Source of the DNA: a virus
Lineage: Duplodnaviria; Caudoviricetes
Direction: 5' to 3' (one strand)
Length of the DNA: 64,000 bases
IMG/VR virus record: IMGVR_UViG_3300044695_004869
Shown: positions 1-64,000 of the stretch, piece by piece
Numbering within the stretch: the stretch's first letter is position 1
How the letters are laid out: each line of letters starts with the position of its first letter
Position numbers and translations under genes: made by a program
Notes under the pieces: generated by a model
What the model was told of the DNA's origin: nothing
The model's database searches: none
What the model saw: the letters and a program-made list of their open reading frames with translations, nothing else

Positions 1-3000
1 AATTATGTTGTGTGACCCAAGATAATGTACCTGTTGGGTTGTTATATGTCACAATTAATTTAGGTGAAACTCCGGGAATATATAAAATATCACCAGAAAC
101 ATATCTATTAGAAACTAAAGGAAATAAAATTGTTAAAACCGGTGAGGCTAAATTTGTGACATCAACGGTGAAAAAATTAGCTGATGAACCTAAAGGAAAA
201 GTAAATTGACTTATCAACACCGTGTTATCATTTATTACCCCTAATCCGGCTCCTGAGGTAAACGGTAATTGAGTTACCGTAGATCCGGTTGGTGAAATTG
301 CAAATGGACATGGAGTATAATCAAAAATTCTTAAATTAATCCCACCATTTGTAAAAATTCTATTAGTTGTATGTGCAATGTCCGCACCACCACCAGCAAA
401 AGGTGGGAAATATTGAGTTAAATTAGTTATTGTATTTGTATTTTGATTATATGATACAATAGATCCGAGACCTGATAAACTACCATTAAATAAAATACTA
501 CAATCTTCCAAACAAGGTAATCCTCCGGTTGGAGTTACCGTTGGGGTTGATGTGTTAGTGGGAGTATTGGTTGGGGTTGGTGGTGGATCTGTTGGGGTAA
601 CGGTTGGGGTTGGGGTTGTTGTTGGTGTGGCTTGAGGTACAGTAAATTCTAATGTTATACAATCAGGACTTTGACCCGAATCAAAAGACCTAATTTGTAA
701 AAAGTTTCCAAGATAAGAAGTCGTGTATGGTGGTGAAGTTTGTATTGTATAAAGTTCACCAGTAAAAGATCCAATATAAAAAAAATTATTCCATTGGAAA
801 AATGATTGAATGTAAGTTGTTATTGGAATTGGTATGTCTATTTGTGGTTGCCAAGACCCACCAACATAATGAAATTGTGTCACATATTTTTGATTTGTTG
901 TTGTGTCAAATCCTATGGTAATCATTTTACCGTTGTTATTCATAACAACTTCACTTATTTGTCTATCATTTGATAAATTACTTAATTGATATAATATAGT
1001 TTTGGACCAAATAGGCCCACTAATATCCACCAATACAATATCAAAACCTGTGTTACCGAATCCCATAGATACTAATAAATTAGGGTTAACGATATTTGTT
1101 ATTGGATCTCTATACACACATAATGCACCCGCCAACCAACCTAATGATGGGATAGCGCTTGGAGATGCGATGTCTCTAGACCATACCGCACTCCAAGGGT
1201 TTAATGTAATATCCCATTCTCTTATTCCTTGAGAAGCGTCTTGACATATCCATAATTTTGTTGATGTATTTGTCATGCTTTGCCCAAGTACATTTAAGGA
1301 TTGGGGTAAATTAAGAAATGTTGTTGTATTTAAGGATGGGTTATACACATATAAACCAACACTTGTTGGTTGAGAGGTATCCAACCTTGTCATTATTAGA
1401 GGAAGACAATCCACATTAACAAATTCTGATGTTGGAGTCGGGGTTGGTGTTGGTGTTGGAGTTGGAGTTACACATGGATTACAAAATACGAATAAATCAC
1501 AAGTGTTTGTACAAGAATTATAAACGTAACCATCAGGACAAGAATATCCGGTTTCAAGATAATCACCATTTTCATTCTGAACTACATTTGATTGTGGTAC
1601 ACCACTCGATGTAAAAATAATATTCAAGTCATTTAATGTTGTTGCATTTACTAAATCAGATAAGGTATTGTCGTAAATTTCACAACCAAAAGCGGCTTGT
1701 CCCCCGTCATTCCAACCATATAGTTCAACCACATGATCCCCCGCATTTAATGTGATAGGGTAAACATTCCATCTTGTGAAAGGGTAATTAGCACCATACC
1801 AAGATGAAGTTGCTAATTTTGTATTCACAATAACATTACCATCCAAAACTAATTTAAAATGATTATCTGCGGCTACACCTATGTAATAAGTTTTTGTTTC
1901 TGATATGTTTATACAAGTACTAAATCCAAGCCACGTATTCAAAGGAATGTATGATGGTGAACTTGTCCAAATACCACATCTATTTAATGGTCCTGATGAT
2001 GTTGAAGATGTTGTATTTTTCCAAAGATTTGGTGTATTAATTACCGTATATAAACCATCGGTAATTGATGTTACGAAACCATTGATTGTGTAGTTTGGGT
2101 TGTACACATAAGTACCAAACCCCGAATAACTACTATATGGTCTTGGAATTAAATCATATTGTGATGTTGGTGGTGTCGATTCAATAGATGATATTGTATA
2201 ACAAGTTGTAGCATTATATGCACTATACGATGGCCCACACTGAACTTCACAATCTAATTCACAAATTGGAGTTGTTGGAGTCATAGTTGGTGTTGGAGTT
2301 GATGTTGGTGCAGGTTGTATTGAATCGCTACATATATCAACAATTGTACCCGCTTCACTACCAGGACCTGTTATGGTTAGTGTGGTAAAAGGTGAAGAGT
2401 TTGAGATTGTAAATGTTCCTCCACCATTTTGAGGATCTGGTGAACCTGATGGACAATATGTTGCGGTAACCACATTTCCATTTATTGTGGCACAACAATA
2501 ATCACAAGAAGATAAAACAGGATTTCCCGTGTTTGTTGTAAACGTAAACGATTCCGCACCTAAAGTACTAATACTATAATTAATTAATCTTATGACTATA
2601 TTATTTACAGGAGAACTAAAGTTTAATATGTATGTAAAAGATGTATTGGAAATTGAACTACCTAAAAACACTGTATTTGTTGCCGATCCCGGTGGTGTCA
2701 TACACCAAGCAAGAACTCCACCGAATGTTGTTGATAGAACATCACCAAAACCAGATGCGGTTATTGTTACACCATTTACAATTGTTGAAGATCCCAAACC
2801 AGGTAAGGAACTAACTGATTCACATATTGGACAAACAGGAGTGGGGGTTGGAGTTGGTGGGATCTGAGTTGGTGTTGCTGTTGGGGTTGTAATAAAAGTT
2901 GTTGTGGGTGTTGGTGTGGGGGTAACATCACCACAAGGGTAATCTATTGTACATGGACCACAACCACTTAATTGTTCCGTTAATTTATCGAATTCTATTA

Positions 3001-3421
3001 CTAATGTTGGGGTAGATGCCGAAGTGGCTATGGTAACACACCCCGTAAATTGTGCCGACTCAACATAATATGAATTACTTGATAATGGAAAAAAGTCAGG
3101 TGGAACATCTGTTATTTGAATTATTTCATTTGAATTACAACAAGATACAAATATTGCAACTCCGGGTAATGGACAGGCTCCTATTGATACATCAAAAATT
3201 GCATCTGAACATACGTTGTTCGGGTCGTAAATATACCAACCTGTGTCAGGAAATGAGTCACTATCCGTTGATCTTGGTTCACCACAGAAAATACCTTCCC
3301 AACCAATCATTTCCCAATAACCATTTATATTCCATCTAATTGTTAATGGAGTTGCATTATCGTATGCAACCCAAGAAGGTTTTGAGTTATAAAAACCAAT
3401 AAAATTAAAATCATAATTCAT
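1..3421 (-). CDS. Large modular Pro/Thr-linker, Cys-rich putative virion surface protein (partial, runs off left edge, at least 1140 aa)
   Basis: Not in the ORF track. I translated it manually: ATG at 3421 (MNYDFNFIGFYNSKPSW...) and no stop in that frame down to position 2. It has TPTPT linkers between beta-rich modules (e.g. YYIGVAADNHFKLVLDG, and a module shared with 37277..41074). Confidence 0.85.
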   Translation of the reverse strand, partial: MNYDFNFIGFYNSKPSWVAYDNATPLTIRWNINGYWEMIGWEGIFCGEPRSTDSDSFPDTGWYIYDPNNVCSDAIFDVSIGACPLPGVAIFVSCCNSNEIIQITDVPPDFFPLSSNSYYVESAQFTGCVTIATSASTPTLVIEFDKLTEQLSGCGPCTIDYPCGDVTPTPTPTTTFITTPTATPTQIPPTPTPTPVCPICESVSSLPGLGSSTIVNGVTITASGFGDVLSTTFGGVLAWCMTPPGSATNTVFLGSSISNTSFTYILNFSSPVNNIVIRLINYSISTLGAESFTFTTNTGNPVLSSCDYCCATINGNVVTATYCPSGSPDPQNGGGTFTISNSSPFTTLTITGPGSEAGTIVDICSDSIQPAPTSTPTPTMTPTTPICELDCEVQCGPSYSAYNATTCYTISSIESTPPTSQYDLIPRPYSSYSGFGTYVYNPNYTINGFVTSITDGLYTVINTPNLWKNTTSSTSSGPLNRCGIWTSSPSYIPLNTWLGFSTCINISETKTYYIGVAADNHFKLVLDGNVIVNTKLATSSWYGANYPFTRWNVYPITLNAGDHVVELYGWNDGGQAAFGCEIYDNTLSDLVNATTLNDLNIIFTSSGVPQSNVVQNENGDYLETGYSCPDGYVYNSCTNTCDLFVFCNPCVTPTPTPTPTPTPTSEFVNVDCLPLIMTRLDTSQPTSVGLYVYNPSLNTTTFLNLPQSLNVLGQSMTNTSTKLWICQDASQGIREWDITLNPWSAVWSRDIASPSAIPSLGWLAGALCVYRDPITNIVNPNLLVSMGFGNTGFDIVLVDISGPIWSKTILYQLSNLSNDRQISEVVMNNNGKMITIGFDTTTNQKYVTQFHYVGGSWQPQIDIPIPITTYIQSFFQWNNFFYIGSFTGELYTIQTSPPYTTSYLGNFLQIRSFDSGQSPDCITLEFTVPQATPTTTPTPTVTPTDPPPTPTNTPTNTSTPTVTPTGGLPCLEDCSILFNGSLSGLGSIVSYNQNTNTITNLTQYFPPFAGGGADIAHTTNRIFTNGGINLRIFDYTPCPFAISPTGSTVTQLPFTSGAGLGVINDNTVLISQFTFPLGSSANFFTVDVTNLASPVLTILFPLVSNRYVSGDILYIPGVSPKLIVTYNNPTGTLSWVTQHN

Positions 3422-3447
3422 TTTTTATATCGTTTGTTTCTTTAATT

Positions 3448-5352
3448 TTAACTACTAATAAATGTAAGTAAATTACTCGTTATCTGTCCACCACCAGCGG
3501 CTGGTGTTAAAAATGCGGTAATGGATATTCTATATGTATGACCCGGAGGACAAGGACCACCATATCCATTTGGATTAACCGCGCTCGGGAACCAATCCGT
3601 CTGTTGTATTGTTGCTCCTGCTTGCCATCCAGTAGGTCCGCTTGCCCAAAAATTTATCGATGTTTGAGTAGGTGGTATGTTTGTAACTTTCCAATGTACA
3701 AAATAACCATTTGGACTTGTTCCTCCGGCGTTTATATCTTCCATTAATAAACTATAACTAATAACATCGTTTGTTGTAAAATTAGTTAAAGACCAACCTA
3801 ACCCAACACTATAGTTTAGTCCACCACAAAGAGGGTGTTTAACCACAGAACTTAATGTTTGCCCATTTAAGAATTGAGGACTCTGAACCAATATGCTTTT
3901 CGCTCCAAAATTTGCACCTCCACATGGGGTTTGTGTCATTGTAGTCCCTATCTGATAATAATAATTATTTTGACAGGTTGTTGCGGTTGTGGGGTTCAAA
4001 CCGGGTAAAGTTATTGTATTGATTGATTGTGGATTAACCATAGGTGCATTTCCTCCCATCCACGCTTTTATACCTAATTCATTTGCAACGTCATCAATAC
4101 GACAAGCATAACCCAACCAATTATTGTAAGTTCCCGTAAATGTAAATACATTTTGAGGTCCACTTGTTACAGGATATGAAGGAATACTATTTCCCGCAAA
4201 AACTAAACCAATTACTTTAAAGTTTGGTGATGCTTGAGTACCAAAATTTGCGATAAGAATTGACCCCGAATCTCCCGCCGCACATGGCCATAAACAATGA
4301 GGTTGGGCGGGATTTCCACTTGGTTTATAAAATGCAATCAATCTGTTATCGAAAGATGCGTTTGTACCATACTGATTACCTCCAGAAATATGCCATTTAT
4401 ATCCACCAACCGTTTGGAATTGGTTTATCCCAAATAATCTTAACTCACAACCTGGTGTTCCTAAACCTTTTGGACCTGTTGATCTTCCAGTACTATATAA
4501 TTGTGGGTTAGTGACCATCAAATTATCAATTTCTGCTGTCGTTGCAAAAGGTAACGGAGAAGTCATCAAAGATTCAAATCCCGAAAATTTCCACGATTGA
4601 TTGAAATCTATTTTATTACAATCAATACTAACTAATGCTCCATCTACTCTGTTTTTGGGAACTAAAGAAGGTGAGGGGGACGAAATTCCGACGGTTAAGT
4701 TAATAGAACTATTTGGAACTAAAGGCACATATCTTACAACTTGACCATATTTTAAATTTGTTTGGAAACCGAATTCGCCTGGTTGACAAGAAAAATTGCT
4801 ATTTGGAAAAACTTCATTTGTTGTTGGGAAATTATTTCCTAAGAAAGCATTTAAATTTTGGTATTGGGCAGCAATTGAGTTACCAATAACAACGTGATTA
4901 TTAGTTAAACCAACCAATGCATTTGTATGAATGTCTTGAACTATCATCCCTAATGTTCCGACAGAATTACTTTGATTAACGGAAGTTATCGATATTCCAC
5001 CCTTTAGTGTTGCAAATGCGGATCTGTTTGTTGGTGCAGTCAAAATAAATGGTTCACAAATGGGTGGTGGGTTAGTAACGGGTGTTGTTCTACTACATTG
5101 TAATGCGTAAACCTCACCAACTTGTATTACATCAGTTTTAAGTGTTAAATTATCGTTTATATTTATTTCTGAAGGTAATATCTCATCTTCAGATAATTCT
5201 GATAATGGTTTTTTTTCTTTAACGGTAAAGGATATACAAATTTCACCAGTATATACACCGCCAGTTTGTTTGAAAGAATACCCAACACCAATATCGGATG
5301 GTGTTTTATCAGCCCATTCTTGAAGTTTTTTATTTATTTCATTTGTTATCAT
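3448..5352 (-). CDS. NAL1-like trypsin-fold serine protease fused to a C-terminal PEBP/YbhB-like domain
   Basis: Triad motifs GLTNNHVV (His), RVDGALV (Asp), AAGDSGS (Ser). N-terminal GVGYSFKQTGG...KKPLSEL...TDVIQVG is typical of NAL1-like proteases. C-terminus SYSLLMEDINA...FVHWKVTNIP...GYGGPCPPGHTY matches PEBP/YbhB motifs. Confidence 0.8.
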   Translation of the reverse strand: MITNEINKKLQEWADKTPSDIGVGYSFKQTGGVYTGEICISFTVKEKKPLSELSEDEILPSEININDNLTLKTDVIQVGEVYALQCSRTTPVTNPPPICEPFILTAPTNRSAFATLKGGISITSVNQSNSVGTLGMIVQDIHTNALVGLTNNHVVIGNSIAAQYQNLNAFLGNNFPTTNEVFPNSNFSCQPGEFGFQTNLKYGQVVRYVPLVPNSSINLTVGISSPSPSLVPKNRVDGALVSIDCNKIDFNQSWKFSGFESLMTSPLPFATTAEIDNLMVTNPQLYSTGRSTGPKGLGTPGCELRLFGINQFQTVGGYKWHISGGNQYGTNASFDNRLIAFYKPSGNPAQPHCLWPCAAGDSGSILIANFGTQASPNFKVIGLVFAGNSIPSYPVTSGPQNVFTFTGTYNNWLGYACRIDDVANELGIKAWMGGNAPMVNPQSINTITLPGLNPTTATTCQNNYYYQIGTTMTQTPCGGANFGAKSILVQSPQFLNGQTLSSVVKHPLCGGLNYSVGLGWSLTNFTTNDVISYSLLMEDINAGGTSPNGYFVHWKVTNIPPTQTSINFWASGPTGWQAGATIQQTDWFPSAVNPNGYGGPCPPGHTYRISITAFLTPAAGGGQITSNLLTFISS

Positions 5353-5362
5353 TATATTTTTT

Positions 5363-6991
5363 TTAACAACTTATATTAGGTATTATGGAGAATGAATCAA
5401 ATTGAACTATAACACCATTATTATCGGTTTTAACCATATAAAGATTTTGTAAATTATTACATAAACCCGCTTGGGTTGGATCGTAAATAAACCTCGTATT
5501 TGTTTGGGGTGGATATATACCTGATCCGTTAGGAGTAAAACCATAAATTGTTACACCTAACGCCGGTGGACTATAACATCTTTTGGTCATTCCTTGAACT
5601 TGGGATGTAACGTTACAATTAGTCAAGAAACAAGCGTAAGTGTTAAGTTGACATTTTATTAAACTATCACTTATAGAAGATGGGTTTGTTATAACAACAT
5701 TAGAACCATTACAAACAAGATTATAACCTGTTTGAAATGAGAATGGATTTGGTATAAGATTTCCTCTTGTTGGTGTTGGTGTTGGAGTTTTAGTTGGTGT
5801 TGGAGTTGGTAATGGGTTATTACAATCATATACCTCAAATGAAACAAATGACGTAAATGGACCAACCGCAGCATTAATAGGTGTTCGAGTTGGAGTTTTA
5901 GTTGGTGTTGGTGTTGGAGTTTTAGTTGGGGTTGGAGTTAATCCAAATGTTTTACTTGGTGTTGGTGTTGGTGTTTTGGTTGGTGTTGTTGTTTTAGTTG
6001 GTGTATTTGTAGGAGTTGGAGATAAACCAGGAGTAGGTGTTGGAGTTTTAGTAGGGGTTGGTGTTAATCCTTGTGTTGGGGTTGGAGTTTGTGTTGGTGT
6101 TTGTGTTGGTGTTTTTGTTGGAGTTATAGTATTTGTAGGAGTTATTGTTGGAGTATTTGTTGGAGTTGGTGTTGGAGCAACCGGATCACAAGTACAAACA
6201 CTTTGAAGATATGTGGTACCATTACCTGTAAGTTTAGTAACAGATAATGCACATAATGTTGATGCAAAATCAGTTGAAGCACTGATTGTTGTTGTATTTC
6301 CAGAACAATCTAAATAACTAAATGTTGATCCTGTCACATCTGTACCACCATAATAATACCAAGTATTACAACAAGGTATTGGTGTAGAACTTGGGGTTAA
6401 AGTTGGAGTTGGAGTTGGAGTTGATGTTTGTACAAAAATTTCCATACAAAATTCATCAATAGGTACAGGTTCTGGCGCAAATGGACTCGGAGCAGGAGTT
6501 CTTGTTGGTGTAGGAGTTGGTGTGTCTTGAGGACAACAACATTCGGTTGTTGTCGTTGTTGTTGTTGGACAAACATTATTACAACATGGGAATTCTATTA
6601 GGTAACAATCTTCATATGGTAAATCTTCCGCAATAAAACTTTCTTGCACATTAATAAATAATTGTTCTCTTATTGGTAATATTAAAACACCTTGAGAATT
6701 TCTTAATAAAAATTGAGCCTCATATCTTGCGGTTTTATTTGTATCTTGTGGTTTAAATTGATAATATATATAATATTCAGGTTCAGCGTTTGGATCCATA
6801 AGTTCTTTCTCAACAAATCCAGCAGGGCTTGTTGAGATTTTAGGGATCCCGGTTTCAACATTTGTCATTGAAAAGAAGATTGCGGACTCTTCGATCATAT
6901 CCATGAAAGAATTGTAATCGCTTCTACCGTCTTTTACAACCTGTAATTTTAATATAGGGAGAGTAGCATTCTTTTTAATGAAAAATTCCAT
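5363..6991 (-). CDS. Putative structural protein: BppU-like N-terminal domain plus Pro/Thr-rich mucin-like linkers
   Basis: N-terminal [16 protein letters not shown]...YYQF...[12 protein letters not shown] resembles baseplate-upper-type Ig-like domains. Long (TP)n tracts and CC doublets follow. Confidence 0.55.
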
Positions 6992-7004
6992 TTATAGTTT
7001 TTAC

Positions 7005-7012
7005 TATAAATA
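7005..7012 (-). promoter_or_regulatory. TATTTATA motif (putative late promoter element)
   Basis: 13 nt upstream of the ATG at 6991. The same motif recurs upstream of many structural genes. Confidence 0.55.
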
Positions 7013-7029
7013 TGCGGAACTACTAAATA

Positions 7030-8703
7030 TTAACATTCTTTTCTTAAAGAACCATCATAATGATCAAATCTATTATGTTCTGTCGGTGTTGATAATAAAA
7101 TACCTGATTTAATATTACCTTTTACCGTTTCTTGATAACAATGACTCATTAATGTTTGTTCATATGGGTTTTGGAATTTTGTTTTTAAATAACAATTATA
7201 ATTTCCTTCCTTAGACATTAATATTGGCCAATTAGATAAATAAATTTCTCCCGAAGCGTAAGGTACATTTCTATAAGATTTTATATGTTTAAATTCTAAA
7301 TTTGGTGAATTTGGGTCTAATCCCTGTTGAGGTAATTTAGGGTTATTTGGCCAATGAGATTCTCTAAATTCTTGAGGTACATTGTACCAAGCCCATTGTT
7401 TGTCGTGGGAACCATAAAACTCACTGAAGTTTAATTTTAAAAAATCAAAATTTTCATTTTTTAGAATGTCTAATGTTATGTCAAATATATTTTTAATATA
7501 TCTATTAAAACCATTTCTACAAGTTAAATCACCACCATTGTAAAAAAACATATCATCTTCAAAAAAATAATAATACCCTAAATCTTTTTGTTCATCAAAA
7601 TGTTCGGCAATAAATTGTCTACCACCAGTTATTCCGATGTTATCCTTTTTTATATGTTCAAACCCATATTCATTACATAATTTAATGTATTCATCTGTAG
7701 TTGTTAAATCGGTAGAATTATTTAAAAGAAATTTTTTAGTTTCATTAATAAATTTAGGGTCGTATTCTAACATTGAATTAATTAGAGTTCTAAATTGATT
7801 TGGAGAATTAAATGTAATAACATATACAGCAATATCACTACCCGTGTTTTTTACTTTAGGTTTTCTATTTTTATTTAAAATAACAACATCATCATTCTTG
7901 ACATCCTCAAAGAATTTATATAATAAACCATTACTTTCTATTTGACAATAATCAATTAATTGTGGGTTTTGATATAATAATATTGTGAATAAACTTTCTT
8001 CCGTACCCATATATCCTTTATTTAAAGTTTCAATAAGTAGGTTATAATATAAGACATTTATTTCGGCTATTGTATGTTTATCACCACCAAAAAAACCTCC
8101 TCTCGCAACAATATTTGGTTCAGAATTAGTTAATCTTTTCATTTCATTATATTCAAAACCATGTACTTCATTTTCCGCATCATATGGAAAACAAACAAAT
8201 AAAAAATTATTTGTTAATATTTTTATTTTATCCATTACTTTATCGTGAGTAAAGTAACCCCAATGAACAGTATTAGTTATTCCCGCATCTATCCAATAAA
8301 GTGAATCGGAATTAAATTTATCTAATATCCTTGCATCATTTAACAAAAACATTTTAGACATAACTAAAGGATTATACATTTCTAATCTTGCCTGTGTGGA
8401 ATCTTTTAACCATCCCGAAAGAGTATACCAACTTTCGTTTAATCTAATTTTTTGTATTTTTTCGTAATATTCATTATTTTTGAACCAATCAACACTTCTA
8501 ACTATAAATTGAGTATTATCTTCATTTCTAAATGTTTTGGCATACTCAATAACTTCTTGGTCACCAAAGATTATTAAATTACCATCATATTGTAAAAGGT
8601 CTTTGAATTTTTCTAAATATGTGTCAAAAGATCTTGACCATCCTTCAGTTAAATTACCTCTTCCGATATTCCATAAACCGGTTACTAATGTTGTGTTTTT
8701 CAT
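7030..8703 (-). CDS. HtrL/YibB-family domain fused to a GT2-like glycosyltransferase domain
   Basis: TLVTGLWNIGRG...YWIDAG...RGGFFGG...MGTEE (HtrL-like). C-terminal VYVITFNS...NIGITGGRQ...YYFFEDD (GT-A). Confidence 0.65.
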   Translation of the reverse strand: MKNTTLVTGLWNIGRGNLTEGWSRSFDTYLEKFKDLLQYDGNLIIFGDQEVIEYAKTFRNEDNTQFIVRSVDWFKNNEYYEKIQKIRLNESWYTLSGWLKDSTQARLEMYNPLVMSKMFLLNDARILDKFNSDSLYWIDAGITNTVHWGYFTHDKVMDKIKILTNNFLFVCFPYDAENEVHGFEYNEMKRLTNSEPNIVARGGFFGGDKHTIAEINVLYYNLLIETLNKGYMGTEESLFTILLYQNPQLIDYCQIESNGLLYKFFEDVKNDDVVILNKNRKPKVKNTGSDIAVYVITFNSPNQFRTLINSMLEYDPKFINETKKFLLNNSTDLTTTDEYIKLCNEYGFEHIKKDNIGITGGRQFIAEHFDEQKDLGYYYFFEDDMFFYNGGDLTCRNGFNRYIKNIFDITLDILKNENFDFLKLNFSEFYGSHDKQWAWYNVPQEFRESHWPNNPKLPQQGLDPNSPNLEFKHIKSYRNVPYASGEIYLSNWPILMSKEGNYNCYLKTKFQNPYEQTLMSHCYQETVKGNIKSGILLSTPTEHNRFDHYDGSLRKEC

Positions 8704-8713
8704 ATACTTTTTT

Positions 8714-9589
8714 TTAAAGTGGTGTTATTGGATATTTTGGTATGAATCGTTCTTGATTTGGAATCCCTGTATTGTTAAATGTACAGGTAAAAAATAAAAA
8801 CCCCGAAAACCAATTGGCAATTCTATATATTTGTTTACAAGTTGATAACATATACATATCAAAAATGGTTTCTTTAAGATATTCATATAATATATCGTCT
8901 GTTAAATTCATAGTTCTAATATGTTCAAAGGTCAATGGAAATTTGTAATCATTTAAAATAAAATTTTCATGACTTGAATTTCTTAAATAGTTTTTAACTA
9001 TATCAAATTGAACGGAAACATAAACTTTTTTATTTTTATTTGAAATTAAAAAATCATCAATTTCACTTTTATATGTGTTAAGATCTTCTTCTTGATTTAC
9101 AGGATTGTCAGATGCGAATGGTCTATAGTGAATACCATAAAACTCATCTCCGAATGAATTACGTTTATTAACACAATATTCCATAACCTCATCTGTGAAA
9201 AAATTAATTTTTGGTAAATCGTCACGATAATACCATGAGTGTTTCATATGATGAATATTGTTTAATTCATCTACCTTTTTATCTACATATACAGAATAGA
9301 TGTGTTCGTAGTTATAATAATATTCATTATTATTTTTTACGGAATCAAATAAAGATGTGTCACCATTACTTATGATTGTTAGATTATCTAACATATCTAA
9401 TTTAAAAACTTTGTAAAAAACTGATCTATCGGCTGAATTAACTTTATAAGGGTTTCGTGTAAAATCTATATAAACATAAACAGTATAACCTAAGTTTTTT
9501 AATTGTTGTTGTACATCATATACCCTATATATGTTTGAATACATATCCCCTAACCCACTATTAAGACCTGTTATTATATGTGCATTCAT
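8714..9589 (-). CDS. Putative fucosyltransferase-like (GT-B, NodZ/O-FucT-like) glycosyltransferase
   Basis: SGLGDMY N-terminal motif, YGIHYRPF, DMYMLSTCKQIY...SGF. Confidence 0.5.
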   Translation of the reverse strand: MNAHIITGLNSGLGDMYSNIYRVYDVQQQLKNLGYTVYVYIDFTRNPYKVNSADRSVFYKVFKLDMLDNLTIISNGDTSLFDSVKNNNEYYYNYEHIYSVYVDKKVDELNNIHHMKHSWYYRDDLPKINFFTDEVMEYCVNKRNSFGDEFYGIHYRPFASDNPVNQEEDLNTYKSEIDDFLISNKNKKVYVSVQFDIVKNYLRNSSHENFILNDYKFPLTFEHIRTMNLTDDILYEYLKETIFDMYMLSTCKQIYRIANWFSGFLFFTCTFNNTGIPNQERFIPKYPITPL

Positions 9590-10509
9590 GAGTTATAATT
9601 TAAGATGTCATGCCATATCATATAGAATGGTTTTTGATTATTTGAATGTTCATTCCACATATTAAAATGAAATTCGTCATGTTCTCCTGATGAAAATGCG
9701 GAAAAATATAAATGAACAATTTCTTCATTGCTCATTCTATCTAATGCGATTTTCATTATCCCCTCTTCGGTACATAAGATACCGTGATTTAACACTGATT
9801 CAGTGAAGTTCCAAAAAAGATTAATATACTTTTTTAATACATTAGTATTACCTCCAATCATTCCACCAACAGGATACGGACTTTGGATTGTGTAATCAAT
9901 CAAACCTAAATTGTAAAAAGGATATGAAATTTGTGGGTTAATGGATGTTATTAAAGCAATTTTGTTTTCACACATTAAATTTAAATTATCAAATATTTTT
10001 GTGTTGAGTAATGATGAAAAATTATGTACATCATAATCTGACCACCAAGGTGCGGATAAATTTACGTGGTCTTCAATTTTATTGTATTTTTTTGAGTATC
10101 TCCACGGGAAAATTCCGGGATGTTGTAAACCAACATCTAACCAATAAACATAATCAAACCCCTCTAATTCTTTTTCAATGACTTCAAATTTACCCCACAT
10201 TATTTCAGGACCTCTACCATCTAAATCTGTGTTGAAGAATTTATCTCTAATTTCACTTATTTGTTTATGGTATTTCATATCAGATAACTCAAGTATTTTA
10301 ATTTCTAAATTACTTAAATTATAATCAGTTTTTATTTTGTTTAATTCTTCTAAATTTTTAGAATGTGTATAACAAACTACAGGTAAATTAATTCCCTGAC
10401 AATGTGAAATTAAAGATCCAATATATCTTGGTTTTCTTACATTTGTGGATCCTTGAAACGGATAACCGTTAACATCCATCCAATAAGCTGTTACAATTTT
10501 TGTCTTCAT
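9586..10509 (-). CDS. HtrL/YibB-like putative glycosyltransferase
   Basis: KIVTAYW, MWGKF, YVYWLDVGL, VGGMIGG, TEEGIM parallel the motifs of 7030..8703. Confidence 0.5.
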   Translation of the reverse strand: MKTKIVTAYWMDVNGYPFQGSTNVRKPRYIGSLISHCQGINLPVVCYTHSKNLEELNKIKTDYNLSNLEIKILELSDMKYHKQISEIRDKFFNTDLDGRGPEIMWGKFEVIEKELEGFDYVYWLDVGLQHPGIFPWRYSKKYNKIEDHVNLSAPWWSDYDVHNFSSLLNTKIFDNLNLMCENKIALITSINPQISYPFYNLGLIDYTIQSPYPVGGMIGGNTNVLKKYINLFWNFTESVLNHGILCTEEGIMKIALDRMSNEEIVHLYFSAFSSGEHDEFHFNMWNEHSNNQKPFYMIWHDILNYNS

Positions 10510-10513
10510 ACTT

Positions 10514-20117: not shown

Positions 20118-21829
20118 TTTACCATAATCATATAATGTTGAGTTCCCCCATAAGTTAATCCGTTTGAGACATATGTTCCAAAGTCATACACTCCACCGGT
20201 TGTTGTTTCTCCACCACACCAAGCACCTGAATAATAAAAGGCGGCACCACAATAAACAGTAGCCATTCCACCCCATCCTCCTCCATACCCTGCATAACCA
20301 CAACAATCTCTCATATAGTAAATATTATTATTTGTACCTGTTGTTGTATATCCAACTGCCCCTTGCATACCTGGATAATCCGTTGTACCGTAAACAGCAG
20401 TGTTACTTTTTATTGTGGAATTAGTGTATGATTGTTGAGTATCGGAACCAAAAAATGTTGAGTAGTTTATGGAAGATACTTTATAAATAAACGGACCCCA
20501 ACTATTATCCACGTTAGTTCTTTGGTTACCAAAAATGAAAGAGGTAAACGTTGCATTTCCGTCCCATATTTCTCCCCATCCTAATTGATATGCCTTAGAA
20601 AAATCATTTATATTACCTACCGTACCACCTTTCCAACCCCAGTTTTCACCATCTAAGTTTACTGATGGGGCACTTCTAGCGATTAGCGTCCACCCTCCAC
20701 CATCAGTTGTCATATCACAATGAACTTGATATGGTGATGAGGTCGGTCCACCAGGATAAACCCAATACAATCCGTCATATCCCGCAAGTTGTGGAAATGT
20801 GTCTATAATATCTTTACAAGTTTTACAAGTATTGAAAAATGATGGCCCACTATTTCTTAATGTTCGTGTGATTTCTGTTTGAGATAAAGCTCGGTTGTAA
20901 ATTGCCCATCTATATATGTTACCTTTCCACATATTATCACCTCTACCTAAATACTGAGTACCTCCATTAGTATCATAATATGGAGTTCCTCCAGCAAAAG
21001 ATCCTGCTGATATTGCATCGTGATAATATATTTGAGCTTGGGGGGTAATTGTTATAACCCCTAAATGATATCTTGTGGTACTTACAGTTACGGCATTAGA
21101 TACTCCACCGGCATAATTAGAACTAAAATGATAATATAATTGTGATGGGTTATTTGTTGGACTATATAAATAAAAATTAAAACTTCTACCAGATCCCGCA
21201 ACTCCAATCATACACCTAAATTGACTATTAAAATCTGTAAGAGCATCTATCTTATACCAAACCGCAATTGTTATACCCGCGGACCAAGTTATATTATTAA
21301 AATTATTGGAGTTCGCAATTGAAATTAAATCATCTGTACCATCAAAAGAAAATGTCCCCGTGGTACTATTCCAAGACGTACCATTAGACAAAGTACCATT
21401 TCCAACACTACCACTATTCATTAATGGGTAAAGTGTGGATCCATTTTTAGGGTATGATGAAACACAACTACTGTCGACTAAATATACTAATCCATTAGTG
21501 ATAACCGCATCATAATCTTTATCTAGTAAGAATTTATCTGTTTGAGTAATATAATAATTTAAACATTCATTCGCTGTTGTATAATTTGTACCTGCAATTT
21601 TGTTAGTTAAATCAATTAATTGAGTGTCGTTCGATGGTACATATATTGATGGACCATTGGATGTCTTATTAAGATATATTGTATATCCACCACGAGGAGG
21701 TGAGATACCATTCCAATAACCTGAGGTACTTGTAGGTCCTTTTCCTACATCATTCGTACCAATCCAAAAGTCACCCTTTTTAAGAGCCAATGTTTGGGCC
21801 GTCGCACTATATTTTATTGAATTTGGCAT
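20114..21829 (-). CDS. LamG-like plus fibrinogen C-terminal (FReD/intelectin-like) domain protein
   Basis: LamG motifs (FSFDGTDD, IYNRALSQTEI), then CKDI...DGLYWVYP...YQVHCDMTTDGGGWTLIAR. Confidence 0.8.
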   Translation of the reverse strand: MPNSIKYSATAQTLALKKGDFWIGTNDVGKGPTSTSGYWNGISPPRGGYTIYLNKTSNGPSIYVPSNDTQLIDLTNKIAGTNYTTANECLNYYITQTDKFLLDKDYDAVITNGLVYLVDSSCVSSYPKNGSTLYPLMNSGSVGNGTLSNGTSWNSTTGTFSFDGTDDLISIANSNNFNNITWSAGITIAVWYKIDALTDFNSQFRCMIGVAGSGRSFNFYLYSPTNNPSQLYYHFSSNYAGGVSNAVTVSTTRYHLGVITITPQAQIYYHDAISAGSFAGGTPYYDTNGGTQYLGRGDNMWKGNIYRWAIYNRALSQTEITRTLRNSGPSFFNTCKTCKDIIDTFPQLAGYDGLYWVYPGGPTSSPYQVHCDMTTDGGGWTLIARSAPSVNLDGENWGWKGGTVGNINDFSKAYQLGWGEIWDGNATFTSFIFGNQRTNVDNSWGPFIYKVSSINYSTFFGSDTQQSYTNSTIKSNTAVYGTTDYPGMQGAVGYTTTGTNNNIYYMRDCCGYAGYGGGWGGMATVYCGAAFYYSGAWCGGETTTGGVYDFGTYVSNGLTYGGTQHYMIMVK

Positions 21830-21842
21830 TTAATCTTTATTT

Positions 21843-21850
21843 TATAAATA
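21843..21850 (-). promoter_or_regulatory. TATTTATA motif (putative late promoter element)
   Basis: 13 nt upstream of the ATG at 21829. Confidence 0.55.
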
Positions 21851-21886
21851 CTTTAACTTTTAAACTTGGTTGTTATTTTTAACGAT

Positions 21887-24814
21887 ATGGAAAAGATTAA
21901 ATTATTATACTTAACACCCCACCTATCAACAGGGGGTATGCCTCAATTCGTCTTAAAAAGAATTCAATCATTACAAGAATATAAAGATCAGATTGAGATA
22001 TTTTTAGTTGAATACTCTCAATTCAGTTCAACATATGTTGTACAAAGAGATCAAATTATAAAATTATTAGGAAATAATCACTTCTTCACGTTAGGCGGAA
22101 CTGATGAGGTTGACAAAAAAAATATGTTGATTGACATCTTAAAAAACAATAAGATTGATATTCTTCATTCAGAAGAAATGATTGATGGATTTGAATCGTT
22201 TAATAAAGTTCCAATTGATCTACTAAACCAAATTTACTCTAACGATAGAACTTGGAGAATTATTGAGACGTGTCATAATATTTGGTTTAACCCACTATCA
22301 GATAAAAAATTACATCCTGACGCTTATTCTCTTGTAACACCATATCATATGGAGGTTTCTTTTAAAGATACCCCCCCAATGAAATTTCTATCAACATATC
22401 CATATGAAAACAAAGTAACACCTATCTTAGCGGAAAATGAAATCTATGGTGATTTCAAACAATTACCTCTTATACATAAAATAAAAGTTAGAGAAGAACT
22501 TGGTTTGGATATGTTTAAAACTCACGTATTAAATGTGGGATTATGGACAAGTGGTAAAAATCAAGGTGAGGGTGTTGAGGTCGCAAGAACTTTGGTTGAA
22601 TCTAATCCTGATATTCAATTCCATTTTATTGGAAATCAAGCACCAAACTTTGAGGACTATTGGGGTCCGATTATGAAGAACTTACCATCAAATGTTAAAG
22701 TATGGGGTGAAAGAAATGATGTTGATAAATTTATGCAAGCCTCCGATGTTTTAATGTTTAATTCAACTTGGGAATGTAATCCTTTGGTTATTAGAGAATC
22801 TATTAACTATGGTATGAAAATATTAACAAGAAATCTACCACAATATATGGGAATGTTTGATAAATACATTAAACCAATTAGTGGTGAGATCGAAGACATT
22901 TCAAAACAATTAGTTAAACTTATTAATAATGAACACACATATGACATACCAAACGATACTGATTTTGGTGATAACCTTTTGTCAATGTATCGTATTGTTC
23001 TAAATGAACAAATAAGACATAACGAACCAATTAAAAATGATTACATTTATACACAACATTATGTGTGTCAACCATTTTTTGAATTTAGAGGTCAAAGTGA
23101 AAATAAGTTTTTAATTAAAATGTTTGATGGTGATGACAATCTTATTTATAGTAATACGTTATCAATTAATAGTTGGATTAAATTAAATAGAGAATATTAT
23201 ACAGATTGGAGAACAGAGGTGTGGGAAAATGATGAATTGATTTATGAAAATAAAATTAACTTAGAAGGAAAAAGAGTTTATATATCGTTCGGATCAAAAT
23301 CATTAGGGGATACAATGGCTTGGATTCCTTATGTTGAGGAATTTAGATTAAAACATAAATGCGAATTAATTGTCTCGACATTTATGAACCAACTATTTGT
23401 TGATCAATATCCAAATATTGAATTTGTTGATCCGGGAAATGTTGTTATGAATATTCATGCCCAATATAGAATAGGGTGGTTCTATAATGAAGATGGTTCC
23501 GTAAATTATAATATGACACCAAATGATTATAAAAAACAACCATTACAAAAAACCGCAACAGATATATTAGGTCTTGAATATAATGAGATAAAACCAAAAC
23601 TTAAATTACCAAATGTTCCAAAAAAGAAAAAAGTCGGTATTGGATTTCACTCAACGGCGCAGTCAAAATATTGGAATAACCCAAATGGATGGCAAGAAGT
23701 TATTGATTATCTTATAAATTTAGGATACGAATGTATGATTTATTCTAAAGAGGGGGATGGGTATATGAATAACCATTACCCAAAAGGAGTAACTATTTTT
23801 GAAGGGGGTGACCTACAAAAAGTAATTAATGATCTTGTTACTTGCGAATTCTTTATTGGTTTGGGATCAGGGTTATCTTGGTTAGCGTGGGCTTGTGAAT
23901 TACCGATAGTTTTAATATCAGGATTTAGTGAGAAATGGGCAGAAACAACTTTAGACACATATAGAGTTATTAATGAAAATGTTTGTCACGGATGTTTTAA
24001 TTCGGAAAAATTAGATGCGGGAGATTGGAATTGGTGTCCATTACATAAAGGTACCAATAGAATGTTTGAATGTACAAAACAAATTACATCTCAAATGGTT
24101 ATTTCTGAAATAAATAAAATTCTTAAAAAAGAAAATCTTCCTGTTTTTGATTGGGGTTGGATGAATACAGATATCATTAATGCCCAATATCATAAAGAAG
24201 TTATGTACAATGAAATTTTTATTGATAAGGTTTATGAAAGATTTTTTGAGGTTGAGGAAGGTGATATTGTATTTGATATTGGATCAAGTGTTGGTCCTTT
24301 TACAAAATCAATTTTACATAAAAAACCAAAGCACGTATTCTGTATTGAACCAAGTACCTCCGAATTTAAAACTTTAGTTAAAAACACCTTAGGTTATCCT
24401 GTAACACAAATAAATAAAGGTATTGGTTTTACAAACGGGATTGTTGAATCTAATGAACTTTTTGGTGGGGAAACACATATGGAATCTATAAATTTTAAAA
24501 AACTATTGGATCTTTATGGAATTGAAAAAATTGATTTCTTAAAAACAGATTGTGAAAGTGGTGAATATGAAATCTTTAGAGATGAAAACGTTGAATTCAT
24601 TAAGAATAATGTTAAAAAGATTTCAGGTGAGTGGCACTTAAGAACGGATGAAAGTAGAGAAAAATTCAGACATTTTAGAGATAATGTATTACCTAACTTT
24701 GATAATTACCAAATATTCTCTGTTGATAATATTGATATCAAATGGGAATTGTGGACCGAAAGATTTCTTGAATGGTATGACGAAATAATTATCTATATTG
24801 ATAATAGAAAATAA
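21887..24814 (+). CDS. Tri-domain fusion: GT4-like + Aah/TibC-type protein O-heptosyltransferase + FkbM methyltransferase
   Basis: GT4: STGGMPQF...ASDVLMFNSTWECNPLVIRES. BAHT: LEGKRVYISFGSKSLGDTMAWIPY...FIGLGSGLSWLAW...CHGCFN...WCPLHKGTNRMFECTKQI. FkbM: FDIGSSVG, IEPS, IDFLKTDCESGE. The likely start is the ATG at 21887 (the ORF track extends to 21866). Confidence 0.85.
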   Translation: MEKIKLLYLTPHLSTGGMPQFVLKRIQSLQEYKDQIEIFLVEYSQFSSTYVVQRDQIIKLLGNNHFFTLGGTDEVDKKNMLIDILKNNKIDILHSEEMIDGFESFNKVPIDLLNQIYSNDRTWRIIETCHNIWFNPLSDKKLHPDAYSLVTPYHMEVSFKDTPPMKFLSTYPYENKVTPILAENEIYGDFKQLPLIHKIKVREELGLDMFKTHVLNVGLWTSGKNQGEGVEVARTLVESNPDIQFHFIGNQAPNFEDYWGPIMKNLPSNVKVWGERNDVDKFMQASDVLMFNSTWECNPLVIRESINYGMKILTRNLPQYMGMFDKYIKPISGEIEDISKQLVKLINNEHTYDIPNDTDFGDNLLSMYRIVLNEQIRHNEPIKNDYIYTQHYVCQPFFEFRGQSENKFLIKMFDGDDNLIYSNTLSINSWIKLNREYYTDWRTEVWENDELIYENKINLEGKRVYISFGSKSLGDTMAWIPYVEEFRLKHKCELIVSTFMNQLFVDQYPNIEFVDPGNVVMNIHAQYRIGWFYNEDGSVNYNMTPNDYKKQPLQKTATDILGLEYNEIKPKLKLPNVPKKKKVGIGFHSTAQSKYWNNPNGWQEVIDYLINLGYECMIYSKEGDGYMNNHYPKGVTIFEGGDLQKVINDLVTCEFFIGLGSGLSWLAWACELPIVLISGFSEKWAETTLDTYRVINENVCHGCFNSEKLDAGDWNWCPLHKGTNRMFECTKQITSQMVISEINKILKKENLPVFDWGWMNTDIINAQYHKEVMYNEIFIDKVYERFFEVEEGDIVFDIGSSVGPFTKSILHKKPKHVFCIEPSTSEFKTLVKNTLGYPVTQINKGIGFTNGIVESNELFGGETHMESINFKKLLDLYGIEKIDFLKTDCESGEYEIFRDENVEFIKNNVKKISGEWHLRTDESREKFRHFRDNVLPNFDNYQIFSVDNIDIKWELWTERFLEWYDEIIIYIDNRK

Positions 24815-24819
24815 TCCTT

Positions 24820-24848
24820 AACCCTCACCTAAAAAGTGGGGGTTTTTT
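24820..24848 (+). terminator. Intrinsic terminator between convergent genes
   Basis: AACCCTCAC-CTAAAAA-GTGGGGGTT hairpin followed by a T-run, directly after the stop at 24814. Confidence 0.75.
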
Positions 24849-24849
24849 A

Positions 24850-25548
24850 TTAACAAGGACCTTGATATGCTAGTGTAGAGGATCCGTCCCAATAGTAACA
24901 ATCAGTTCCGTCACTATAAAAGGCATCTCTCGCCGGAATTTTACAAAGATTATCATCAAATATTCCATCGGCATTTGCCAAATTACACGTACCACCACAA
25001 GGTAAGTGTAGGTAATATACTGCCGTTGTATTACAAGAACAAGCTTCCCCACATTCCGGACCATAACATAATTCTCTTTCACAACAAACTTCAACACAAG
25101 GTGTTGGAGTCGGAGTTGGTGTTGGCGTTGGACTTGATCCGGCCGATGTTGCCGTTGGTGTTGCCGTTGGAGCCGAGGTATTTGATGGAGTAACGGGTGG
25201 TGTTGATGCCGGTGTTGCCGGAGGAGTTCTTGTTGGTGTAGGTGTCATTGTTGGTGTACTAGGTGGTGTTTTTGTTGGGGTCGTCGTTGGTGTTACAGTT
25301 CTTGTTGGTGTATTAGTTGGTGTATTAGTCGGCGTATTAGGTGGTGTTCTTGTTGGAGTTGCGGTTCTTGTTGGTGTCATAGTTTGTGTTGGTACAGGAC
25401 TTCCTCCCGGTGTTCTTGTTGGTGTCACTGTTGGTGTTGGTGAACAGAAATCAATGTCATCCATTTTACTTGCATTTGCTTTAAGTATATCATCAACTTT
25501 GCTGATATTAGCACATAAAACGTCATTAACTTTACTTACTGTTGGCAT
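24850..25548 (-). CDS. Small Pro/Thr-rich mucin-like protein with Cys-rich C-terminus
   Basis: N-terminal SKV-x-D repeat, about 115-aa TPT tract, C-terminal [11 protein letters not shown]...C. Confidence 0.75.
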
Positions 25549-25558
25549 ATTAAATAAA

Positions 25559-28500
25559 TTATACTAACTCAATCCAATCTTGTGAAGGGTTAAAGTAAAC
25601 TTCGTCAGTTGCAATTGCGTATCCGCAAACTCTCACAATATCGGCGGTTCCCGTTGGTTGAGTGGATGTTAGAGTATCTCCTGCGGTCGATAGGTAAACC
25701 GGAGCACCAATAGTAAATGACCAAGACGTATTTTTAAAGTAACCTCTTACTAACATACCTCTGTTATAAGCCACTGCATTAGTACATATACCAAGTAAGT
25801 TTCTTGATGCAGATGCGCTATCCGCATCTGCCGACAACCAAGTGTTGGATGATGATAAATATCTAACTTGTCCAACGGCGGGACTAAATCCTACATCACC
25901 AATAGATAATAATTCACCATAATGGTCACCATTTGACGCTAATCTTGATACAGGATCAGTGTTGATTGTATAATATCCTGATGTTCTTGTAACTTGGAAG
26001 TGATCTGATATTGTTGCACTTCCCGTAACATTTAGTAGGTTTGTTATTCCATTAAATGTTAAGTTAGGTTCTGAGTTTGCCGAATTTGCGGTTCCATTAG
26101 CGGTTAATATGTTATTATCTGTTGTTGGAGAAATTGAAGTAAATCCTGTACCTGATGTACCATTTGTTCCGGTAGTACCATTGGTACCTGATGTACCGTT
26201 TGTTCCTGAAGTTCCATTAGTTCCGTTTGTTCCATTTGTACCATTTGTTCCTGAAGTTCCATTAGTTCCGTTTGTTCCGTTGGTCCCATTTGTTCCTGAA
26301 GTTCCATTAGTACCGTTGGTTCCATTAGTTCCATTTGTACCTGATGTCCCATTAGTACCGTTCGTACCATTTGTTCCATTAGTTCCATTTGTACCTGATG
26401 TCCCATTAGTACCGTTCGTACCATTTGTTCCATTAGTTCCATTTGTACCTGATGTCCCATTAGTACCGTTCGTACCATTTGTTCCATTAGTTCCATTTGT
26501 ACCTGATGTCCCATTAGTACCGTTGGTTCCATTAGTTCCATTTGTACCTGATGTCCCATTAGTACCGTTGGTTCCATTAGTTCCATTTGTACCTGATGTC
26601 CCATTAGTACCATTAGTACCTGATGTTCCGGCAGCTCCGCTTACACCAGATGTCCCATCAGTTCCTGATGTACCATTTGTTCCGTTAGTCCCTGATGTTC
26701 CGTTTGTTCCACTAGTACCGTTAGTCCCTGACGTTCCATTGGTTCCGTTAGTTCCCGATGTTCCATCGGTTCCGCTAGTACCATCGGTTCCACTTGTTCC
26801 GTTTGTACCATTCGTTCCTGAAGTACCATTCGTTCCTGAAGTTCCATTAGTACCGTTGGTTCCTGATGTTCCGTTAGTACCGTTGGTTCCTGATGTTCCG
26901 TTAGTACCGTTGGTTCCTGATGTTCCGTTAGTACCGCTAGTTCCATTAGTACCATTGGTTCCTGAAGTTCCATTTGTTCCACTTGTTCCGTTTGTACCTG
27001 ACGTTCCATTAGTACCATTGGTTCCTGAAGTTCCATTAGTACCATTGGTTCCTGATGTTCCGTTAGTTCCTGAAGTTCCATTTGTGCCGTTTGTACCAGA
27101 AGTACCGTTGGTTCCATTTGTTCCTGAAGTTCCATTAGTACCGTTGGTTCCTGATGTTCCATTTGTACCGTTGGTACCATTTGTACCGCTAGTTCCGTTA
27201 GTACCTGATGTACCATTTGTTCCGCTAGTACCATTCGTTCCATTTGTTCCTGAAGTACCGTTAGTACCCGAAGTACCATTTGTGCCCGAAGTTCCATTTG
27301 TTCCGTTAGTACCTGAAGTCCCATTGGTTCCATTTGTTCCTGAAGTTCCGTTTGTACCACTTGAACCATTCGTTCCGTTAGTACCTGAGGTTCCATTGGT
27401 TCCATTTGTACCATTTGTCCCCGAAGTCCCGTTTGTACCACTTGATCCGTTTGTTCCTGAAGTTCCATTTGTTCCATTCGTACCGCTAGTTCCATTTGTT
27501 CCTGACGTTCCATTTGTACCGTTTGTTCCTGACGTTCCATTTGTTCCGCTAGTTCCATTAGTACCATTTGTTCCCGAAGTTCCATTTGTTCCATTCGTAC
27601 CGCTAGTTCCATTTGTTCCTGACGTTCCATTTGTACCGTTTGTTCCTGACGTTCCATTTGTTCCGCTAGTTCCATTAGTACCATTTGTTCCCGAAGTTCC
27701 GTTAGTTCCGCTAGTACCATTTGTTCCATTCGTACCTGAAGTACCATTAGTGCCATTAGTCCCATTCGTACCCGAAGTTCCATTTGTTCCTGACGTTCCA
27801 TTCGTACCATTTGTTCCTGAAGTCCCATTAGTTCCACTTGAACCATTTGTTCCATTCGTACCTGAAGTACCATTAGTACCATTAGTCCCATTCGTACCCG
27901 AAGTTCCATTTGTTCCTGACGTTCCATTCGTACCATTTGTTCCTGACGTTCCATTCGTACCATTTGTTCCTGAAGTCCCGTTAGTTCCAGATGTTCCGTT
28001 CGTACCTGAAGTCCCGTTAGTTCCATTTGTTCCACTAGTACCATTCGTACCTGATGTACCATTAGTACCGTTGGTACCACTTGAACCATTTGTTCCTGAG
28101 GTACCATTAGTCCCATTTAAACCACTTACACCTGAAGTTCCGTTAGTTCCAGATGTTCCATTTGTTCCGCTAGCACCATTTGTCCCGTTGGTCCCTGAAG
28201 TTCCATTCGTACCCGATGTACCATTAGTTCCGCTAGTACCGTTCGTACCATTAGTTCCGCTAGTACCGTTCGTTCCGTTAGTTCCGTTAGTACCGGATGT
28301 TCCATTAGTACCTGAAGTTCCATTAGTACCATTTGTTCCTGATGTCCCATTTGTTCCTGATGTTCCATTTGTCCCGTTAGTACCCGAAGTTCCATTAGTT
28401 CCATTAGTTCCTGAAGTTCCATTCGTTCCGCTAGTTCCATTTGTACCTGATGTTCCATTCGTTCCGTTTGTACCTGAAGTTCCATTTGTACCTGATGACC

Positions 28501-31500
28501 CATTAGTTCCATTCGTACCTGATGTACCATTAGTACCGTTCGTACCATTTGTTCCGTTTGTTCCGCTAGTACCATTTGTGCCTGACGTTCCATTTGTTCC
28601 GTTAGTACCATTCGTACCAGATGTTCCATTCGTACCGTTGGTTCCATTTGTTCCGTTAGTACCTGACGATCCATTTGTACCATTAGTTCCCGAAGTACCA
28701 TTTGTTCCACTAGTACCATTTGTTCCATTAGTACCCGAAGTCCCATTAGTTCCATTTGTACCGTTTGTTCCATTCGTACCCGAAGTTCCATTTGTACCGT
28801 TCGTTCCACTTGTTCCATTTGTCCCCGAAGTTCCATTAGTACCATTAGTTCCATTGGTTCCGTTTGTACCTGAAGTTCCGTTAGTTCCATTTGTCCCCGA
28901 TGTCCCGTTGGTACCACTTGAACCATTTGTTCCGTTAGTACCTGAGGTTCCGTTTGTACCATTTGTTCCATTCGTGCCGCTAGTACCATTTGTTCCGTTA
29001 GTACCTGAAGTTCCATTCGTTCCATTAGTACCGTTAGTTCCTGAAGTCCCATTTGTACCATTAGTTCCTGATGTACCATTAGTTCCGTTAGTCCCGTTTG
29101 TTCCATTAGTACCGCTTGTACCATTCGTTCCATTTGTTCCTGAAGTGCCGTTAGTTCCATTCGTACCATTTGTACCATTAGTTCCTGATGTACCATTAGT
29201 TCCGTTAGTCCCGTTTGTTCCATTAGTACCGCTTGTACCATTCGTTCCATTTGTTCCTGAAGTGCCGTTGGTTCCATTTGTACCGTTAGTACCGTTGGTT
29301 CCCGAAGTTCCATTTGTACCGTTAGTTCCATTGGTCCCGCTCGTACCATTAGTACCGTTGGTACCGCTTGAACCATTTGTCCCTGATGTTCCATTAGTTC
29401 CGTTTGTACCGGATGTTCCGTTAGTTCCATTCGTACCATTTGTTCCGTTTGTACCGGATGTTCCGTTAGTTCCATTCGTACCATTTGTTCCCGAAGTTCC
29501 GTTAGTACCGCTAGTTCCATTTGTACCGTTGGTCCCATTAGTACCTGATGTTCCGTTAGTCCCACTAGTTCCATTTGTTCCGTTCGTACCATTGGTTCCT
29601 GATGATCCATTGGTTCCATTTGTTCCTGAGGTTCCATTTGTACCTGAAGTTCCATTAGTACCGTTTGTACCATTAGTTCCTGAAGTTCCATTCGTACCAT
29701 TTGTTCCGTTAGTACCGTTAGTACCGCTAGTTCCATCCGTTCCGTTCGTACCATTTGTTCCATTCGTACCTGAGGTCCCGTTAGTTCCATTCGTACCGTT
29801 TGTACCATTTGTTCCTGAGGTTCCGTTTGTTCCATTGGTTCCTGAAGTTCCATTCGTACCATTTGTTCCGCTAGTTCCGTTTGTCCCGTTTGTTCCATTT
29901 GTTCCGCTAGTTCCGTTTGTCCCGTTTGTTCCATTCGTACCGTTGGTTCCACTAGTTCCATTCGTACCATTTGTTCCGCTAGTTCCATTAGTACCATTCG
30001 TTCCACTAGTTCCATTTGTACCATTTGTTCCATTCGTACCATTAGTACCGTTGGTTCCCGAAGTACCATTTGTTCCGCTAGTTCCGTTTGTACCATTTGT
30101 TCCTGAGGTTCCATTTGTACCATTTGTTCCGTTGGTTCCGCTAGTTCCGTTTGTACCATTCGTTCCATTCGTTCCATTCGTTCCATTCGTACCCGAAGTT
30201 CCGTTGGTTCCTGAAGTACCGTTCGTACCATTCGTCCCTGAAGTTCCATTTGTTCCGTTTGTACCATTAGTTCCTGAGGTTCCATTTGTTCCGTTTGTAC
30301 CGCTAGTTCCATTAGTACCGTTGGTACCATTTGTTCCGTTAGTACCTGAAGTTCCATTTGTACCATTCGTTCCATTAGTTCCATTTGTACCGTTAGTACC
30401 TGATGTTCCGTTTGTTCCCGACGTGCCGTTAGTACCATTTGTTCCGTTAGTACCATTCGTTCCATTTGTACCGCTAGTGCCGTTTGTTCCTGAAGTCCCA
30501 TTTGTACCGCTCGTACCGTTTGTTCCATTCGTACCATTTGTTCCAGAAGTTCCGTTAGTACCACTTGAACCATTTGTACCTGATGTCCCATTGGTTCCAT
30601 TTGTACCGTTTGTTCCTGATGATCCGTTAGTACCATTTGTCCCATTCGTACCGTTCGTACCTGAAGTACCATTTGTTCCGCTAGTACCATTCGTACCGTT
30701 AGTTCCATTGGTTCCATTTGTACCTGATGTTCCGTTTGTACCTGAAGTACCGTTAGTTCCATTAGTACCCGATGTGCCATTTGTTCCGCTAGTTCCATTA
30801 GTACCGTTGGTTCCTGATGATCCGTTTGTACCATTTGTACCTGAAGTCCCATTAGTTCCTGACGATCCATTCGTACCATTTGTACCGCTAGTTCCATTTG
30901 TTCCGTTTGTGCCTGAGGTCCCATTAGTTCCGTTTGTACCTGAAGTACCGTTAGTTCCATTTGTACCGTTAGTTCCTGATGTTCCGTTTGTTCCTGAAGT
31001 ACCGTTAGTACCATTAGTACCCGATGTTCCGTTAGTACCGCTAGTCCCATTCGTTCCATTAGTACCGTTAGTTCCTGATGTACCATTCGTACCCGATGTT
31101 CCGTTTGTTCCATTTGTGCCGCTAGTTCCATTTGTACCTGAAGTTCCATTTGTACCATTCGTTCCTGACGTTCCATTAGTTCCATTAGTACCGTTTGTTC
31201 CCGATGTCCCGTTCGTACCATTTGTTCCACTAGTACCATTAGTTCCGTTCGTTCCGTTCGTACCATTTGTTCCTGACGTTCCATTCGTACCATTTGTCCC
31301 ATTAGTTCCGTTTGTACCTGAAGTACCGTTAGTTCCATTTGTTCCGTTAGTACCATTAGTCCCTGAAGTACCATTCGTTCCGCTAGTTCCGTTAGTACCA
31401 TTTGTTCCATTCGTCCCTGATGTTCCGTTAGTACCATTAGTTCCTGACGTTCCATTTGTTCCTGAAGTACCATTTGTACCATTGGTTCCTGAAGTTCCGT

Positions 31501-34500
31501 TGGTCCCGCTCGTACCATTTGTTCCATTTGTACCTGAAGTACCATTGGTTCCGTTAGTTCCTGAAGTTCCATTCGTACCTGAAGTACCATTTGTCCCTGA
31601 TGTCCCGTTAGTTCCATTCGTTCCGTTTGTACCTGAAGTACCATTAGTTCCGTTCGTACCACTTGTACCATTCGTACCGCTAGTTCCATTTGTACCATTA
31701 GTTCCATTCGTTCCGTTTGTACCTGAAGTTCCATTTGTACCATTAGTACCGTTTGTACCATTGGTTCCTGAAGTTCCGTTGGTTCCACTTGAACCATTAG
31801 TTCCGTTCGTTCCGCTCGTACCGTTTGTTCCATTTGTTCCTGACGTTCCATTAGTTCCGTTAGTACCATTTGTTCCCGATGTTCCGTTCGTACCGCTAGT
31901 ACCGTTTGTTCCATTCGTACCGCTAGTACCATTAGTTCCGTTTGTACCTGAAGTACCGTTAGTCCCATTTGTTCCTGAAGTTCCATTAGTACCCGAAGTA
32001 CCGTTGGTTCCATTCGTACCTGACGTACCATTAGTACCATTTGTTCCGTTAGTTCCATCTGTTCCTGAAGTTCCGTTAGTTCCATTCGTACCGTTTGTTC
32101 CATTCGTACCGTTTGTTCCACTAGTCCCGTTGGTACCCGAAGTTCCATTAGTTCCGTTAGTCCCTGACGTACCATTTGTACCATTGGTTCCTGATGTTCC
32201 ATCAGTACCGCTTGACCCTGAAGTACCGTTGGTACCACTTGAACCATTCGTTCCGTTTGTACCTGAAGTTCCATTCGTACCATTCGTACCCGAAGTTCCA
32301 TTAGTACCGTTAGTACCGTTAGTCCCCGACGTACCATTAGTTCCGTTAGTCCCTGAAGTTCCGTTTGTACCATTCGTACCGTTTGTTCCTGAAGTACCGT
32401 TTGTTCCTGATGTTCCGTTTGTTCCATTAGTACCTGACGATCCATTCGTACCATTCGTACCTGAAGTACCGTTAGTTCCGTTCGTACCTGAGGTTCCATT
32501 AGTACCGGAAGTCCCATTAGTTCCGTTCGTACCATTAGTACCGCTAGTTCCTGAAGAACCACTTGTTCCATTAATTATACCTAACGTAGTTTGACCATAT
32601 GAATAATGAGTTGTACCTTCGGTTACGAAAGTAATTGTATGTGATTGATTTGAGGTATTTGTAGCTCGAACTTTAACAAATATCCTATCTGTTGTATTGA
32701 TTGAAAATCCTCCTTGAAATCCATCAGATAATACCATTGATGGGTTTGGTGAATTTGTTGTTACAGGTGCTGGGTCTGTTGAAAATAATAAAGTTTCAGT
32801 CCCACCTGTTGTTCTTGAATAAACTTCACAGAATATATCAAAACTTGCATTATTGTTTTCTTTATACGCGTGTAAGAAGAAAGACCAAATTCCCGCAGGT
32901 ATGGTTGATACATTCGGATAAGTTGAGGGTGTTAAATATGATTGAATAGTTGATGTTACACCATTCGCAATAGTAACCGTAACTGTTTGTTGCGACCCTG
33001 ATGTCGGTATTGGTGAAAATTCTTTATAAGGGGTTTGTGTTACTGATTCGTTAAAGAAATAAACAGCACCACCTGAAATACCATTAACACCGCTAGTACC
33101 GTTCGTACCATTAGTTCCCGATGTTCCATTAGTACCATTCGTACCTGAAGTTCCATTTGTTCCGTTAGTACCACTTGTACCATCTGTCCCATTAGTTCCA
33201 TTCGTACCGTTTGTTCCGTCAGTACCATTGGTTCCTGAGGATCCGTTTGTACCTGAAGTTCCATCCGTTCCGTTCGTACCATTTGTTCCATTCGTACCTG
33301 AAGTTCCATTCGTACCTGAGGTCCCGTTAGTTCCATTCGTACCGTTTGTACCATTTGTTCCTGAGGTTCCGTTTGTTCCTGAGGTTCCGTTTGTTCCATT
33401 GGTTCCTGAAGTCCCATCCGTTCCGTTCGTACCATTTGTTCCACTAGTCCCGTCAGTTCCATTTGTTCCTGAAGTTCCATCCGTTCCATCCGTTCCGTTC
33501 GTACCATTTGTTCCACTTGAACCATCTGTACCATTTGTTCCACTTGAACCATCTGTACCATTAGTACCTGAAGTTCCGTCAGTCCCATTTGTTCCACTTG
33601 AACCATCTGTACCATTAGTTCCGTTTGTACCTGATGTTCCATTAGTTCCGTTTGTACCTGATGTTCCATCGGTTCCATTTGTTCCTGAAGTTCCATTTGT
33701 ACCATTGGTTCCTGATGTTCCATCTGTACCGTTTGTTCCGTTTGTTCCATTGGTTCCTGAGGATCCGTTTGTTCCATTGGTACCTGAAGTCCCATTTACT
33801 CCGGATATTCCACTAGTTCCATCTGTCCCACTCGTTCCGTCTGTTCCGCTCGTACCATTTGTTCCGCTCGTGCCATCTGTACCGCTCGTACCATCTGTAC
33901 CGTTTGTTCCGCTTGTACCATCTGTTCCGCTCGTGCCATCTGTTCCGCTCGTGCCATCTGTTCCGCTCGTACCATCTGTTCCGTTGGTTCCTGAAGTTCC
34001 ATTAGTACCACTTGACCCATCTGTTCCATTAGTTCCTGATGTTCCGTCTGTACCATTAGTCCCTGAAGTACCATTTGTTCCACTTGACCCATCCGTACCA
34101 TTAGTTCCGCTGGTTCCGTCGCTACCACTAGTACCATCTGTTCCGTTTGTTCCTGAAGTTCCGTCAGTTCCCGACGTTCCATTAGTTCCGTCAGTACCGC
34201 TAGTACCATCTGTTCCGTTTGTTCCTGAAGTCCCATCAGTTCCGTCAGTACCACTAGTTCCATCAGTACCATCAACACCTGAAAGACCACTTGTTCCATC
34301 TGTACCACTACTTCCATCCGTACCGCTAGTTCCATCGGTACCATTAGTTCCGTTTGTACCATTCGTTCCTGACGTTCCATCCGTTCCTGACGTTCCATCC
34401 GTACCTGAAGTTCCATCCGTACCGTTTGTACCGCTAGTTCCGTCTGTTCCTGAACTTCCATCCGTTCCACTAGTTCCGTCAGTACCATTAGTTCCACTAG

Positions 34501-36901
34501 TTCCGTCAGTCCCACTAGTTCCGTCAGTTCCACTAGTACCGTCAGTTCCACTAGTTCCGTCAGTACCACTAGTTCCGTCAGTACCATTCGTTCCGTTTGT
34601 TCCTGAAGTTCCATCTGTACCGTTTGTGCCCGAACTACCATCCGTACCATTAGTTCCGCTAGTTCCGTCCGTACCATCTGTCCCGTTAGTCCCCGAAGTT
34701 CCGTCTGTACCGTTTGTTCCACTAGTTCCATCTGTCCCACTCGTTCCGTCTGTCCCCGAAGTTCCGTCTGTTCCATTAGTTCCGCTTGAACCATCTGTTC
34801 CATTAGTTCCGCTTGTACCATCTGTTCCATTAGTTCCGCTCGTACCATCTGTTCCGTTCGTTCCATTAGTACCATTAGTTCCCGATGTTCCATCTGTCCC
34901 TGAAGTTCCATCCGTTCCGTTTGTTCCACTTGTACCATCCGTTCCGTTAGTACCTGAAGTACCATCTGTTCCATTTGTTCCGCTTGAACCATCCGTTCCA
35001 TTAGTACCTGATGTTCCGTCTGTACCGTTGGTTCCTGAAGTTCCATCTGTACCATTTGTACCATTTGTACCTGAAGTCCCATCCGTTCCACTTGAACCAT
35101 TTGTTCCATCAGTTCCCGAACTACCATTTGTACCATCAGTGCCGCTAGTTCCATCTGTACCTGAAGTACCACTCGTTCCATCGGTTCCGCTAGATCCATT
35201 TGTTCCATCAGTACCTGAAGTACCATCTGTTCCGCTTGAACCATCCGTGCCGTTTGTTCCTGAAGACCCATTTGTTCCATCTGTTCCGCTTGTCCCGTCA
35301 GTCCCTGAAGACCCATTAGTACCATCTGTTCCGCTTGTCCCTGAAGTACCGTCAGTTCCTGAAGTACCGTCAGTTCCGTTAGTTCCACTTGTGCCATCAG
35401 TTCCGCTAGTTCCATTTGTACCATTAGTTCCATTTGTACCGCTAGTGCCATTGGTACCATTAGTTCCTGACGTTCCATTGGTACCATTAGTTCCTGACGT
35501 TCCATCCGTTCCATTAGTACCGTTTGTTCCCGATGTACCATTCGTTCCGTTTGTTCCGTTAGTACCATTTGTTCCTGAAGTTCCATTTGTACCATTAGTC
35601 CCTGAAGTTCCATCCGTACCATTAGTCCCTGAAGTTCCATCCGTACCATTAGTTCCGCTAGTTCCGTCCGTTCCTGAAGTACCATCAGTTCCACTAGTTC
35701 CATCTGTTCCGCTTGTTCCATCAGTTCCACTAGTACCATTTGTTCCATTTGTCCCTGAAGTCCCATCAGTACCACTTGTTCCATCAGTACCACTTGTTCC
35801 ATCTGTACCGTTAGTTCCTGAAGTTCCGTCTGTTCCTGAAGTTCCGTCTGTTCCTGAAGTTCCGTCCGTACCTGAAGTTCCATCTGTACCACTTGTTCCA
35901 TTGGTACCACTTGTTCCATCGGTACCACTAGTTCCGTTTGTACCATTAGTTCCACTTGAACCATCCGTACCATCTGTACCGCTTGTTCCATCTGTACCGC
36001 TTGTTCCATCTGTACCACTTGTTCCATCTGTACCGCTTGTTCCATCTGTACCGCTTGTTCCATCTGTTCCGCTAGTTCCATTAGTACCGCTAGTTCCATC
36101 TGTTCCGTTAGTTCCACTTGTCCCATCGGTACCGCTAGTTCCATCTGTTCCACTAGTACCATTTGTTCCTGAACTACCATCTGTACCATCTGTACCATCT
36201 GTACCGCTAGTACCATTTGTACCACTAGTTCCGTTTACTCCTGAAATTCCGCTTGTACCATCTGTTCCGCTCGTACCATCTGTTCCTGAAGTACCGTTAG
36301 TCCCTGAAGTTCCGTTAGTCCCTGAAGTTCCGTTGGTTCCGTTTGACCCATCCGTCCCATTTGTTCCAGAACTTCCATTAGTACCATTTGTACCTGAAGT
36401 TCCGTCGGTACCATTAGTTCCTGAGGATCCGTTTGTTCCATCAGTTCCCGATGTCCCATTAGTACCTGATGTTCCGTTGGTACCTGAAGAACCGTTCGTT
36501 CCGGAAGATCCATTAGTTCCCGAAGAACCGTCAGTTCCGGAAGATCCTGATGAACCACTAGTTCCATCTGATCCATTCGTCCCATTCGTTCCATTAGTAC
36601 CTGAAGTACCATCTGTTCCGTTAGATCCGGAAGTTCCATCAGAACCCGAAGTACCATCTGTCCCTGATGTTCCGTCTGTTCCTGATGTTCCATTATTACC
36701 ACTGGTTCCATTTGTACCTGATGTACCATTAGTACCTGATGTGCCAACACTTGAGATTGCCGCACCTACTTGTGCGATTGTTGCTTTATAAGAAGATCCT
36801 GCCGGATTTTGGGACGTGTCACCAGTGATAACGATATGTATTAAATCATTAAGTGATACACCTGTGGCAATTGTCCTATCCGTCAGTCGTTGAAATCCCA
36901 T
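25559..36901 (-). CDS. Giant (3780 aa) Gly-Thr-X tripeptide-repeat collagen-like putative fibre protein
   Basis: Short N-terminal domain, two Gly-X-Y blocks ([12 protein letters not shown]) separated by a globular insert of about 165 aa, and a C-terminal domain of about 195 aa ending DIVRVCGY...[12 protein letters not shown]. Frame intact over 11.3 kb. Confidence 0.85.
26340..26610. repeat. Exact tandem array inside the fibre gene (3 x 54 bp then 45-bp units)
   Basis: CCTGATGTCC recurs at 26340, 26394, 26448, 26502, 26547 and 26592. Confidence 0.85.
27459..27692. repeat. Exact 117-bp tandem duplication
   Basis: The unit starting GAAGTTCCATTTGTTCCATTCG occurs at 27459 and 27576. Confidence 0.85.
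29049..29269. repeat. Direct repeat of about 104 identical bp with 117-bp period
   Basis: 29049..29152 equals 29166..29269. Confidence 0.8.
33071..36745 (-). repeat. Asp-rich Gly-Thr-(Asp/Ser/Asn) coding repeat block (about 1225 aa)
   Basis: 9-bp periodicity, with GTD abundant. Confidence 0.9.
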
Positions 36902-36915
36902 TATATATTTTTATT

Positions 36916-36923
36916 AATAAATA
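36916..36923 (-). promoter_or_regulatory. TATTTATT motif (putative late promoter element)
   Basis: 14 nt upstream of the ATG at 36901. Confidence 0.5.
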
Positions 36924-36935
36924 TCGTAAAAATGA

Positions 36936-37244
36936 TTATTGGTCTTGGAAAATGAAAATCTCCGCATCCATATACAAGAATATTTCACCATCCTCAAATA
37001 TTTTACCCTTAGTAATACCTTGACAATAGATTATACCGAATAATTCACAACCAACAGAGTCAATCATTTTTAATCCAACCGCAGGGGCACCATTAAATTG
37101 TGGTGGTAATGTAATGATTAATGGAAATGTTGCTGTAGAAGGTATGGTGGCAATTAAAACACATTGATTACCATAAACGTCACAAGCGTAAAGAGTATAC
37201 GGATATGCTGATCCCGTTATGGAATTTATTTGGATTTGTGTCAT
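36936..37244 (-). CDS. Small Cys-containing protein, paralogue of the N-terminal module of 14648..16447
   Basis: PYTLYACDVYGNQC...IKMIDSVGC-like pattern versus [14 protein letters not shown]...IKLIDYDGC. Confidence 0.75.
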   Translation of the reverse strand: MTQIQINSITGSAYPYTLYACDVYGNQCVLIATIPSTATFPLIITLPPQFNGAPAVGLKMIDSVGCELFGIIYCQGITKGKIFEDGEIFLYMDAEIFIFQDQ

Positions 37245-37248
37245 ATCC

Positions 37249-37256
37249 TATAAATA
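37249..37256 (-). promoter_or_regulatory. TATTTATA motif
   Basis: 4 nt upstream of the ATG at 37244. Confidence 0.4.
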
Positions 37257-37276
37257 GTTGAAATATAGAATTACAA

Positions 37277-40200
37277 TTAAATATATTTTCTATAATCGGC
37301 ATTATAGTTTTGTAATACCTCTGATGAGGTAAGTGCCGTATTATATAAACGAGTAATACCAATTTTTCCATCAAACCATTGAGAATACTCACCACCATTG
37401 TAACTACCAATGTAAAGTGGGTTATCCGTGTTTAGTATACTTGCCAAACTATGGCTCACACTTCCTATACTTACACCATTTACAAATGTTTCAAGTGTAT
37501 TAGACGAAACATTAGTAAACACATAAACTATCTGATACCAAGTACCAATCGTTCCAACGTAGTTTGTACTATTAACAAATAACGTTGACCCAGCACCACT
37601 ACCTGAACCTAATTGAGCGTAGTATGTGGTATTAGTTGTTCTGATACTATAACTTACATCTATAGTTAACCCTCCATTATCAAATTTTCCAAGTACAACA
37701 TCATTACCTAAAACCGATTGATTAACCCACACTTCCATAGTCCAATCTCCACTTCCTGGTTCTAATAATGTATTATCATCAACTCTAACTTGTGATGAAG
37801 TTCCATTATATGAAAAATATGGTGATGTATATGTAATACCCGACATTGAACCATTTAATCCATTTCCTGATAAATCATTTATTGTTGTACCAGTACCAGG
37901 GTAACTTGATAAATTACTTGGGTCATAATATAAAACAATATTTCTTAAAACAGGTTCGTTTGTTGGAGTACCGGTTGGTGTCGGTGTAGTCGTGTTAGTG
38001 GGAGTATTAGTATTAGTAATAGTTGGTGTTACTGTTGGGGTTGATGTTATGGTATTTGTTGGTGTGGGAGTAGGTGTTACTTCAATAAATCTTGGGGCCA
38101 AGAAGTTATATTGTTGAGTTATTTCAGAAAGTGATAATTGTCTATTATAGAAAAACATATTGGCAACATATCCAAATGGTTGACTTGGTCCCTGATTATT
38201 ACCCCAAGTCCAATGTGTGGTACCACCCGCACCAAAAGAAATAGGATCACCGACTTCTATATTATTAATGTAGAATGTTTGTGATGAACTATCCCCGACC
38301 ACTGAGTACTGAACCCAAAGATCAGTTTGACCAGATAAATCATATCCAGAACTTCTAAATTCAGTATCCCAATAACCCAACGTATTTGTTCCATTAGGAA
38401 TTGTAATTGGCGTGTATATAGGTGTGTTTGTGGTAAGTAGTGTTCTAAATGATGCGATATTGTCTGAATCTAATCTAGACCAAGTAATATATGTATATCC
38501 CGATGTTGGTAAGGTAGGGCCTGTTCCATTTACAACAACCTTATTAGTTCCTGTCGTACAATCAAAACATTTTATTCCATTAAGAATTGTGTAGGTTGCA
38601 CCTGTTAATGTGTGGTCATACGTTCCTGGTGTTTGTAAGTTAACAACGTTCGTTCCTGAACCCGAATAACTTAACTCATCATACGCGTCTAATCGTATAA
38701 TTAATCCGGATGTGACCAAGTTTGGTGTTGATGTTAATGTTGGGGTATTAGTTGGTGTTGTTGTTAAAGTTGGTGTATTAGTTACTGTTGGTGTAGGTGT
38801 GTTAGTTGGAGTGTTAGTTGGAGTTTCAGTTATTGTGGGGGTGGGTGTATTAGTTGGAGTATTTGTTGATGTTATAGTTGGCGTATTTGTTGGAGTATTT
38901 GTTGATGTTATAGTTGGCGTATTTGTTGGAGTAATTGTGCTTGTGTTTGTTGGTGTATTAGTTGGAGTTGTTGTTGGAGTATTGGTGGAAGTTATTGTTG
39001 GGGTTGGTGTAATAGTTGAAGTTACTGTTGGGGTGTTGGTTGGTGTTGGTGTTACAATTGGAGGATTAAAAACATAAGAAGTGTCAATTGAGAATGACAT
39101 TTCACCATCGTAAATAATACTAAAATCGTCAAATACTGATTCACCATTCAGTAGAGAATAATCAGTATCGGTTATTTGAATAATAGACCCATTAGTTTCT
39201 CCTGCCAATATGGATATTGACGTATCAATTTGAATTGGGTCTCCCGATGTTAAATATATATAATTTCTTAAAATTAAAATAATATCTTTTTCAAGAGGTT
39301 GATCCATGTATAATTCATAGAGAGAGGATACCGAACCAGATGAATATGTTGCAAATAAAACAAAAGACACAGAATTAACAGGGAATGAATCTGTACATAT
39401 TGATAATAAAGAACCGCTACTAACACCACTACCTGTTATTGTAAGTGATGTAAAGTTGACAGAATTTTGTATTAAGAATTTACCCCCACCTCCGGTAATA
39501 GGAGCTCCCGCACCGGAAAGAATTTGATTTCCTGATATTGTCGTAAAACAACTTGATGGTGATGAAATTGTTGGTATTCCCGTACCTGTATTAGTAGTGA
39601 AAACAAAATTTTCATTGTTAAGTTGTCCTGTTGCCGTTAAAAATATTGTAATATTATTTACAGGAGAACTAAAATTCATTGTATAACTAAATGGACCATT
39701 TTGACCTAACCATCTTGAATTTGCGGGAGTTGTAACATTACCACAACTAGTAAATGGATTTGCGTGTAATCCAACTGAACCGGTAAACGAATCGGTTATT
39801 GTTATTCCATTTATTGTTGTTGGAGGTACAACACTTGAATTACATGACAATACAGGTATTGATGGTTGAATTGAATCTGTACATATATCCATATAAGTAC
39901 CACCAAGTCCTCCGGGACCCACAACGGTTAATGTTGTGAAAGAGGTTGAATTAGATATTTTAAAAATACCATTTCCGGCGGTACCTAAAGGGGTAAAAGG
40001 AGAGCAAGTTGGTGAAGTATATGCTGCCGTTATTGTATTACCGCTAATAATTGCGCAACAATAGTTACAAGATGATATTGAGGGAATCCCACTACCGGTA
40101 TTTGTTGTAAATGTAAATGATTCTACAATTGTTGTACCAGAATCGTATCCATATAATCTTATTACAATATCATTTACAGGTACACTGAACGATAATGTAT

Positions 40201-41074
40201 ATGTAAATGGACCGACAGGACCGGGGGTGCAATTTCCTAACCAAATAGTGTTAATACTTGAAATAGGGGGAGGGAGTGGACACCCCATCCCAAGACCAGA
40301 ATTTGGGTACGATCTAACACAACCGGTACTTGAGGCGTAAATTGTTACACCATTATATGTTACGGAATTACCCGATTGTGGTAACAATCCGGCGGTTGTA
40401 CAAGACGGACAAATAGGTGTTGATGTTGGTGTTGGCGATGGCGGTGTATTTGTTGGTGTTAAAGTCGCGGTTTTAGTTGGAGTGTTTGTATTTGTTGGTG
40501 TATTTGTTGGAGTTGCAAAAGGGAATGATAAGGTCGGTGTAGGTGTTTGAGTGGATGTTGGTGTTGGATAACATAATCCAGATGTTGGTGTAGGACTTAT
40601 TTTCGGTGTTTTGGTTGGAGTTGGAGTTTTACTTGGTTGAGGACATCCACATGGGTTTGTACAAGTTTCACTTGGTGTCGGAGTATTAGTTGGAGTTATT
40701 GTTGGTGTTGATGTAGTTGTTGGAGTTGGGGTTGGTATTTTACATGGATCAACGGTTAAAGTAGGTGTCACAGTTGGAGTAACTGATGGTGTTTGTGTTC
40801 TTGTAATTGTAGGAGTCGGTGTTGGTGTAGGTGTAGGTCTAACAACTTGCATTATATTCGGACAATCCGTATTACAACTTCCATCAGTACCTAAAACTAA
40901 AATTGTGTACGTACCATATATTTCTCTTGGTGGATTTAATAATGATGAATCAAACAAATATGGTAAAAGATGATTACCCAAATTAATAACAACATTGTCA
41001 TTATCAGGTTTGAATAAAATGGTTGCAATTTGACCATTGAATGTAATACTACTTATTAATATGGTTTGACTCAT
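37277..41074 (-). CDS. Large modular mucin-like protein with tandem beta-modules and two LamG domains
   Basis: TPT tracts, two modules of about 160-185 aa ending ICTDS, and two LamG domains ([15 protein letters not shown]; [16 protein letters not shown]...[15 protein letters not shown]). Confidence 0.8.
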
Positions 41075-41085
41075 CTTCGTTTACA

Positions 41086-41093
41086 TATAAATA
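41086..41093 (-). promoter_or_regulatory. TATTTATA motif (putative late promoter element)
   Basis: 11 nt upstream of the ATG at 41074. Confidence 0.5.
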
Positions 41094-41108
41094 CATTCCT
41101 GAATTATT

Positions 41109-44100
41109 TTATATGAAATAATTCGGATCAACAATATTTCCATTAGGGAAAGATGCGTTAACCTCATATATTAAAGTACCACTTGGCCATGAGTCCCATA
41201 AGTTAAAATATGTTGGGTTATTAGGGTCGGTAGGTTGTATCCAATATGACCCAAAACTTTTAGTGAAATATTGTACCTCTTTTAACCCATTTGGATTTAT
41301 AAAATTCACAAAATCCATCCAACCAAAATCACAAGTAGTTGCCGATAAACTTGGTATAACCGTAAGAGGGTTTCCTGAATATGGTATTGTTTGTGTTGAA
41401 TAATATGGTATGCTTAAACCCGCCCCACCAAAATAACCCAAAGGTTGTGATGGGGTATAACTATTAATTTTTACGTAATTAGCAAATGGATTGTCAAACC
41501 TTAACCCATTGTTTGTGGTGGTATTTATATTTGGTGAAGAAACAGAATTGTTTATTATTTGGGTGTAAGAATCAGTAATTGCATAACAATTATTACAATT
41601 GTTTAATGGATATTGATTTGTTATATTTGCCAAATTAATTGTCATTGTGTATGCTCCCGGACCACCTCCTGTGGTTACAACTGAGGTTGGGTGTATATTA
41701 TAATTGGTAACAGTATATTGATTATCACCACAAGTACTTATTGATGATAAAGGAATAATATGTCGGAATACAATGTATGTATAATATTGAATTGTTGTTG
41801 GTAAAGGTGGGGTAGGTGACCAACCTGTTGAATTATACGTTGATATATAACTGTTATAATAAACGTCACGATCACTTATAGATGAACAAGTTATTGTTAT
41901 TATTGATCCTACTTTTGTGACATTAATGGTATTACCTGTTGCCTGACAATTTGATGGTGGACCATAACCAACACCACTACAGTTCGGGTTAAATGAGGTA
42001 AAATTATTACCATTAAAACCTCCAAGAGCGTAGTAAGTTGAGTATGGATAATATGCGGTACCGTCTGAACTATTAAATGTTGGTAAGTATTGATTTGTTA
42101 CGGAATGCATGAATTTGAAAATGTCTTCGTTATCGTATGAAGGACAACCAATAACCGTACCTTTTACATTTAAAATATTACAAATTGGATCCGCAGAAAA
42201 AGTAAGTGTTGATGCCGATATTTTGAAAGGTGTATTAGTTGATAAACAAGTATCACAGTCAAAACTTTCTAAACAAGTAAAATATAAATCCCAACTAGTT
42301 TGTGTTATACCTGAATTTGGTATTACTTCTAATATTAAATAATCACCATTATTAATAACGAAATTACTCAAATTGATTGGTTTTGCATAATAGGATGGGG
42401 CTTGACCCGTTTCTAAACGTTTAGGTATTGTATTAACAGATAAGTCACTGTCTCCCGGAACAGATTGACCGGTTGTTAAATATTCAACAACAATAGGACT
42501 ATTATAGTTAGTTCCGTCTTGGTTTACAAATGTTATTTTTAATGTGTCAGGAATTGACTCACCTTTGAATGCATATGCAAAATAAGGTTGTGTAGGATCC
42601 AAAGCAAATGTTGTGGATAAAGTACCAGCGGGAACTAAAGAACCTGGAGAGGTAATATATGATTTTCTACACTTATAATGACCAACTTCTGTACAATTTT
42701 CACAACTAAAAGATTGTACTGTTATATCAAGATTAGTAAAACAATCCAAATTGGCCTCTGTTGTACCACTTGCCCCTGTTGAAGTATATGTTATACCATT
42801 AATTATAATTGCTTGAAGAACTGGGGTATATTGTCCGGCCGGTAAAGGTGGCGATCCTGCACCTGTTAATGGGTGTGTAACAGTGTATGGTGTGAAACCA
42901 GCAATCAAAGGTCCAAATCCACTTACAAGTTGGATATTACCTAAAGAATCGTACCAATAAATAACATATGATGTAATAGAACCACAACCACCTGTTATAC
43001 TACCCACAACTAATTGACCAACCGTATTTGAACTATATGTGTCAAACCCTAACCCACATGGTGGTCCACATAAATTATTTGTGTTGTTTGGTGATAGTGT
43101 AATTGTTGGAGTTGGAGTATTAGTTGGTGTTTTTGTTGGGGTTGGGCTAACAATTTGAGTATTTGTTGGGGTTGGTGTTGGTGTTATAATAATATCTGAA
43201 ATAAAATTATCCACAGGACAAATGTAAGTATTACAATCAGGGCAGTCAGGGTCGAACATATTGAATCTGTCTTTTAATATTTTGAAATTGTGTTTTACTT
43301 CAGACGCATCTAATGGATCAATATACATTCTGAATTGTGAAATGCCACCTTCAAAAGTACCACCAAAATTTTGTTCTAATAATATATTAGTTCTCATTCC
43401 TGCCAATGTTGTCCCACTAAGAACATTCGGTGGGAATAATTCGGGGTCTTGAATATAATCAGTGTAAGGTAAAGTACAAGATGAGAAAACTAAATTTTCT
43501 CGTAACCCTTGAGTTCCCCCACCCCAAGATATATTAAAAGGTACACCAATTTGTCTTTCTTTATCAGTATCTAATGGTCTTGGTATAATTTCCTCAAAGT
43601 TTTCAATCGTAAAGAAAGGTTTTCCATTTACGTAGATTTTTAATCTACCCATTCTAAACTCTAAATCATTTAACCATTTTTGGTTAAGCTTTACTAATTC
43701 TATTTGTTCAGGATCAATACTACAATTTTCGTGAGTGTACGGAGGTTTTATTAATTTTGTGGTATCATTTACTAATGAATCCAAATATTTTATTTCTGTT
43801 ATATCTCCTAACCCTCCTCTCCATTGTAGATCACAAGTATCTAACCAAGTATAACGTCTCCAAACGACATCAACCATCAACCATTTTTCAACATCAAAAA
43901 ATTCATTACATTTTGTTAAACAATAATCATATATCCCATTTGGAGAGCAATATGTGTCGATTGTGTATCCTGTCATATGTGTTATACCTGTTGTAGCACA
44001 ACTTCCTGTTGTAACACAGTCACCGGTAAATCTTAATGCTTTTACACATATTCTTGGGTTTCTTGGATCCCCTGAAAATTTAACAGAAAATGCGTTAGAC

Positions 44101-45398
44101 AATGAATCCCATAAAGGATCTTTTTCACAAGTATCTTCTATTGAGGTATACCCTGTGGTTGCACAAGTAATACAATCGATACATTCATCACACGTATCAC
44201 AATCAGGACATTCATGTTCACATACCGGTGTGGTTTCACAATAAATAGGTGTAGGTGTTGGGGTAGGTGTTGGGGTAGGACTTGGTTCACATGGTTTACA
44301 CAATAATGGTACAATTGGCATTGGTGTTGGTGTAACACCTGTTATTAATGCACATGGGTGAGTTTTACATTCCCATCCACAAGTACCGCAAGGTTCCTCA
44401 CCACAATCACAACCACAATAACGTTTTTGTTCTTTACAAACGTCACATCCATAATTAAGGTGGTAATCATGAATTCCATCAACAGATCTTGGTGGATATA
44501 CAAATATACATCTACTATTTGTTACTCCTGTATTACAACAAGCACAAGTTACTAAACAATCTGCTAAATCAGAAGTAACTCTTGTATATCCCGTGAAACA
44601 TTTTGGGTGACCATCAGCGTGATGATAAAATTTATTTTCCGCTCTCGTACCTAAATAGAAAAAAGTATTTTTATTATCGGGATAAATTTCATTAAGTGTT
44701 GTTTCTCCCGTTGAAATAATTTTGTCGTTTAAAATTCTCGGTTTCAATAACATTTCAACTGACCAACCCTTGTTGGTTCTTTCAGGTAAAACTTCATAAT
44801 CATAACCAAATAATTTGTAAAACCCTTGATAAAACCCACCATATAACTTATGAAACTTTCCAACATTTGGTTCTGTTGCACTTTCTATTTCATATAATGT
44901 AGTTTTAGAGATACCTGAAAATCTATTATATTGCGAAGTATATCCCGTAACTTGGAACATCTTCATTCTTCTATCAAAATAAGTTCTTTGGAATTTTTCA
45001 GTTTGATTAAATAATCCATTAGTAAATGTGATTGTTTGACCAACTAAAGATGTTACCAAACCATTGTCCATTCCGACTAAACCTATATCACAAGCACTTT
45101 GAGCACTAAAACAAGTAAGATCTAAATTATCGGGGTTATAATAGTTTTCAGAAACAACTAAATTTCTAAAATCATATTGACCATAAGTGAGTGTTAAATT
45201 TTGTCTGGTGTTTGAACTATTTAAATCATAATAAACAGGTAATCTATTACCATATGTTTGTGCAATAAGATACGGGGAAAACACAACCTCTTGGTTGTAG
45301 TCCACCTCATCAGACGCTAAAGACATATCTGACGAATCCAACGCAAAACTTATTTTTAGTTTCGAGTACACATATTGATTAATGTTCTGTTGTGCCAT
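41109..45398 (-). CDS. Large putative structural protein: LamG-like core interrupted by a Cys-rich/Pro-Thr insertion, plus C-terminal modules
   Basis: GWSVEMLLKP...FFYLG and GRLKIYVNG...GGISQFRMYIDPL flank a very Cys-dense segment. A TPT linker and Cys-rich C-terminal domains follow. Confidence 0.7.
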   Translation of the reverse strand: MAQQNINQYVYSKLKISFALDSSDMSLASDEVDYNQEVVFSPYLIAQTYGNRLPVYYDLNSSNTRQNLTLTYGQYDFRNLVVSENYYNPDNLDLTCFSAQSACDIGLVGMDNGLVTSLVGQTITFTNGLFNQTEKFQRTYFDRRMKMFQVTGYTSQYNRFSGISKTTLYEIESATEPNVGKFHKLYGGFYQGFYKLFGYDYEVLPERTNKGWSVEMLLKPRILNDKIISTGETTLNEIYPDNKNTFFYLGTRAENKFYHHADGHPKCFTGYTRVTSDLADCLVTCACCNTGVTNSRCIFVYPPRSVDGIHDYHLNYGCDVCKEQKRYCGCDCGEEPCGTCGWECKTHPCALITGVTPTPMPIVPLLCKPCEPSPTPTPTPTPTPIYCETTPVCEHECPDCDTCDECIDCITCATTGYTSIEDTCEKDPLWDSLSNAFSVKFSGDPRNPRICVKALRFTGDCVTTGSCATTGITHMTGYTIDTYCSPNGIYDYCLTKCNEFFDVEKWLMVDVVWRRYTWLDTCDLQWRGGLGDITEIKYLDSLVNDTTKLIKPPYTHENCSIDPEQIELVKLNQKWLNDLEFRMGRLKIYVNGKPFFTIENFEEIIPRPLDTDKERQIGVPFNISWGGGTQGLRENLVFSSCTLPYTDYIQDPELFPPNVLSGTTLAGMRTNILLEQNFGGTFEGGISQFRMYIDPLDASEVKHNFKILKDRFNMFDPDCPDCNTYICPVDNFISDIIITPTPTPTNTQIVSPTPTKTPTNTPTPTITLSPNNTNNLCGPPCGLGFDTYSSNTVGQLVVGSITGGCGSITSYVIYWYDSLGNIQLVSGFGPLIAGFTPYTVTHPLTGAGSPPLPAGQYTPVLQAIIINGITYTSTGASGTTEANLDCFTNLDITVQSFSCENCTEVGHYKCRKSYITSPGSLVPAGTLSTTFALDPTQPYFAYAFKGESIPDTLKITFVNQDGTNYNSPIVVEYLTTGQSVPGDSDLSVNTIPKRLETGQAPSYYAKPINLSNFVINNGDYLILEVIPNSGITQTSWDLYFTCLESFDCDTCLSTNTPFKISASTLTFSADPICNILNVKGTVIGCPSYDNEDIFKFMHSVTNQYLPTFNSSDGTAYYPYSTYYALGGFNGNNFTSFNPNCSGVGYGPPSNCQATGNTINVTKVGSIITITCSSISDRDVYYNSYISTYNSTGWSPTPPLPTTIQYYTYIVFRHIIPLSSISTCGDNQYTVTNYNIHPTSVVTTGGGPGAYTMTINLANITNQYPLNNCNNCYAITDSYTQIINNSVSSPNINTTTNNGLRFDNPFANYVKINSYTPSQPLGYFGGAGLSIPYYSTQTIPYSGNPLTVIPSLSATTCDFGWMDFVNFINPNGLKEVQYFTKSFGSYWIQPTDPNNPTYFNLWDSWPSGTLIYEVNASFPNGNIVDPNYFI

Positions 45399-45407
45399 CT
45401 TTTTTTT

Positions 45408-45435
45408 AATAAATACAGCAAACGAAGTATTTATT
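45408..45435. promoter_or_regulatory. Back-to-back TATTTATT motifs forming an inverted repeat at the strand switch
   Basis: AATAAATAC-agcaaacgaa-GTATTTATT, 9 nt from the minus-strand ATG (45398) and 13 nt from the plus-strand ATG (45449). Confidence 0.65.
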
Positions 45436-45448
45436 GTAAAAAATACTT

Positions 45449-46408
45449 ATGATGAGTAAAATTACTGACGAACTTAAAAAATACAAAAACGCGGCAACTA
45501 GTGAGGCGAAAGAAACTAGATTGTTGGTTAAGATATTGATGTCAGCGGCGAAAGAGTATAAAAAGGATAAAAAGTTTAAATTAGATAATGAGGATGTACA
45601 ATTTATAAAAGATCAATCACAAGACCTTTTAAAATTAATTCCTTTAATTGTTATTCAAATTTTACCCGGTGCTACCATCGCCACTCCATTTATTGTTGAA
45701 CTAAGTAAAAAATTAGGAATTAAATTAAATAGTAAAATTCCTGAAAAACACAAAGAAAAAAAATCGGGAGGTGAGATTGATGAATTAGTAAATTCTGATG
45801 GGTCTATGATTGGAAAATCAACACCAATGTTAGATTTAGGCATGCATCCAAGAAAAACAATGGACCAAACGGTTATTGCCACAAGACAAACAAATAACCC
45901 TGCCGTTAGAGGTTATAGAGTTTACTATGGTGAATCTGAAGAAAAAGATGATGAAAAAATGTTAGATGAATATAATTTGAAACCTACGTTTGCTTATGAT
46001 GAAACAGAAGATGTTTCAACATATGAGAAAGCGGATGAAGTATTAATTGATTTAGGGATAGAAGATGATTGTGAAAGACATGAAAGATTGGAAGTTTTAG
46101 GTTTTGATCCTGAGTTAGACGATCAACTAGAAGATGAAAAGGAACACGGTGAATGTGAAGATTGTTTCACTAAAAGAAGATTGGCCGAATTAGAAAAACA
46201 AAAGATGACCAAAATGATTGATGAAATAATAGTTGGTAAAAAAAGTAACGATAATGATTTCGTAAAAAAAACAAAAGAAGAAGAGGATGAGGATAAATCT
46301 CCAATTAGTAAAATATTAATGAGAAACATTGAATCAATTAAAAAAATTGCAGAAAAAGAAGGTATATCATTGAATAAACTATTTAAACATTTTAGACAAA
46401 GTGAATAA
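45449..46408 (+). CDS. Hypothetical protein with LETM1-like N-terminal segment and acidic C-terminus
   Basis: DQSQDLLKLIPLIVIQILPGATIATPFI resembles the LETM1 ribosome-binding-domain hairpin. Confidence 0.45.
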   Translation: MMSKITDELKKYKNAATSEAKETRLLVKILMSAAKEYKKDKKFKLDNEDVQFIKDQSQDLLKLIPLIVIQILPGATIATPFIVELSKKLGIKLNSKIPEKHKEKKSGGEIDELVNSDGSMIGKSTPMLDLGMHPRKTMDQTVIATRQTNNPAVRGYRVYYGESEEKDDEKMLDEYNLKPTFAYDETEDVSTYEKADEVLIDLGIEDDCERHERLEVLGFDPELDDQLEDEKEHGECEDCFTKRRLAELEKQKMTKMIDEIIVGKKSNDNDFVKKTKEEEDEDKSPISKILMRNIESIKKIAEKEGISLNKLFKHFRQSE

Positions 46409-46868
46409 GGAATTATACGGTAAAATGATACCACTACCTAAAGAACTTTTAGAATATCTAGGACAATGTTTTGATCAGGTACCTAATTCTGACGCTTCAG
46501 TAGAAGGTCATAAAAGAAATGAATTTTTAAGAGATAGAGGACAAGCGTCTTTCCAACAATTAGAAAGAATTGAAAATTGGTTTAACTATTATGACGGAGA
46601 AAAAGAATCCGCACCATATATTTTAAATGGTGGTGATTATATGAGAAGTTGGGTAACTCAAACAATAGATGGTTTAAGAAGAGGAACAACAACTCCCGAA
46701 ATAACAAATGATGTTATGCCTGACGATGTTAATGACGATCTTATTGATGACATGGGATGGTTGTCAAATATGAATAGAGATGTGAAATCACATAAAGATG
46801 TGAATGATGATATAAAAATCACAGAAGCCTTAAGAAGGATAAACGACATAATGAAAAAAATAATTTAA
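46401..46868 (+). CDS. Hypothetical protein
   Basis: GTG start overlapping the upstream stop, in a coupled operon. Confidence 0.7.
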   Translation: MNKELYGKMIPLPKELLEYLGQCFDQVPNSDASVEGHKRNEFLRDRGQASFQQLERIENWFNYYDGEKESAPYILNGGDYMRSWVTQTIDGLRRGTTTPEITNDVMPDDVNDDLIDDMGWLSNMNRDVKSHKDVNDDIKITEALRRINDIMKKII

Positions 46869-46869
46869 T

Positions 46870-47157
46870 ATGCCAGTTACAGAACCACTTAATTTTAGTC
46901 AACCGGATAATGAGTTGTCTCAAATTGCCGTACAACAAAGATCAAAATTATTCCCAAAGAATGATTATAAAGATACGAATAAATACTCTTCAACTAACCC
47001 TGATGCAATTGCCGATGGTGATGAATTAGGAAAAGGTACTGGTGTATTTTTAGATACCGTTAATGGAGGATCTTCAATAGATGCCCTTGAGAGAAAAAAT
47101 GGTATTAAAGTAAATGAATATCAAGCTAACAAACCATATACAACTCCTTCGGCGTAA
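46870..47157 (+). CDS. Hypothetical phage protein
   Basis: 95-aa ORF tightly packed in the operon. Confidence 0.7.
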   Translation: MPVTEPLNFSQPDNELSQIAVQQRSKLFPKNDYKDTNKYSSTNPDAIADGDELGKGTGVFLDTVNGGSSIDALERKNGIKVNEYQANKPYTTPSA

Positions 47158-47810
47158 TGAAACTTTACAATACTTTAAAAGATATTATTCTTGAGGTAGT
47201 TGCCGTTAATTCAGTTACAGACACAATTAAAAAGAAACAAAAAATTGTGGTGTACTATGATGGTGATGAACCAGGAGGTAAAGGTTTGCGTTTAATTGAA
47301 CCTGTATGTTTTGGGTATAGTAAAGCCGATAACCCTGTTTTAAGGGCTTGGGATTTAGAAGGAGCGTCTCACACCGCATATAAAGGAGAACAACCTTTAC
47401 CGGGATGGAGATTATTTAGGTTAGATAAGATATTAACTTACAAACCATCAGGTGAAAATTTTGATTCACCAAGACCCGGATATAACCCAAGAGGTGACAG
47501 AAGTATGAACAGAGTTATTATTAACGCTGTTTTTGATGAAGGAGTGGAACCAACAATAGAAAGCTCAATAAATGATATTGTTGCTACTGTTGTTAATTCA
47601 ATGATAAACAATATTATTCAAAAAGAAGGAGAAGAATATTTGGTAAATGTTGATCTATCTAAGGCGGCAGAATCTTATAGACAAATTTATCAAGAATTAG
47701 AAAGAAGATTAAATAGAAAATTAACACCCGAAGATAGAGATAACTTCAGAAGTCAAATACAAGATTTAATTCGTCAGTCACAAGATTTAGTAATAAATAA
47801 TATAAAATAA
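47157..47810 (+). CDS. Stand-alone WYL-domain protein
   Basis: IVVYYD...RLIEPVCFG...VLRAW...WRLFRLDKI. Confidence 0.75.
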   Translation: MKLYNTLKDIILEVVAVNSVTDTIKKKQKIVVYYDGDEPGGKGLRLIEPVCFGYSKADNPVLRAWDLEGASHTAYKGEQPLPGWRLFRLDKILTYKPSGENFDSPRPGYNPRGDRSMNRVIINAVFDEGVEPTIESSINDIVATVVNSMINNIIQKEGEEYLVNVDLSKAAESYRQIYQELERRLNRKLTPEDRDNFRSQIQDLIRQSQDLVINNIK

Positions 47811-47813
47811 AAA

Positions 47814-48407
47814 ATGGGAGCAGAACAAGATTTAATACAAAAATTAATGATTTCTAAACAAATTATGGATAAACATAATGGTATGAGCAGAAATCAAACT
47901 CAAGGTAATGTATTGTCTTCACCTATGGTAGAAGAATTTTCACCAGTACAAGCCAATTATAATTTACCACCCGATTTGTTATCAGAAACAAATACGGCAC
48001 CAACTAAAATTAATACAGAATTACCAACATCAGATAGAATTCTTAATTCAAGATTACCCGATGAAATTAAAAAATTAATGATGGAACATCCAATACAACA
48101 ACCAAATATGGGTGTTTCCACGGGTTCTGTTTTATCTAATGAACTAGTTGAAAAGGCATCAAGATTAATGAATACAAATGCGAAGGGAGACACCATTCAA
48201 CAACGTAAACCACAACAACAAATTAACGAAAGTATCCCAACCAACAATAATTTAAAAAATATTATTAGAGAAACAATGGAAGAAGTTTTAAAAGAGAACG
48301 GTCTACTTGTTGAATCAGAATCAAAAAGTAATGATCTTTTTAAATTCAGAGTTGGTGACCATATCTTTGAGGGTAAGATTGTTAGAGTTAAAAAAGTTTC
48401 CAAATAA
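47814..48407 (+). CDS. Hypothetical protein
   Basis: 197-aa ORF followed by a terminator. Confidence 0.7.
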   Translation: MGAEQDLIQKLMISKQIMDKHNGMSRNQTQGNVLSSPMVEEFSPVQANYNLPPDLLSETNTAPTKINTELPTSDRILNSRLPDEIKKLMMEHPIQQPNMGVSTGSVLSNELVEKASRLMNTNAKGDTIQQRKPQQQINESIPTNNNLKNIIRETMEEVLKENGLLVESESKSNDLFKFRVGDHIFEGKIVRVKKVSK

Positions 48408-48431
48408 AACAATTCATAATTTAATTTATTT

Positions 48432-48460
48432 CCCCATTCTCTTTGAGTTTGGGGTTTTTT
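48432..48460 (+). terminator. Probable intrinsic terminator (imperfect stem)
   Basis: CCCCATTCTC-TTT-GAGTTTGGGG followed by TTTTTT, just after the stop at 48407. Confidence 0.6.
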
Positions 48461-48521
48461 ATTTTTGGGGTTGATATTAATCTATTAATTGATTATATTT
48501 CTAATAAATTTATATTTTATT

Positions 48522-49736
48522 ATGACAAAAATTAATGTATTAGTTCTCCCAAGTGACAAATCTGGTGTAGGAAAGTTTAGGTCAGTTGACCCCCATGTTA
48601 TGTTACAAAATATGTATCCTGAAGATTTTCATATAGACATTGACTACGAACCAAAAGTTATGGATCAAAACTATTGGAAAAAATATCAAATTGTACACGT
48701 ACATAGAAATATTGGGCAGACGTATGAAGAGACACCAAAATTGATTGAGTGGTTAAAATCAAATGGTATTATAGTAATTGTTGATATTGATGATTATTGG
48801 TTACCGACAAAAGAACACCCAATACACCAATTAATTATACAAAATAAAATTCATCAAAAAATTATGGATAATTTAAAGGTTGCATCTTATGTTACAACTA
48901 CAACTAAATTATTTGCAGATGAGATTAGAAAATATAATAAAAATGTTGAGGTATTTGCTAACGCCATTAACCCGAAAGATCCACAGTTCAATGAACAAAC
49001 ATTATCATCTGACAAAATAAGAGTTGGTTGGTTAGGTGGGTCATCTCACCTTCACGATTTAAAATTGATGAGTGGGTTTGTTTCAAAATTATCTCCACTA
49101 CAAGATAAATTACAATATTATGTTTGTGGTTTTGATACAAGAGGTACGGTTACGGAAATTAATAAGGAAACAGGTCAACAGACACAAAGAGCAATTAAAC
49201 CTGAGGAAACTGTTTGGGCAAGATATGAAGAAATTTTCACCGACAATTATAAAATTGTAACACCAAAATATAAGGAATTCTTAAGTAAGTTTGAAGAAAA
49301 AGAATTTTTTGGGTGGGAAAATGAAAACTATGTAAGAGTATGGACAAGACCTGTTACAACTTACGCAAAAAACTACGCTAAATTTGATATCTCATTGGCC
49401 CCAATCCAAAACCACATATTCAATAGAATGAAATCTCAATTAAAAGTTATTGAGGCAGGATTCTATAAGAAAGCATTAATTGCTTCTAATGTGGGTCCAT
49501 ATACGATTGATTTGAAACACGCATTACACCAAGGTCAATTTACGGATGGAAATGCATTATTAGTAAATGAATCAAACAACCATAGTGATTGGGCAAAAAA
49601 TATAAAAAAATTAGTAGAAAACCCAAGTATGATAGTTGATTTGGGTGAACGATTATATGAAACAGTTAAAGATAGATACGATCTTAATAACGTAACAAAA
49701 GAAAGAGCAGAATTTTACAAATCCTTAATTAAATAA
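48522..49736 (+). CDS. GT-B (GT4-like) glycosyltransferase
   Basis: SGVGKFR, IVDIDDYW, VGWLGGSSH, DISLAPIQ...KSQLKVIEAG. The likely start is the ATG at 48522 (the track extends to a TTG at 48489). Confidence 0.75.
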   Translation: MTKINVLVLPSDKSGVGKFRSVDPHVMLQNMYPEDFHIDIDYEPKVMDQNYWKKYQIVHVHRNIGQTYEETPKLIEWLKSNGIIVIVDIDDYWLPTKEHPIHQLIIQNKIHQKIMDNLKVASYVTTTTKLFADEIRKYNKNVEVFANAINPKDPQFNEQTLSSDKIRVGWLGGSSHLHDLKLMSGFVSKLSPLQDKLQYYVCGFDTRGTVTEINKETGQQTQRAIKPEETVWARYEEIFTDNYKIVTPKYKEFLSKFEEKEFFGWENENYVRVWTRPVTTYAKNYAKFDISLAPIQNHIFNRMKSQLKVIEAGFYKKALIASNVGPYTIDLKHALHQGQFTDGNALLVNESNNHSDWAKNIKKLVENPSMIVDLGERLYETVKDRYDLNNVTKERAEFYKSLIK

Positions 49737-49739
49737 AAA

Positions 49740-50459
49740 ATGATTAACGTACCAATTACAAAAATTTTATTCCTTGATATTGAAACAGTTGGAATATCAA
49801 AAGATTATGACACTTGTGTAAAAGAATATCCAAGATTAGGTGAACAATTTGACAAATACTTTGATTGGTTCTTAAAAAGATTTCCGGAAGACCAATTGAT
49901 TGGTAAGAATGAAAACGAAAGAAAGAATTTAATCTTCTCAACAAGAACCGCATTGGTCCCTGAATTTGCTAAAATTGTTTGTGTGAGTGTTGCTTTCGTA
50001 ACAGATAAGAATGAAGTTAAAAAACAAACATTCTCAAACGATAATGAAGAAACACTTTTAAGTGAACTTCAAACATTGTTAAATCGTTGTGGTAAATTAG
50101 ATTTCCATTTATGTGGTCATAACTTAAAGAATTTTGATATTCCAATGATTGCTAAACGTATGATTATTAATGGATTAAAACCATCATCAATTTTACCATC
50201 ATATGATACTAAACCTTGGGAGATCAAAGCAATTGATACTAAAGATGTTTGGCAATATGGTGCATATACCGCAATCGGATCATTGGACTTAATGTGTTCG
50301 GCGTTAGATATTCCAACACCAAAAGGTGGGGAAGTAACGGGAGATAAAGTTCATGATTGTTATTGGAACAAAGGTATGTTAAAAGAAATTGGGGAATACT
50401 GTGAACGAGATGTTGAGGTTCTGATTGATGCAATCATAAAATTAAAACAATTAAAATAA
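49740..50459 (+). CDS. 3'-5' exonuclease, PolB-exonuclease-related (DEDDy)
   Basis: FLDIETV, GHNLKNFDIP, EYCERDV. Confidence 0.85.
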   Translation: MINVPITKILFLDIETVGISKDYDTCVKEYPRLGEQFDKYFDWFLKRFPEDQLIGKNENERKNLIFSTRTALVPEFAKIVCVSVAFVTDKNEVKKQTFSNDNEETLLSELQTLLNRCGKLDFHLCGHNLKNFDIPMIAKRMIINGLKPSSILPSYDTKPWEIKAIDTKDVWQYGAYTAIGSLDLMCSALDIPTPKGGEVTGDKVHDCYWNKGMLKEIGEYCERDVEVLIDAIIKLKQLK

Positions 50460-51067
50460 TGAACGATAATAAAGTTGATGAGTTTGAGGAAATGCTCAAA
50501 CGAGTTAGTACTCTTGAGGCAGCGTTAGATGATGATGGTGAAATAGAAATTGATTATGATTCCATAATCCAAGAATTTGGTTTAGATGTTGAGGAATTGG
50601 AAAGAGCAATGGAATCCATGCAACCCACAATTAAATTACATTATAGTAAATCTAATTCAGGATCAACATCCCCATCATACGCATACCAAACAGATTCGGG
50701 AATGGATTTATTTTCTACCGAATCAATCACATTAAAACCTTTTGGTAGAGGTTTGATCCCAACGGGAATACATTTTGATATACCTGAAAATTATGAAATA
50801 CAAGTTAGATCAAAAAGTGGTTTGGCATTAAATCAAGGATTGATGGTTTTAAATTCTCCCGGCACTGTAGATCAAGGATATACTGGTGAAATAAAAGTTA
50901 TAATGTTTAACACGACTAGTAATCCCGTAGAAATTAAACAAGGTCAGAAAATTGCTCAAGCAGTTATGACACCTGTAGTTTGTGGTAAATGGATTGAATT
51001 AACTGAAGTGGATAATGTTACCTCGAAAGATAGAGAGGATAAAGGGTTTGGAAGTACAGGAATATGA
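50459..51067 (+). CDS. dut: Trimeric dUTPase with acidic N-terminal extension
   Basis: All five motifs: SGMDL, RSKSGLA, GTVDQGYTGEI, KIAQAV, GFGSTG. Confidence 0.92.
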   Translation: MNDNKVDEFEEMLKRVSTLEAALDDDGEIEIDYDSIIQEFGLDVEELERAMESMQPTIKLHYSKSNSGSTSPSYAYQTDSGMDLFSTESITLKPFGRGLIPTGIHFDIPENYEIQVRSKSGLALNQGLMVLNSPGTVDQGYTGEIKVIMFNTTSNPVEIKQGQKIAQAVMTPVVCGKWIELTEVDNVTSKDREDKGFGSTGI

Positions 51068-52455
51068 TTACGATTGGATATAGTACAAAATCAACAAAAC
51101 CAAATTTTATAAGTCACATAAAAGAAACTTGTGGTTTAGACAATGTCCAAATCATTGAGAAAATTAATAATGGTGATAAATGTTTATCTGCAACTTATAA
51201 TGAAATTTTGTCCGAAAGTTTAAATGATATTGTTGTTTTATGTCATGACGATATAATATTTGAAAAACCATATTGGGCAAAAAGAGTTATTGAACATTTC
51301 ACAAAGAGACCTGAATTTGGGGTTCTTGGAGTTGCGGGAACAAGATACTATCCTTCTACTGGTATGTGGTGGGAAATTACTTCTGAAATGGTTGGTCAGG
51401 TTTACCACAAACATAATGGTAAAAAATGGTTATCATCATATAACGATCCTTTTGGAAACAAAGTTATTGACACCGTTATTATTGATGGTGTTTTTATGAT
51501 GATAAATAAGAAAAAAATATTTACAACATTCAATGAAGAAGTTGAGGGGTTTCACTTTTATGATACCACATTTTCATTTGAAAATCATATTAACGGAGTT
51601 AAGGTTGGTGTAGTTTCAAATATCCCAATTACTCACCTATCAATAGGTATGACGAACGATCAATGGAATAAAAATAGAGAAAAGTTTATTGAAAATTATA
51701 AGGATCACTTACCTAATATTTTAGAGAATAACCTACCGGTTAATCCCCAAAACAAAAAACTTCCTTTGGTCTCTGTAATTATGCCAGTTTATAATTATGG
51801 AAAAATGTTTCAAAAATCTATTGAGTCGGTATTCAACTCAACTTATAAAAACTTTGAACTAATCATTGTTAATGATGGGTCTACAGATGAATATATTATA
51901 AATAAATTAAATTCTCTATCTAACCACCCTAATATAAAAATTATTAATCAAGAAAATGGTGGTCCGGCAAACGCAAGAAATAACGGAATAAAAAATTCAA
52001 ATGGAGAATATATTTTACCATTAGATTCTGATGACATGATCTCCGCAGAATATATTCAAACTTGTGTTAATATTATTAGAAAAGATAAAAAAATTAGTCC
52101 TGTATATTGTGATACAAATCATGTTGGTCAAATAAGTGGGGTTGAGAATAGACCTGAATGGTCAAAAGAAAGATTAATACAAGGTCCATTTATTGTTAAT
52201 TGTTCAATGTTTACAAGAGAATCTTTTGAAATGTGTGGAGGATATGATGAGGAAATGAAAGGATGGGAAGATTATGATTTATGGGTTAGAATGATGAATA
52301 ATGGTTTTGTTGGTAAAAGAATACCAAAACCATTGTTTACCTACTATCACCACGAAAAAGATGGGACCGTGTCAACAGAAGCAAATAAAAATACGAAAGA
52401 ATTATATGAATATATAATGTCTAAAAATAATATATTTAAAAATGAAAATAACTGA
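51064..52455 (+). CDS. Two-domain GT-A glycosyltransferase (GT2-like + GT2)
   Basis: VVLCHDDIIF...FHFYD, then LVSVIMPVYN...VNDGSTD...ARNNG...LDSDD...WEDYDLW. Confidence 0.85.
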   Translation: MITIGYSTKSTKPNFISHIKETCGLDNVQIIEKINNGDKCLSATYNEILSESLNDIVVLCHDDIIFEKPYWAKRVIEHFTKRPEFGVLGVAGTRYYPSTGMWWEITSEMVGQVYHKHNGKKWLSSYNDPFGNKVIDTVIIDGVFMMINKKKIFTTFNEEVEGFHFYDTTFSFENHINGVKVGVVSNIPITHLSIGMTNDQWNKNREKFIENYKDHLPNILENNLPVNPQNKKLPLVSVIMPVYNYGKMFQKSIESVFNSTYKNFELIIVNDGSTDEYIINKLNSLSNHPNIKIINQENGGPANARNNGIKNSNGEYILPLDSDDMISAEYIQTCVNIIRKDKKISPVYCDTNHVGQISGVENRPEWSKERLIQGPFIVNCSMFTRESFEMCGGYDEEMKGWEDYDLWVRMMNNGFVGKRIPKPLFTYYHHEKDGTVSTEANKNTKELYEYIMSKNNIFKNENN

Positions 52456-53071
52456 TTTTTTTGATAAAACATTTTGCATTAATTTAGAAAGAAGATCTGA
52501 TAGATGGGAAGAATGTCTTATAGAGTTTAATAAATACGGATTAACAAATATTAATCAATTTAATGCTGTTGACGGTAAAGAATTACCACAGGTCATATCA
52601 GGGTTTGTTACACCATCAAGATTGGCATTAGTTTTAACTAATATGAAAATACTAGAAGAAGCGTTAGAAAATAATTATAAATCAATATTAATTTTAGAAG
52701 ATGATGTTGAATTTAACCATCAAGTTATTGATATGGAAGATTATTTTAAAATGTTACCCGATGATTGGGATATGTTATATTTTGGGGGCAACCATAATAC
52801 TCACATGAATGTAAAACCCCCAATTATAGTTAATGAAAAAGTTTGTAAATTACATAAAACATATAGTACTCATTGTGTTGCAATTAATGGTAAATCAATT
52901 AGTAAAGTGTATGATAGAATAAAAAAACGTGATAATGCTCTTGATGTTATTTATGTTGAGTTACAAAATACGTTAAACGTCTATTCATTTTATCCTATGA
53001 TTGCAACTCAGAGAGTTAGTTTTAGTGATATTGAAAATAGAGTAACTGATTATAAATGGTTAATAAAATAA
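52442..53071 (+). CDS. GT25-family glycosyltransferase
   Basis: FCINLERRSDRW, FNAVDG, ILILEDDV, WDMLYFG. Confidence 0.85.
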   Translation: MKITDFFDKTFCINLERRSDRWEECLIEFNKYGLTNINQFNAVDGKELPQVISGFVTPSRLALVLTNMKILEEALENNYKSILILEDDVEFNHQVIDMEDYFKMLPDDWDMLYFGGNHNTHMNVKPPIIVNEKVCKLHKTYSTHCVAINGKSISKVYDRIKKRDNALDVIYVELQNTLNVYSFYPMIATQRVSFSDIENRVTDYKWLIK

Positions 53072-53073
53072 TT

Positions 53074-53769
53074 ATGAAAGTTTCAATTTGTATACCATCA
53101 TATGATAGTGATGGCAGTAACCTACATTTATTAAGTAAAAATATACAATCTTGTATATCTCAAGATTATAATGACTATGAAATTATTGTATCAGATCATT
53201 CACCTGGTGACAATGTAAAAAATTTAATTTATAATTTTAAAAGTGATAAAATAAAATACATTAAAAACTCAAACAATATTGGATATCCCGCACACAATAC
53301 AAATAATGCAATTTTAAATTCAAGTGGGGAATTTATTAAAATAATGAATCAAGATGATTATTTTAATAATAATTCTGTTTTAAGAAATATGATGTTGTTA
53401 ACTAAAACCCATAAGTGGGTCCTTAATGGTTTTACACATTTAAAATCGGGAACTGATATTTTTTATAACCCAAAAATACCAAGAATAAATGGAAATGGAA
53501 TTCATTTATTGGACGGTATAAATACAATAGGATGTCCTAGCGTTGGATTGATTCCAAAGGGAGAGCTAATTGATGTGGATGTTACATATATGATTGATTG
53601 TGAGTTATGGTATCGGTTATTTATTAAATATGGATATCCGGGAGTTGTTAATGATCATAATATTATTATTGTTATGGGGGACCATAATTTGAGCACTAAA
53701 CTAATAAATGATAGTAAATCTATGATTTTAAAAGATAAAGATTATTGTTATAAAAAATATAAACTATGA
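53074..53769 (+). CDS. GT2-family glycosyltransferase
   Basis: VSICIPSY, IIVSDHS, NTNNAI, IMNQDD. Start probably at the ATG at 53074. Confidence 0.8.
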   Translation: MKVSICIPSYDSDGSNLHLLSKNIQSCISQDYNDYEIIVSDHSPGDNVKNLIYNFKSDKIKYIKNSNNIGYPAHNTNNAILNSSGEFIKIMNQDDYFNNNSVLRNMMLLTKTHKWVLNGFTHLKSGTDIFYNPKIPRINGNGIHLLDGINTIGCPSVGLIPKGELIDVDVTYMIDCELWYRLFIKYGYPGVVNDHNIIIVMGDHNLSTKLINDSKSMILKDKDYCYKKYKL

Positions 53770-54917
53770 AAAATTTAAATTTATTTGTACCTAAATTCAG
53801 AAATGATGAAATTATTGAACATATAACAGAATGTTTAGATAAAGGATGGACAGGTCTTGGATTCAAAACCGTTGAGATTGAATCCAAATGGAAAGAATAT
53901 ACTGAACTACCTCACGCCCATTTTATAAACTCAAACACATCTGGGCTTCACTTGGCAATTAAAATACTTAAAGATTCAAATAAATGGAATGATGGTGATG
54001 AAATCATCACAACACCTATGACATTTGTTTCCACAAATCACGCAATAAATTATGAAAATCTAAATCCTATTTTTGCGGATGTTGATGATAACTTATGTTT
54101 AGATCCAAAATCGGTTGAAAGTTTAATAACTAAGAAAACAAAGGCGGTTATTTTTGTCGGTATAGGAGGTAATACCGGTCAATTAAATGAAATTATTAAT
54201 TTATGTAAAAGAAAAAAACTTAAATTAATACTTGATGGAGCTCATATGGCTGGGACATTTATGAATATAGATGGAGAAGTAAAACACGTAGGTCATAATG
54301 TTGACGTGTCAGTTTTTAGTTTCCAATCAGTAAAAAATTTACCTACGGCGGATTCAGGAATGATCTGTTTTAAAAATGAGGATTACGATACATTAGTACG
54401 AAAATTATCTTGGCTTGGTATAGATAAGGATACATATCAAAGATCTAATGATAAAGGAACATATAAATGGGAATATGATTTAGTTGATGTTGGATTTAAA
54501 TATCACGGTAATTCTATTATGGCATCAATGGCCTTAGTAGGTTTAAAATATTTAGAAGAAGATAATTCACGTAGACGAGAAATTTGTAAAATGTATGAAG
54601 AAGGATTTAAAAACACAGATATTAAATTTATTTCTACCCACAAAGATTGCATTAAACCTTCAAGACATTTATTTCAAATTGTTGTTAACAATAGAAATAA
54701 AATGATGGAACTCTTAAATGGATATGGTATTTACCCTGGAGTACATTATAGAGACAATATGTTATATAAAATGTATAAAAGTAATTACGGTTCTTGCCCA
54801 AACTCACATAAATTATCCGAACAAGTAATATCATTACCATTACATATGTTTTTAACAAATGATGATATTAAATATATTATTGAGATGGTAATATTATCAA
54901 ATAAAAATTTAAATTAA
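53766..54917 (+). CDS. DegT/DnrJ/EryC1/StrS sugar aminotransferase (perosamine-synthase-like)
   Basis: NSNTSGLHLA, LDGAH, FSFQSVKNL (catalytic Lys present), SLPLH. Confidence 0.85.
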   Translation: MKNLNLFVPKFRNDEIIEHITECLDKGWTGLGFKTVEIESKWKEYTELPHAHFINSNTSGLHLAIKILKDSNKWNDGDEIITTPMTFVSTNHAINYENLNPIFADVDDNLCLDPKSVESLITKKTKAVIFVGIGGNTGQLNEIINLCKRKKLKLILDGAHMAGTFMNIDGEVKHVGHNVDVSVFSFQSVKNLPTADSGMICFKNEDYDTLVRKLSWLGIDKDTYQRSNDKGTYKWEYDLVDVGFKYHGNSIMASMALVGLKYLEEDNSRRREICKMYEEGFKNTDIKFISTHKDCIKPSRHLFQIVVNNRNKMMELLNGYGIYPGVHYRDNMLYKMYKSNYGSCPNSHKLSEQVISLPLHMFLTNDDIKYIIEMVILSNKNLN

Positions 54918-54918
54918 T

Positions 54919-55560
54919 ATGGAAACTTTAGTTATTTTAGGATCGGCCGGTTTAGCAAAAGAGTTTTTTTTATATATAAAAAGATCTCAACCTCAGATTA
55001 AAAATTTTATTTTTGTTAATGATCTTAATGATGGTCAAAATGAAATTGTAATATCCGGAATTTCATATCCTGTTGTTAAAGATTGGAAATTTGATTCAAA
55101 TTACTTTTTTACGGTTGCGGTGGGAAGTCCTAAAATAAAAAATCTTTTAGTTCAAAAAGCATTAGATAGTGGGTTAATTCCCGCACCAACTTTTGTTGAT
55201 ATAGACGCCAAAATATTAGATAACACTATTAAGCTGGGTGTTGGGGGAATTATCTCACCCGGATGTATTTTAACTACAAATATAAGTATCGGAAATTATA
55301 CGACATTAAATTTAAATACAACAGTAGGTCATGACACAGTTATTGGTGATTTTGTGACAACTAACCCCGGTGTTCATATTTCAGGACATTGTAATATTGG
55401 AGATATGAATGAATTTGGTACAGGATCAATAGTAAGAGATAGGTTAACAATTGGTAGTAATAAAATGTTTGGGGCTCAAAGTGCAGTTGTAAAATCTTTA
55501 TTAGATGATAACCCTGAAATTTTTGTAGGTGTCCCAATTAAACTTTTAAATAAAAAATAA
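54919..55560 (+). CDS. PglD/NeuD/PerB-type sugar N/O-acetyltransferase (hexapeptide repeat)
   Basis: VILGSAGLAKE, hexapeptide repeats with TVGHD, VGVPIK. Confidence 0.85.
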   Translation: METLVILGSAGLAKEFFLYIKRSQPQIKNFIFVNDLNDGQNEIVISGISYPVVKDWKFDSNYFFTVAVGSPKIKNLLVQKALDSGLIPAPTFVDIDAKILDNTIKLGVGGIISPGCILTTNISIGNYTTLNLNTTVGHDTVIGDFVTTNPGVHISGHCNIGDMNEFGTGSIVRDRLTIGSNKMFGAQSAVVKSLLDDNPEIFVGVPIKLLNKK

Positions 55561-56342
55561 TGGGATTTGTAAGTGTTAAACTTATGGGTGGATTGGGAAA
55601 TTATTTATTTCAAATTGCATCTTCATATTCTAAATCAATTGACGATAATTTAAATTTTATACTAGATATAAATGACATTACAATTGTACATTCAAATCCA
55701 AACAACTATAAAAATAATATTTTTAGGAAATTAAATTTCCAACCATTAAATGAATCTTATTCACATTATAAAGAACCATCTTTTAATTATAATGCCATAC
55801 CAAAATTTAATAATAACACAAAAATGGTTGGGTATTTTCAAAGTGAGAAATATTTTTTAAATAACCAAGAAAAAATACTTAACATTTTTTCTATTGATGA
55901 TTTAACCAATAATTTACTCGAAACAAAATATGGTGATATATTAAATCACAATACTTGTTCTATACACGTAAGAAGAGGTGATTATGTTAGATTAAATCAA
56001 TATCATCCACCACAATCAATTGAATATTATAAAGAATCGATTAAAATTATTGGTGAGGATTCTCATTACTTAATTTTTTCGGATGATATAAATTGGTGTA
56101 AAGAAAATTTATCATTTATAAAAAATAAAACTTTTATTGAGGGTAATGATGATTATCAGGATTTATATTTAATGTCCATGTGTAAAAACAATATTATTGC
56201 AAATTCTTCATTTTCTTGGTGGGGGGCATGGTTAAATAAAAATGAAGATAAAAAAATCATATCACCAAAATTATGGTTTGGTGAAAAAAATAAACATTTA
56301 AACAGTAATGATATATACTGTAAAAACTGGATTGTGATATGA
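55560..56342 (+). CDS. GT11 alpha-1,2-fucosyl (or colitosyl) transferase
   Basis: GGLGNYLFQ, GYFQSEKYF, HVRRGDY, IFSDD, ANSSFSWWGAWL. Confidence 0.9.
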   Translation: MGFVSVKLMGGLGNYLFQIASSYSKSIDDNLNFILDINDITIVHSNPNNYKNNIFRKLNFQPLNESYSHYKEPSFNYNAIPKFNNNTKMVGYFQSEKYFLNNQEKILNIFSIDDLTNNLLETKYGDILNHNTCSIHVRRGDYVRLNQYHPPQSIEYYKESIKIIGEDSHYLIFSDDINWCKENLSFIKNKTFIEGNDDYQDLYLMSMCKNNIIANSSFSWWGAWLNKNEDKKIISPKLWFGEKNKHLNSNDIYCKNWIVI

Positions 56343-57127
56343 AAGAAATTAAACCAACTCTAATAGGAGGTATTCCAAATAAATTAGGAGATTTAGAAAA
56401 AAAAGTTATTGTATACGTAGACCAATATGGTATTAATTTAGACCATTATAATCATAATGATTACGATTATAAAATTTATTGGCAAATTGAGGGTCAAGGA
56501 GTAATACCTAGAAGAGAAAATAATATAAGTTTCCCAATACAACATAAAAATAAATTTGATCTTATTATTGCAAGTGACCCGACAATATTAAATGAGTGTT
56601 CAAACTCAGTTGTTTTCCCATTTGGGGATTGTTGGATTCCATTAGATGATCAAAAAATACATGATAAAAATAAATTACTTTCAATTATCGCATCTTCAAA
56701 AAATGAATTGCCAGGTCATAAATTAAGACATTTAACAATAAATAATATTGGTAATAAAATGGACATTTATGGTAGATGTTGTAATTATGTGGAAAATAAG
56801 ACGGACGCTTTAAAAGATTATATGTTTTCAATATGTACAGAAAATTTACAAATTGAAAATTGGTTCACCGAAAAATTAATTGATTGCCTTAGAACGGGAA
56901 CAATTCCTATATATTGGGGATGTCCAAATATTGGAAAGTATTTTAACCTTAATGGTTTTATAATTGTTAATTCAATAGAAGAAATTATTGATGTTGTTAA
57001 CAATTTATCCGAAGATCAATATTTTTCTAACTTAAAATATGTGGAGGAAAATTTTATTAAATCCGCTCAATATGGTAGTAATTTATTTGAAAGAGTTGAT
57101 AACGAAATAAAAAAAATAGTGAAATGA
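56339..57127 (+). CDS. GT10-like (alpha-1,3/4-fucosyltransferase-like) protein
   Basis: YMFSICTEN...WFTEKLIDCLRTGTIPIYWG. Confidence 0.75.
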   Translation: MKEIKPTLIGGIPNKLGDLEKKVIVYVDQYGINLDHYNHNDYDYKIYWQIEGQGVIPRRENNISFPIQHKNKFDLIIASDPTILNECSNSVVFPFGDCWIPLDDQKIHDKNKLLSIIASSKNELPGHKLRHLTINNIGNKMDIYGRCCNYVENKTDALKDYMFSICTENLQIENWFTEKLIDCLRTGTIPIYWGCPNIGKYFNLNGFIIVNSIEEIIDVVNNLSEDQYFSNLKYVEENFIKSAQYGSNLFERVDNEIKKIVK

Positions 57128-58035
57128 ATAAAATAGTAGTAACAGGAGGATCTGGATTAGTTGGTAAATATTTAAAAAAATATCTACCTGAGGCAATTTA
57201 TTTATCATCAAAGGATTTTGATTTAACTACTGAAGTGGGAGTTAGAAATATGTACCTAAAGTATAAACCGGATGTCGTTATTCACTTGGCGGCAAAAGTT
57301 GGTGGAATTATAGATAACATTAATAAACCCGCGGAGTATTATACTGAAAATGTAATGATGAATACATTATTAGTTGATTACGCATATAAAATGGATGTAA
57401 AAAGATTTATCGGTATTTTAAGTACTTGTATTTTTCCTGATGTAATGGAGACATATCCAATGAAAGAGGAAGATTTACATTTAGGTCCGCCAACGTTAAC
57501 TAATTTTTCATACGGATATGCGAAAAGAAGTTTAGCGGTTCAAATAGATGCGTACAACAAACAGTATAATACTAAATACCAATACTTAACTCCATGTAAT
57601 TTATATGGTGTTGGGGATAAAGATCATGAATCTAATAGTCATTTCATAACGGCATTGGTAAAGAAAATATTTGACGCCAAACAAAATGGTGAAAAATCAA
57701 TAACTTTATTTGGAGATGGATCTCCATTAAGACAATTTATGTTTGCCGATGATTTCGCCAAAATAATTTATCATGTTATCTCTGATGAAATTTATGATAG
57801 TTTTAATGTTGCAGGAAATGAAAATTTAACAATTAAAGATATGGCTAATATTGCATTAAATTCATGTGATTCAGAATTTTTAGAAATTAATTGGGATTTA
57901 TCTAAACCAAATGGACAACATAGAAAAGACGTATCCATAGAAAAATTAAAATCTTTACTACCTAATTTCAATCCCTTATCATTAACGGAAGGAATAAAAA
58001 TAGTATATAATAATTATTATGATAAAATTAGTTAA
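57124..58035 (+). CDS. fcl: GDP-L-fucose synthase / GDP-colitose synthase (Fcl/ColC-like)
   Basis: VTGGSGLVG, HLAAKVGGI, STCIFP, YGYAKR, PCNLYG, SHFITAL. Confidence 0.85.
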   Translation: MNKIVVTGGSGLVGKYLKKYLPEAIYLSSKDFDLTTEVGVRNMYLKYKPDVVIHLAAKVGGIIDNINKPAEYYTENVMMNTLLVDYAYKMDVKRFIGILSTCIFPDVMETYPMKEEDLHLGPPTLTNFSYGYAKRSLAVQIDAYNKQYNTKYQYLTPCNLYGVGDKDHESNSHFITALVKKIFDAKQNGEKSITLFGDGSPLRQFMFADDFAKIIYHVISDEIYDSFNVAGNENLTIKDMANIALNSCDSEFLEINWDLSKPNGQHRKDVSIEKLKSLLPNFNPLSLTEGIKIVYNNYYDKIS

Positions 58036-59179
58036 TGACACAATAAATAAAGATGATGTAAAATCCCTATGTGAATGGTTATTACAAGATGAAATACCTC
58101 GTTTAACTAAAGGTGATTTAACATTGAATCTAGAATCAAAATGGGCCGAAAAAATTGGTACAAAATATTCTGTTTATGTTAACTCAGGGTCTTCGGCAAT
58201 ACTTTTAACTTTAGCGGCATTACAACACACCAATCGTCTAAAAAATAATAAAATTATTGTCCCTGGTTTAAGTTGGGCAACCGATGTGAGCTCACCAATG
58301 TTATTGGGTATGGAACCAATATTATGTGATTGTAATTTAGAGGATCTATCTTGTGACTTAACTCATTTAGAAAATTTATTTATTGATTACTCCCCATCAT
58401 CATTTATTTTGGTTTCACCATTAGGTTTAGTGCCCGATATGGAAAGAATAATAAATCTTTGTGAGAAGTACGATGTTATATTGTTAGAAGATGTATGTGA
58501 GAGCATGGGATCTAAATATGAAAATAAATATTTAGGGTCTTTTGGATTTGCATCATTTTTCTCTATGTATTTTGGTCATCATTTAAGTACTATTGAAGGT
58601 GGTTTTATAAACACTAACGACACAGATTTTTATCATGCATTATTGATGATGAGAAGTCACGGTTGGGATAGAGATTTACCAAAAAGAATCCAAAATAAAT
58701 TACGAAACGAAAATGGAATTAGTGAATTTGATTCACTATATACATTCTATTTACCGGGATTTAATCTAAGATCAACGGATCTACAAGCATTTATTGGGTT
58801 AAGAGCGATTGACAAGTTAGATAATTATACTGAAAAAAGAAATAAAAATTTTCGATTATATAGGTCAACTATAAATGATAACCAATTAAACATTACAGAT
58901 ACCGAGAATAATTTCATTTCAAATTTTGCATATCCAATTGTAAACAAAAATAGGGAAATCATTATAAAGAAATTAATTGATAATGATATTGAAGTTAGAC
59001 CTTTAATTGCTGGTGATATGTCTAAAAAACCTATGTGGATTAAAAATTATGGAGAAGTATCATTACCTAATTGTCAATTAATTAATGAGTATGGATTTTA
59101 CATACCTAACCATCAGGATTTAACTTCTAAAGATATAAATATTATTTGTGATATTATTAATAATGTACAGATTGTATAA
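58019..59179 (+). CDS. colD: PLP-dependent GDP-4-keto-6-deoxymannose 3-dehydratase (ColD-like)
   Basis: LLEDVCESMG, FSMYFGHHLSTIEGG (His where aminotransferases have Lys), RSHGWDRDLP, YLPGFNLR. Confidence 0.75.
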   Translation: MIKLVNDTINKDDVKSLCEWLLQDEIPRLTKGDLTLNLESKWAEKIGTKYSVYVNSGSSAILLTLAALQHTNRLKNNKIIVPGLSWATDVSSPMLLGMEPILCDCNLEDLSCDLTHLENLFIDYSPSSFILVSPLGLVPDMERIINLCEKYDVILLEDVCESMGSKYENKYLGSFGFASFFSMYFGHHLSTIEGGFINTNDTDFYHALLMMRSHGWDRDLPKRIQNKLRNENGISEFDSLYTFYLPGFNLRSTDLQAFIGLRAIDKLDNYTEKRNKNFRLYRSTINDNQLNITDTENNFISNFAYPIVNKNREIIIKKLIDNDIEVRPLIAGDMSKKPMWIKNYGEVSLPNCQLINEYGFYIPNHQDLTSKDINIICDIINNVQIV

Positions 59180-59942
59180 ACCCGCCAGATCTAAAGAGGC
59201 GTATAGAGGTTTATTTTCTTATTTAACAGAATCTGTTTTAAACATGGTAAACTTCATAAAATTAAATGGGGATGATGATATAAAATATTATCATGATTTA
59301 TTTAACATACCGGGATATGGTAATCAAAATTTATATGATATCTATTTAACACAAGATGAAAATGATTATAAAATAAATAACCATCTTTATAAAAATATAG
59401 AATCATTTGAAAATATTTTAAATATTGATTGTTATGGTTTTGAAAAATATAATCAGGATCTTAGGTTAATTAGTGAAAAAGTTATTAATAAGTTTTTTAT
59501 ACCTAATAAAACTTTAAATGAATTAATTAGTAAAAGACACCATGAAATTAATTTTAATACAACAATTGGGGTTCATAGAAGATCAACCGATATAGGTACC
59601 CACCATAATATTATAAAAATGCATGATATTTTTAATGAAATTGAATTTAATGATTTTGATAATATTTTTTTAATGTGCGATAACATATATGATACAAATA
59701 AATTTAAACAAAGATATGGAAACAAACTTATAACATATGATGAGTTTACTTCCAAAGATATGAATTTACCTTTTTTTAAAATTAATAATTCAGTTGAAGA
59801 TATAGATAACCATATTAAAGAATTACTATTCGGTGTTTTTACATTATCAAAAACAAAAAATTTTATATGTACAAAATCTAATATATCTTCTTTCTGTGTT
59901 TTGTCCAATTCTAAATTAAACTATAAATTACTTAACAAATAA
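59163..59942 (+). CDS. NodZ/FUT8-like (GT23-like) fucosyltransferase
   Basis: GLFSYL, IGVHRRSTD, IFLMCD, LSKTKNFICTKSNIS. Start probably at the ATG at 59163. Confidence 0.6.
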   Translation: MYRLYKPARSKEAYRGLFSYLTESVLNMVNFIKLNGDDDIKYYHDLFNIPGYGNQNLYDIYLTQDENDYKINNHLYKNIESFENILNIDCYGFEKYNQDLRLISEKVINKFFIPNKTLNELISKRHHEINFNTTIGVHRRSTDIGTHHNIIKMHDIFNEIEFNDFDNIFLMCDNIYDTNKFKQRYGNKLITYDEFTSKDMNLPFFKINNSVEDIDNHIKELLFGVFTLSKTKNFICTKSNISSFCVLSNSKLNYKLLNK

Positions 59943-59943
59943 A

Positions 59944-60915
59944 ATGAAAAAAGCATTAATTACCGGCATAAATGGTCAAGATGGTTCATATTTAGCCGAA
60001 TTTCTTTTAGATAAAGGTTATGAGGTTCACGGAACTTTAAAAAGAAATTCAGTGTCTGAAAATCAAACATCTAGATTAGATAATGTATTTGAAAAAATAA
60101 AATTTCACTATGCCGACCTAACCGATCTTTCATCGTTAATTAGGATTATAAGTGAAATAAACCCAGACGAAATATATAATTTAGCGGCACAATCTCACGT
60201 TAGAATATCTTTTGATCAACCAATATATACCGCAAACGTAACTGGCTTAGGAACATTAAATGTTTTAGAGGCGGTTAAATTAATTAACCCAAAAATAAAA
60301 ATTTATCAGGCATCATCTTCAGAAATGTTTGGTAATAATATTGATGAAGACGGTTACCAAAGAGAGTCAACACCAATGAGCCCTGTTTCACCTTACGGAT
60401 GTGCTAAAGTTTTTAGTTATAATATATCCCGTAATTATAGAAATTCATATGGGATGTTTATCTCTAACGGAATATTATTCAACCATGAATCACCAAGACG
60501 AGGTACAAATTTTGTTACTAACAAAGTTTGCAAAGAAGCCGTTAAAATTAAATTAGGGTTAAGTAACGAACTTAAGTTGGGTAATTTAGACGCAACAAGA
60601 GATTGGGGTCATGCTAAGGATTATGTTGAAGCAATGTGGATGATTTTACAATTAGATAAGTCGGATGATTTTGTGTGTTCTACAGGTATATCCCACTCGG
60701 TTAAAGATCTAGTTGAATACGTTTTTAATAAATTAGAATTGGATTGGACAAAATATATTAAACAAGATGAGAAATTTTATAGACCTGAAGAACTTAACGA
60801 TCTTAAAGGCGACTCAAAAAAATTAAGAGAATTCACTAATTGGTCACCAAGATATACATTTGAAACTATGTTGGACGAAATGATAGAATATTGGTTAAAT
60901 ATCTTAAATAAATAA
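59944..60915 (+). CDS. gmd: GDP-mannose 4,6-dehydratase
   Basis: ALITGINGQDGSYLAEFLL, YNLAAQSHV, YQASSSEMFG, SPYGCAK, FNHESPRRG, RDWGHAKDYV. Confidence 0.95.
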   Translation: MKKALITGINGQDGSYLAEFLLDKGYEVHGTLKRNSVSENQTSRLDNVFEKIKFHYADLTDLSSLIRIISEINPDEIYNLAAQSHVRISFDQPIYTANVTGLGTLNVLEAVKLINPKIKIYQASSSEMFGNNIDEDGYQRESTPMSPVSPYGCAKVFSYNISRNYRNSYGMFISNGILFNHESPRRGTNFVTNKVCKEAVKIKLGLSNELKLGNLDATRDWGHAKDYVEAMWMILQLDKSDDFVCSTGISHSVKDLVEYVFNKLELDWTKYIKQDEKFYRPEELNDLKGDSKKLREFTNWSPRYTFETMLDEMIEYWLNILNK

Positions 60916-60928
60916 TAAATAAAAATTA

Positions 60929-61666
60929 ATGGCAACAAGAAGAAAAACACCTCAGACAACTGAAGAAACAACAAATCCTTTGATATCAAGAAAGGACTTT
61001 ATTAATTCAGTTATTAAGAAAAAACAAAAAAACAAATTTTTATCTGATCATCAAGAAGAGTATTATAACATATTAAAAAATAATCAGATAACTGTTGCGT
61101 CAGGACCTGCGGGTGTTGGAAAAAGTTACATTGCAATGAAAGCTGCGGTTGATTTACTTATGGACCCAAATAACTCATATGAGAAGATTATCATTGTAAG
61201 ACCTGCGGTTGAGGCCGAAGAAAAGTTAGGTTCTTTACCGGGTAACCTTGAGGAAAAATTAGACCCATACATTTTTCCATCATACTATCTATTAAATAAA
61301 ATTATTGGTAAAGATGCTAGAGAAAAATTAAAAGAGGCTGAGGTTATTGAGGTATTTGCGTTAGCATTTATGAGAGGGATGAATATTGATAATTCAATAC
61401 TAGTATTTGAAGAAGCTCAGAATTCAACACCAAATCAAATGAAACTTTTGTTAACAAGAATTGGTTTCAACAGTAAATTCTTTATCTCAGGTGACCTTGA
61501 ACAAACTGATAGATATAAAGACAAAAAACAATCAGGTCTTTACGATGCAATCCAAAGATTTAAAGATGTTAGAGATATTGGAGTATATGATTTTAGAGAC
61601 GCTAAAAACGTAAGAAATCCATTAATTAGTAAAATCCTTAGTAAGTATGATGAGAATAGGGATTGA
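60929..61666 (+). CDS. phoH: PhoH-family ATPase
   Basis: GPAGVGKS, RPAVEAEEKLGSLPG, FMRG, EEAQN, GDLEQTD. Confidence 0.9.
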   Translation: MATRRKTPQTTEETTNPLISRKDFINSVIKKKQKNKFLSDHQEEYYNILKNNQITVASGPAGVGKSYIAMKAAVDLLMDPNNSYEKIIIVRPAVEAEEKLGSLPGNLEEKLDPYIFPSYYLLNKIIGKDAREKLKEAEVIEVFALAFMRGMNIDNSILVFEEAQNSTPNQMKLLLTRIGFNSKFFISGDLEQTDRYKDKKQSGLYDAIQRFKDVRDIGVYDFRDAKNVRNPLISKILSKYDENRD

Positions 61667-62300
61667 GATTAATGGGGTGTTAAGAGACACCATTGGTAAG
61701 TTCACGCAACTTTACGAAAAACATTTAATTGATGAAATTGAATCTAATAACCCAACGTATTTAATGGATCTTTCAGGTAATACTGAGGTTACACTATTAG
61801 ACGATCCATTTAAATATGAAAAATTAAGTGATGTTACATCGTTAAATTTGTTAGATCATTTTTCCTTCCCATCTAAAGATGAATTATATAGTTTTATGTA
61901 TGAAGAATATACAATGGAACTTTTTGGCCACGCACCATCTACAGAAATGATGACTTTTAATATTTTAAATGATATTTATCACAACCTAAGAGATAAATAC
62001 GATTTAATGATTGTGTCGGACGAAATAGGTAGATCAAAACCATCTTCATTATTTTTCTTATCTAAATTTGGTTGTTTACTTGAAAAAGTATTTTTTTATA
62101 GTGAAGTAACAAAAAATGATATGTGGAATGGTGTAGACATTTTACTTACCGCTAATCCTGACCTATTATTAAATAAACCTTCTAATAAGATAGTGATAAA
62201 ATACGAAACAGAATTTAATAAAAATGTTGAATCCGAACACACAATTAAATCATTATCAGAATTTGAAGATAAATTAACAAAAATTATTGAAAATGTTTAA
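61647..62300 (+). CDS. HAD/5'(3')-deoxynucleotidase-like protein with degenerate motif I
   Basis: RIGIEINGVLRD versus canonical IGIDIDGVLxD. Confidence 0.55.
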   Translation: MMRIGIEINGVLRDTIGKFTQLYEKHLIDEIESNNPTYLMDLSGNTEVTLLDDPFKYEKLSDVTSLNLLDHFSFPSKDELYSFMYEEYTMELFGHAPSTEMMTFNILNDIYHNLRDKYDLMIVSDEIGRSKPSSLFFLSKFGCLLEKVFFYSEVTKNDMWNGVDILLTANPDLLLNKPSNKIVIKYETEFNKNVESEHTIKSLSEFEDKLTKIIENV

Positions 62301-62562
62301 AGTATTTGGAGATCACTATTACCTTGATTTAGATGTAATAGAAGAGTATACTAAAATTGTCCCTGATATGACGACAACGGGAGAAACCGAAAATCATATC
62401 CATATTGTTAAGTATGAAACAATTAAATATTTAATTGAAACCATAATGACAGAAAATGAAACGATAGACGAAAAATTAGGGATGAATTCATCAGAAGCAT
62501 CTCTACCATTTAAAATTGCGTTTAATACACTATTATTCAAAAAAATAATAAATAAATTATAA
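62293..62562 (+). CDS. Hypothetical protein
   Basis: Coupled ORF, likely ATG at 62293. Confidence 0.7.
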   Translation: MFKVFGDHYYLDLDVIEEYTKIVPDMTTTGETENHIHIVKYETIKYLIETIMTENETIDEKLGMNSSEASLPFKIAFNTLLFKKIINKL

Positions 62563-62566
62563 ATAT

Positions 62567-63628
62567 ATGAATCAAGAACAAATATCAAAGTTAGAGAGGT
62601 CAATCCAAAATATGAAGGATAAAACCTCAAGAATTTATTTTGTGGTACAAGATACCAAAGGTAATGCAAGAGCATCCATTAGATACATTTATCAAATGGC
62701 AATGGCTCTTAAAACAGACGGATACAACCCGATCATCTTACATGAAAAACCTGAATACTTTGGTGTGTCAGATTGGTTAGGAGATACCTATATGACAGAA
62801 TTACCACATAAAGCAATTGAGGGAAGTAACTTAGAAATTTCACCTGACGATCTAATTGTCATTCCTGAAATTTTTGGTTTTGTTATGGACCAAATTACTA
62901 AATTACCTTGTGGTAAAGTTGTGTTGTGTCAAGCTTATGATCACATATTTGAAACATTACAACCTGGTCAAACATGGTCTCAATTAGGTTTCTTTAAATG
63001 TATTACAACTTCTGAAAAACAAAAAGAATATGTTGGGTCAGTTATGAGAAACATCTCATCTAGTGTAATTACACCTGTTATTTCAGATGTGTTTAAAAAA
63101 CAAGAATTCCCACCAAAAACAATTATTTCAATTCACACTAGAGAACATAGAGATACTGTTAATTTAATTAAAACATTTTATTCAAAATTCCCACAATATA
63201 GATGGATTACATTCCGTGATATGAGAGGTTTATCTGAAAGTGAATTTGCAAACGCAATGAATGAAAGTTTTGTATCAGTTTGGGTAGATCAAACAAGTGG
63301 ATTTGGAACATATCCATTGGAATCAATGAAAATGGGAATTCCTGTAATTGGTTTGGTCCCTAATTTAGTACCAGAATGGATGAACGAAGATAATGGTATT
63401 TGGATTAATAACCCTAATATGTTGACTGATGTTATTGCGGACGTTGTTCAAAATTGGTTAGAGGATAATTTAAATCCAGCATTATATACCGAAATGGAAA
63501 AAACAATTTCTAATTACACTGATTTAACAAAATTCAATGAAGAAGTTATTAAAACATTTAGTGACATGATAAACACTCGTCTTGAAAATTTTGAAGACCA
63601 ATTATCTAAATTTATAACAATAGAATAA
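62567..63628 (+). CDS. GT-B (GT4-like) glycosyltransferase-like protein
   Basis: DLIVIPEIF, VLCQAY, VWVDQTSGFGTYPLESMKMGIPVIG. Confidence 0.65.
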   Translation: MNQEQISKLERSIQNMKDKTSRIYFVVQDTKGNARASIRYIYQMAMALKTDGYNPIILHEKPEYFGVSDWLGDTYMTELPHKAIEGSNLEISPDDLIVIPEIFGFVMDQITKLPCGKVVLCQAYDHIFETLQPGQTWSQLGFFKCITTSEKQKEYVGSVMRNISSSVITPVISDVFKKQEFPPKTIISIHTREHRDTVNLIKTFYSKFPQYRWITFRDMRGLSESEFANAMNESFVSVWVDQTSGFGTYPLESMKMGIPVIGLVPNLVPEWMNEDNGIWINNPNMLTDVIADVVQNWLEDNLNPALYTEMEKTISNYTDLTKFNEEVIKTFSDMINTRLENFEDQLSKFITIE

Positions 63629-63629
63629 T

Positions 63630-64000
63630 ATGAAAAATAAAAACACAATCTCAGTAATTTTACCAATTAAATCAGCGGTGTCTGGTTTCTTTGAGGAATA
63701 TTTAAATAAAGCAATTGAATCTATTAAAGTACAAAAAGAACAATTTGATGAATTAATTATCGTACACACAGATGAAAATTTATTAACTAAAGTTTTAAAA
63801 GATTTTGACTTTGGTGACTTAAATGTTAAATTAGAATCTTGGACAAAAGAAGCAAATTTTGCAGATCAGATTAATCATGGTGTTAGTTTGGCAACATCTA
63901 ATTGGATTACTATTTTTGAATTTGATGATGAATATGCAAACATTTGGGTTAAAAATGTTAAAAACTATATGGACATCTATCCAAATGTTGGGGCATTTTT
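63630..64000 (+). CDS. GT2-like glycosyltransferase (partial, runs off right edge)
   Basis: Not in the ORF track. MKNKNTISVILPIKS...INHGV...IFEFDDEY, open to the window end. Confidence 0.7.
   Translation, partial: MKNKNTISVILPIKSAVSGFFEEYLNKAIESIKVQKEQFDELIIVHTDENLLTKVLKDFDFGDLNVKLESWTKEANFADQINHGVSLATSNWITIFEFDDEYANIWVKNVKNYMDIYPNVGAF

Follow-up and report, generated by a model that had tools for sequence, protein, structure and literature searches.

The window, the whole 64,000-nucleotide stretch of IMG/VR record IMGVR_UViG_3300044695_004869, derives from a freshwater jumbo myophage of about 300 kb that comes from a lake. The phage belongs to the bS21-encoding clade, which comprises myoviruses from freshwater Bacteroidetes (PMC9723584), and its host is predicted to be one of the Bacteroidota. 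The window is phage and not cellular DNA, as relatives of 256–322 kb carry TerL, bS21 and a sheath-like ORF of 1130 aa. Related IMG/VR loci, on contigs of up to 322 kb, number 78 for the N-terminal part of a clade-core protein and 80 for GT60. The complete relative G001 has its sheath-like ORF at 282 kb and TerL at 49 kb, with the homologous block placed between the two. The glycosylation genes are embedded in the morphogenesis region, in relatives between the tail-sheath and terminase modules, and the window as a whole is best read as a region for fibres and decoration. Repeat proteins and glycosyltransferases (GTs) are encoded there as follows.

2–3421, minus strand: Cys-rich protein of at least 1140 aa with three Pro/Thr tracts; ORF open at the window start
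3448–5352, minus strand: 634-aa protein with a protease-like N-terminus and a C-terminal PEBP domain (PF01161)
5363–6991, minus strand: Pro/Thr-tract protein, 542 aa, with a conserved N-terminal Ig-like domain
7030–8703, minus strand: HtrL/YibB-like GT, 557 aa (PF09612, 6.8e-19), the conserved partner of GT60
8714–13347, minus strand: six short packed or overlapping genes, variable among relatives: a class-I methyltransferase (10514–11050), a weak GtrB-like GT2 (11053–11814), a weak GT11-like or PHROG glycosyltransferase (12493–13347) and three unannotated ORFs
13344–14591, minus strand: GT60-family glycosyltransferase, 415 aa (PF11397, 4.2e-73), with no TM segment
14648–16447, minus strand: mucin-like Pro/Thr protein, 599 aa (Thr 30%, Pro 15%)
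16521–17510, minus strand: Laminin_G_3 (ConA-like lectin fold) protein, matching PHROG 8510 'virion structural protein'
17539–18477, minus strand: GT9-family GT, 312 aa (PF01075, 1.7e-13)
18809–21829, minus strand: two Laminin_G_3 proteins, the second also with a fibrinogen-C-like domain
21866–24814, plus strand: three-domain enzyme (GT4-type GT; BAHT, an Aah/TibC-type protein O-heptosyltransferase; FkbM methyltransferase)
24850–25548, minus strand: Pro/Thr-tract protein, 232 aa, with a Cys-rich C-terminal module
25559–36901, minus strand: Pro-free collagen-like protein, 3780 aa, with 1123 Gly-Thr-X triplets and 616 N-x-S/T sites
36936–37244, minus strand: 102-aa paralogue of the N-terminal module of the 14648–16447 protein (36% identity, E = 1e-11)
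37277–41074, minus strand: Pro/Thr-tract protein, 1265 aa, with two Laminin_G_3 domains
41109–45398, minus strand: clade-core Pro/Thr-tract protein, 1429 aa

The six Pro/Thr-rich proteins of the first-pass annotation, and the interleaving of GT genes with repeat-protein genes, were found where it had placed them. A Pro/Thr tract is defined here as a stretch of at least 20 aa with at least 70% Pro plus Thr, and six proteins in the window contain such tracts, of the form (Thr-X)n. Together, the tracts comprise 963 residues (Thr 44%, Pro 25%, Asn 7%), and the alternation of Thr is strict, with 364 of 420 Thr having a second Thr at i+2. None of the Pro/Thr proteins in the window has a hydrophobic, signal-peptide-like N-terminal segment. 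The 2–3421 product contains a weak PA14-like stretch (E = 0.0049, below cut-off). The Ig-like domain of the 5363–6991 product, which is found at 69 of the 80 GT60 loci, resembles BppU_N, minor-tail and baseplate proteins. Its AF2 model has a pLDDT of 83; in BFVD, the domain has 83 matches at E ≤ 1e-3, of which all that carry a name are phage tail, BppU or baseplate proteins, and in the PDB it matches the NF5 and DT57C baseplates (TM 0.42–0.47). Judging from this predicted fold, the protein is probably a tail or baseplate fibre.

The clade-core protein, which shows ConA-like features in the ESM Atlas, is conserved over its N-terminal 740 aa across 78 viral loci. The Pro/Thr linkers of its orthologues lie at domain borders and range from absent to about 700 aa. 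Tracts gained and lost between orthologues in this manner behave like ordinary interdomain linkers, which argues against glycans on the virion.

The 3780-aa protein is also present as first described, its 1123 triplets being Gly-Thr-(Asn/Ser/Asp). Its N-terminus of 52 aa is followed by 409 triplets, an insert of 165 aa, a second run of 714 triplets and a C-terminal domain of 194 aa; GTN (600), GTS (336), GTD (120) and GSS (45) were counted, and the Pfam Collagen score is 1447 bits. The Gly codons of the 1123 triplets are invariant at positions 1 and 2, with an entropy of 1.4 bits at position 3, and the DNA repeat copies are diverged (63–96% match, with long arrays across most of the gene at about 65–70%). 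Thus, the frame is selected and the gene is not a collapsed repeat. The C-terminal domain matches Phage_cement_2 at E = 0.0023, below the Pfam cut-off, and its nearest ESM Atlas cluster (score 0.92) carries that family. The domain may therefore weakly resemble a capsid cement protein; the sub-cut-off score counts against virion glycosylation. In Bacillus, BclA is a glycosylated protein of the hair-like nap of the exosporium, with Thr-rich Gly-X-Y repeats, mostly GPT, of tens to a few hundred residues and a C-terminal globular domain. By their descriptions, the two are set apart by the Pro-free GTN, GTS and GTD triplets of the phage protein and by their number.

Between 16447 and 2, the minus strand carries a tight array of twelve genes with spacings of at most 56 nt and three 4-nt overlaps. 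The order is the mucin-like protein, GT60, the six small GT and methyltransferase genes, the HtrL-like GT and the BppU-like Pro/Thr protein; 3448–5352 is second-last and 2–3421 comes after it. The mucin-like protein, with 295 of its 599 residues within tracts, is encoded 56 nt upstream of GT60 and is the prime candidate for the GT60 acceptor. The first-pass assignment of the enzyme to GT60 is sound (PF11397, 4.2e-73), and the match covers nearly the whole family length. GT60 is a core gene of the clade, being present in all four near-complete relatives and 75–95% identical in at least 199 viral contigs; at 85%, it is also the window protein best conserved in G001. The HtrL/YibB-like gene accompanies it at 74 of 80 loci and also adjoins distant GT60 homologues in three contigs (L183, L191 and L192).

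Co-occurrence of GT60 with Pro/Thr proteins across related phages, a check proposed at the outset, is well above expectation: 33 of 51 distinct upstream neighbours contain a tract, against 7.4 ± 2.4 expected, and none of 20,000 resampling draws reached 33. These phages share clade kinship, and the pairing inside the clade is largely a single inherited synteny and not a set of independent events. The other 18 neighbours have no Pro/Thr or S/T/P-rich tract, which speaks against virion glycosylation. Outside the clade, a Pro/Thr-tract protein lies at most two genes away in 3 of 10 contexts of GT60 homologues with 37–50% identity. Of these three contigs, one has a Peptidase_S74 tail-fibre gene and one a GH108 lysozyme; large Pfam-less ORFs make the remaining one look phage-like. 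The surroundings of distant prokaryotic homologues are mixed, including phage fibre, RiPP-like and replication genes, and the closest cellular homologue, in Niabella (52% identity), has no Pro/Thr neighbour, a further point against virion glycosylation.

To our knowledge, the characterised GT60 enzymes are eukaryotic throughout, and we know of no prokaryotic or viral member with a known acceptor. GT60 enzymes add alpha-GlcNAc to Thr of Thr-rich mucins with no dolichol intermediate (PMC3769586). The phage enzyme shares PF11397 with Gnt1 and Gnt2 of Dictyostelium and TcOGNT2 of Trypanosoma cruzi and may likewise need no lipid intermediate; its candidate acceptor, encoded next door, is also Thr-rich and mucin-like. 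Like cytoplasmic Gnt1, it has no membrane anchor. The acceptor of cytoplasmic Gnt1 is hydroxyproline, and no prolyl hydroxylase of the 2OG-FeII_Oxy_3 type was found in relatives.

The Aah/TibC family had also been named in the first-pass annotation. This call holds for the BAHT domain, residues 413–752 of the 21866–24814 product (TIGR04414, 287.4 bits against an equivalog cut-off of 200), and fails for the GT9 at 17539–18477, which scores 41 bits and has WaaF as its best PDB match (E = 0.0015). The true start of the three-domain gene is probably an ATG at about 21887, and a homologue occupies the same position in G001. Aah and TibC (TIGR04414) are cytoplasmic enzymes that act on Ser of repeat-rich surface proteins, and the phage domain scores above the equivalog cut-off of that family. 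Unlike them, it is fused to GT4 and FkbM domains, has no autotransporter nearby, and belongs to a phage group whose relatives have no ADP-heptose pathway. As gmhA and the rfaE kinase are absent in five relatives, the BAHT donor would not be phage-made, which counts against virion glycosylation. Nevertheless, characterised members of the families of these two best-defined GTs modify polypeptides directly and independently of a lipid carrier, and family membership suggests that the phage enzymes may do the same.

Further glycosylation genes lie on the plus strand.

48489–52455, plus strand: conserved block with a GT-B-type GT (48489–49736), a PolB-exo-like exonuclease, a dUTPase and a double GT2 (51064–52455)
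52442–60915, plus strand: strain-variable sugar cassette, absent from G001
53766–54917, plus strand: DegT aminotransferase
54919–55560, plus strand: NeuD/PglB/VioB acetyltransferase
57124–58035, plus strand: Fcl-like reductase
58019–59179, plus strand: RfbH/ColD-like DegT
59944–60915, plus strand: GDP-mannose 4,6-dehydratase (GMD)
62567–63998, plus strand: weak GT-B-type GT and a GT2 open at the window end, both conserved in G001

The cassette runs in the order GT25, GT2, DegT, acetyltransferase, GT11, GT10, Fcl-like reductase, DegT, unknown ORF and GMD, and thus includes the five nucleotide-sugar enzymes originally counted (GMD, Fcl-like, two DegT and the acetyltransferase). The two methyltransferase domains are likewise accounted for, at 10514–11050 and in the FkbM part of 21866–24814. 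HMM annotation of all GTs, as had been suggested, gives profile support to 14 genes with 16 domains in the window. They start at 7030, 11053 (weak), 12493 (weak), 13344 and 17539 on the minus-strand side, and at 21866 (two domains), 48489 (weak), 51064 (two domains), 52442, 53056, 55560, 56339, 62567 (weak) and 63630 on the plus strand. The earlier figure of about 18 is therefore an upper count, since the other four (8714, 9586, 11816 and 59148) are unannotated ORFs in the same overlapping-gene operons. No TM-like segment was found in the profile-supported GTs of the window. The plus-strand GTs adjoin dUTPase, exonuclease and PhoH, not fibre genes, again a point against virion glycosylation.

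Such a gene set might instead remodel the envelope of the infected host, with LPS, capsule, S-layer or host glycoproteins as the targets of the GTs and sugar enzymes. The benefit to the phage would be a block to superinfection or easier release, and the Pro/Thr tracts would be plain flexible linkers, their length being free to vary between orthologues. It is the usual view of GT-rich 'host recognition clusters' of aquatic myophages. For instance, the hypervariable region of pelagimyophages also has numerous GTs and sugar enzymes among its fibre genes and is read as modifying the host O-chain, although it is GT8-dominated, with no GT60 or BAHT and no Pro/Thr or collagen pairing reported (PMC7029224). 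In a 2026 preprint, the GTs of huge phages are grouped as envelope-associated. In addition, GT2, GT9, GT10, GT11, GT25, HtrL, GMD, Fcl, DegT and the acetyltransferase are typical of O-antigen loci, and the cassette at 52442–60915 varies between strains as such loci do; the case is strongest there. By contrast, genes for a priming phosphoglycosyltransferase, flippase, polymerase, ligase, Gtr or ABC exporter are missing from the window. Profile search and a count of TM-like segments in the window proteins agree with the first-pass annotation on flippase, polymerase and Gtr: no window protein has two or more such segments. Moreover, G001 has no ORF of the 8–12-TM type, its maximum being five TM-like segments in one 1762-aa ORF. 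The two best-defined GTs belong to protein-acting families, and GT60 is a highly conserved core gene within a fibre-gene operon, not a variable moron. As a phage could use carrier and export steps of its host, these points only weaken envelope remodelling, which we consider unlikely.

It is distinctly improbable that GT60 and BAHT glycosylate substrates outside the virion, such as host proteins (takeover effectors) or small phage peptides, and that the Pro/Thr proteins are not virion parts but adhesins or decoys that are secreted or freed by lysis. Bacterial GT60 homologues do occur in RiPP-like clusters, accompanied either by PqqD/ScmC or by a radical SAM enzyme together with a C39-ABC exporter, and known BAHT-family substrates are, by the family description, cell-surface autotransporters. 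However, the Pro/Thr proteins have no signal-peptide-like N-terminus, one of them has a BppU-like tail-attachment domain, several proteins have lectin-fold domains with a match to a PHROG virion protein, and the block in relatives lies between tail and head modules. Least probable is sugar hypermodification of phage bases for restriction evasion, chiefly by the conserved GTs at 48489–49736 and 51064–52455 beside dUTPase and exonuclease. In its favour, 5hmC can carry mono- to oligosaccharides built by phage GT-A and GT-B enzymes, which are often encoded near thymidylate-synthase-like or DNA-metabolism genes (10.1101/2023.12.21.572611), four of five relatives have a ThyA-family gene, and one distant GT60 homologue sits between DnaB and an N6/N4 DNA methylase. 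Against it, DNA-sugar pathways are normally clustered (10.1101/2023.12.21.572611), the ThyA-family ORF scores as an ordinary thymidylate synthase (290 bits) and lies more than 100 kb from the glycosylation genes in G001, no role on DNA is known for fucose and aminosugar pathways or for GT10/GT11, GT60 and BAHT, and a Tet/JBP dioxygenase was found in none of five relatives, which is weak evidence as the search had no match anywhere.

The best reading is that the phage glycosylates its own fibres and linkers, giving a sugar-bearing virion. The case is circumstantial, and we hold it with modest confidence because of the GT60 and BAHT families, the operon, the conservation, the Pro/Thr pairing and the BppU-like domain. 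Regarding the initial proposal that the phage's own repeat proteins are the acceptors, the protein-type GT families, the operon shared with Pro/Thr genes and the BppU-like domain speak for it, and the tract-free upstream neighbours speak against it. The sequence shows which genes are present and to which families they belong, their synteny, conservation and solubility, and that one Pro/Thr protein has a tail-type fold; from these, we infer acceptors, sugars and virion location.

The idea is less new than first implied, with precedents in mycobacteriophages, phage XacN1 and giant viruses. In the mycobacteriophages Che8 and Rita, phage GTs attach capsid glycans covalently to virion proteins, with a glycan shield as the proposed role (Freeman et al. 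2023, Cell Host Microbe 31:1216, as cited in PMC11256854); glycosylation is experimentally demonstrated there and deduced from sequence here. Those phages are 60-kb siphophages of Actinobacteria with few GTs, against at least 14 GTs in a Bacteroidota myophage of about 300 kb; compared by description, the present phage also has sugar-nucleotide pathways of its own, enzymes of the GT60 and BAHT types and long dedicated Pro/Thr and collagen-like carriers. Phage XacN1 has virion glycoproteins (PMC5852040). Among giant viruses, Mimivirus has a fibril glycocalyx with collagen-like proteins, and PBCV-1 has capsid glycans and the GT-GT-methyltransferase enzyme A064R (PMC9614988), whose three-domain architecture the 21866–24814 product shares in a different sequence family. 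Like the phage, giant viruses encode their own enzymes for nucleotide sugars (in chloroviruses GMD and GDP-fucose synthase, in Mimivirus an aminotransferase and an acetyltransferase, as in the cassette), low-proline collagen-like proteins and clade-specific variable glycosylation clusters, and their GTs are cytoplasmic and independent of ER and Golgi (PMC9614988). Nevertheless, they are Nucleocytoviricota of eukaryotes with unrelated capsids, and L230 of Mimivirus modifies hydroxylysine in collagen (PMC9614988), whereas the phage triplets contain no Lys.

If virion glycosylation is correct, soluble phage GTs would act late in infection, in the host cytoplasm, directly on phage structural proteins and with no lipid carrier. 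GT60 would start O-glycans, probably with alpha-GlcNAc, on Thr of the (Thr-X)n tracts, and the HtrL/YibB-like enzyme, with the strain-variable GTs and methyltransferases of the operon, would extend and cap them. The GT4-BAHT-FkbM enzyme may attach a methylated pair of sugars to Ser/Thr of a second repeat protein, for which the Gly-Thr-Ser/Asn collagen-like fibre is the obvious candidate. The plus-strand cassette would supply GDP-fucose (or colitose) and an N-acetylated 4-amino-6-deoxyhexose, together with fucosyl- and other transferases for outer sugars. The outcome would be glycosylated fibres and linkers on both tail and head, with differences between strains.

The window comes from a phage, neither from a cell nor from a giant virus. 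Searches with its conserved 1429-aa core protein (41109-45398) and with its GT60 protein (13344-14591, minus strand) led to 78 and a further 80 related IMG/VR loci, respectively, on contigs of up to 322 kb, several of which are complete according to CheckV. A Terminase_6N large terminase (TerL) is present in all four relative records, and each of the three complete relatives has a sheath-like ORF of 1112-1195 aa, whose tail-sheath match is weak (26-31 bits, cut-off 31.4). In addition, a bS21 gene was found in three of the five relative records searched, including a 63-kb contig whose proteins are 77-98% identical to those of the window. Relatives of this kind contradict the cellular origin that the first-pass annotation had allowed for, and the same three features, together with a BppU-like fold described below, rule out a giant virus. 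Chen et al. 2022 (PMC9723584) described bS21-encoding myophages of freshwater Bacteroidetes, which the relatives match in gene set; their paper makes no mention of glycosyltransferases (GTs) or collagen. A 9.3-kb piece of the window recurs, near-identical, in at least 24 lake-water metagenome runs from 2020-2024. Megablast of 23 kb of the window against INPHARED phages gave no match, and tblastn of the core protein matched only LR756501 and LR756503, 735-kb uncultured phage records, at 26% identity and identical coordinates. Three short contigs (L178-L180) with GT60 copies 70-82% identical have been binned into Bacteroidetes and Saprospiraceae MAGs; these are probably phage fragments binned together with their hosts, and the binning hints at a host in the Bacteroidetes/Saprospiraceae.

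The window is low in GC (0.26-0.37, with one gene at 0.44-0.48), and has no tRNA genes in its 64 kb; its genes fall into two divergent arms with their junction at about 45.4 kb. Scans of it for promoters, terminators and TAnnTTTG gave counts no higher than the shuffled expectation and were uninformative. In G001, a complete 318-kb relative, a homologous block keeps the gene order of the window.

Homologues of window genes in G001 (PT, Pro/Thr-rich; BAHT, Aah/TibC-type heptosyltransferase)
300.2 kb: GT60 gene
301.6 kb: PT protein
303.6 kb: GT4-BAHT gene
spanning the contig ends: collagen-like gene
8.2 kb: core protein
10.4-28.6 kb: plus-strand arm, homologous to that of the window

This block is flanked by the sheath-like ORF (282 kb) and by bS21/TerL (44-49 kb), which places the glycosylation and fibre genes inside the morphogenesis region. 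In the same genome, the homologue of the window's intact dUTPase gene (50459-51067) is split into two parts, 15375-16055 and 16963-17268, about 900 bp apart, which could reflect an intron, an intein or a homing-endonuclease insertion. The thymidylate-synthase-family match at 5332-7607 of G006, a 322-kb relative (the record of L141), falls into three separate pieces on one strand and looks like another interrupted gene.

About 21 of the 44 window genes are glycosylation-related. The initial count of about 18 GT-like genes is reduced to 14 with profile support, the other four being unannotated ORFs in the same overlapping-gene arrays; the two methyltransferase domains and five nucleotide-sugar enzymes were all recovered. 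The GT60 assignment of 13344-14591 is firm (PF11397, 4.2e-73, 247.3 bits against a cut-off of 21), with a match over profile positions 94-349 and a second stretch (positions 2-44 in relatives). Its adjacency to PT-tract proteins makes it a putative alpha-GlcNAc transferase, from UDP-GlcNAc to Thr/Ser or hydroxyproline of a polypeptide. No 2OG-FeII_Oxy_3 prolyl hydroxylase was found in the relatives, which makes hydroxyproline unlikely as the acceptor and favours Thr. A complex prediction of GT60 with a 40-aa PT tract scored 0.01, which is no answer and counts neither for nor against binding. The Aah/TibC assignment holds only for the 982-aa product of 21866-24814 on the plus strand (287.4 bits to TIGR04414 against 200), in which residues 413-752 cover profile positions 27-374 of 374 between GT4-type and FkbM methyltransferase domains. 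It fails for the 312-aa GT9 at 17539, which scores 41 bits and has the LPS heptosyltransferase WaaF as its best PDB match. A Pfam profile search found no autotransporter domain in the window proteins. Neither gmhA nor the rfaE kinase was found in five relatives, so that phage-made ADP-heptose is rejected there as the supply for BAHT; the host could provide the donor.

The GT60 gene is closely linked to PT proteins. From 16447 down to 2, twelve minus-strand genes follow each other with gaps of at most 56 nt and three 4-nt overlaps, in the order PT protein (14648-16447), GT60, six small GT/MT genes, an HtrL/YibB-like GT, a second PT protein, a protease/PEBP protein and a third PT protein. The protease/PEBP protein of this fibre/GT operon (3448-5352, 634 aa) combines a phage protease-like N-terminus (phrog_20754) with a phosphatidylethanolamine-binding (PEBP) domain at its C-terminus. 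GT60 is present in all four near-complete relatives, recurs at 75-95% identity in at least 199 viral contigs and, at 85% against G001, is the most conserved window protein. It is accompanied by the HtrL-like GT in 74 of 80 loci and by the N-terminal domain of 5363-6991 in 69, while the small GTs between them vary. One check proposed at first pass was co-occurrence of GT60 and PT proteins across relatives: the upstream neighbour has a PT tract in 33 of 51 deduplicated loci, where drawing ORFs at random from each locus would give 7.4 +/- 2.4, and none of 20,000 resamplings reached 33. Before deduplication, this holds for the gene immediately upstream in 52 of 78 loci, with tracts of 25-953 residues. 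Within the clade the pairing is mostly one inherited synteny, and thus these counts are not independent events. PT tracts are rare in G001 (9 of 393 ORFs), and 10 of its 11 PT-tract or collagen-like ORFs, two of them collagen-like pieces at the contig ends, lie in the presumed tail-to-head span, which was defined post hoc.

Outside the clade, 12 GT60 homologues of 37-50% identity were sampled, each from another 50%-identity cluster, and DNA was available for 10. A PT-tract protein lies within two genes of the homologue in three of these (L184, L186 and L191), compared with about 0.9 expected from the G001 base rate, which weakly supports the link. In L186 its neighbour is a Peptidase_S74 tail-fibre gene. 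A GH108 lysozyme gene lies on a contig that encodes the same protein as L184, and for L191 the large Pfam-less ORFs are the sole phage-like feature. The HtrL/YibB partner is found again in L183, L191 and L192. Another context (L189) has DnaB and a DNA methylase next to GT60, two (L185 and L187) are RiPP-like peptide clusters, and the rest are uninformative. PqqD and ScmC occur in one of the RiPP-like clusters, and a radical SAM enzyme together with a Peptidase_C39 ABC exporter in the other, which suggests peptide glycosylation by prokaryotic GT60 enzymes. The family comprises about 4,700 50%-identity clusters at E<=1e-3, far beyond its eukaryote-centred description, and many representatives (P0121, P0123, P0124 and others) are giants of 1300-2461 aa in which the GT60 domain occurs two to four times. 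In the context of P0138, a GT60 homologue of 50% identity immediately follows a 1341-aa ORF, on a contig that has a poxvirus-type poly(A) polymerase catalytic domain (PF19244) and may belong to a giant virus.

The PT proteins are six in number, as the first-pass annotation had it, with tracts totalling 963 residues. In the tracts Thr alternates strictly (T-x-T, with x in the order P > N > I > S > V > K). All six proteins are rich in Cys (1.8-6.0%, against a window mean of 1.6%), none has a hydrophobic N-terminal segment of the signal-peptide kind, and in PHROGs they match only phrog_15511, itself PT-rich and of unknown function. In orthologues of the core protein, PT tracts lie at domain borders and vary in number from none to 13, a linker-like behaviour that would be compatible with glycosylated or bare linkers. 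The AF2 model of core-protein residues 1-740 (24-sequence alignment) reached a pLDDT of 35 and was not used for fold searches. By contrast, the N-terminal 140 aa of 5363-6991 are modelled as an Ig-like sandwich with a pLDDT of 83. This domain has 83 BFVD matches at E<=1e-3, those with names being phage minor tail, BppU, tail fibre and baseplate proteins; in the PDB, it matches baseplate chains of phages NF5 and DT57C, among others, with modest TM-scores (0.42-0.47) and in the company of generic Ig folds. Laminin_G_3 lectin-fold domains occur in four window proteins, two of which match PHROG 'virion structural protein'. A free-standing 102-aa protein (36936-37244) is paralogous (36% identity, E 1e-11) to the N-terminal module of about 70 aa that precedes the PT tract of 14648-16447, and the two may share an attachment or recognition unit. 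The PT and collagen-like proteins are candidate virion parts.

The 3780-aa collagen-like protein (25559-36901, minus strand) has 1123 Gly-X-Y triplets, with uninterrupted runs of 409 and 714, and scores 1447 bits against PF01391, a periodicity from which a triple helix is putative. The runs are essentially free of Pro (10 residues between the first and last triplet, mostly in a 165-aa insert), and Asp (128) is the only frequent charged residue; neither Pro/Hyp nor charge-pair stabilisation of a helix was found. Codon-position entropy identifies the Gly-Thr-X frame as the one under selection. The repeat copies are 63-96% alike in DNA, with values of about 65-70% for the long arrays, which cover most of the gene; together with the entropy, this rules out an assembly artefact. 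Other-frame and opposite-strand ORFs of up to 2161 aa (26109-32594 +, 28126-32571 -, 33228-36791 + and others) are spurious, as the entropy supports the Gly-Thr-X frame alone, and an automatic gene caller could choose the wrong frame here. Two weak leads suggest a head-anchored fibre: the 194-aa C-terminal domain has a Phage_cement_2 match (E=0.0023) that falls short of the Pfam cut-off, and its nearest ESM Atlas cluster (0.92) likewise has Phage_cement_2. The gene at 52442-53071 belongs to GT25, a family that also includes animal collagen galactosyltransferases. In Mimivirus L230 the GT domain is similar to human GLT25D1 (PMC9614988); since the triplets of the window protein have no Lys, chemistry of this type is not directly applicable.

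No flippase, polymerase or Gtr family was matched in the window with Pfam, as first reported, nor was a priming transferase family; furthermore, at most one TM-like segment was seen in any window protein, and ORFs of the 8-12-TM type are lacking in G001. The window GTs with profile support have no TM segments, and the GT at 48489 acquires an apparent N-terminal anchor only when an upstream TTG is taken as its start. With no carrier or export route, and PT proteins devoid of signal-peptide-like segments, any glycosylation of the latter would be cytoplasmic and direct. BAHT enzymes likewise glycosylate directly in the cytoplasm. Characterised GT60 enzymes also act in this cytoplasmic, direct manner (PMC3769586). 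Sugars could come from a virus-encoded pathway that comprises GMD (403 bits), an Fcl-like enzyme (205 bits), two DegT proteins and a NeuD/PglB/VioB acetyltransferase, with GT10 and GT11 fucosyltransferase-family genes adjoining. Judging from family names, one branch after GDP-mannose 4,6-dehydratase would lead through the Fcl-like reductase to fucose, or to colitose with the RfbH/ColD-like DegT, and another through an aminotransferase and the acetyltransferase to an N-acetyl-perosamine-like sugar.

The best alternative is that the GTs and sugar enzymes modify the host envelope, as similar fibre-plus-GT regions were earlier read (PMC7029224). It is strongest for the plus-strand cassette (52442-60915), which is strain-variable and missing from G001. 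Glycan hypermodification of DNA is not supported, and would be least improbable for the conserved GTs beside the dUTPase and exonuclease: Pfam found no 5mC dioxygenase or pyrimidine hydroxymethylase in the window, five relatives gave no Tet/JBP (a profile that matched nowhere in that search), and the relatives' ThyA-family ORF is ordinary-looking and distant from the glycosylation genes.

We consider cytoplasmic, carrier-free O-glycosylation of phage fibre and decoration proteins, with GT60 initiating on PT tracts, the best explanation, at slightly better than even probability. GT60 would start O-glycans on these tracts in the host cytoplasm, without a lipid carrier. The first-pass reading of a glycocalyx is partly supported: the phage identity, the GT60 and BAHT families and the GT60-PT pairing stand, and a glycan coat on the virion is putative. 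A wider reading, in which the following would hold jointly, is doubtful. A eukaryote-style glycocalyx of mucin and collagen would be made wholly in the bacterial cytoplasm; on the (Thr-Pro/Asn)n tracts that tail and head proteins carry, GT60 would begin alpha-GlcNAc-Thr glycans, which would be lengthened into strain-specific fucosylated, aminosugar-bearing and methylated structures; a Pro-free Gly-Thr-X head fibre of up to ~1 micrometre would be heptosylated and methylated, its sugars being required for the triple helix; and the GT60 and HtrL/YibB pair would be a widespread viral module for protein O-glycosylation in aquatic phages.

Virion glycosylation by virus-encoded enzymes is established for mycobacteriophages Che8 and Rita, as cited in PMC11256854, and was suggested for jumbo phage XacN1 (PMC5852040). 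It is known in detail for Chloroviruses and Mimivirus, with a fibril 'glycocalyx', Pro-poor collagen-like proteins and a GT-GT-methyltransferase enzyme (PMC9614988). The window may hold a system of the Che8 type: it has GTs, and PT tracts on a BppU-like protein and on lectin-fold fibre-like proteins, all of them putative virion parts. As in the Chlorovirus/Mimivirus type, it has soluble GTs and its own nucleotide-sugar pathway. Novel against these earlier systems would be its size, at least 14 GTs together with sugar pathways of the phage, its GT60 and BAHT enzymes, its dedicated mucin-like and collagen-like candidate carriers and its host group. If the proposed glycosylation is real, an abundant and persistent clade of freshwater jumbo phages would join a few actinobacteriophages in glycosylating virion proteins, with a far richer and strain-variable toolkit. 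An acceptor would also be assigned for the first time to prokaryotic or viral GT60 enzymes, and the clade would provide soluble, carrier-free O-glycosylation enzymes with simple repeat acceptors, of possible use in glycoengineering. Finally, the 'auxiliary' GTs of aquatic phages would be recast as genes that tailor structural proteins.

What the first reader, a model, noticed from the sequence alone, without database searches (positions are those of the whole stretch)
3448..5352. NAL1-like serine protease fused to a PEBP/YbhB domain inside a virion-protein operon
Seen: an intact His/Asp/Ser triad (TNNHV, VDGAL, GDSGS), a NAL1-type N-terminal domain, and a C-terminal domain with PEBP hallmarks (D-x-x-A, HW-x-V-x-NIP, GY-x-GPCPP, H-x-Y). 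Established: several PEBP proteins inhibit serine proteases or carboxypeptidases (mammalian PEBP1, yeast Tfs1). I know of no described protease-PEBP fusion. Inference: a self-inhibited or ligand-gated protease. It could mature the giant surface proteins or cut host S-layer or biofilm protein.
Basis: partly seen in the sequence, partly recalled or inferred. Interest (0 to 1): 0.7.

Follow-up and report, generated by a model that had tools for sequence, protein, structure and literature searches.

The report
Phage NAL1-like protease with PEBP tail
An uncultured lake phage encodes an apparently active plant-NAL1-type serine protease fused to a PEBP domain. That PEBP type otherwise sits at the tips of phage tail fibres, so it more likely aims the protease at a target than switches it off.

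Summary
A 634-aa ORF on the minus strand (3448-5352) has every quoted motif. His153, Asp237 and Ser362 are invariant in 105 homologues. Its model (pLDDT 82) matches rice NAL1 over residues 1-436 (Z 26.4), well above alpha-lytic protease (Z 17). Residues 484-634 are a YbcL-type PEBP domain (Pfam 46 bits against a 24-bit cut-off).

The fusion is conserved in about 48 sequence clusters of T4-like lake phages, and all domains are under purifying selection. I found no paper that describes it.

The proposed mechanism, self-inhibition, is not what comparison favours:
- Most of the listed relatives of the protease lack PEBP.
- In all 24 long relatives the protease is the N-terminal head, followed by lectin, propeller, cadherin or Ig modules.
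- The closest relatives of this PEBP domain (39-40% identity) are the C-terminal domains of T7-type tail fibres.
- None of 49 other long PEBP proteins carries this protease.

My best reading (about 0.5) is an active endopeptidase held on a host-envelope or fibre ligand by a swappable binding module. Built-in inhibition remains possible (about 0.15).

The scan noted this same stretch once more in an overlapping window, and a protease-only relative in another genome.

The parts
3448..5352 (-). Whole ORF, 634 aa plus stop (P0001): NAL1-like serine protease fused to a PEBP domain
5098..5352 (-). Residues 1-85: one helix and four strands, equivalent to the NAL1 ATP-binding domain (Pfam NAL1_N). The protein starts where NAL1 residue 93 aligns
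   Evidence: VIA alignment of model 1-436 to NAL1 93-450. Profile hit to NAL1 over positions 22-151. Sub-threshold NAL1_N hits in homologues. phrog_20754 'protease' matches aa 18-160
5014..5097 (-). Residues 86-113: low-confidence linker with family-invariant Cys86 and Cys99 and the conserved N-R motif
   Evidence: pLDDT below 50 at residues 87-95; invariant columns
4045..5013 (-). Residues 114-436: S1 (chymotrypsin-fold) protease domain, about 120 residues longer than alpha-lytic protease
   Evidence: VIA Z 17, rmsd 2.5 A over 193 of 198 residues of alpha-lytic protease (model 114-433); Z 26 to NAL1
4894..4896 (-). Catalytic His153 codon (TNNHV)
   Evidence: Invariant in 105 sequences. Aligned to the TNRHV His of NAL1. 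Codon checked
4642..4644 (-). Catalytic Asp237 codon (VDGAL)
   Evidence: Invariant; codon checked
4267..4269 (-). Catalytic Ser362 codon (GDSGS)
   Evidence: Invariant. Aligned to NAL1 EGDSGS. GDSG is kept in all 24 long relatives
3904..4044 (-). Residues 437-483: family-wide C-terminal beta-hairpin with Cys460 and Cys477; this is the end of the conserved core, and protease-only relatives stop about here. A short variable linker follows
3451..3903 (-). Residues 484-634: YbcL-type PEBP domain. Rim residues Asp539, His553 and His605 plus Tyr607 are kept. Asn541 and Thr606 replace the Asp-Arg salt-bridge pair. Cys509 and Cys601 are conserved
   Evidence: Pfam PF01161 at 46.2 bits. Profile against 1fux, E 2.2e-6, with alignment. 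Foldseek 1fux E 4.7e-6. Invariant columns
5363..6991 (-). Upstream co-oriented gene, 10 nt away: 542-aa protein rich in PT linkers and Cys (context)
2..3421 (-). Downstream co-oriented gene, 26 nt away: giant protein of more than 1140 aa with PT linkers, running off the window (context). Weakly related to the giant protein downstream of a protease-only relative

Best explanation
The gene encodes a catalytically competent serine endopeptidase of the NAL1 type: an ATP-binding-domain-like module followed by an S1-fold protease with the triad His153/Asp237/Ser362.

It belongs to a large, mainly phage family built to one rule. The protease is always the N-terminal head. The C-terminus is a swappable cassette: nothing, an Ig-like domain plus PT linker plus small Cys module, lectins, beta-propellers, cadherin, or, in this lineage, a YbcL-type PEBP domain.

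The same PEBP subtype forms the C-terminal end of T7-type tail fibres. I therefore read the PEBP domain as a binding (targeting) module. It would hold the protease on a small anionic or glycan-type ligand, either on the host envelope or on the phage's own glycosylated fibres, much as carbohydrate-binding modules hold secreted hydrolases on their substrate.

Shown here: the domain identities, triad conservation, purifying selection, the modular rule, the kinship of this PEBP with fibre C-terminal PEBPs, and the conserved position among giant fibre-like proteins.

Inferred, not shown: proteolytic activity; action outside the cytoplasm (virion-borne or released at lysis); the ligand; the substrate (host surface protein, or neighbouring fibre proteins).
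For: Fold and triad:
- NAL1 is the best structural match: Z 26.4 over model 1-436, against Z 17 for alpha-lytic protease.
- NAL1 is also the best PDB profile match, with its His and Ser motifs aligned.
- His153, Asp237 and Ser362 are invariant in 105 sequences.

Modular rule:
- Among the 120 best relatives, 62 are protease-only proteins of 400-450 aa. About 48 clusters carry PEBP. Others carry an Ig-like domain, PT linker and small Cys module.
- In 24 relatives of 1125-2411 aa the protease sits at residues 2-430 in 23 of them; in the other (P0293) it is split, about 3-170 and 666-845. All keep GDSG. Their tails hold DUF285, DUF642, YNCE, RCC1 or BNR propellers, FGE-sulfatase, Laminin_G_3 or cadherin.
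- Laminin G3 and C-type-lectin-fold domains are known virion fibre adhesion modules of jumbo phages (PMC7824862).

Kinship of the PEBP domain:
- A profile of the domain against 1.84 billion representatives gave 727 hits, 67 at E<=1e-10, most of them inside long proteins.
- The top non-self hits are tail fibres with the Phage_T7_tail N-terminal domain and one or two C-terminal PEBP domains. These are 39-40% identical to this domain, against 24% (Foldseek) for YbcL.
- Some proteins carry 2-4 tandem PEBP copies, and none of the 49 long ones has this protease.
- One Peptidase_S8 and one Peptidase_M66 protein also carry the module.
- The pocket rim (Asp539, His553, His605) is conserved.

Context:
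- In seven distinct loci the protease lies next to a protein of over 1000 aa, or one gene away from it, in a glycosyltransferase island, which lies next to DNA polymerase B in the T4-like lake phages L001, L015 and L016.
- Protease-only forms occupy the same island in related phages.
- The alternative C-terminal modules recur in the neighbouring giants, for example 35% identity over 126 aa with the window's 1265-aa Laminin_G_3 protein.

Selection:
- dN/dS is 0.10-0.19 in every domain.
Against: - No direct evidence that the protein is in virions or acts outside the cell. It has no signal peptide and no recognised virion-attachment domain.
- The PEBP domain follows a short linker of roughly 8-13 residues, not the long PT linkers seen in other variants. 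It could therefore pack against the protease.
- It is as conserved as the protease domain, which is unlike fast-evolving receptor-binding tips.
- PEBP proteins do inhibit serine proteases in other systems (SsCEI, PMC3360023).
- Two of the five PEBP signature residues are replaced, so classical ligand binding may be altered.
- The position of PEBP relative to the active site is unknown to me, because no coordinates or PAE were available.
Confidence: 0.5

Rival explanations
1. Self-inhibited or ligand-gated protease. The PEBP domain folds back onto the catalytic cleft and keeps the enzyme silent until a ligand in the PEBP pocket, or a cleavage event, releases it.
For: PEBP-family proteins inhibit serine proteases or carboxypeptidase in trans: the archaeal SsCEI inhibits chymotrypsin, elastase and acylpeptide hydrolase (PMC3360023). 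PEBP1 and Tfs1 rest on my own knowledge. The linker before PEBP is short. PEBP is as constrained as the protease. pTM 0.73 for the whole chain allows some fixed inter-domain packing.
Against: Most family members have no PEBP and no separate PEBP gene within 8 kb, so the protease does not need it for control. The C-terminus is a cassette of binding-type modules. The nearest relatives of this PEBP are tail-fibre C-terminal domains and tandem arrays in proteins without this protease.
Confidence: 0.15
2. Intracellular fibre-maturation protease. It trims or processes the neighbouring giant PT-linker or collagen-like proteins during assembly. PEBP, or the other C-terminal modules, recognise those substrates, and the enzyme need not be in the virion.
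For: The gene is tightly packed, with 10 and 26 nt gaps, between co-oriented giant-protein genes. Adjacency to proteins of over 1000 aa, or one gene away from them, is conserved in seven loci. The downstream giants of distant relatives are weakly homologous (27% over 272 aa, E 5e-12). The C-terminal modules of the protease are shared with the neighbours, for example the RCC1 tail beside RCC1 giants and the Ig-like module.
Against: No cleavage site or processed form is known. PEBP does not occur in any neighbouring gene of this window or its relatives, so module-matching does not apply here. Conserved Cys pairs and lectin-type tails fit an extracellular role better.
Confidence: 0.2
3. Protease-headed short fibre. 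The NAL1-like head mainly serves as a trimerising and attachment domain, and PEBP is the true receptor-binding tip. Catalysis would be used only for self-processing, or would be vestigial.
For: The pattern of a conserved N-terminus with a variable C-terminus is that of phage receptor-binding proteins. NAL1 forms trimers through its ABD and protease domains (PMC12012508). PEBP forms the C-terminal end of T7-type fibres.
Against: The triad and the GDSG motif are invariant across the whole family, including all long fusions. That argues for selected catalysis. Oligomeric state was not tested, and the hexamer-forming N-terminal segment of NAL1 is absent.
Confidence: 0.1
4. A host-takeover or conflict protease that acts on cytoplasmic host proteins, unrelated to the virion.
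For: Jumbo phages carry patchily distributed peptidases thought to be used against the host (PMC7824862). There is no signal peptide.
Against: The position in a fibre and glycosylation island, the lectin, cadherin and PT-linker partners, and the conserved Cys pairs.
Confidence: 0.05

Closest known systems
Rice NARROW LEAF 1 (NAL1) serine protease (PDB 7Y77, 8PMG, 8HAU; Pfam NAL1_N and Nal1_C)
   Same: Two-domain core of an ATP-binding-domain-like module plus an S1-fold protease, with His-Asp-Ser in the same order. Best structural match (Z 26.4, rmsd 3.5 A, 319 residues; Foldseek E 1.3e-14). Best PDB profile match (E 0.002).
   Different: Only about 16% identity. Below both Pfam cut-offs. Lacks the NAL1 N-terminal segment (aa 1-88) that builds the hexameric cage (PMC12012508). 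Carries a Cys hairpin and a PEBP domain instead of the NAL1 C-terminal region (beyond residue 458), which is outside the solved constructs. Phage-encoded. ATP binding and oligomeric state are unknown.
Alpha-lytic protease / Streptomyces griseus proteases (MEROPS S1E, secreted bacterial enzymes)
   Same: Protease core superposes at Z 17, rmsd 2.5 A, over 193 of 198 residues.
   Different: About 120 extra residues of insertions. The N-terminal domain is of NAL1 type. Whether it is cleaved off like a pro-region is unknown.
E. coli YbcL / YbhB bacterial PEBP (PDB 1FUX)
   Same: PEBP fold and motifs. The rim Asp, both His, and both Cys align. Foldseek E 4.7e-6, TM 0.61.
   Different: YbcL is a stand-alone protein. 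Here the domain is fused, and the second Asp and the Arg of the five-residue PEBP signature are Asn541 and Thr606.
PEBP-type protease inhibitors (mammalian PEBP1, yeast Tfs1, Sulfolobus SsCEI)
   Same: A PEBP fold paired with a serine-type peptidase.
   Different: Those act in trans on unrelated proteases. No inhibition, docking or reactive site was shown here, and comparative evidence favours a binding module.
T7-type phage tail fibres with C-terminal PEBP domains (metagenomic P0124, P0125, P0139; phrog_5139)
   Same: PEBP domains 39-40% identical to this one, placed at the C-terminal end, single or in tandem.
   Different: Their N-terminus is the T7 gp17-type tail adaptor, not a protease. 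As far as I could find they are also undescribed.
Modular secreted hydrolases with carbohydrate-binding modules, and phage depolymerase tailspikes
   Same: Works like these: a catalytic domain plus interchangeable binding modules, with PT linkers in sister variants.
   Different: The catalytic domain is a protease at the N-terminus. No virion anchor has been identified and the substrate is unknown.

Membership tests
NAL1-like serine proteases | S1 chymotrypsin-fold protease domain with a His-Asp-Ser triad | tested here: met
   Z 26.4 to NAL1 and Z 17 to alpha-lytic protease. His153, Asp237 and Ser362 invariant in 105 sequences. His and Ser motifs aligned to NAL1.
NAL1-like serine proteases | NAL1_N / ATP-binding-domain module directly before the protease domain | tested here: met
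   Model residues 1-436 align to NAL1 93-450, including the ABD at NAL1 89-172. Profile alignment covers positions 22-151.
NAL1-like serine proteases | Reaches the Pfam gathering score for NAL1_N (27 bits) or Nal1_C (26.1 bits) | tested here: not met
   No hit for the whole protein. Nal1_C 10.9 bits for residues 1-480. Homologues score 12-25.5 bits for NAL1_N. It is a distant structural relative, not a Pfam member.
NAL1-like serine proteases | N-terminal segment (NAL1 aa 1-88) whose strand builds the D3 hexameric cage needed for activity | tested here: not met
   The protein begins at the equivalent of NAL1 residue 93. The role of this segment is taken from PMC12012508.
NAL1-like serine proteases | Trimer or hexamer assembly and ATP binding | not testable with these tools
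   Three copies exceed the size limit of the complex predictor, and no coordinates were available.
PEBP (Pfam PF01161) | Pfam gathering score and PEBP fold | tested here: met
   46.2 bits against 24. 1fux by profile, E 2.2e-6. 1fux by Foldseek, E 4.7e-6, TM 0.61.
PEBP (Pfam PF01161) | Three rim residues of the anion pocket (FT numbering D71, H87, H118; PMC8793217) | tested here: met
   Asp539, His553 and His605 align to them. Asp539 and His605 are invariant and His553 is at least 90% conserved in the fusion family.
PEBP (Pfam PF01161) | Salt-bridge pair of the signature quintet (D73-R119) | tested here: not met
   Asn541 and Thr606 occupy these positions. The Arg is also absent from the fibre PEBP domains.
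PEBP-type protease inhibitors | Measured inhibition of, or a defined interface with, a protease active site | not testable with these tools
   Needs enzyme assays or a structure. Only precedent from the literature is available.
Phage fibre C-terminal / adhesion modules | The domain type recurs at the C-terminal end of bona fide tail-fibre proteins | tested here: met
   P0124, P0125 and P0139 carry the Phage_T7_tail N-terminal domain plus C-terminal PEBP. P0124 also matches many PHROG tail-fibre families. Identity to this domain is 39-40%.
Phage fibre C-terminal / adhesion modules | This protein is a virion component that binds the host | not tested
   No proteome or binding data. Inferred from context only.
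Phage prohead maturation proteases (S77 T4 gp21, S78, S80 types) | Sequence match to a prohead protease family, and a gene among the head genes | tested here: not met
   No Pfam or PHROG prohead-protease hit. The fold is S1, and the gene lies in a fibre and glycosylation island. The search for a separate gp21 in related contigs was uninformative.

The most novel reading that the evidence does not exclude
A virion-borne proteolytic spike. A trimeric NAL1-type protease head carries fibre-tip-type PEBP modules, docks on a host envelope ligand, and digests a proteinaceous surface layer (S-layer, pili, outer-membrane or cell-wall protein) to open the way for infection. It would be one member of a whole phage family of protease heads with swappable receptor-binding tails. 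This would be a protein-degrading counterpart of polysaccharide depolymerase tailspikes. It would also give the prokaryotic PEBP fold a first clear role as a receptor-binding domain.
Probability: 0.2. Interest if true: 0.8.

Novelty: new variant of a known kind. Interest (0 to 1): 0.6.

Why it matters
- It places close structural relatives of the plant yield gene NAL1 in phages, as a large modular family.
- It shows a domain architecture (S1 protease plus PEBP) that surveys of PEBP fusions did not list (PMC8793217).
- It suggests what bacterial-type PEBP domains may do in viruses. They sit at the C-terminal ends of tail fibres and behave like shuffled binding modules, which gives a testable handle on the long-unclear function of prokaryotic PEBPs.
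- If the protease is virion-borne, it would be a rare case of a phage using a targeted protease at the cell surface.

Tried and rejected
- Complex prediction on protease (1-480) against PEBP (484-634) gave 'no answer' (score 0.00). This is no evidence either way.
- No model coordinates or PAE reach the Python box, so docking of PEBP on the active site could not be examined.
- phmmer of the single sequence against PDB found nothing.
- tblastn and megablast against 50,697 deposited phage genomes found no match. No cultured phage in that collection carries a close relative.
- No whole genome is held for the window.
- The search for a T4 gp21-type prohead protease in two related IMG/VR contigs was uninformative. 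The contigs are 30-44% complete and the control rang nowhere.
- Cluster look-up gave no source names beyond 'hypothetical protein'.
- The T4 late-promoter motif TATAAATA is not enriched (17 matches against 14 expected), and none lies upstream of this gene on its strand.
- No separate PEBP gene lies within 8 kb of protease-only relatives, so there is no split form.
- Literature searches for NAL1 in phages or cyanobacteria, PEBP in phages, and PEBP in tail fibres found nothing relevant.
- I considered a prohead maturation protease and rejected it (wrong fold, wrong place).
- I first suspected a cyanobacterial or SAR11 genomic island. I rejected that because relatives carry DNA polymerase B, T4 gp13 and T4 RNA ligase next to the island.
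Full report
**Observation**

The reported coordinates hold an intact ORF on the minus strand (3448-5352, 634 aa, P0001). The plus-strand frame is full of stops. All quoted motifs are present, and I checked the codon positions of the key residues. The gene lies 10 nt after a co-oriented 542-aa gene and 26 nt before a co-oriented gene of more than 1140 aa. It belongs to a run of at least a dozen minus-strand genes.

**Domain identities**

Pfam finds only PF01161 (PBP/PEBP) at residues 509-618, E 7.6e-12, 46.2 bits against a 24-bit cut-off. PHROGs finds phrog_20754 'protease' at residues 18-160 and phrog_5139 (unknown function) over the PEBP part.

An AlphaFold2 model built on a 105-sequence alignment has mean pLDDT 82.2 and pTM 0.73.
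- Foldseek against the PDB returns 34 chains of rice NAL1 first (E down to 1.3e-14). Next come alpha-lytic protease and Streptomyces griseus proteases (about 3e-6). For the C-terminus it returns E. coli YbcL 1FUX (4.7e-6, TM 0.61) and a Chlamydia PEBP.
- A second alignment of those hits gives NAL1 Z 26.4 (rmsd 3.5 A, 319 residues, model 1-436 against NAL1 93-450). Alpha-lytic protease gives Z 17 (model 114-433, rmsd 2.5 A over 193 of 198 residues).
- So the match includes the NAL1-specific domain that precedes the protease, which the NAL1 papers call the ATP-binding domain (aa 89-172) (PMC12012508).
- A sequence profile of the family also finds NAL1 as the best solved relative (E about 0.002). 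TNNHV aligns to the NAL1 catalytic His motif and GDSGS to EGDSGS.

The curated Pfam NAL1 models are not reached. There is no hit for the query, and homologues score 12-25.5 bits against a 27-bit cut-off. The NAL1 N-terminal segment that builds the active hexamer is absent. I therefore call the protein NAL1-like by fold and architecture, not a Pfam member.

His153, Asp237 and Ser362 are invariant in 105 sequences down to about 37% identity. So are Cys86, Cys99, Cys302, Cys353 and Cys477.

**The PEBP domain**

A profile of the domain finds YbcL (E 2.2e-6). The alignment shows three things:
- Asp539, His553 and His605 sit at the three pocket-rim positions.
- Asn541 and Thr606 replace the Asp-Arg pair that completes the five-residue PEBP signature described in PMC8793217.
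- Both Cys (509 and 601) align with Cys of YbcL.

All four parts of the protein are under purifying selection in comparisons with IMG/VR relatives, with dN/dS of 0.10-0.19.

**What genome this is**

The window has about 30% G+C. It holds glycosyltransferases, sugar-nucleotide enzymes and giant Laminin_G_3, PT-linker or collagen-like proteins.

No whole genome is held, and there is no match in deposited phage genomes. In close relatives from lake metagenomes and IMG/VR, the same island abuts DNA polymerase B, a T4 gp13 homologue and Fe-SOD. More distant relatives sit in contigs of 170-320 kb with T4 RNA ligase and the same GlcNAc-type glycosyltransferase. This is an uncultured T4-like large lake phage, as earlier notes of this scan also say.

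**How widespread the fusion is**

A search of 5.8 billion proteins gives 954 hits. About 48 clusters (44-100% identity) have the full protease-PEBP architecture. JGI annotates them only as 'PEBP family uncharacterized protein'. After those come hundreds of protease-only proteins of about 410-440 aa, and forms of 550-670 aa with other C-termini.

At 50% clustering the fusion makes up just two representatives. It is one lineage's variant of a large family. Atlas look-alikes are 94-100% viral, and related bacterial clusters carry Nal1_C, NAL1_N or Trypsin_2. The best BFVD match is an uncharacterised protein of a metagenomic virus.

**Evidence on mechanism**

Three comparisons bear on what PEBP does here.

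(i) The C-terminus of this protease family is a cassette.
- Sister proteins end right after the Cys460-Cys477 hairpin, or add an Ig-like domain, a PT linker and a small Cys module.
- Those modules recur in the neighbouring giant proteins. One example is 35% identity over 126 aa with the window's 1265-aa Laminin_G_3 protein.
- A search among longer proteins found 24 of 1125-2411 aa. In 23 the protease occupies residues about 2-430; in P0293 it is split, about 3-170 and 666-845. All keep GDSG. It is followed by DUF285, DUF642, YNCE, RCC1 or BNR propellers, FGE-sulfatase (C-type-lectin fold), Laminin_G_3, cadherin or CarboxypepD_reg domains.
- Laminin G3 and C-type-lectin-fold domains are the adhesion modules that a survey of jumbo phages assigns to fibres and virion decorations (PMC7824862).
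- One RCC1-tailed protease sits beside RCC1-rich proteins of 1884 and 4821 aa.

(ii) The nearest relatives of this PEBP domain are not stand-alone PEBPs.
- An exhaustive profile search gave 727 hits, 67 at E<=1e-10. Most lie at the C- or N-terminus of long proteins, some in 2-4 tandem copies.
- Of 49 long ones, 7 carry the Phage_T7_tail N-terminal adaptor domain. Two carry Fibritin_C, one a Collar domain, one Peptidase_S8 and one Peptidase_M66.
- The two best non-self hits (E about 1e-52) are tail fibres with a T7-type N-terminus and two C-terminal PEBP domains. Those domains are 39-40% identical to this one. One of them sits after three genes of 772-1159 aa in podovirus-like order.
- None of the 49 contains this protease.

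(iii) Protease-only relatives have no separate PEBP gene within 8 kb. The protease therefore works without PEBP in most phages.

**Reading**

Together these make PEBP one more interchangeable binding module on an active protease head. This is the logic of secreted hydrolases with carbohydrate-binding modules, and of receptor-binding proteins with swappable tips.

The conserved pocket rim suggests a small polar or anionic ligand. Conserved Cys pairs, PT linkers in sister forms and the fibre and glycosylation island suggest work outside the reducing cytoplasm. All of these points are inference.

I put this reading at about 0.5. A fibre-maturation protease gets about 0.2. It is favoured by the tight and conserved adjacency to giant proteins, and by weak homology between the downstream giants of distant relatives. 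Built-in inhibition gets about 0.15; it rests on precedent such as SsCEI (PMC3360023), on the short linker and on equal constraint across domains. A mainly structural protease head gets about 0.1, and a host-takeover protease about 0.05.

**Novelty**

- The 2022 survey of PEBP/YbhB fusions lists only fusions with carbohydrate-enzyme modules, mainly in Actinobacteria with some in Proteobacteria, and mentions giant viruses, not phages or proteases (PMC8793217).
- NAL1 papers discuss plants only.
- Searches for NAL1 in phages, PEBP in phages, or PEBP in tail fibres found nothing relevant.

I rate the finding a new variant of known kinds. The family-level rule (protease head plus swappable tails) and the fibre-end PEBP domains are the more interesting by-products.

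**Limits**

- Activity, oligomeric state, ATP binding, ligand, substrate and virion association are all untested.
- The geometry of PEBP relative to the active site could not be read with these tools.

Noticed in passing
L018:8001-10310 (P0124); also P0125 and P0139 (L019:1228-3732): T7-type tail fibres from metagenomes end in one or two PEBP domains (phrog_5139, 'unknown function'). PEBP as a fibre C-terminal domain seems undescribed. Other proteins carry 2-4 tandem PEBP copies, or an N-terminal PEBP followed by 500-850 unannotated residues.
   Followed up: partly
P0276-P0299 (for example L020:10001-13627, L021:10001-13702): 24 proteins of 1125-2411 aa start with the same NAL1-like protease and continue with lectin, propeller, cadherin or LRR-like modules. 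In L021 the tail module (RCC1) matches the giant neighbouring proteins.
   Followed up: partly
window 5363-6991 (-) and 2-3421 (-): The flanking proteins are chains of small Cys-rich modules joined by long (PT)n linkers. Similar small Cys modules and an Ig-like module form the C-termini of sister proteases, so these genes seem to exchange modules.
   Followed up: partly
window 5014-5097 (-), residues 86-113: The junction between the N-terminal domain and the protease domain is poorly predicted (pLDDT below 50 at residues 87-95) but carries two family-invariant Cys and a conserved N-R motif. Alpha-lytic-type proteases are cut at a comparable pro-region junction, so this could be an autoprocessing site.
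   Followed up: no
window 13344-14591 (-) and 7030-8703 (-); L001, L014-L016, L020: A GlcNAc-type glycosyltransferase (PF11397) travels with the protease in all five of these phage loci, and an HtrL_YibB-domain protein in four of them (not seen in L020), so the island is a conserved unit.
   Followed up: partly
window 7005-7012, 16461-16468, 37249-37256, 41086-41093 (+): TATAAATA lies on the plus strand in four short spacers between minus-strand genes. The motif is not enriched in the window overall (17 against 14 expected), and its meaning there is unclear.
   Followed up: no

What the first reader, a model, noticed from the sequence alone, without database searches (positions are those of the whole stretch)
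21887..24814. Aah/TibC-type protein O-heptosyltransferase in a phage, fused between GT4 and FkbM domains
Seen: LEGKRVYISFGSKSLGDTMAW and the four-Cys CHGC...WCPLHKG...FECTK motif. Established: Aah/TibC enzymes are iron-containing heptosyltransferases that hyper-glycosylate Ser residues in repeats of the autotransporter adhesins AIDA-I and TibA. No autotransporter is present here. The gene is the only plus-strand gene in the first 45 kb, has its own terminator, and lies about 0.75 kb from the Ser/Thr-rich 3780-aa repeat gene. Inference: a single polypeptide that attaches, extends and methylates a glycan on phage fibres. No ADP-heptose synthesis genes are in the window, so the donor is host-derived, encoded elsewhere, or not heptose.
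Basis: partly seen in the sequence, partly recalled or inferred. Interest (0 to 1): 0.75.

Follow-up and report, generated by a model that had tools for sequence, protein, structure and literature searches.

The report
Phage three-domain fibre-glycosylating heptosyltransferase
A giant lake-water phage encodes one 975-residue enzyme that joins a sugar-extending domain, a TibC/Aah-type protein heptosyltransferase and a methyltransferase, and this enzyme type sits again and again beside Gly-Thr/Ser-Ser collagen-like genes in phages and bacteria, pointing to an undescribed way of sugar-coating fibres.

Summary
ORF 21887-24814 (+) encodes GT4 (aa 1-372), a complete TibC/Aah-type BAHT module (aa 387-745; TIGR04414 287 bits against a cut-off of 200; TibC fold TM 0.82-0.84) and an FkbM methyltransferase (aa 757-975).

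- **Catalytic residues.** The catalytic Asp, the Thr/Lys/Trp donor contacts and all four iron-finger Cys are kept. TibC's adenine-contact Arg-286 is Val.
- **Clade.** The phage domains and some bacterial ones form one clade apart from autotransporter-type BAHTs. Arg-286 is mostly lost in this clade.
- **Acceptor.** All 33 tree rows with a G-[S/T]-x collagen-like neighbour lie in this clade (33/61 inside, 0/52 outside). Forty of 80 phage BAHT loci have such a neighbour, against 0 of 80 control loci. Bacterial members flank secreted (GTS)n proteins, and so does the gene in cultured Microcystis phage Mel-JY01.
- **Donor.** Several phage lineages place HldE-like heptose kinase and adenylyltransferase genes directly after the BAHT gene. 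The window and its nearest near-complete relatives have none, so the donor is probably host ADP-heptose. This is unproven.

Best reading: cytoplasmic O-glycosylation of the adjacent 3780-aa fibre, followed by extension and methylation. No biochemistry exists. This is a new variant of a known kind. The scan had noted this same stretch once before in an overlapping window, not on other DNA.

The parts
21887..24814 (+). Whole gene, 975 aa: GT4 + BAHT + FkbM fusion with no signal peptide-like N-terminus
   Evidence: AF2 model has mean pLDDT 91.6. About 970-aa homologues with the same architecture dominate the top 120 of 4506 hits.
21887..23002 (+). N-terminal GT-B glycosyltransferase domain (GT4-like, aa 1-372). 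E296/E304 (EX7E) are conserved in at least 90% of 73 homologues.
   Evidence: PF00534 37.4 bits. Conserved columns. Fold neighbours are the retaining GT4 enzymes BshA, MshA, PimB', PimA and WaaG, TM 0.6-0.7.
23045..24121 (+). BAHT module (aa 387-745): beta-barrel 387-456 and catalytic domain 463-745. Residues: D475 (TibC D110), T590, K594, W665, iron-finger C700/C703/C717/C729, thumb tip Y626/M627. V646 stands in place of TibC R286 and G660 in place of P300.
   Evidence: TIGR04414 287 bits. Alignment to TibC. Residue roles from PMC4358343. Mapping. Foldseek to 4rap/4rb4: E 1.6e-36, TM 0.82-0.84.
24155..24811 (+). C-terminal FkbM-type SAM methyltransferase domain (aa 757-975), after a low-confidence linker at aa 748-752
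   Evidence: PF05050 27.5 bits. TIGR01444 35.9 bits. phrog_8156 methyltransferase. Rossmann-like alternation in the model.
24820..24850 (.). G+C-rich hairpin followed by a T-run, between the convergent enzyme gene and the 232-aa ORF. Terminator-like.
24850..25548 (-). 232-aa ORF directly downstream of the collagen-like gene. No family match. Relatives found in only 5 of 80 related loci.
25559..36901 (-). 3780-aa collagen-like fibre gene, the proposed acceptor. About 1121 Gly-X-Y triplets. X is Thr in 1057. Y is Asn 607, Ser 388, Asp 124. It has a globular insert and a C-terminal domain.
   Evidence: The C-terminal domain is shared with fibre genes of related loci.
17539..18477 (-). Second, small GT9-like gene (312 aa) with an ALGDT motif and no beta-barrel. 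Possibly part of the same glycosylation set.
   Evidence: PF01075 E 1.7e-13. Best NCBIfam hit is TIGR04414 at only 41 bits. Relatives in 19 of 80 BAHT loci. Pairwise similarity to the BAHT domain is not significant.

Best explanation
The gene encodes a soluble, cytoplasmic, trifunctional protein-glycosylation enzyme.

Its central domain is a true structural and catalytic relative of TibC/Aah. It belongs to a separate clade whose genomic partners are not autotransporters but proteins built of Gly-Thr/Ser-Ser(Asn/Asp) triplets.

Most likely this domain transfers a heptose from host-made ADP-heptose to Ser hydroxyls (the Y position of G-T-S) of the adjacent 3780-aa collagen-like tail or side fibre, before or during fibre assembly. 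The fused retaining GT4 domain then adds a second sugar, and the FkbM domain O-methylates the glycan.

Shown: domain identities, fold, conserved catalytic and iron-finger residues, the clade, the gene linkage to collagen-like genes, and the linkage to heptose-activation genes in relatives.

Inferred: the acceptor protein and residue, the sugar, the order of the three steps, and any ring-shaped oligomer.
For: **Domain and fold**
- TIGR04414 scores 287 bits against a cut-off of 200. TibC matches at E about 1e-64.
- Foldseek finds TibC at E 1.6e-36, TM 0.82-0.84, over the whole TibC chain including the beta-barrel.

**Residues**
- D475, T590, K594, W665 and four Cys align with TibC D110, T226, K230, W305 and C339/342/358/370. 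Their roles are given in PMC4358343.
- D, K and W are invariant in 143 diverse domains.
- The GT4 EX7E pair and the FkbM motifs are conserved in 73 homologues.

**Acceptor linkage**
- 40 of 80 phage BAHT loci have a G-[S/T]-x collagen ORF within 10 kb. That is 15 of 28 clusters at 80% identity.
- The collagen ORF is often directly adjacent. It is upstream or downstream, on either strand, and beside different domain architectures.
- The control, 80 PhoH-centred loci of the same kind of phage, has none.
- Converse test: of loci picked by the collagen repeat, 11 of 21 with S/T-dominant collagen hold a BAHT. Of the other 27 loci, 1 does.
- In bacterial genomes, stand-alone BAHTs of the same clade are flanked by signal-peptide or lipoprotein (GTS)n/(GSS)n proteins. 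Examples come from Methylococcales, Arenicellales, other Gammaproteobacteria and Burkholderiaceae.
- On a tree of 113 domains, all 33 collagen-linked rows lie in one clade of 61 (support 99). None of the 52 rows outside it is collagen-linked.
- The cultured Microcystis phage Mel-JY01 has an unannotated G-[T/S]-S frame of at least 1016 aa, 1.7 kb upstream of its GT4...BAHT gene.
- Where no collagen is present (L041), the BAHT operon still follows a 2789-aa tail-fibre gene and its assembly chaperone.

**Donor**
- HldE-II-like and HldE-I-like genes lie directly downstream of the BAHT gene in several lineages. In L020 they sit between the BAHT gene and the collagen gene.
- GmhA, HldE-I and HldE-II relatives occur in the complete 373-kb relative G001.

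**Precedent**
- TibC modifies Ser, not Thr, and accepts peptides.
Against: - There is no biochemical or mass-spectrometric evidence for any glycan on any of these fibres.
- Arg-286, which contacts adenine N1 in TibC and whose Ala mutant loses activity, is Val here. It is R in only 10 of 61 members of this clade, against 49 of 52 outside it.
- The window has no heptose genes. The nearest near-complete relatives (G026/G027, 93-97% complete) and Mel-JY01 have no GmhA/HldE-like genes. The window's own genome could not be searched.
- About half of the related phage loci have no collagen-like neighbour within 10 kb.
- In this phage Y is more often Asn than Ser.
- Gene adjacency among related phages is partly inherited synteny, so the locus counts overstate independence.
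- Other Thr-rich or lectin-like fibre genes lie nearby and could be acceptors.
Confidence: 0.55

Rival explanations
1. The enzyme glycosylates virion proteins, but the collagen-like fibre is not its main acceptor. It could act on other proteins of the module, such as the three ConA/LamG-type fibre proteins or the Thr/Pro-rich proteins, or on several of them.
For: LamG-type genes at 16521-21829 flank the gene on the other side, and their relatives occur in 21-23 of 80 BAHT loci. Half of the BAHT loci lack collagen neighbours. In L041 the neighbour is a non-repetitive 2789-aa tail fibre.
Against: The recurring partner across phage and bacterial members of the clade is the G-[S/T]-S repeat, not LamG domains. 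The bacterial loci contain only the repeat protein next to the BAHT gene.
Confidence: 0.15
2. The BAHT domain uses a donor other than ADP-heptose, for example a GDP- or UDP-sugar made by the phage's own 46-64 kb sugar island. In that case the enzyme works like a BAHT but is not a heptosyltransferase. This rival concerns the donor only and can hold together with the best explanation.
For: The adenine-specifying Arg-286 is Val and is lost in most of the clade. No heptose genes are in the window or in the closest relatives. The window encodes GDP-mannose 4,6-dehydratase, a GDP-fucose-synthase-like enzyme, two DegT aminotransferases and an acetyltransferase.
Against: Lineages whose BAHT also lacks the Arg carry HldE-like kinase and adenylyltransferase genes directly behind the BAHT gene or elsewhere in the genome. 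These are V in L037-L054 and the G001 lineage, and L in L020. The heptose O4 contact Trp and the beta-phosphate contacts Thr and Lys are invariant or nearly so.
Confidence: 0.25
3. The enzyme remodels the host envelope (LPS core or another glycan) during infection, as GT9 heptosyltransferases do. This could block superinfection or alter receptors. On this reading its place in the fibre module is incidental.
For: GT9 is mainly an LPS family, with weak hits to WaaC/WaaF-type models.
Against: The match is to the protein-modifying BAHT subfamily, with its beta-barrel, thumb and iron finger. The score is 287 bits against 16 bits for LPS heptosyltransferase I. There is no membrane segment or signal peptide in the model. 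The linkage to repeat-protein genes in phages and bacteria is specific.
Confidence: 0.07

Closest known systems
TibC (ETEC) and Aah (DAEC): bacterial autotransporter heptosyltransferases, BAHT family, GT9-like, TIGR04414 (PMC4358343)
   Same: Same fold over the whole chain: beta-barrel, atypical GT-B, hairpin thumb and four-Cys iron finger (TM 0.82-0.84). About 35-40% identity. Same catalytic Asp and the same Thr/Lys/Trp donor contacts. Hydrophobic thumb tip and F368 equivalent are kept. Cytoplasmic. The gene lies next to the gene of a long repetitive surface protein.
   Different: Fused between GT4 and FkbM domains instead of standing alone. The neighbour is a collagen-like Gly-Thr-X fibre, not a beta-helical autotransporter. 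The adenine-contact Arg-286 is Val and the stereoselectivity position Pro-300/Ser-294 is Gly. It belongs to a separate clade on a long, well-supported branch. It is encoded by a lytic-type jumbo phage. Dodecamer formation and iron binding are untested.
Chlorovirus PBCV-1 A064R: virus-encoded three-domain enzyme with two glycosyltransferase domains and a methyltransferase that builds the capsid-protein glycan (from my own knowledge, not checked with the tools)
   Same: One viral polypeptide that combines two sugar-transfer domains and a methyltransferase. It acts in the cytoplasm on the virus's own structural protein.
   Different: Eukaryotic virus. Unrelated GT folds. It extends an N-linked glycan and does not initiate on protein. 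There is no BAHT domain and no collagen-like acceptor.
Mycobacteriophage virion glycosylation (Freeman et al. 2023, seen only as reference 45 and a summary sentence in PMC12619734)
   Same: Phage-encoded glycosyltransferases that O-glycosylate the phage's own capsid and tail proteins.
   Different: Different GT families, short C-terminal acceptor tails, Gram-positive-type hosts. No heptose, no collagen-like repeats, no multidomain fusion.
BclA collagen-like exosporium protein of Bacillus anthracis, with its GXT repeats O-glycosylated (from my own knowledge, not checked)
   Same: A prokaryotic collagen-like Gly-X-Thr filament whose hydroxyl residues carry short, partly methylated or unusual sugars.
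   Different: The glycan is rhamnose and anthrose, added by unrelated enzymes. The repeats are proline-containing. It is bacterial, not viral.
LPS core heptosyltransferases WaaC/WaaF/WaaQ (GT9)
   Same: Same GT-B superfamily, and ADP-heptose as the probable donor.
   Different: Lipid-linked oligosaccharide acceptors. No beta-barrel, thumb or iron finger. Only 16-20 bits against these models.

Membership tests
BAHT (TibC/Aah, TIGR04414) | Scores above the curated cut-off of the family model | tested here: met
   287.4 bits against a cut-off of 200, model positions 27-374 of 374
BAHT (TibC/Aah, TIGR04414) | Protomer fold: N-terminal beta-barrel, atypical GT-B catalytic domain, beta-hairpin thumb, finger insertion | tested here: met
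   AF2 model pLDDT 91.6. Foldseek to 4rap/4rb4: E 1.6e-36, TM 0.82-0.84 over 381-390 residues.
BAHT (TibC/Aah, TIGR04414) | Catalytic base Asp-110 and donor contacts Thr-226, Lys-230, Trp-305 | tested here: met
   D475, T590, K594, W665. D, K and W are invariant in 143 domains.
BAHT (TibC/Aah, TIGR04414) | Arg-286 contacting adenine N1 (ADP specificity; R286A inactive in TibC) | tested here: not met
   V646 here. R in 49 of 52 autotransporter-type rows but in only 10 of 61 rows of the phage/GTS clade.
BAHT (TibC/Aah, TIGR04414) | Four Cys of the 1Fe-0S iron finger | tested here: met
   C700, C703, C717 and C729 align with C339/342/358/370. Iron binding itself is not testable here.
BAHT (TibC/Aah, TIGR04414) | Ring-shaped dodecamer needed for activity | not testable with these tools
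   Only indirect evidence: a hydrophobic thumb tip (Y626/M627) and the F368 equivalent are kept. The effect of the two fused domains is unknown.
BAHT (TibC/Aah, TIGR04414) | Partner gene is an autotransporter adhesin whose beta-helix repeats are the acceptor | tested here: not met
   No autotransporter in the window. The neighbour is a collagen-like G-T-X protein. A bona fide pair for comparison is the Salmonella plasmid BAHT next to AIDA-I.
BAHT (TibC/Aah, TIGR04414) | Uses ADP-heptose as donor | not testable with these tools
   Indirect support: HldE-I/II-like genes lie directly behind BAHT genes of the same clade, and GmhA/HldE relatives occur in G001. None in the window or in the closest relatives.
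GT4 (Glycos_transf_1, retaining GT-B) | Pfam model above the gathering score, two-lobe GT-B fold, conserved EX7E pair | tested here: met
   PF00534 37.4 bits against 26.4. E296/E304 conserved in at least 90% of homologues. Fold neighbours BshA, MshA, PimB', PimA and WaaG.
FkbM methyltransferase family | Family model above cut-off and a SAM-binding Rossmann core | tested here: inconclusive
   PF05050 27.5 bits against 22.7, so met. TIGR01444 35.9 bits against 37.7, just under. phrog_8156 methyltransferase. Confident alpha/beta model for aa 757-975. Substrate unknown.

The most novel reading that the evidence does not exclude
A previously unrecognised clade of iron-finger BAHT enzymes has (Gly-Thr/Ser-Ser)n collagen-like repeats as its natural acceptors. 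These repeats occur in the giant tail or side fibres of freshwater jumbo phages and in secreted lipoproteins of environmental Gammaproteobacteria. On this reading, proline-free collagen-like rods are decorated, and perhaps stabilised, by O-linked and then extended and methylated heptose. In phages a single three-domain enzyme does all of this. That would be a new class of BAHT substrate and a new kind of virion glycosylation.
Probability: 0.4. Interest if true: 0.85.

Novelty: new variant of a known kind. Interest (0 to 1): 0.72.

Why it matters
BAHT enzymes are known only as partners of autotransporter adhesins in pathogens. The present evidence suggests a larger, mainly environmental and viral branch of the family with a different substrate class, namely Ser/Thr-rich collagen-like repeats.

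The enzyme type is very common. It gave 4506 homologues and 768 clusters at 50% identity, and it was found in all 10 near-complete genomes examined in this group of lake phages.

If the reading holds, it would explain how proline-free Gly-Thr-X fibres up to thousands of residues long can be stable. It would add heptosylation to the few known cases of phage virion glycosylation. It would also bear on host recognition and on how such phages evade grazing or immunity. Finally, it would supply a compact attach-extend-methylate enzyme for glyco-engineering of repeat proteins. Microcystis phage Mel-JY01 offers a cultured system in which to test it.

Tried and rejected
1. **Complex prediction.** Two copies of the BAHT module (aa 386-750) gave no verdict. 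It says nothing either way about oligomerisation.
2. **Expression.** No RNA holder is listed among public runs. Twenty lake-water DNA runs hold the gene. This gives no information on expression.
3. **The window's own genome.** No whole genome is held, and metagenome records cannot be used as handles. I searched for GmhA homologues to find one on a 234,714-bp contig, the length of the longest contig that carries this gene. None was among the best 120. This is inconclusive, because clusters report only their longest contig.
4. **TATAAATA at 21843-21850 as a T4-type late promoter for this gene.** The motif is not enriched in the window (17 found, 14 expected). Its spacing, 14 nt from the minus-strand start at 21829, matches other minus-strand gene starts. 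I make no promoter claim.
5. **The sigma-70 scan.** It found no more sites than shuffled sequence.
6. **The small GT9 gene (17539-18477) as a paralogue of the BAHT domain.** Pairwise similarity is not significant, and its TIGR04414 hit is only 41 bits.
7. **Literature.** Searches for phage or collagen-like proteins together with BAHT, TibC or O-heptosyltransferase found nothing relevant. The library is incomplete.
8. **Does loss of Arg-286 argue against ADP-heptose?** I rejected this as a strong argument, because lineages with V or L at that position carry HldE-like genes.
Full report
**1. Observation**

The ORF at 21887-24814 (+) is real and encodes 975 aa. A TTG seven codons upstream is possible, but 73 homologues begin at the Met of the ATG.

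Family scans give three domains:
- Glycos_transf_1 (GT4) at aa ~200-350, 37.4 bits against a cut-off of 26.4.
- TIGR04414 'autotransporter strand-loop-strand O-heptosyltransferase' at aa 406-745, E 1.5e-85, 287 bits against a cut-off of 200.
- FkbM methyltransferase at aa ~753-932. PF05050 scores 27.5 against 22.7. TIGR01444 scores 35.9, just below its 37.7 cut-off.

The solved TibC chains 4rap/4rb4 match at E about 1e-64 over aa 405-746. The gene lies 745 bp from the 3780-aa repeat gene on the other strand. A hairpin plus T-run sits between the convergent genes. No heptose-synthesis gene is in the window.

**2. Anatomy**

An AlphaFold2 model built on 73 homologues has mean pLDDT 91.6. Its pTM is 0.51, so the mutual placement of the domains is uncertain. 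The model shows:
- a two-lobe GT-B domain (aa 1-372);
- a beta-barrel (387-456) followed by the BAHT catalytic domain (463-745);
- a short low-confidence linker (748-752);
- an alpha/beta methyltransferase domain (757-975).

Foldseek against the PDB returns all TibC chains first: E 1.6e-36, TM 0.82-0.84 normalised to TibC, 381-390 aligned columns, so the barrel is included. Next come the retaining GT4 enzymes BshA, MshA, PimB', PimA and WaaG for the N-terminal domain.

**3. Catalytic residues**

I used the roles described for TibC in PMC4358343 and the HMMER alignment. The phage enzyme keeps:
- the catalytic base (D475 = D110);
- the beta-phosphate contacts (T590 = T226, K594 = K230);
- the heptose O4 contact (W665 = W305);
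- all four iron-finger cysteines (C700/703/717/729 = C339/342/358/370);
- F727 (= F368) and a hydrophobic thumb tip (Y626/M627 for F265/V266).

Two positions differ. V646 replaces R286, the residue that hydrogen-bonds adenine N1 and whose Ala mutant is inactive in TibC. G660 replaces P300 (Ser in Aah), the D,D/L,D-heptose selectivity position.

In 143 diverse domains the D, K and W are invariant and the four Cys are present in about 97%. Position 286 is variable.

**4. How common, and in what forms**

A word-indexed search of 5.8 billion proteins found 4506 homologues of the BAHT region. The best 120 are nearly all ~970-aa GT4+BAHT+FkbM fusions at 75% identity or more, from metagenomes. Many are already auto-named 'autotransporter O-heptosyltransferase'.

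An exhaustive profile-free search of 1.84 billion representatives found 768 clusters at E <= 1e-30. Their lengths run from 370 to 2033 aa, and some proteins carry two or three tandem BAHT catalytic domains.

In IMG/VR, 121 viral loci encode relatives. Architectures include:
- BAHT alone (~383 aa);
- GT4+BAHT (~729 aa);
- an N-terminal domain plus BAHT (~700-930 aa);
- the three-domain form, and forms with a further methyltransferase domain.

Of 37 large viral records examined, 29 have a BAHT-type match, and so do all 10 records that are at least 90% complete.

The gene itself recurs in at least 20 lake-water metagenome runs and on 14 assembled contigs.

**5. The acceptor**

The neighbour gene encodes about 1121 Gly-X-Y triplets. 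X is Thr in 1057. Y is Asn 607, Ser 388, Asp 124. I tested whether this pairing is more than local synteny.

(a) Forward test.
- 40 of 80 viral BAHT loci (1.52 Mb) have an ORF with at least 15 G-X-Y triplets whose X is at least 70% Ser/Thr within 10 kb. Of 80 PhoH-centred loci from the same kind of phage (1.53 Mb), none has one (Fisher p 2e-15).
- After clustering the BAHT domains at 80% identity, 15 of 28 clusters are positive.
- The collagen-like gene lies upstream or downstream, on either strand, often within 50-1500 bp, beside different BAHT architectures with only 47-75% identity to the window's domain.

(b) Converse test.
- Among 48 loci picked by the repeat or C-terminal domain of the fibre, 11 of 21 with S/T-dominant collagen hold a BAHT. 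Five of the ten without are cut off at the collagen gene.
- Of the remaining 27 loci, 1 holds a BAHT (p 1.4e-4).

(c) Bacteria.
- The genome collection holds at least 586 relatives.
- Among the 80 closest, 17 loci have G-X-Y repeat ORFs, 14 of them S/T-dominant. These typically flank a stand-alone ~375-aa BAHT directly.
- The flanking proteins start with a signal peptide or a lipoprotein box and continue as (GTS)n/(GSS)n. Examples: Methylococcales L237, Arenicellales L252, Gammaproteobacteria L254/L255/L258, Burkholderiaceae L240.

(d) Tree.
- On a tree of 113 BAHT domains, all 33 rows with such a neighbour fall in one clade of 61 rows. It has SH-aLRT 99 and a stem of 0.49 substitutions per site.
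- That clade contains every phage sequence plus these bacterial ones.
- None of the 52 rows outside it has such a neighbour. Those rows are from Enterobacteriaceae, Burkholderia, Lentisphaerota and Selenomonadales, and include a Salmonella BAHT next to AIDA-I.
- Arg-286 is kept in 49 of 52 rows outside the clade and in only 10 of 61 inside.

(e) A cultured phage.
- Microcystis phage Mel-JY01 has a 1226-aa GT4...BAHT protein, annotated only as 'methyltransferase FkbM'.
- It has an unannotated G-[T/S]-S frame of at least 1016 aa 1.7 kb upstream, and a second small GSS/GTS ORF downstream.

(f) Loci without collagen.
- In L041 the BAHT operon follows a 2789-aa tail-fibre gene and a tail assembly chaperone.

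What the partners share is Ser in the third position of G-[T/S]-S. TibC modifies Ser, not Thr, and works on peptides. Ser in G-T-S is therefore the most likely acceptor.

The counts are inflated by shared ancestry. The recurrence in different arrangements and in bacteria is the stronger argument.

**6. The donor**

The window has no heptose genes. In relatives the picture is mixed.
- The complete 373-kb relative G001 has direct terminal repeats and an enzyme 64% identical over its full length. It encodes three relevant genes, dispersed in the genome, and no GmhB:
  - a GmhA relative (NF001628, 239 bits);
  - an HldE kinase-domain relative (TIGR02198, 300 bits; next best family 57 bits);
  - an HldE adenylyltransferase-domain relative (TIGR02199, 107 bits; TagD 74 bits).
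- In L020/L023 an adenylyltransferase-like and a kinase-like gene, plus a cupin, lie between the GT4-BAHT gene and the collagen-like gene.
- In L037-L054 and L058 the same two genes follow a stand-alone BAHT. Their best NCBIfam families are again the two HldE domains (90-101 and 117-132 bits), below the curated cut-offs.
- The kinase-like gene is in 20 of 80 BAHT loci and in 0 of 80 control loci.
- These lineages have V or L at the Arg-286 position. Loss of the Arg is therefore compatible with a phage investment in ADP-heptose.

Against this, only one lineage among the ten near-complete records has GmhA and a close HldE-I. The closest near-complete relatives of the window are G026/G027. They carry a 977-aa fusion, an adjacent 3300-aa G-T-N/S gene and a PhoH 86% identical to the window's. 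They have no HldE-I/II-like gene even at E <= 1e-5, and neither does Mel-JY01.

The window's phage therefore most likely draws on a host pool. Alternatively, and less likely, it uses another nucleotide sugar. Its own remaining ~170 kb could not be searched.

**7. Mechanism proposed, and rivals**

- Shown: three intact catalytic modules in one soluble polypeptide.
- Inferred: the BAHT module initiates O-glycosylation of Ser in the fibre's G-T-S triplets in the cytoplasm. The retaining GT4 module adds a second sugar. The FkbM module methylates.

The modular gain and loss of GT4 and FkbM around a constant BAHT core fits an initiator with optional extenders.

Rivals:
- other fibre-module proteins as acceptors;
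- a non-heptose donor;
- host envelope remodelling.

Details are given in the Rival explanations section. None is excluded, and the last fits the BAHT-specific fold and the repeat-protein linkage least well.

**8. Comparison and novelty**

The enzyme works like TibC/Aah and passes most membership tests. It fails two: the adenine-contact Arg and the autotransporter partner. It also sits in a distinct clade.

I found no paper linking BAHTs to phages or to collagen-like proteins. The only trace is automatic annotation.

I rate it a new variant of a known kind. The same stretch was noted once before by this scan in an overlapping window of the same genome.

**9. Limits**

- Everything on function is inference from sequence, fold and gene neighbourhood.
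- The control set is one family of related phages.
- The regex for collagen-like ORFs misses Gly-rich or Pro/Ala-type collagens. L021, for example, has a G-A/P-type fibre with the same C-terminal domain 5 kb away.
- The attempts on oligomer state and on expression gave no usable answer.

Noticed in passing
L237 11145-12038 (-), L252 12062-12538 (-), L254 8450-8893 and 11175-11795 (-), L258 8455-8844 and 11198-11824 (-), L240 11178-11543 (-): In bacterial chromosomes and MAGs (Methylococcales, Arenicellales, other Gammaproteobacteria, Burkholderiaceae), stand-alone ~375-aa BAHT genes are flanked by small proteins. These have a signal peptide or lipoprotein box followed by (GTS)n/(GSS)n and an acidic tail. 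This looks like an undescribed bacterial enzyme-substrate pair.
   Followed up: partly
L083 (Microcystis phage Mel-JY01, PP395634.1) 2-3049 (+) and 9444-9983 (+): A G-[T/S]-S collagen-like frame of at least 1016 aa and a second small GSS/GTS ORF are not annotated in the GenBank record. The record instead calls minus-strand hypothetical proteins across them. The 1226-aa 'methyltransferase FkbM' next to them contains GT4 and a C-terminal BAHT domain.
   Followed up: partly
L020 12177-13680 (+); L041 13302-14436 (+): Split HldE-like genes lie directly behind phage BAHT genes, with the adenylyltransferase first and a shortened ~250-aa kinase second. In L020 a 128-aa cupin (sugar-isomerase-like) precedes them and the collagen-like gene follows.
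   Followed up: partly
window 17539-18477 (-); also L002 8989-9975 and 12894-13835, L021 9022-9987: A family of small (~310-330 aa) GT9-like proteins with an ALGDT motif and a C-terminal '...FECHP' remnant, lacking the beta-barrel. It recurs beside the three-domain gene in relatives. Shorter BAHT-like genes (303-311 aa, 108-127 bits) are the only match in six other large phage records.
   Followed up: partly
window 25559-36901 (-); L087 8378-16255; L084 13673-22928: The collagen-like gene of what is otherwise the same phage (identical 975-aa enzyme) differs in length between assemblies: 2625 aa complete in one, about 3750-3780 aa in others. Either the repeat number really varies or the assemblies collapsed the repeats.
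   Followed up: no
P0124 (924 aa), P0131, P0135, P0137, P0211, P0241: Some metagenomic proteins carry two or three tandem BAHT catalytic domains in one chain.
   Followed up: no
L041 826-9195 (+): A 2789-aa phage tail-fibre gene (Gp53-like C-terminal domain) contains a Hint/intein-like segment at aa ~2209-2511. A tail assembly chaperone gene follows it.
   Followed up: no
window 7005, 16461, 21843, 37249, 41086 (+ strand coordinates): TATAAATA on the + strand (TATTTATA in gene direction) lies 5-14 nt upstream of the start codons of five minus-strand structural genes. Overall the octamer is not enriched (17 found, 14 expected), but the fixed spacing is odd for a -10-type promoter.
   Followed up: partly
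window 15207-15953 (+) inside 14648-16447 (-): A public gene caller chose a 248-aa + strand ORF and a truncated 162-aa minus-strand ORF, where a 599-aa minus-strand ORF is open. Local GC skew is strongly positive (0.33), so the true coding strand deserves a check.
   Followed up: no
P0273 relatives: The closest cellular relatives of the phage GmhA of the G001 lineage are from Flavobacteriales/Bacteroidia MAGs (~58% identity). This hints at the host or gene source of that lineage.
   Followed up: no

Follow-up and report, generated by a model that had tools for sequence, protein, structure and literature searches.

A giant Gly-X-Y repeat protein encoded by a phage, its predicted trimeric knob, and a convergent glycosyltransferase gene of the TibC/Aah family

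The window analyzed here, a stretch of 64,000 nucleotides of viral DNA, contains a minus-strand reading frame (25559–36901) that is open for 3780 amino acids plus a stop codon, far beyond chance. The encoded protein, P0001, holds exactly 1121 Gly-X-Y triplets in two unbroken runs of 408 and 713. Our best explanation, which we consider somewhat better than an even bet, is that P0001 is a trimeric structural phage fiber with collagen-type rods, glycosylated by a neighboring enzyme of the TibC/Aah family. The C-terminal knob would trimerize and so register three P0001 chains, and each Gly-Thr-(Asn/Ser/Asp) run would fold as a collagen-type triple helix, one about 350 nm long and the other about 610 nm, with a small beta-sandwich node (the insert) between them. 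The conserved 52-amino-acid N-terminus would attach the fiber to the virion, with the knob distal. The features of the locus are as follows.

21866–24814, plus strand: three-domain enzyme P0185 (982 aa) with GT1-like, TibC/Aah-family O-heptosyltransferase, and FkbM methyltransferase domains; convergent with P0001
23063–24130, plus strand: TibC-like catalytic domain, P0185 aa about 400–755, from alignment to TibC
24850–25548, minus strand: downstream co-oriented gene (232 aa) with a short N-terminal motif, a Pro/Thr mucin-like linker, and a Cys-rich C-terminal domain
25559–36901, minus strand: giant collagen-like putative fiber protein P0001, whole frame
25562–25954, minus strand: C-terminal knob, aa 3650–3780, predicted trimer-forming domain, gp82C/Phage_cement_2-like
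25955–26152, minus strand: neck segment, aa 3584–3649
26153–32569, minus strand: collagen-like run 2, aa 1445–3583, 713 uninterrupted triplets
32570–33073, minus strand: nonrepeat insert, aa 1277–1444 (168 aa), predicted all-beta sandwich
33074–36745, minus strand: collagen-like run 1, aa 53–1276, 408 uninterrupted triplets, PF01391 match
36746–36901, minus strand: N-terminal module, aa 1–52 (contains GSSYKAT), putative virion-attachment anchor with similarity to P0141 and others
36936–37244, minus strand: upstream co-oriented small gene (102 aa) of the same operon, whose homolog adjoins P0141 in contig L080

The repeat and the length of the gene

Large overlapping frames on the plus strand and in other frames (e.g., 26109–32594) were rejected as shadows of the repeat, and 25559–36901 was taken as the real frame because it alone has N- and C-terminal domains with homologs. 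The two runs differ in character. Run 1 is acidic (GTN 128, GTS 125, GTD 114; 118 Asp residues), and its beginning (aa 53–400) matches Pfam Collagen PF01391 with an E-value of 4e-54 and 180.6 bits (cut-off 27.2). Run 2 is neutral (GTN 472, GTS 211), with 472 N-G-T/S sequons. Thr occupies X in 1057 of the 1121 triplets (94%), while Y is Asn (607), Ser (388), or Asp (124), and the entire protein contains 1157 Gly, 1118 Thr, 639 Asn, 486 Ser, and 142 Asp. A preliminary description of this DNA had put the number of triplets at about 1120, which the exact count bears out. It had also called the protein proline-free; this holds for the repeats, where Pro, Lys, Arg, and Glu are absent from all 1121 triplets, but not for the whole protein, which has 18 Pro residues, every one outside the repeats. 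At 0.286 nm per residue, run 1 would measure ~350 nm and run 2 ~612 nm. The proposed length of ~1 µm is thus close arithmetically (~0.96 µm) if both runs are straight triple helices, but the proposal missed the insert, which breaks the rod, so that the two lengths would not form one continuous helix.

Judging by the sequence data, the gene is probably genuine rather than an artifact of assembly, with its exact length provisional. In an artifact, short-read assembly would have concatenated or expanded repeats, perhaps drawn from multiple co-occurring phages, and the real gene would be much shorter or split in two; we regard this as decidedly unlikely. Logan contigs from four lake runs supply pieces of 230–780 bp that match without a mismatch and leave none of the gene's 30 bins uncovered. 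The DNA identity between repeat copies is only 65–70%, exact repeats reach 152 bp at most, and few words are nonunique: among 127-mers only 52, and among the 11,293 51-mers 614. The frame is open over 11.3 kb and joins N- and C-terminal modules that co-occur in shorter proteins, and independent contigs of 220–292 kb from other samples carry single frames of 2900–3400 aa of the same kind. Several observations nevertheless favor an artifact: among the contigs of the four lake runs, which are broken every few hundred bases and have many spurious joints, none spans the whole gene; many related contigs terminate inside or beside such genes; and two proteins, those of L001 and L002, are identical apart from a difference of 8 triplets. 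One relative, G003, has two adjacent frames, an acidic collagen gene bearing the P0001-type N-terminal anchor and a separate neutral one, and a chimeric join is therefore conceivable for P0001.

Relatives that share both the N-terminal anchor and the C-terminal knob have 28 (L097), 192 (L093), or 421 (L136) triplets in between, against the 1121 of P0001, and the syntenic L080 has at the equivalent position a 570-aa protein, P0141, with matching termini and no collagen at all. Related T4-like jumbo phages independently encode versions of ~2400–3400 aa. Three of these relatives (G001, G004, and G005; 220–292 kb, with tail sheath and baseplate J) have collagen-like frames of about 3390, 3206, and 2923 aa, respectively, in which runs reach 933 triplets and Pro is absent; a Gp23-type capsid protein was found in G004 and G005, and G001 gave no Gp23 match. 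Under our best explanation, rod length changes rapidly by gain and loss of triplets. The source is best explained as a T4-like jumbo phage of freshwater lakes, likely with a Bacteroidota host. A word-indexed census of 5.8 billion proteins, limited to those of 2079–6615 aa and scored for triplets in the best 8000 candidates by shared words, returned no match with more than 209 triplets. As for transcription, there was one weak metatranscriptome match (11% word share).

Terminal domains, insert, and orientation on the virion

The N-terminal module is 52% identical to the N-terminus of P0141, matches the starts of other collagen-like frames at 52–75% (L093, L095, L097, L110, and L136; tblastn), and weakly matches phrog_19691, a virion structural protein. 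The presence of this module in shorter fiber proteins points to a role as anchor. The neck motif (...NNILTANGT...EPNLTFNG...) could likewise be read directly in fiber proteins P0002, P0004, P0015, P0077, and P0141. The insert had no match in Pfam or PHROG but is 87% identical in the collagen-like frames of L086 and L090. Single-sequence AlphaFold2 modeled it with nine strands at a mean pLDDT of 56, and Foldseek returned only weak jelly-roll-like matches for this model (TM below 0.4); on such modeling, it is possibly a hinge or node between the runs.

The knob has relatives in 6950 representative proteins at E<=1e-3, a large viral family that is homologous, by sequence, to the trimeric gp82C bead of the neck fibers of cyanophage A-1(L): the family profile matches residues 124–231 of gp82 (PDB 8keg) at E 7.9e-7. 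Look-alike clusters in the Atlas are 78–100% viral, and the closest match from a cultured phage, a Flavobacterium myophage, carries the annotation tail-fiber protein. The knob is predicted to form a homotrimer, with an ipSAE of 0.93 against 0.33 for the best control, using a tool that in calibration passed 20 of 30 true pairs and 1 of 23 single chains. The earlier picture of a collagen-type phage repeat protein that has a short anchor at its N-terminus and ends in a globular domain is thus supported, the anchor being the part that we infer from the shared module.

Which end would face outward is suggested by gp82 of the Anabaena myophage A-1(L), a trimeric protein with its N-domain on the virion and its C-domain forming a distal bead, onto which the following protein of its operon docks (PMC10966104). 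By analogy, the P0001 knob may hold the small Cys-rich 232-aa product, as gp82C holds gp81. In L001, too, the collagen-like gene is followed by a homolog of this product, which shares its N-terminal motif and is 55% identical over the last 84 aa, and others occur in L083, L094, L112, and L116 (tblastn); the 232-aa product is a candidate distal partner or a second glycosylation substrate. The likeness has limits, since gp82 is a collagen-free protein of 241 aa with an N-terminal domain unrelated to that of P0001, and the A-1(L) fiber reaches ~100 nm by stringing ~16 globular trimers, whereas the P0001 length would come from one polypeptide rod.

The orientation could also be reversed, with P0001 a head whisker whose cement-like C-terminal trimer docks on the capsid like three-fold decoration proteins, leaving the N-terminus free. 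PF09956 (Phage_cement_2) is weak on the knob itself (E 0.0012–0.0026) but clearer in 43 of 110 family members (best E 9e-9); it also appears in some of the Atlas clusters, and L003 carries a stand-alone version of the domain (191 aa). We think this reversal unlikely. No capsid-protein match was found among the neighbors of the L003 copy, among the 150 matches listed of the 6950 the domain almost always forms the very C-terminal end, and the N-termini of these relatives resemble fiber anchors. The homolog in the Flavobacterium myophage lies in its tail module, and gp82, the sole family member studied structurally, attaches by its N-domain and carries the next fiber protein on its outward C-domain.

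The convergent glycosyltransferase gene

The domains of P0185 were assigned with Pfam, and NCBIfam places in it a TIGR04414 domain (291 bits, above the curated cut-off of 200) and a TIGR01444 FkbM domain. The central domain is a member of the TibC/Aah BAHT family, matching TibC (PDB 4rb4/4rap) at E 3e-62. Asp482 aligns with the TibC catalytic base, Cys707, Cys710, Cys724, and Cys736 align with all four iron-finger cysteines, and TibC Thr226, Lys230, and Trp305 are also conserved (residue roles from PMC4358343). Two TibC residues are replaced (Arg286 by Val and Pro300 by Gly), which makes heptose uncertain as the donor sugar; within the window, no ADP-heptose pathway gene was seen. P0185 further differs from TibC in being phage-encoded and fused to GT1 and FkbM domains, which would lengthen the glycan and methylate it.

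Enzymes of the TibC family work in the cytoplasm, where they hyperglycosylate long proteins with repeats (PMC4358343), and in the TibC–TibA pair (AIDA-I is also a substrate), as here, the enzyme gene lies beside that of a very long, highly repetitive, Ser/Thr-rich surface protein that has to receive its modification in the cytoplasm. The acceptors known for TibC are serines of beta-helix autotransporters, whereas the putative substrate here is a collagen-like repeat. The pairing is conserved: among 61 viral loci that extend 3 kb or more past the GT domain, 35 have a collagen-like frame downstream of it, and 33 of these 35 are convergent with the GT gene at 0.1–5.5 kb, although these counts are not independent, since near-duplicate phages are among the loci. 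PT-rich frames lie downstream in only 7 of 61 loci, and collagen lies upstream in 16 of 73. We therefore propose the adjacent P0185, on sequence grounds, as the candidate glycosyltransferase of P0001, which lends concrete support to the earlier suggestion that the repeat may be glycosylated. In relatives, the collagen gene forms part of a glycosylation island that lies tens of kilobases away from the genes for baseplate, sheath, and capsid, which weakens the case for any particular attachment site on the virion.

Phage-encoded glycosyltransferases act on virion proteins in mycobacteriophages (Freeman et al. 2023, as cited in PMC12619734), and freshwater "moraphage" jumbo phages, with predicted Flavobacteriia hosts, are GT-rich with several core glycosyltransferases (PMC12619734). 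The former report, as cited there, and the latter, with 0 occurrences of "collagen" and "heptos", name neither collagen-like substrates nor TibC-type enzymes. In the full-text literature, no paper was found that joins heptosyltransferase, phage, and collagen-like.

Fold of the repeat and its nearest relatives

Among known bacterial and phage collagen-like proteins, triplet counts run from tens to a few hundred, against the 1121 of P0001. Such proteins (PF01391; E. coli O157 prophage, Scl1/2, BclA) resemble P0001 in setting Gly-X-Y between noncollagen trimerization domains and in being phage-encoded, Thr-rich, and free of hydroxyproline. In known bacterial collagens, however, Pro is commonest at X and Thr at Y (PMC8968730), whereas P0001 has Thr at X, Asn/Ser/Asp at Y, and Pro in neither. 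Parallels exist in Riftia and annelid cuticle collagens, namely glycosylated Thr in place of hydroxyproline and micrometer-scale triple helices, and in Mimivirus, which encodes both collagen-like fibril proteins and the enzymes that glycosylate them. These share no sequence relationship with P0001 beyond the repeat, and they retain Pro; moreover, the glycosylated Thr of Riftia is at Y rather than X, and Mimivirus modifies hydroxylysine, while the P0001 repeats have no Lys. The collagen region of BclA is O-glycosylated (PMC8968730, a review that also covers Mimivirus; PMC3368898).

Gly at every third position, with zero interruptions across both runs, supports a triple helix. The absence of imino acids from the repeats counts against one, and on the host-guest peptide scales of Persikov and Brodsky, Thr at X and Asn/Ser/Asp at Y are reportedly poor triple-helix formers. 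Because the repeats lack proline and charge pairs, we propose that the rod owes its stability and solubility to dense O-glycosylation of Thr and Ser, which would take place in the host cytoplasm. The same features could mean a non-collagen fiber, in which the knob tethers in threes either extended, heavily glycosylated polyproline II (PPII)/mucin single chains (a bottle-brush) or a polyglycine-II-like bundle; its reach would be shorter and its flexibility far greater. The window is rich in mucin-like Pro/Thr proteins and glycosyltransferases, which fits such chains and suggests a general glycocalyx strategy, and TibC-type enzymes modify chains ahead of final assembly (PMC4358343). We hold this to be a serious but clearly less probable alternative. 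Nothing in a disordered mucin-like chain calls for Gly at each third residue, yet run 2 is unbroken and the relatives are equally uninterrupted; a trimerizing domain lies immediately beside the repeat; and a PPII bundle of the snow-flea antifreeze protein type requires turn segments, of which the P0001 repeats have none. An antifreeze or ice-binding polymer, like the antifreeze glycoproteins or the snow-flea protein, is very improbable: only the Thr tripeptide periodicity and the lake-water origin suggest it, homology and context give no pointer to ice binding, and the modular anatomy of anchor, rod, and trimeric knob is that of a phage fiber, with fiber proteins as homologs. The larger capture radius and altered sinking that were also suggested earlier are conjectural.

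If the collagen-type reading is true, P0001 would be a long-reach adhesion or host-search whisker, sugar-coated and possibly a micrometer long.

Repeat architecture and length of the collagen-like gene

The reading frame at 25559-36901 (minus strand) is open across 3780 codons, and its product, P0001, is a modular fiber protein in which an anchor, a rod, a node, a second rod, a neck, and a knob follow one another:

aa 1-52: N-terminal anchor
aa 53-1276: Gly-X-Y run 1, 408 triplets
aa 1277-1444: insert (node), 168 aa, non-repeat
aa 1445-3583: Gly-X-Y run 2, 713 triplets
aa 3584-3649: neck
aa 3650-3780: C-terminal knob

Long open reading frames in the other frames and on the plus strand of this interval were rejected as genes, as they are shadows of the repeat. 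The preliminary description had proposed about 1120 triplets built from Gly, Thr, Asn, Ser, and Asp. Our script agrees on both points, with exactly 1121 triplets, Thr at position X in 1057 of them, and Asn (607), Ser (388), or Asp (124) at position Y. There are zero interruptions in either run. Run 1 is acidic, with 118 Asp, while run 2 is neutral, with only 6. Pro, Lys, Arg, and Glu are absent from all 1121 triplets. Consequently, “proline-free” is true of the repeats but not of the whole protein, which has 18 Pro, all outside them. A single continuous rod can no longer be maintained, as the insert splits it in two, and the proposed length of ~1 µm would become two parts of ~350 nm and ~612 nm at 0.286 nm per residue.

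Collagen-like segments are well known in phage fibers and bacterial surface proteins (PMC3368898, PMC8968730). Bacterial collagens prefer Pro at X and Thr at Y (PMC8968730), whereas P0001 has Thr at X, Asn, Ser, or Asp at Y, and no Pro. It also differs in scale, as 1121 triplets compare with at most 209 in the collagen-like proteins retrieved, a maximum that comes from a limited census of proteins of 2079-6615 aa in an index of 5.8 billion proteins. Pfam Collagen (PF01391) matches aa 53-400 (E 4.3e-54, 180.6 bits, cut-off 27.2), a match that is largely compositional. As in collagen, Gly occupies every third residue over long uninterrupted stretches (408 and 713 triplets), and a trimerization or registration domain lies adjacent, judging from the predicted homotrimer of the knob and its homology to gp82C, the C-domain of a cyanophage neck-fiber protein. 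The residues that stabilize collagen (Pro or Hyp, or charged or polar networks as in Scl2) are missing from the repeats, although hydration networks could arise among their polar Thr, Asn, and Ser.

On balance, we favor a triple helix for these repeats, with some reserve. A less probable alternative, which nevertheless deserves attention, is that they are glycosylated but non-triple-helical, with a PPII or mucin-like fold. Host-guest peptide data mark Thr at X and Asn, Ser, or Asp at Y as poor triple-helix formers, and this propensity favors the alternative. However, a PPII or mucin-like fold does not account for Gly keeping every third position throughout runs of 713-933 triplets. An antifreeze function is highly improbable. 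Antifreeze glycoprotein is (Ala-Ala-Thr)n, and the snow-flea antifreeze-like protein is a short Gly-X-X PPII bundle joined by turns; P0001 has only tripeptide periodicity in common with such proteins, with no turn segments and no evidence of homology. The ice-binding reading was rejected, as nothing was found in its support.

It is improbable that assembly inflated the length of the gene or made it chimeric. At the DNA level, the repeat copies are only 65-70% identical (Tandem Repeats Finder), the longest exact repeat inside the gene is 152 bp, and few k-mers are non-unique (614 of 11293 51-mers and 52 of the 127-mers), so the gene should be far easier to assemble than its protein suggests. 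Codon use is similar to that of the neighboring genes. The flanking genes are present in at least 20 lake-water metagenome runs, and in Logan contigs from four lake runs, zero-mismatch pieces of 230-780 bp fill all 30 bins of the gene. No Logan contig spans it, so the triplet count is provisional. The contigs fragment inside the repeat, and their apparent “joints” were rejected as evidence of deletion because the sides, of 20-30 bases, are cross-matches between repeats. At 32446-32842, the junction of run 2 and the insert, the summed contig depth is ~10x that of neighboring bins in all four lake runs, probably due to short contigs common to many co-occurring related phages. A search of RNA data for expression returned a single hit, a metatranscriptome from a river with a word share of 11%, too little to serve as evidence of expression.

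The strongest argument for a real gene is its giant relatives. Large related viral contigs encode collagen-like proteins of ~3390 aa with an 800-triplet run (G001, 274 kb), 3206 aa with a 933-triplet run (G004, 220 kb), and 2923 aa with 701 triplets and the knob family of P0001 (G005, 292 kb). G003 encodes one of 3192 aa and an adjacent one of 1373 aa, and loci L083 and L147 encode proteins of 2396 aa and 2730 aa. All have Gly-Thr/Ser-Asn/Ser/Asp repeats with Pro absent or nearly so (the long G003 frame contains 7 Pro). In G004 (locus L165, G004:C1:18600-38500, 10033-19650, plus strand), 933 Gly-(Thr/Ser)-(Ser/Asn) triplets are uninterrupted, exceeding any run in the window, and the protein ends in a poly-Gly-rich tail with no knob. 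Two near-identical contigs from different samples, L001 (6680-10597) and L002 (6608-10597), encode otherwise identical collagen-like proteins that differ by exactly 24 aa (8 triplets), which reflects either a real polymorphism in length or an ambiguity of the assembly.

Anchor, insert, and knob

P0001 is very probably a virion fiber. Its anchor is 52% identical to the start of P0141, a 570-aa protein of locus L080 that has a beta-rich, non-collagen middle and the knob at its end. The two genes are syntenic, both being flanked by genes for GT2, dUTPase, and PolB-type exonuclease, and L080 also has homologs of the flanking 1429-aa and 102-aa proteins. In other contigs, proteins with both termini of P0001 have 28 triplets (535 aa), 192 (1077 aa), or 421 (1752 aa). 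As anchor and knob are kept while the triplet number varies, the collagen rod is an expandable spacer between them.

The insert recurs in two related loci, L086 and L090, at 87% identity. Its predicted fold is an all-beta sandwich (single-sequence AlphaFold2, no alignment, mean pLDDT 56), and its Foldseek hits are the jelly rolls of a microvirus, a birnavirus, and a nanovirus and the C-terminal domain of C. perfringens enterotoxin, all at TM <0.4, so they indicate a beta-sandwich and nothing more specific. In G003 (locus L164, G003:C1:39000-56790), an acidic Gly-Thr-Ser/Asn/Asp protein of 1373 aa with the N-terminal anchor of P0001 (10425-14543, minus strand) adjoins a separate neutral Gly-Thr-Asn/Ser protein of 3192 aa and 675 triplets (728-10303, minus strand). 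Since the two genes are separate there, P0001, with its acidic and then neutral run, may have arisen by fusion of two modules of this kind.

When aa 3584-3780 were searched exhaustively with HMMER, 6950 representative proteins matched at E<=1e-3. Of the 150 hits listed, nearly all have the knob match at their extreme C-terminus, and among these hits the N-terminal parts are highly variable, some with short collagen runs and many fiber-like. A profile of 110 knob relatives (A1) matches one solved entry, residues 124-231 of gp82 from Anabaena cyanophage A-1(L) (PDB 8keg, E 7.9e-7), which places a member with a described trimer in the family. In that phage, gp82 is trimeric and its N-domain attaches to the neck (PMC10966104), while gp82C forms a globular bead onto which the next fiber protein docks by its N-terminal hairpins (PMC10966104). 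For the knob itself, a homotrimer is predicted: with alignment A1 as input, a complex of three aa 3650-3780 chains reached an ipSAE of 0.93 in three of three runs (best control 0.33) and a pLDDT of 92. In calibration, the mark of this tool was attained by 20 of the 30 true homomers and by 1 of the 23 monomers. A single-sequence AlphaFold2 model of the knob, made with no alignment, had a pLDDT of 30, too low to be of use. The Atlas model of a knob relative, P0042, resembles viral clusters only, and a word-indexed search with the C-terminal region gave no match among proteins of similar total length.

The reverse orientation, in which the knob would be a capsid cement domain and the fibers head whiskers, is unlikely. 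It derives from a similarity to PF09956 (Phage_cement_2) that is below threshold in P0001 (18.6-19.6 bits, gathering cut-off 24). As PF09956 nevertheless matches 43 of the 110 knob relatives at E<0.01 (best 9e-9), we read the knob as belonging to a related family, not as a demonstrated capsid cement protein. The precedent of gp82 contradicts this orientation. Around a stand-alone knob homolog in locus L003, PHROG and Pfam scans gave no capsid or portal annotation that would confirm a head-decoration context. Among cultured phages, the knob domain is confined to Baltic Flavobacterium myophages, where it is the end of an annotated tail-fiber protein in the tail module.

A TibC-like glycosyltransferase paired with the collagen-like gene

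Two further genes accompany the collagen-like gene:

10 bases 3' of the collagen-like gene: Cys-rich protein, 232 aa; short N-terminal motif, Pro/Thr mucin-like linker, and Cys-rich domain
21866-24814 (plus strand), convergent to the 232-aa gene: P0185, 982 aa; GT1-like (N-terminal), TibC-like (central), and FkbM methyltransferase (C-terminal) domains

The center of P0185 matches NCBIfam TIGR04414, the equivalog for the autotransporter strand-loop-strand O-heptosyltransferase (Aah/TibC), with 291.1 bits (curated cut-off 200) and E 1.1e-86, and it aligns with the TibC crystal structures 4rb4/4rap at E 3e-62 over TibC residues 68-387. Taking the roles of the TibC residues from PMC4358343, the catalytic base Asp110 (Asp482 in P0185), the iron-finger Cys339, 342, 358, and 370 (Cys707, 710, 724, and 736), and the sugar-binding Thr226, Lys230, and Trp305 (Thr597, Lys601, and Trp672) are all conserved. 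Arg286 is replaced by Val653, with Lys652 adjacent, and Pro300, the residue of heptose stereoselectivity (Pro300/Ser294; PMC4358343), by Gly667. These two changes make the donor sugar uncertain.

TibC and Aah, which are bacterial autotransporter heptosyltransferases (BAHTs), work in the cytoplasm, where they hyperglycosylate surface proteins of great length and repetitiveness (PMC4358343). A phage fiber, being synthesized in the cytoplasm, would depend on an enzyme of just this type. An AIDA-I-type autotransporter with 19-residue repeats is absent beside P0185; the conserved neighbor is the collagen-like fiber gene. The three-gene set is kept in L001 and L002, where the C-terminal region of the collagen-like protein is 69% identical to P0001, the Cys-rich protein 55%, and the glycosyltransferase (GT) 64% over 376 aa. 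In the collagen-free locus L080, neither a Cys-rich gene nor a TibC-like GT adjoins the gene for P0141.

A search of IMG/VR with the TibC-like domain gave 374 viral stretches, and neighboring repeat genes were counted in the best 80.

Repeat-protein genes beside the TibC-like GT in the best 80 of 374 loci. A flank of at least 3 kb was required, and a collagen-like ORF has at least 28 triplets. Near-duplicate phages are among those counted, so the loci are not independent of one another.
Collagen-like ORF downstream of GT: 35 of 61 loci (33 convergent, 0.1-5.5 kb away)
PT-rich ORF downstream of GT: 7 of the same 61 loci
Collagen-like ORF upstream of GT: 16 of 73 loci with at least 3 kb upstream

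The collagen-like gene is thus genetically paired with a protein-directed glycosyltransferase, and the pairing is conserved, which sets P0001 apart from other collagen-like proteins. PT-rich proteins were rejected as the conserved partner on the downstream counts. Loci with no collagen-like gene chiefly carry more distant GT homologs. Many contigs stop immediately beyond the GT, which is what breakage of the assembly by a repeat gene would produce.

Whether the adjacent enzyme glycosylates P0001 is, in our estimate, an even question. An O-glycosylated bacterial collagen region does exist in BclA (PMC8968730, PMC3368898), and no work combining heptosyltransferase, phage, and collagen-like protein was found in the papers searched. 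N-glycosylation of the N-G-T/S sequons (605 over both runs, 472 of them in run 2) is an additional possibility; a Pfam scan of the window ORFs found no GT41 of the HMW1C type. Among cultured phages, Microcystis phage Mel-JY01 encodes a 1226-aa fusion enzyme (locus L167, 4750-8430), annotated merely as “methyltransferase FkbM,” whose TibC-like domain is 52% identical. A Ser-rich repeat “structural protein” lies beside it (3065-4591), which suggests that TibC-like phage enzymes serve repetitive fiber proteins generally. TibC-like domains are also found, at 37-45% identity, in three uncultured phages of 636-735 kb (LR756501, LR756503, and LR756504).

Phage lineage, proposed mechanism, and implications

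The window carries genes for dUTPase, PolB-type exonuclease, and PhoH, many structural-looking Laminin_G_3 proteins, and ~18 sugar-related genes. Capsid and tail genes were read from the relatives G001, G004, and G005 (220-292 kb, CheckV completeness 75-99%). Tail sheath and baseplate J are present in all three, and a Gp23-type T4 capsid protein is encoded by G004 and G005, with no match to it found in G001. With their size, these features make them look like T4-like jumbo myoviruses. A megablast of the neighboring genes against cultured phages gave no match. A 2025 paper (PMC12619734) described “moraphages,” freshwater jumbo phages that are rich in GTs and whose predicted hosts are Flavobacteriia.

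Several other window genes are of note:

3448-5352 (minus strand): 634-aa protein with a C-terminal phosphatidylethanolamine-binding protein (PEBP) domain, PF01161, unusual in a phage structural region
13344-14591 (minus): GT60-type GlcNAc transferase (PF11397, E 4e-73), directly downstream of the mucin-like gene
14648-16447 (minus): 599-aa protein with Thr/Pro mucin-like repeats
16521-17510, 18809-19840, 20114-21829, and 37277-41074 (all minus): proteins with Laminin_G_3 (concanavalin-like) C-terminal domains
51064-60915 and 62567-63998 (both plus): dense sugar island

The GT60 enzyme and the mucin-like protein may be a second enzyme-substrate pair; in L080, the same GT60 gene lies two genes after that of P0141. 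The four Laminin_G_3 proteins are likely adhesins or receptor-binding proteins. The first three have a similar N-terminus in common, the one at 20114-21829 contains, in addition, a fibrinogen C-terminal-like segment and a tail rich in Gly and Tyr, and the 1265-aa Laminin_G_3 protein has relatives in 75 IMG/VR contigs. The transferases of the sugar island are a GT2/GT7C fusion, GT25, GT2, GT11 and GT10 fucosyltransferase-like enzymes, GT1, and GT2. With two DegT-type aminotransferases, a hexapeptide acetyltransferase, an epimerase/reductase, and a GDP-mannose 4,6-dehydratase, the island makes up a pathway of the GDP-6-deoxyhexose/fucose type. No gene for ADP-heptose was seen in the window.

We propose that the knob would bring three chains into register, from which the Gly-X-Y runs would zip into a collagen-type triple helix. 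The TibC-like domain would O-glycosylate Thr and Ser, and the fused GT1 and FkbM domains would then extend and methylate the glycan. Glycosylation could thereby compensate for the missing imino acids and charge pairs. The N-terminus would be attached to the virion and the knob would lie distally, where it might hold the Cys-rich protein much as gp82C holds gp81. The outcome would be a flexible, two-segment whisker of up to ~1 µm for host search or adhesion. Taken whole, we rate this picture of a trimeric, glycosylated virion whisker slightly better than even. More speculatively, and with considerable doubt, a freshwater jumbo-phage lineage may have micrometer-scale, proline-free “glyco-collagen” whiskers, in which a phage-encoded TibC-type ring GT processively O-glycosylates Thr and Ser along a (Gly-Thr-Asn/Ser/Asp)n chain, sugars take the place of hydroxyproline in stabilizing the triple helix, and gain and loss of repeats tune the length across two orders of magnitude, from 0 to >1100 triplets.

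Collagen stability is classically put down to imino acids, hydroxyproline, or charge networks. If the proposal is true, a natural helix of >1000 triplets of Gly, Thr, Asn, Ser, and Asp alone would be a direct test of these rules, and it would offer a simple, proline-free scaffold for biomaterials that is expressible in bacteria. Glyco-collagen whiskers would represent a new chemical route to collagen stability and a new class of BAHT substrate. A bona fide TibC/Aah-family enzyme lies beside collagen-like genes in dozens of phage contigs, and this would extend BAHT protein hyperglycosylation from virulence autotransporters to phage virion fibers. The collagen-like protein and P0185 form a specific candidate enzyme-substrate pair that is testable in E. 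coli, and Mel-JY01 could be an experimental system for BAHT-type glycosylation of phage fibers. Rapid variation in fiber length may also be why metagenomic assemblies break at these genes. For the phages themselves, fast-varying fibers several times the length of the virion would change estimates of the encounter cross-section in dilute lake water.
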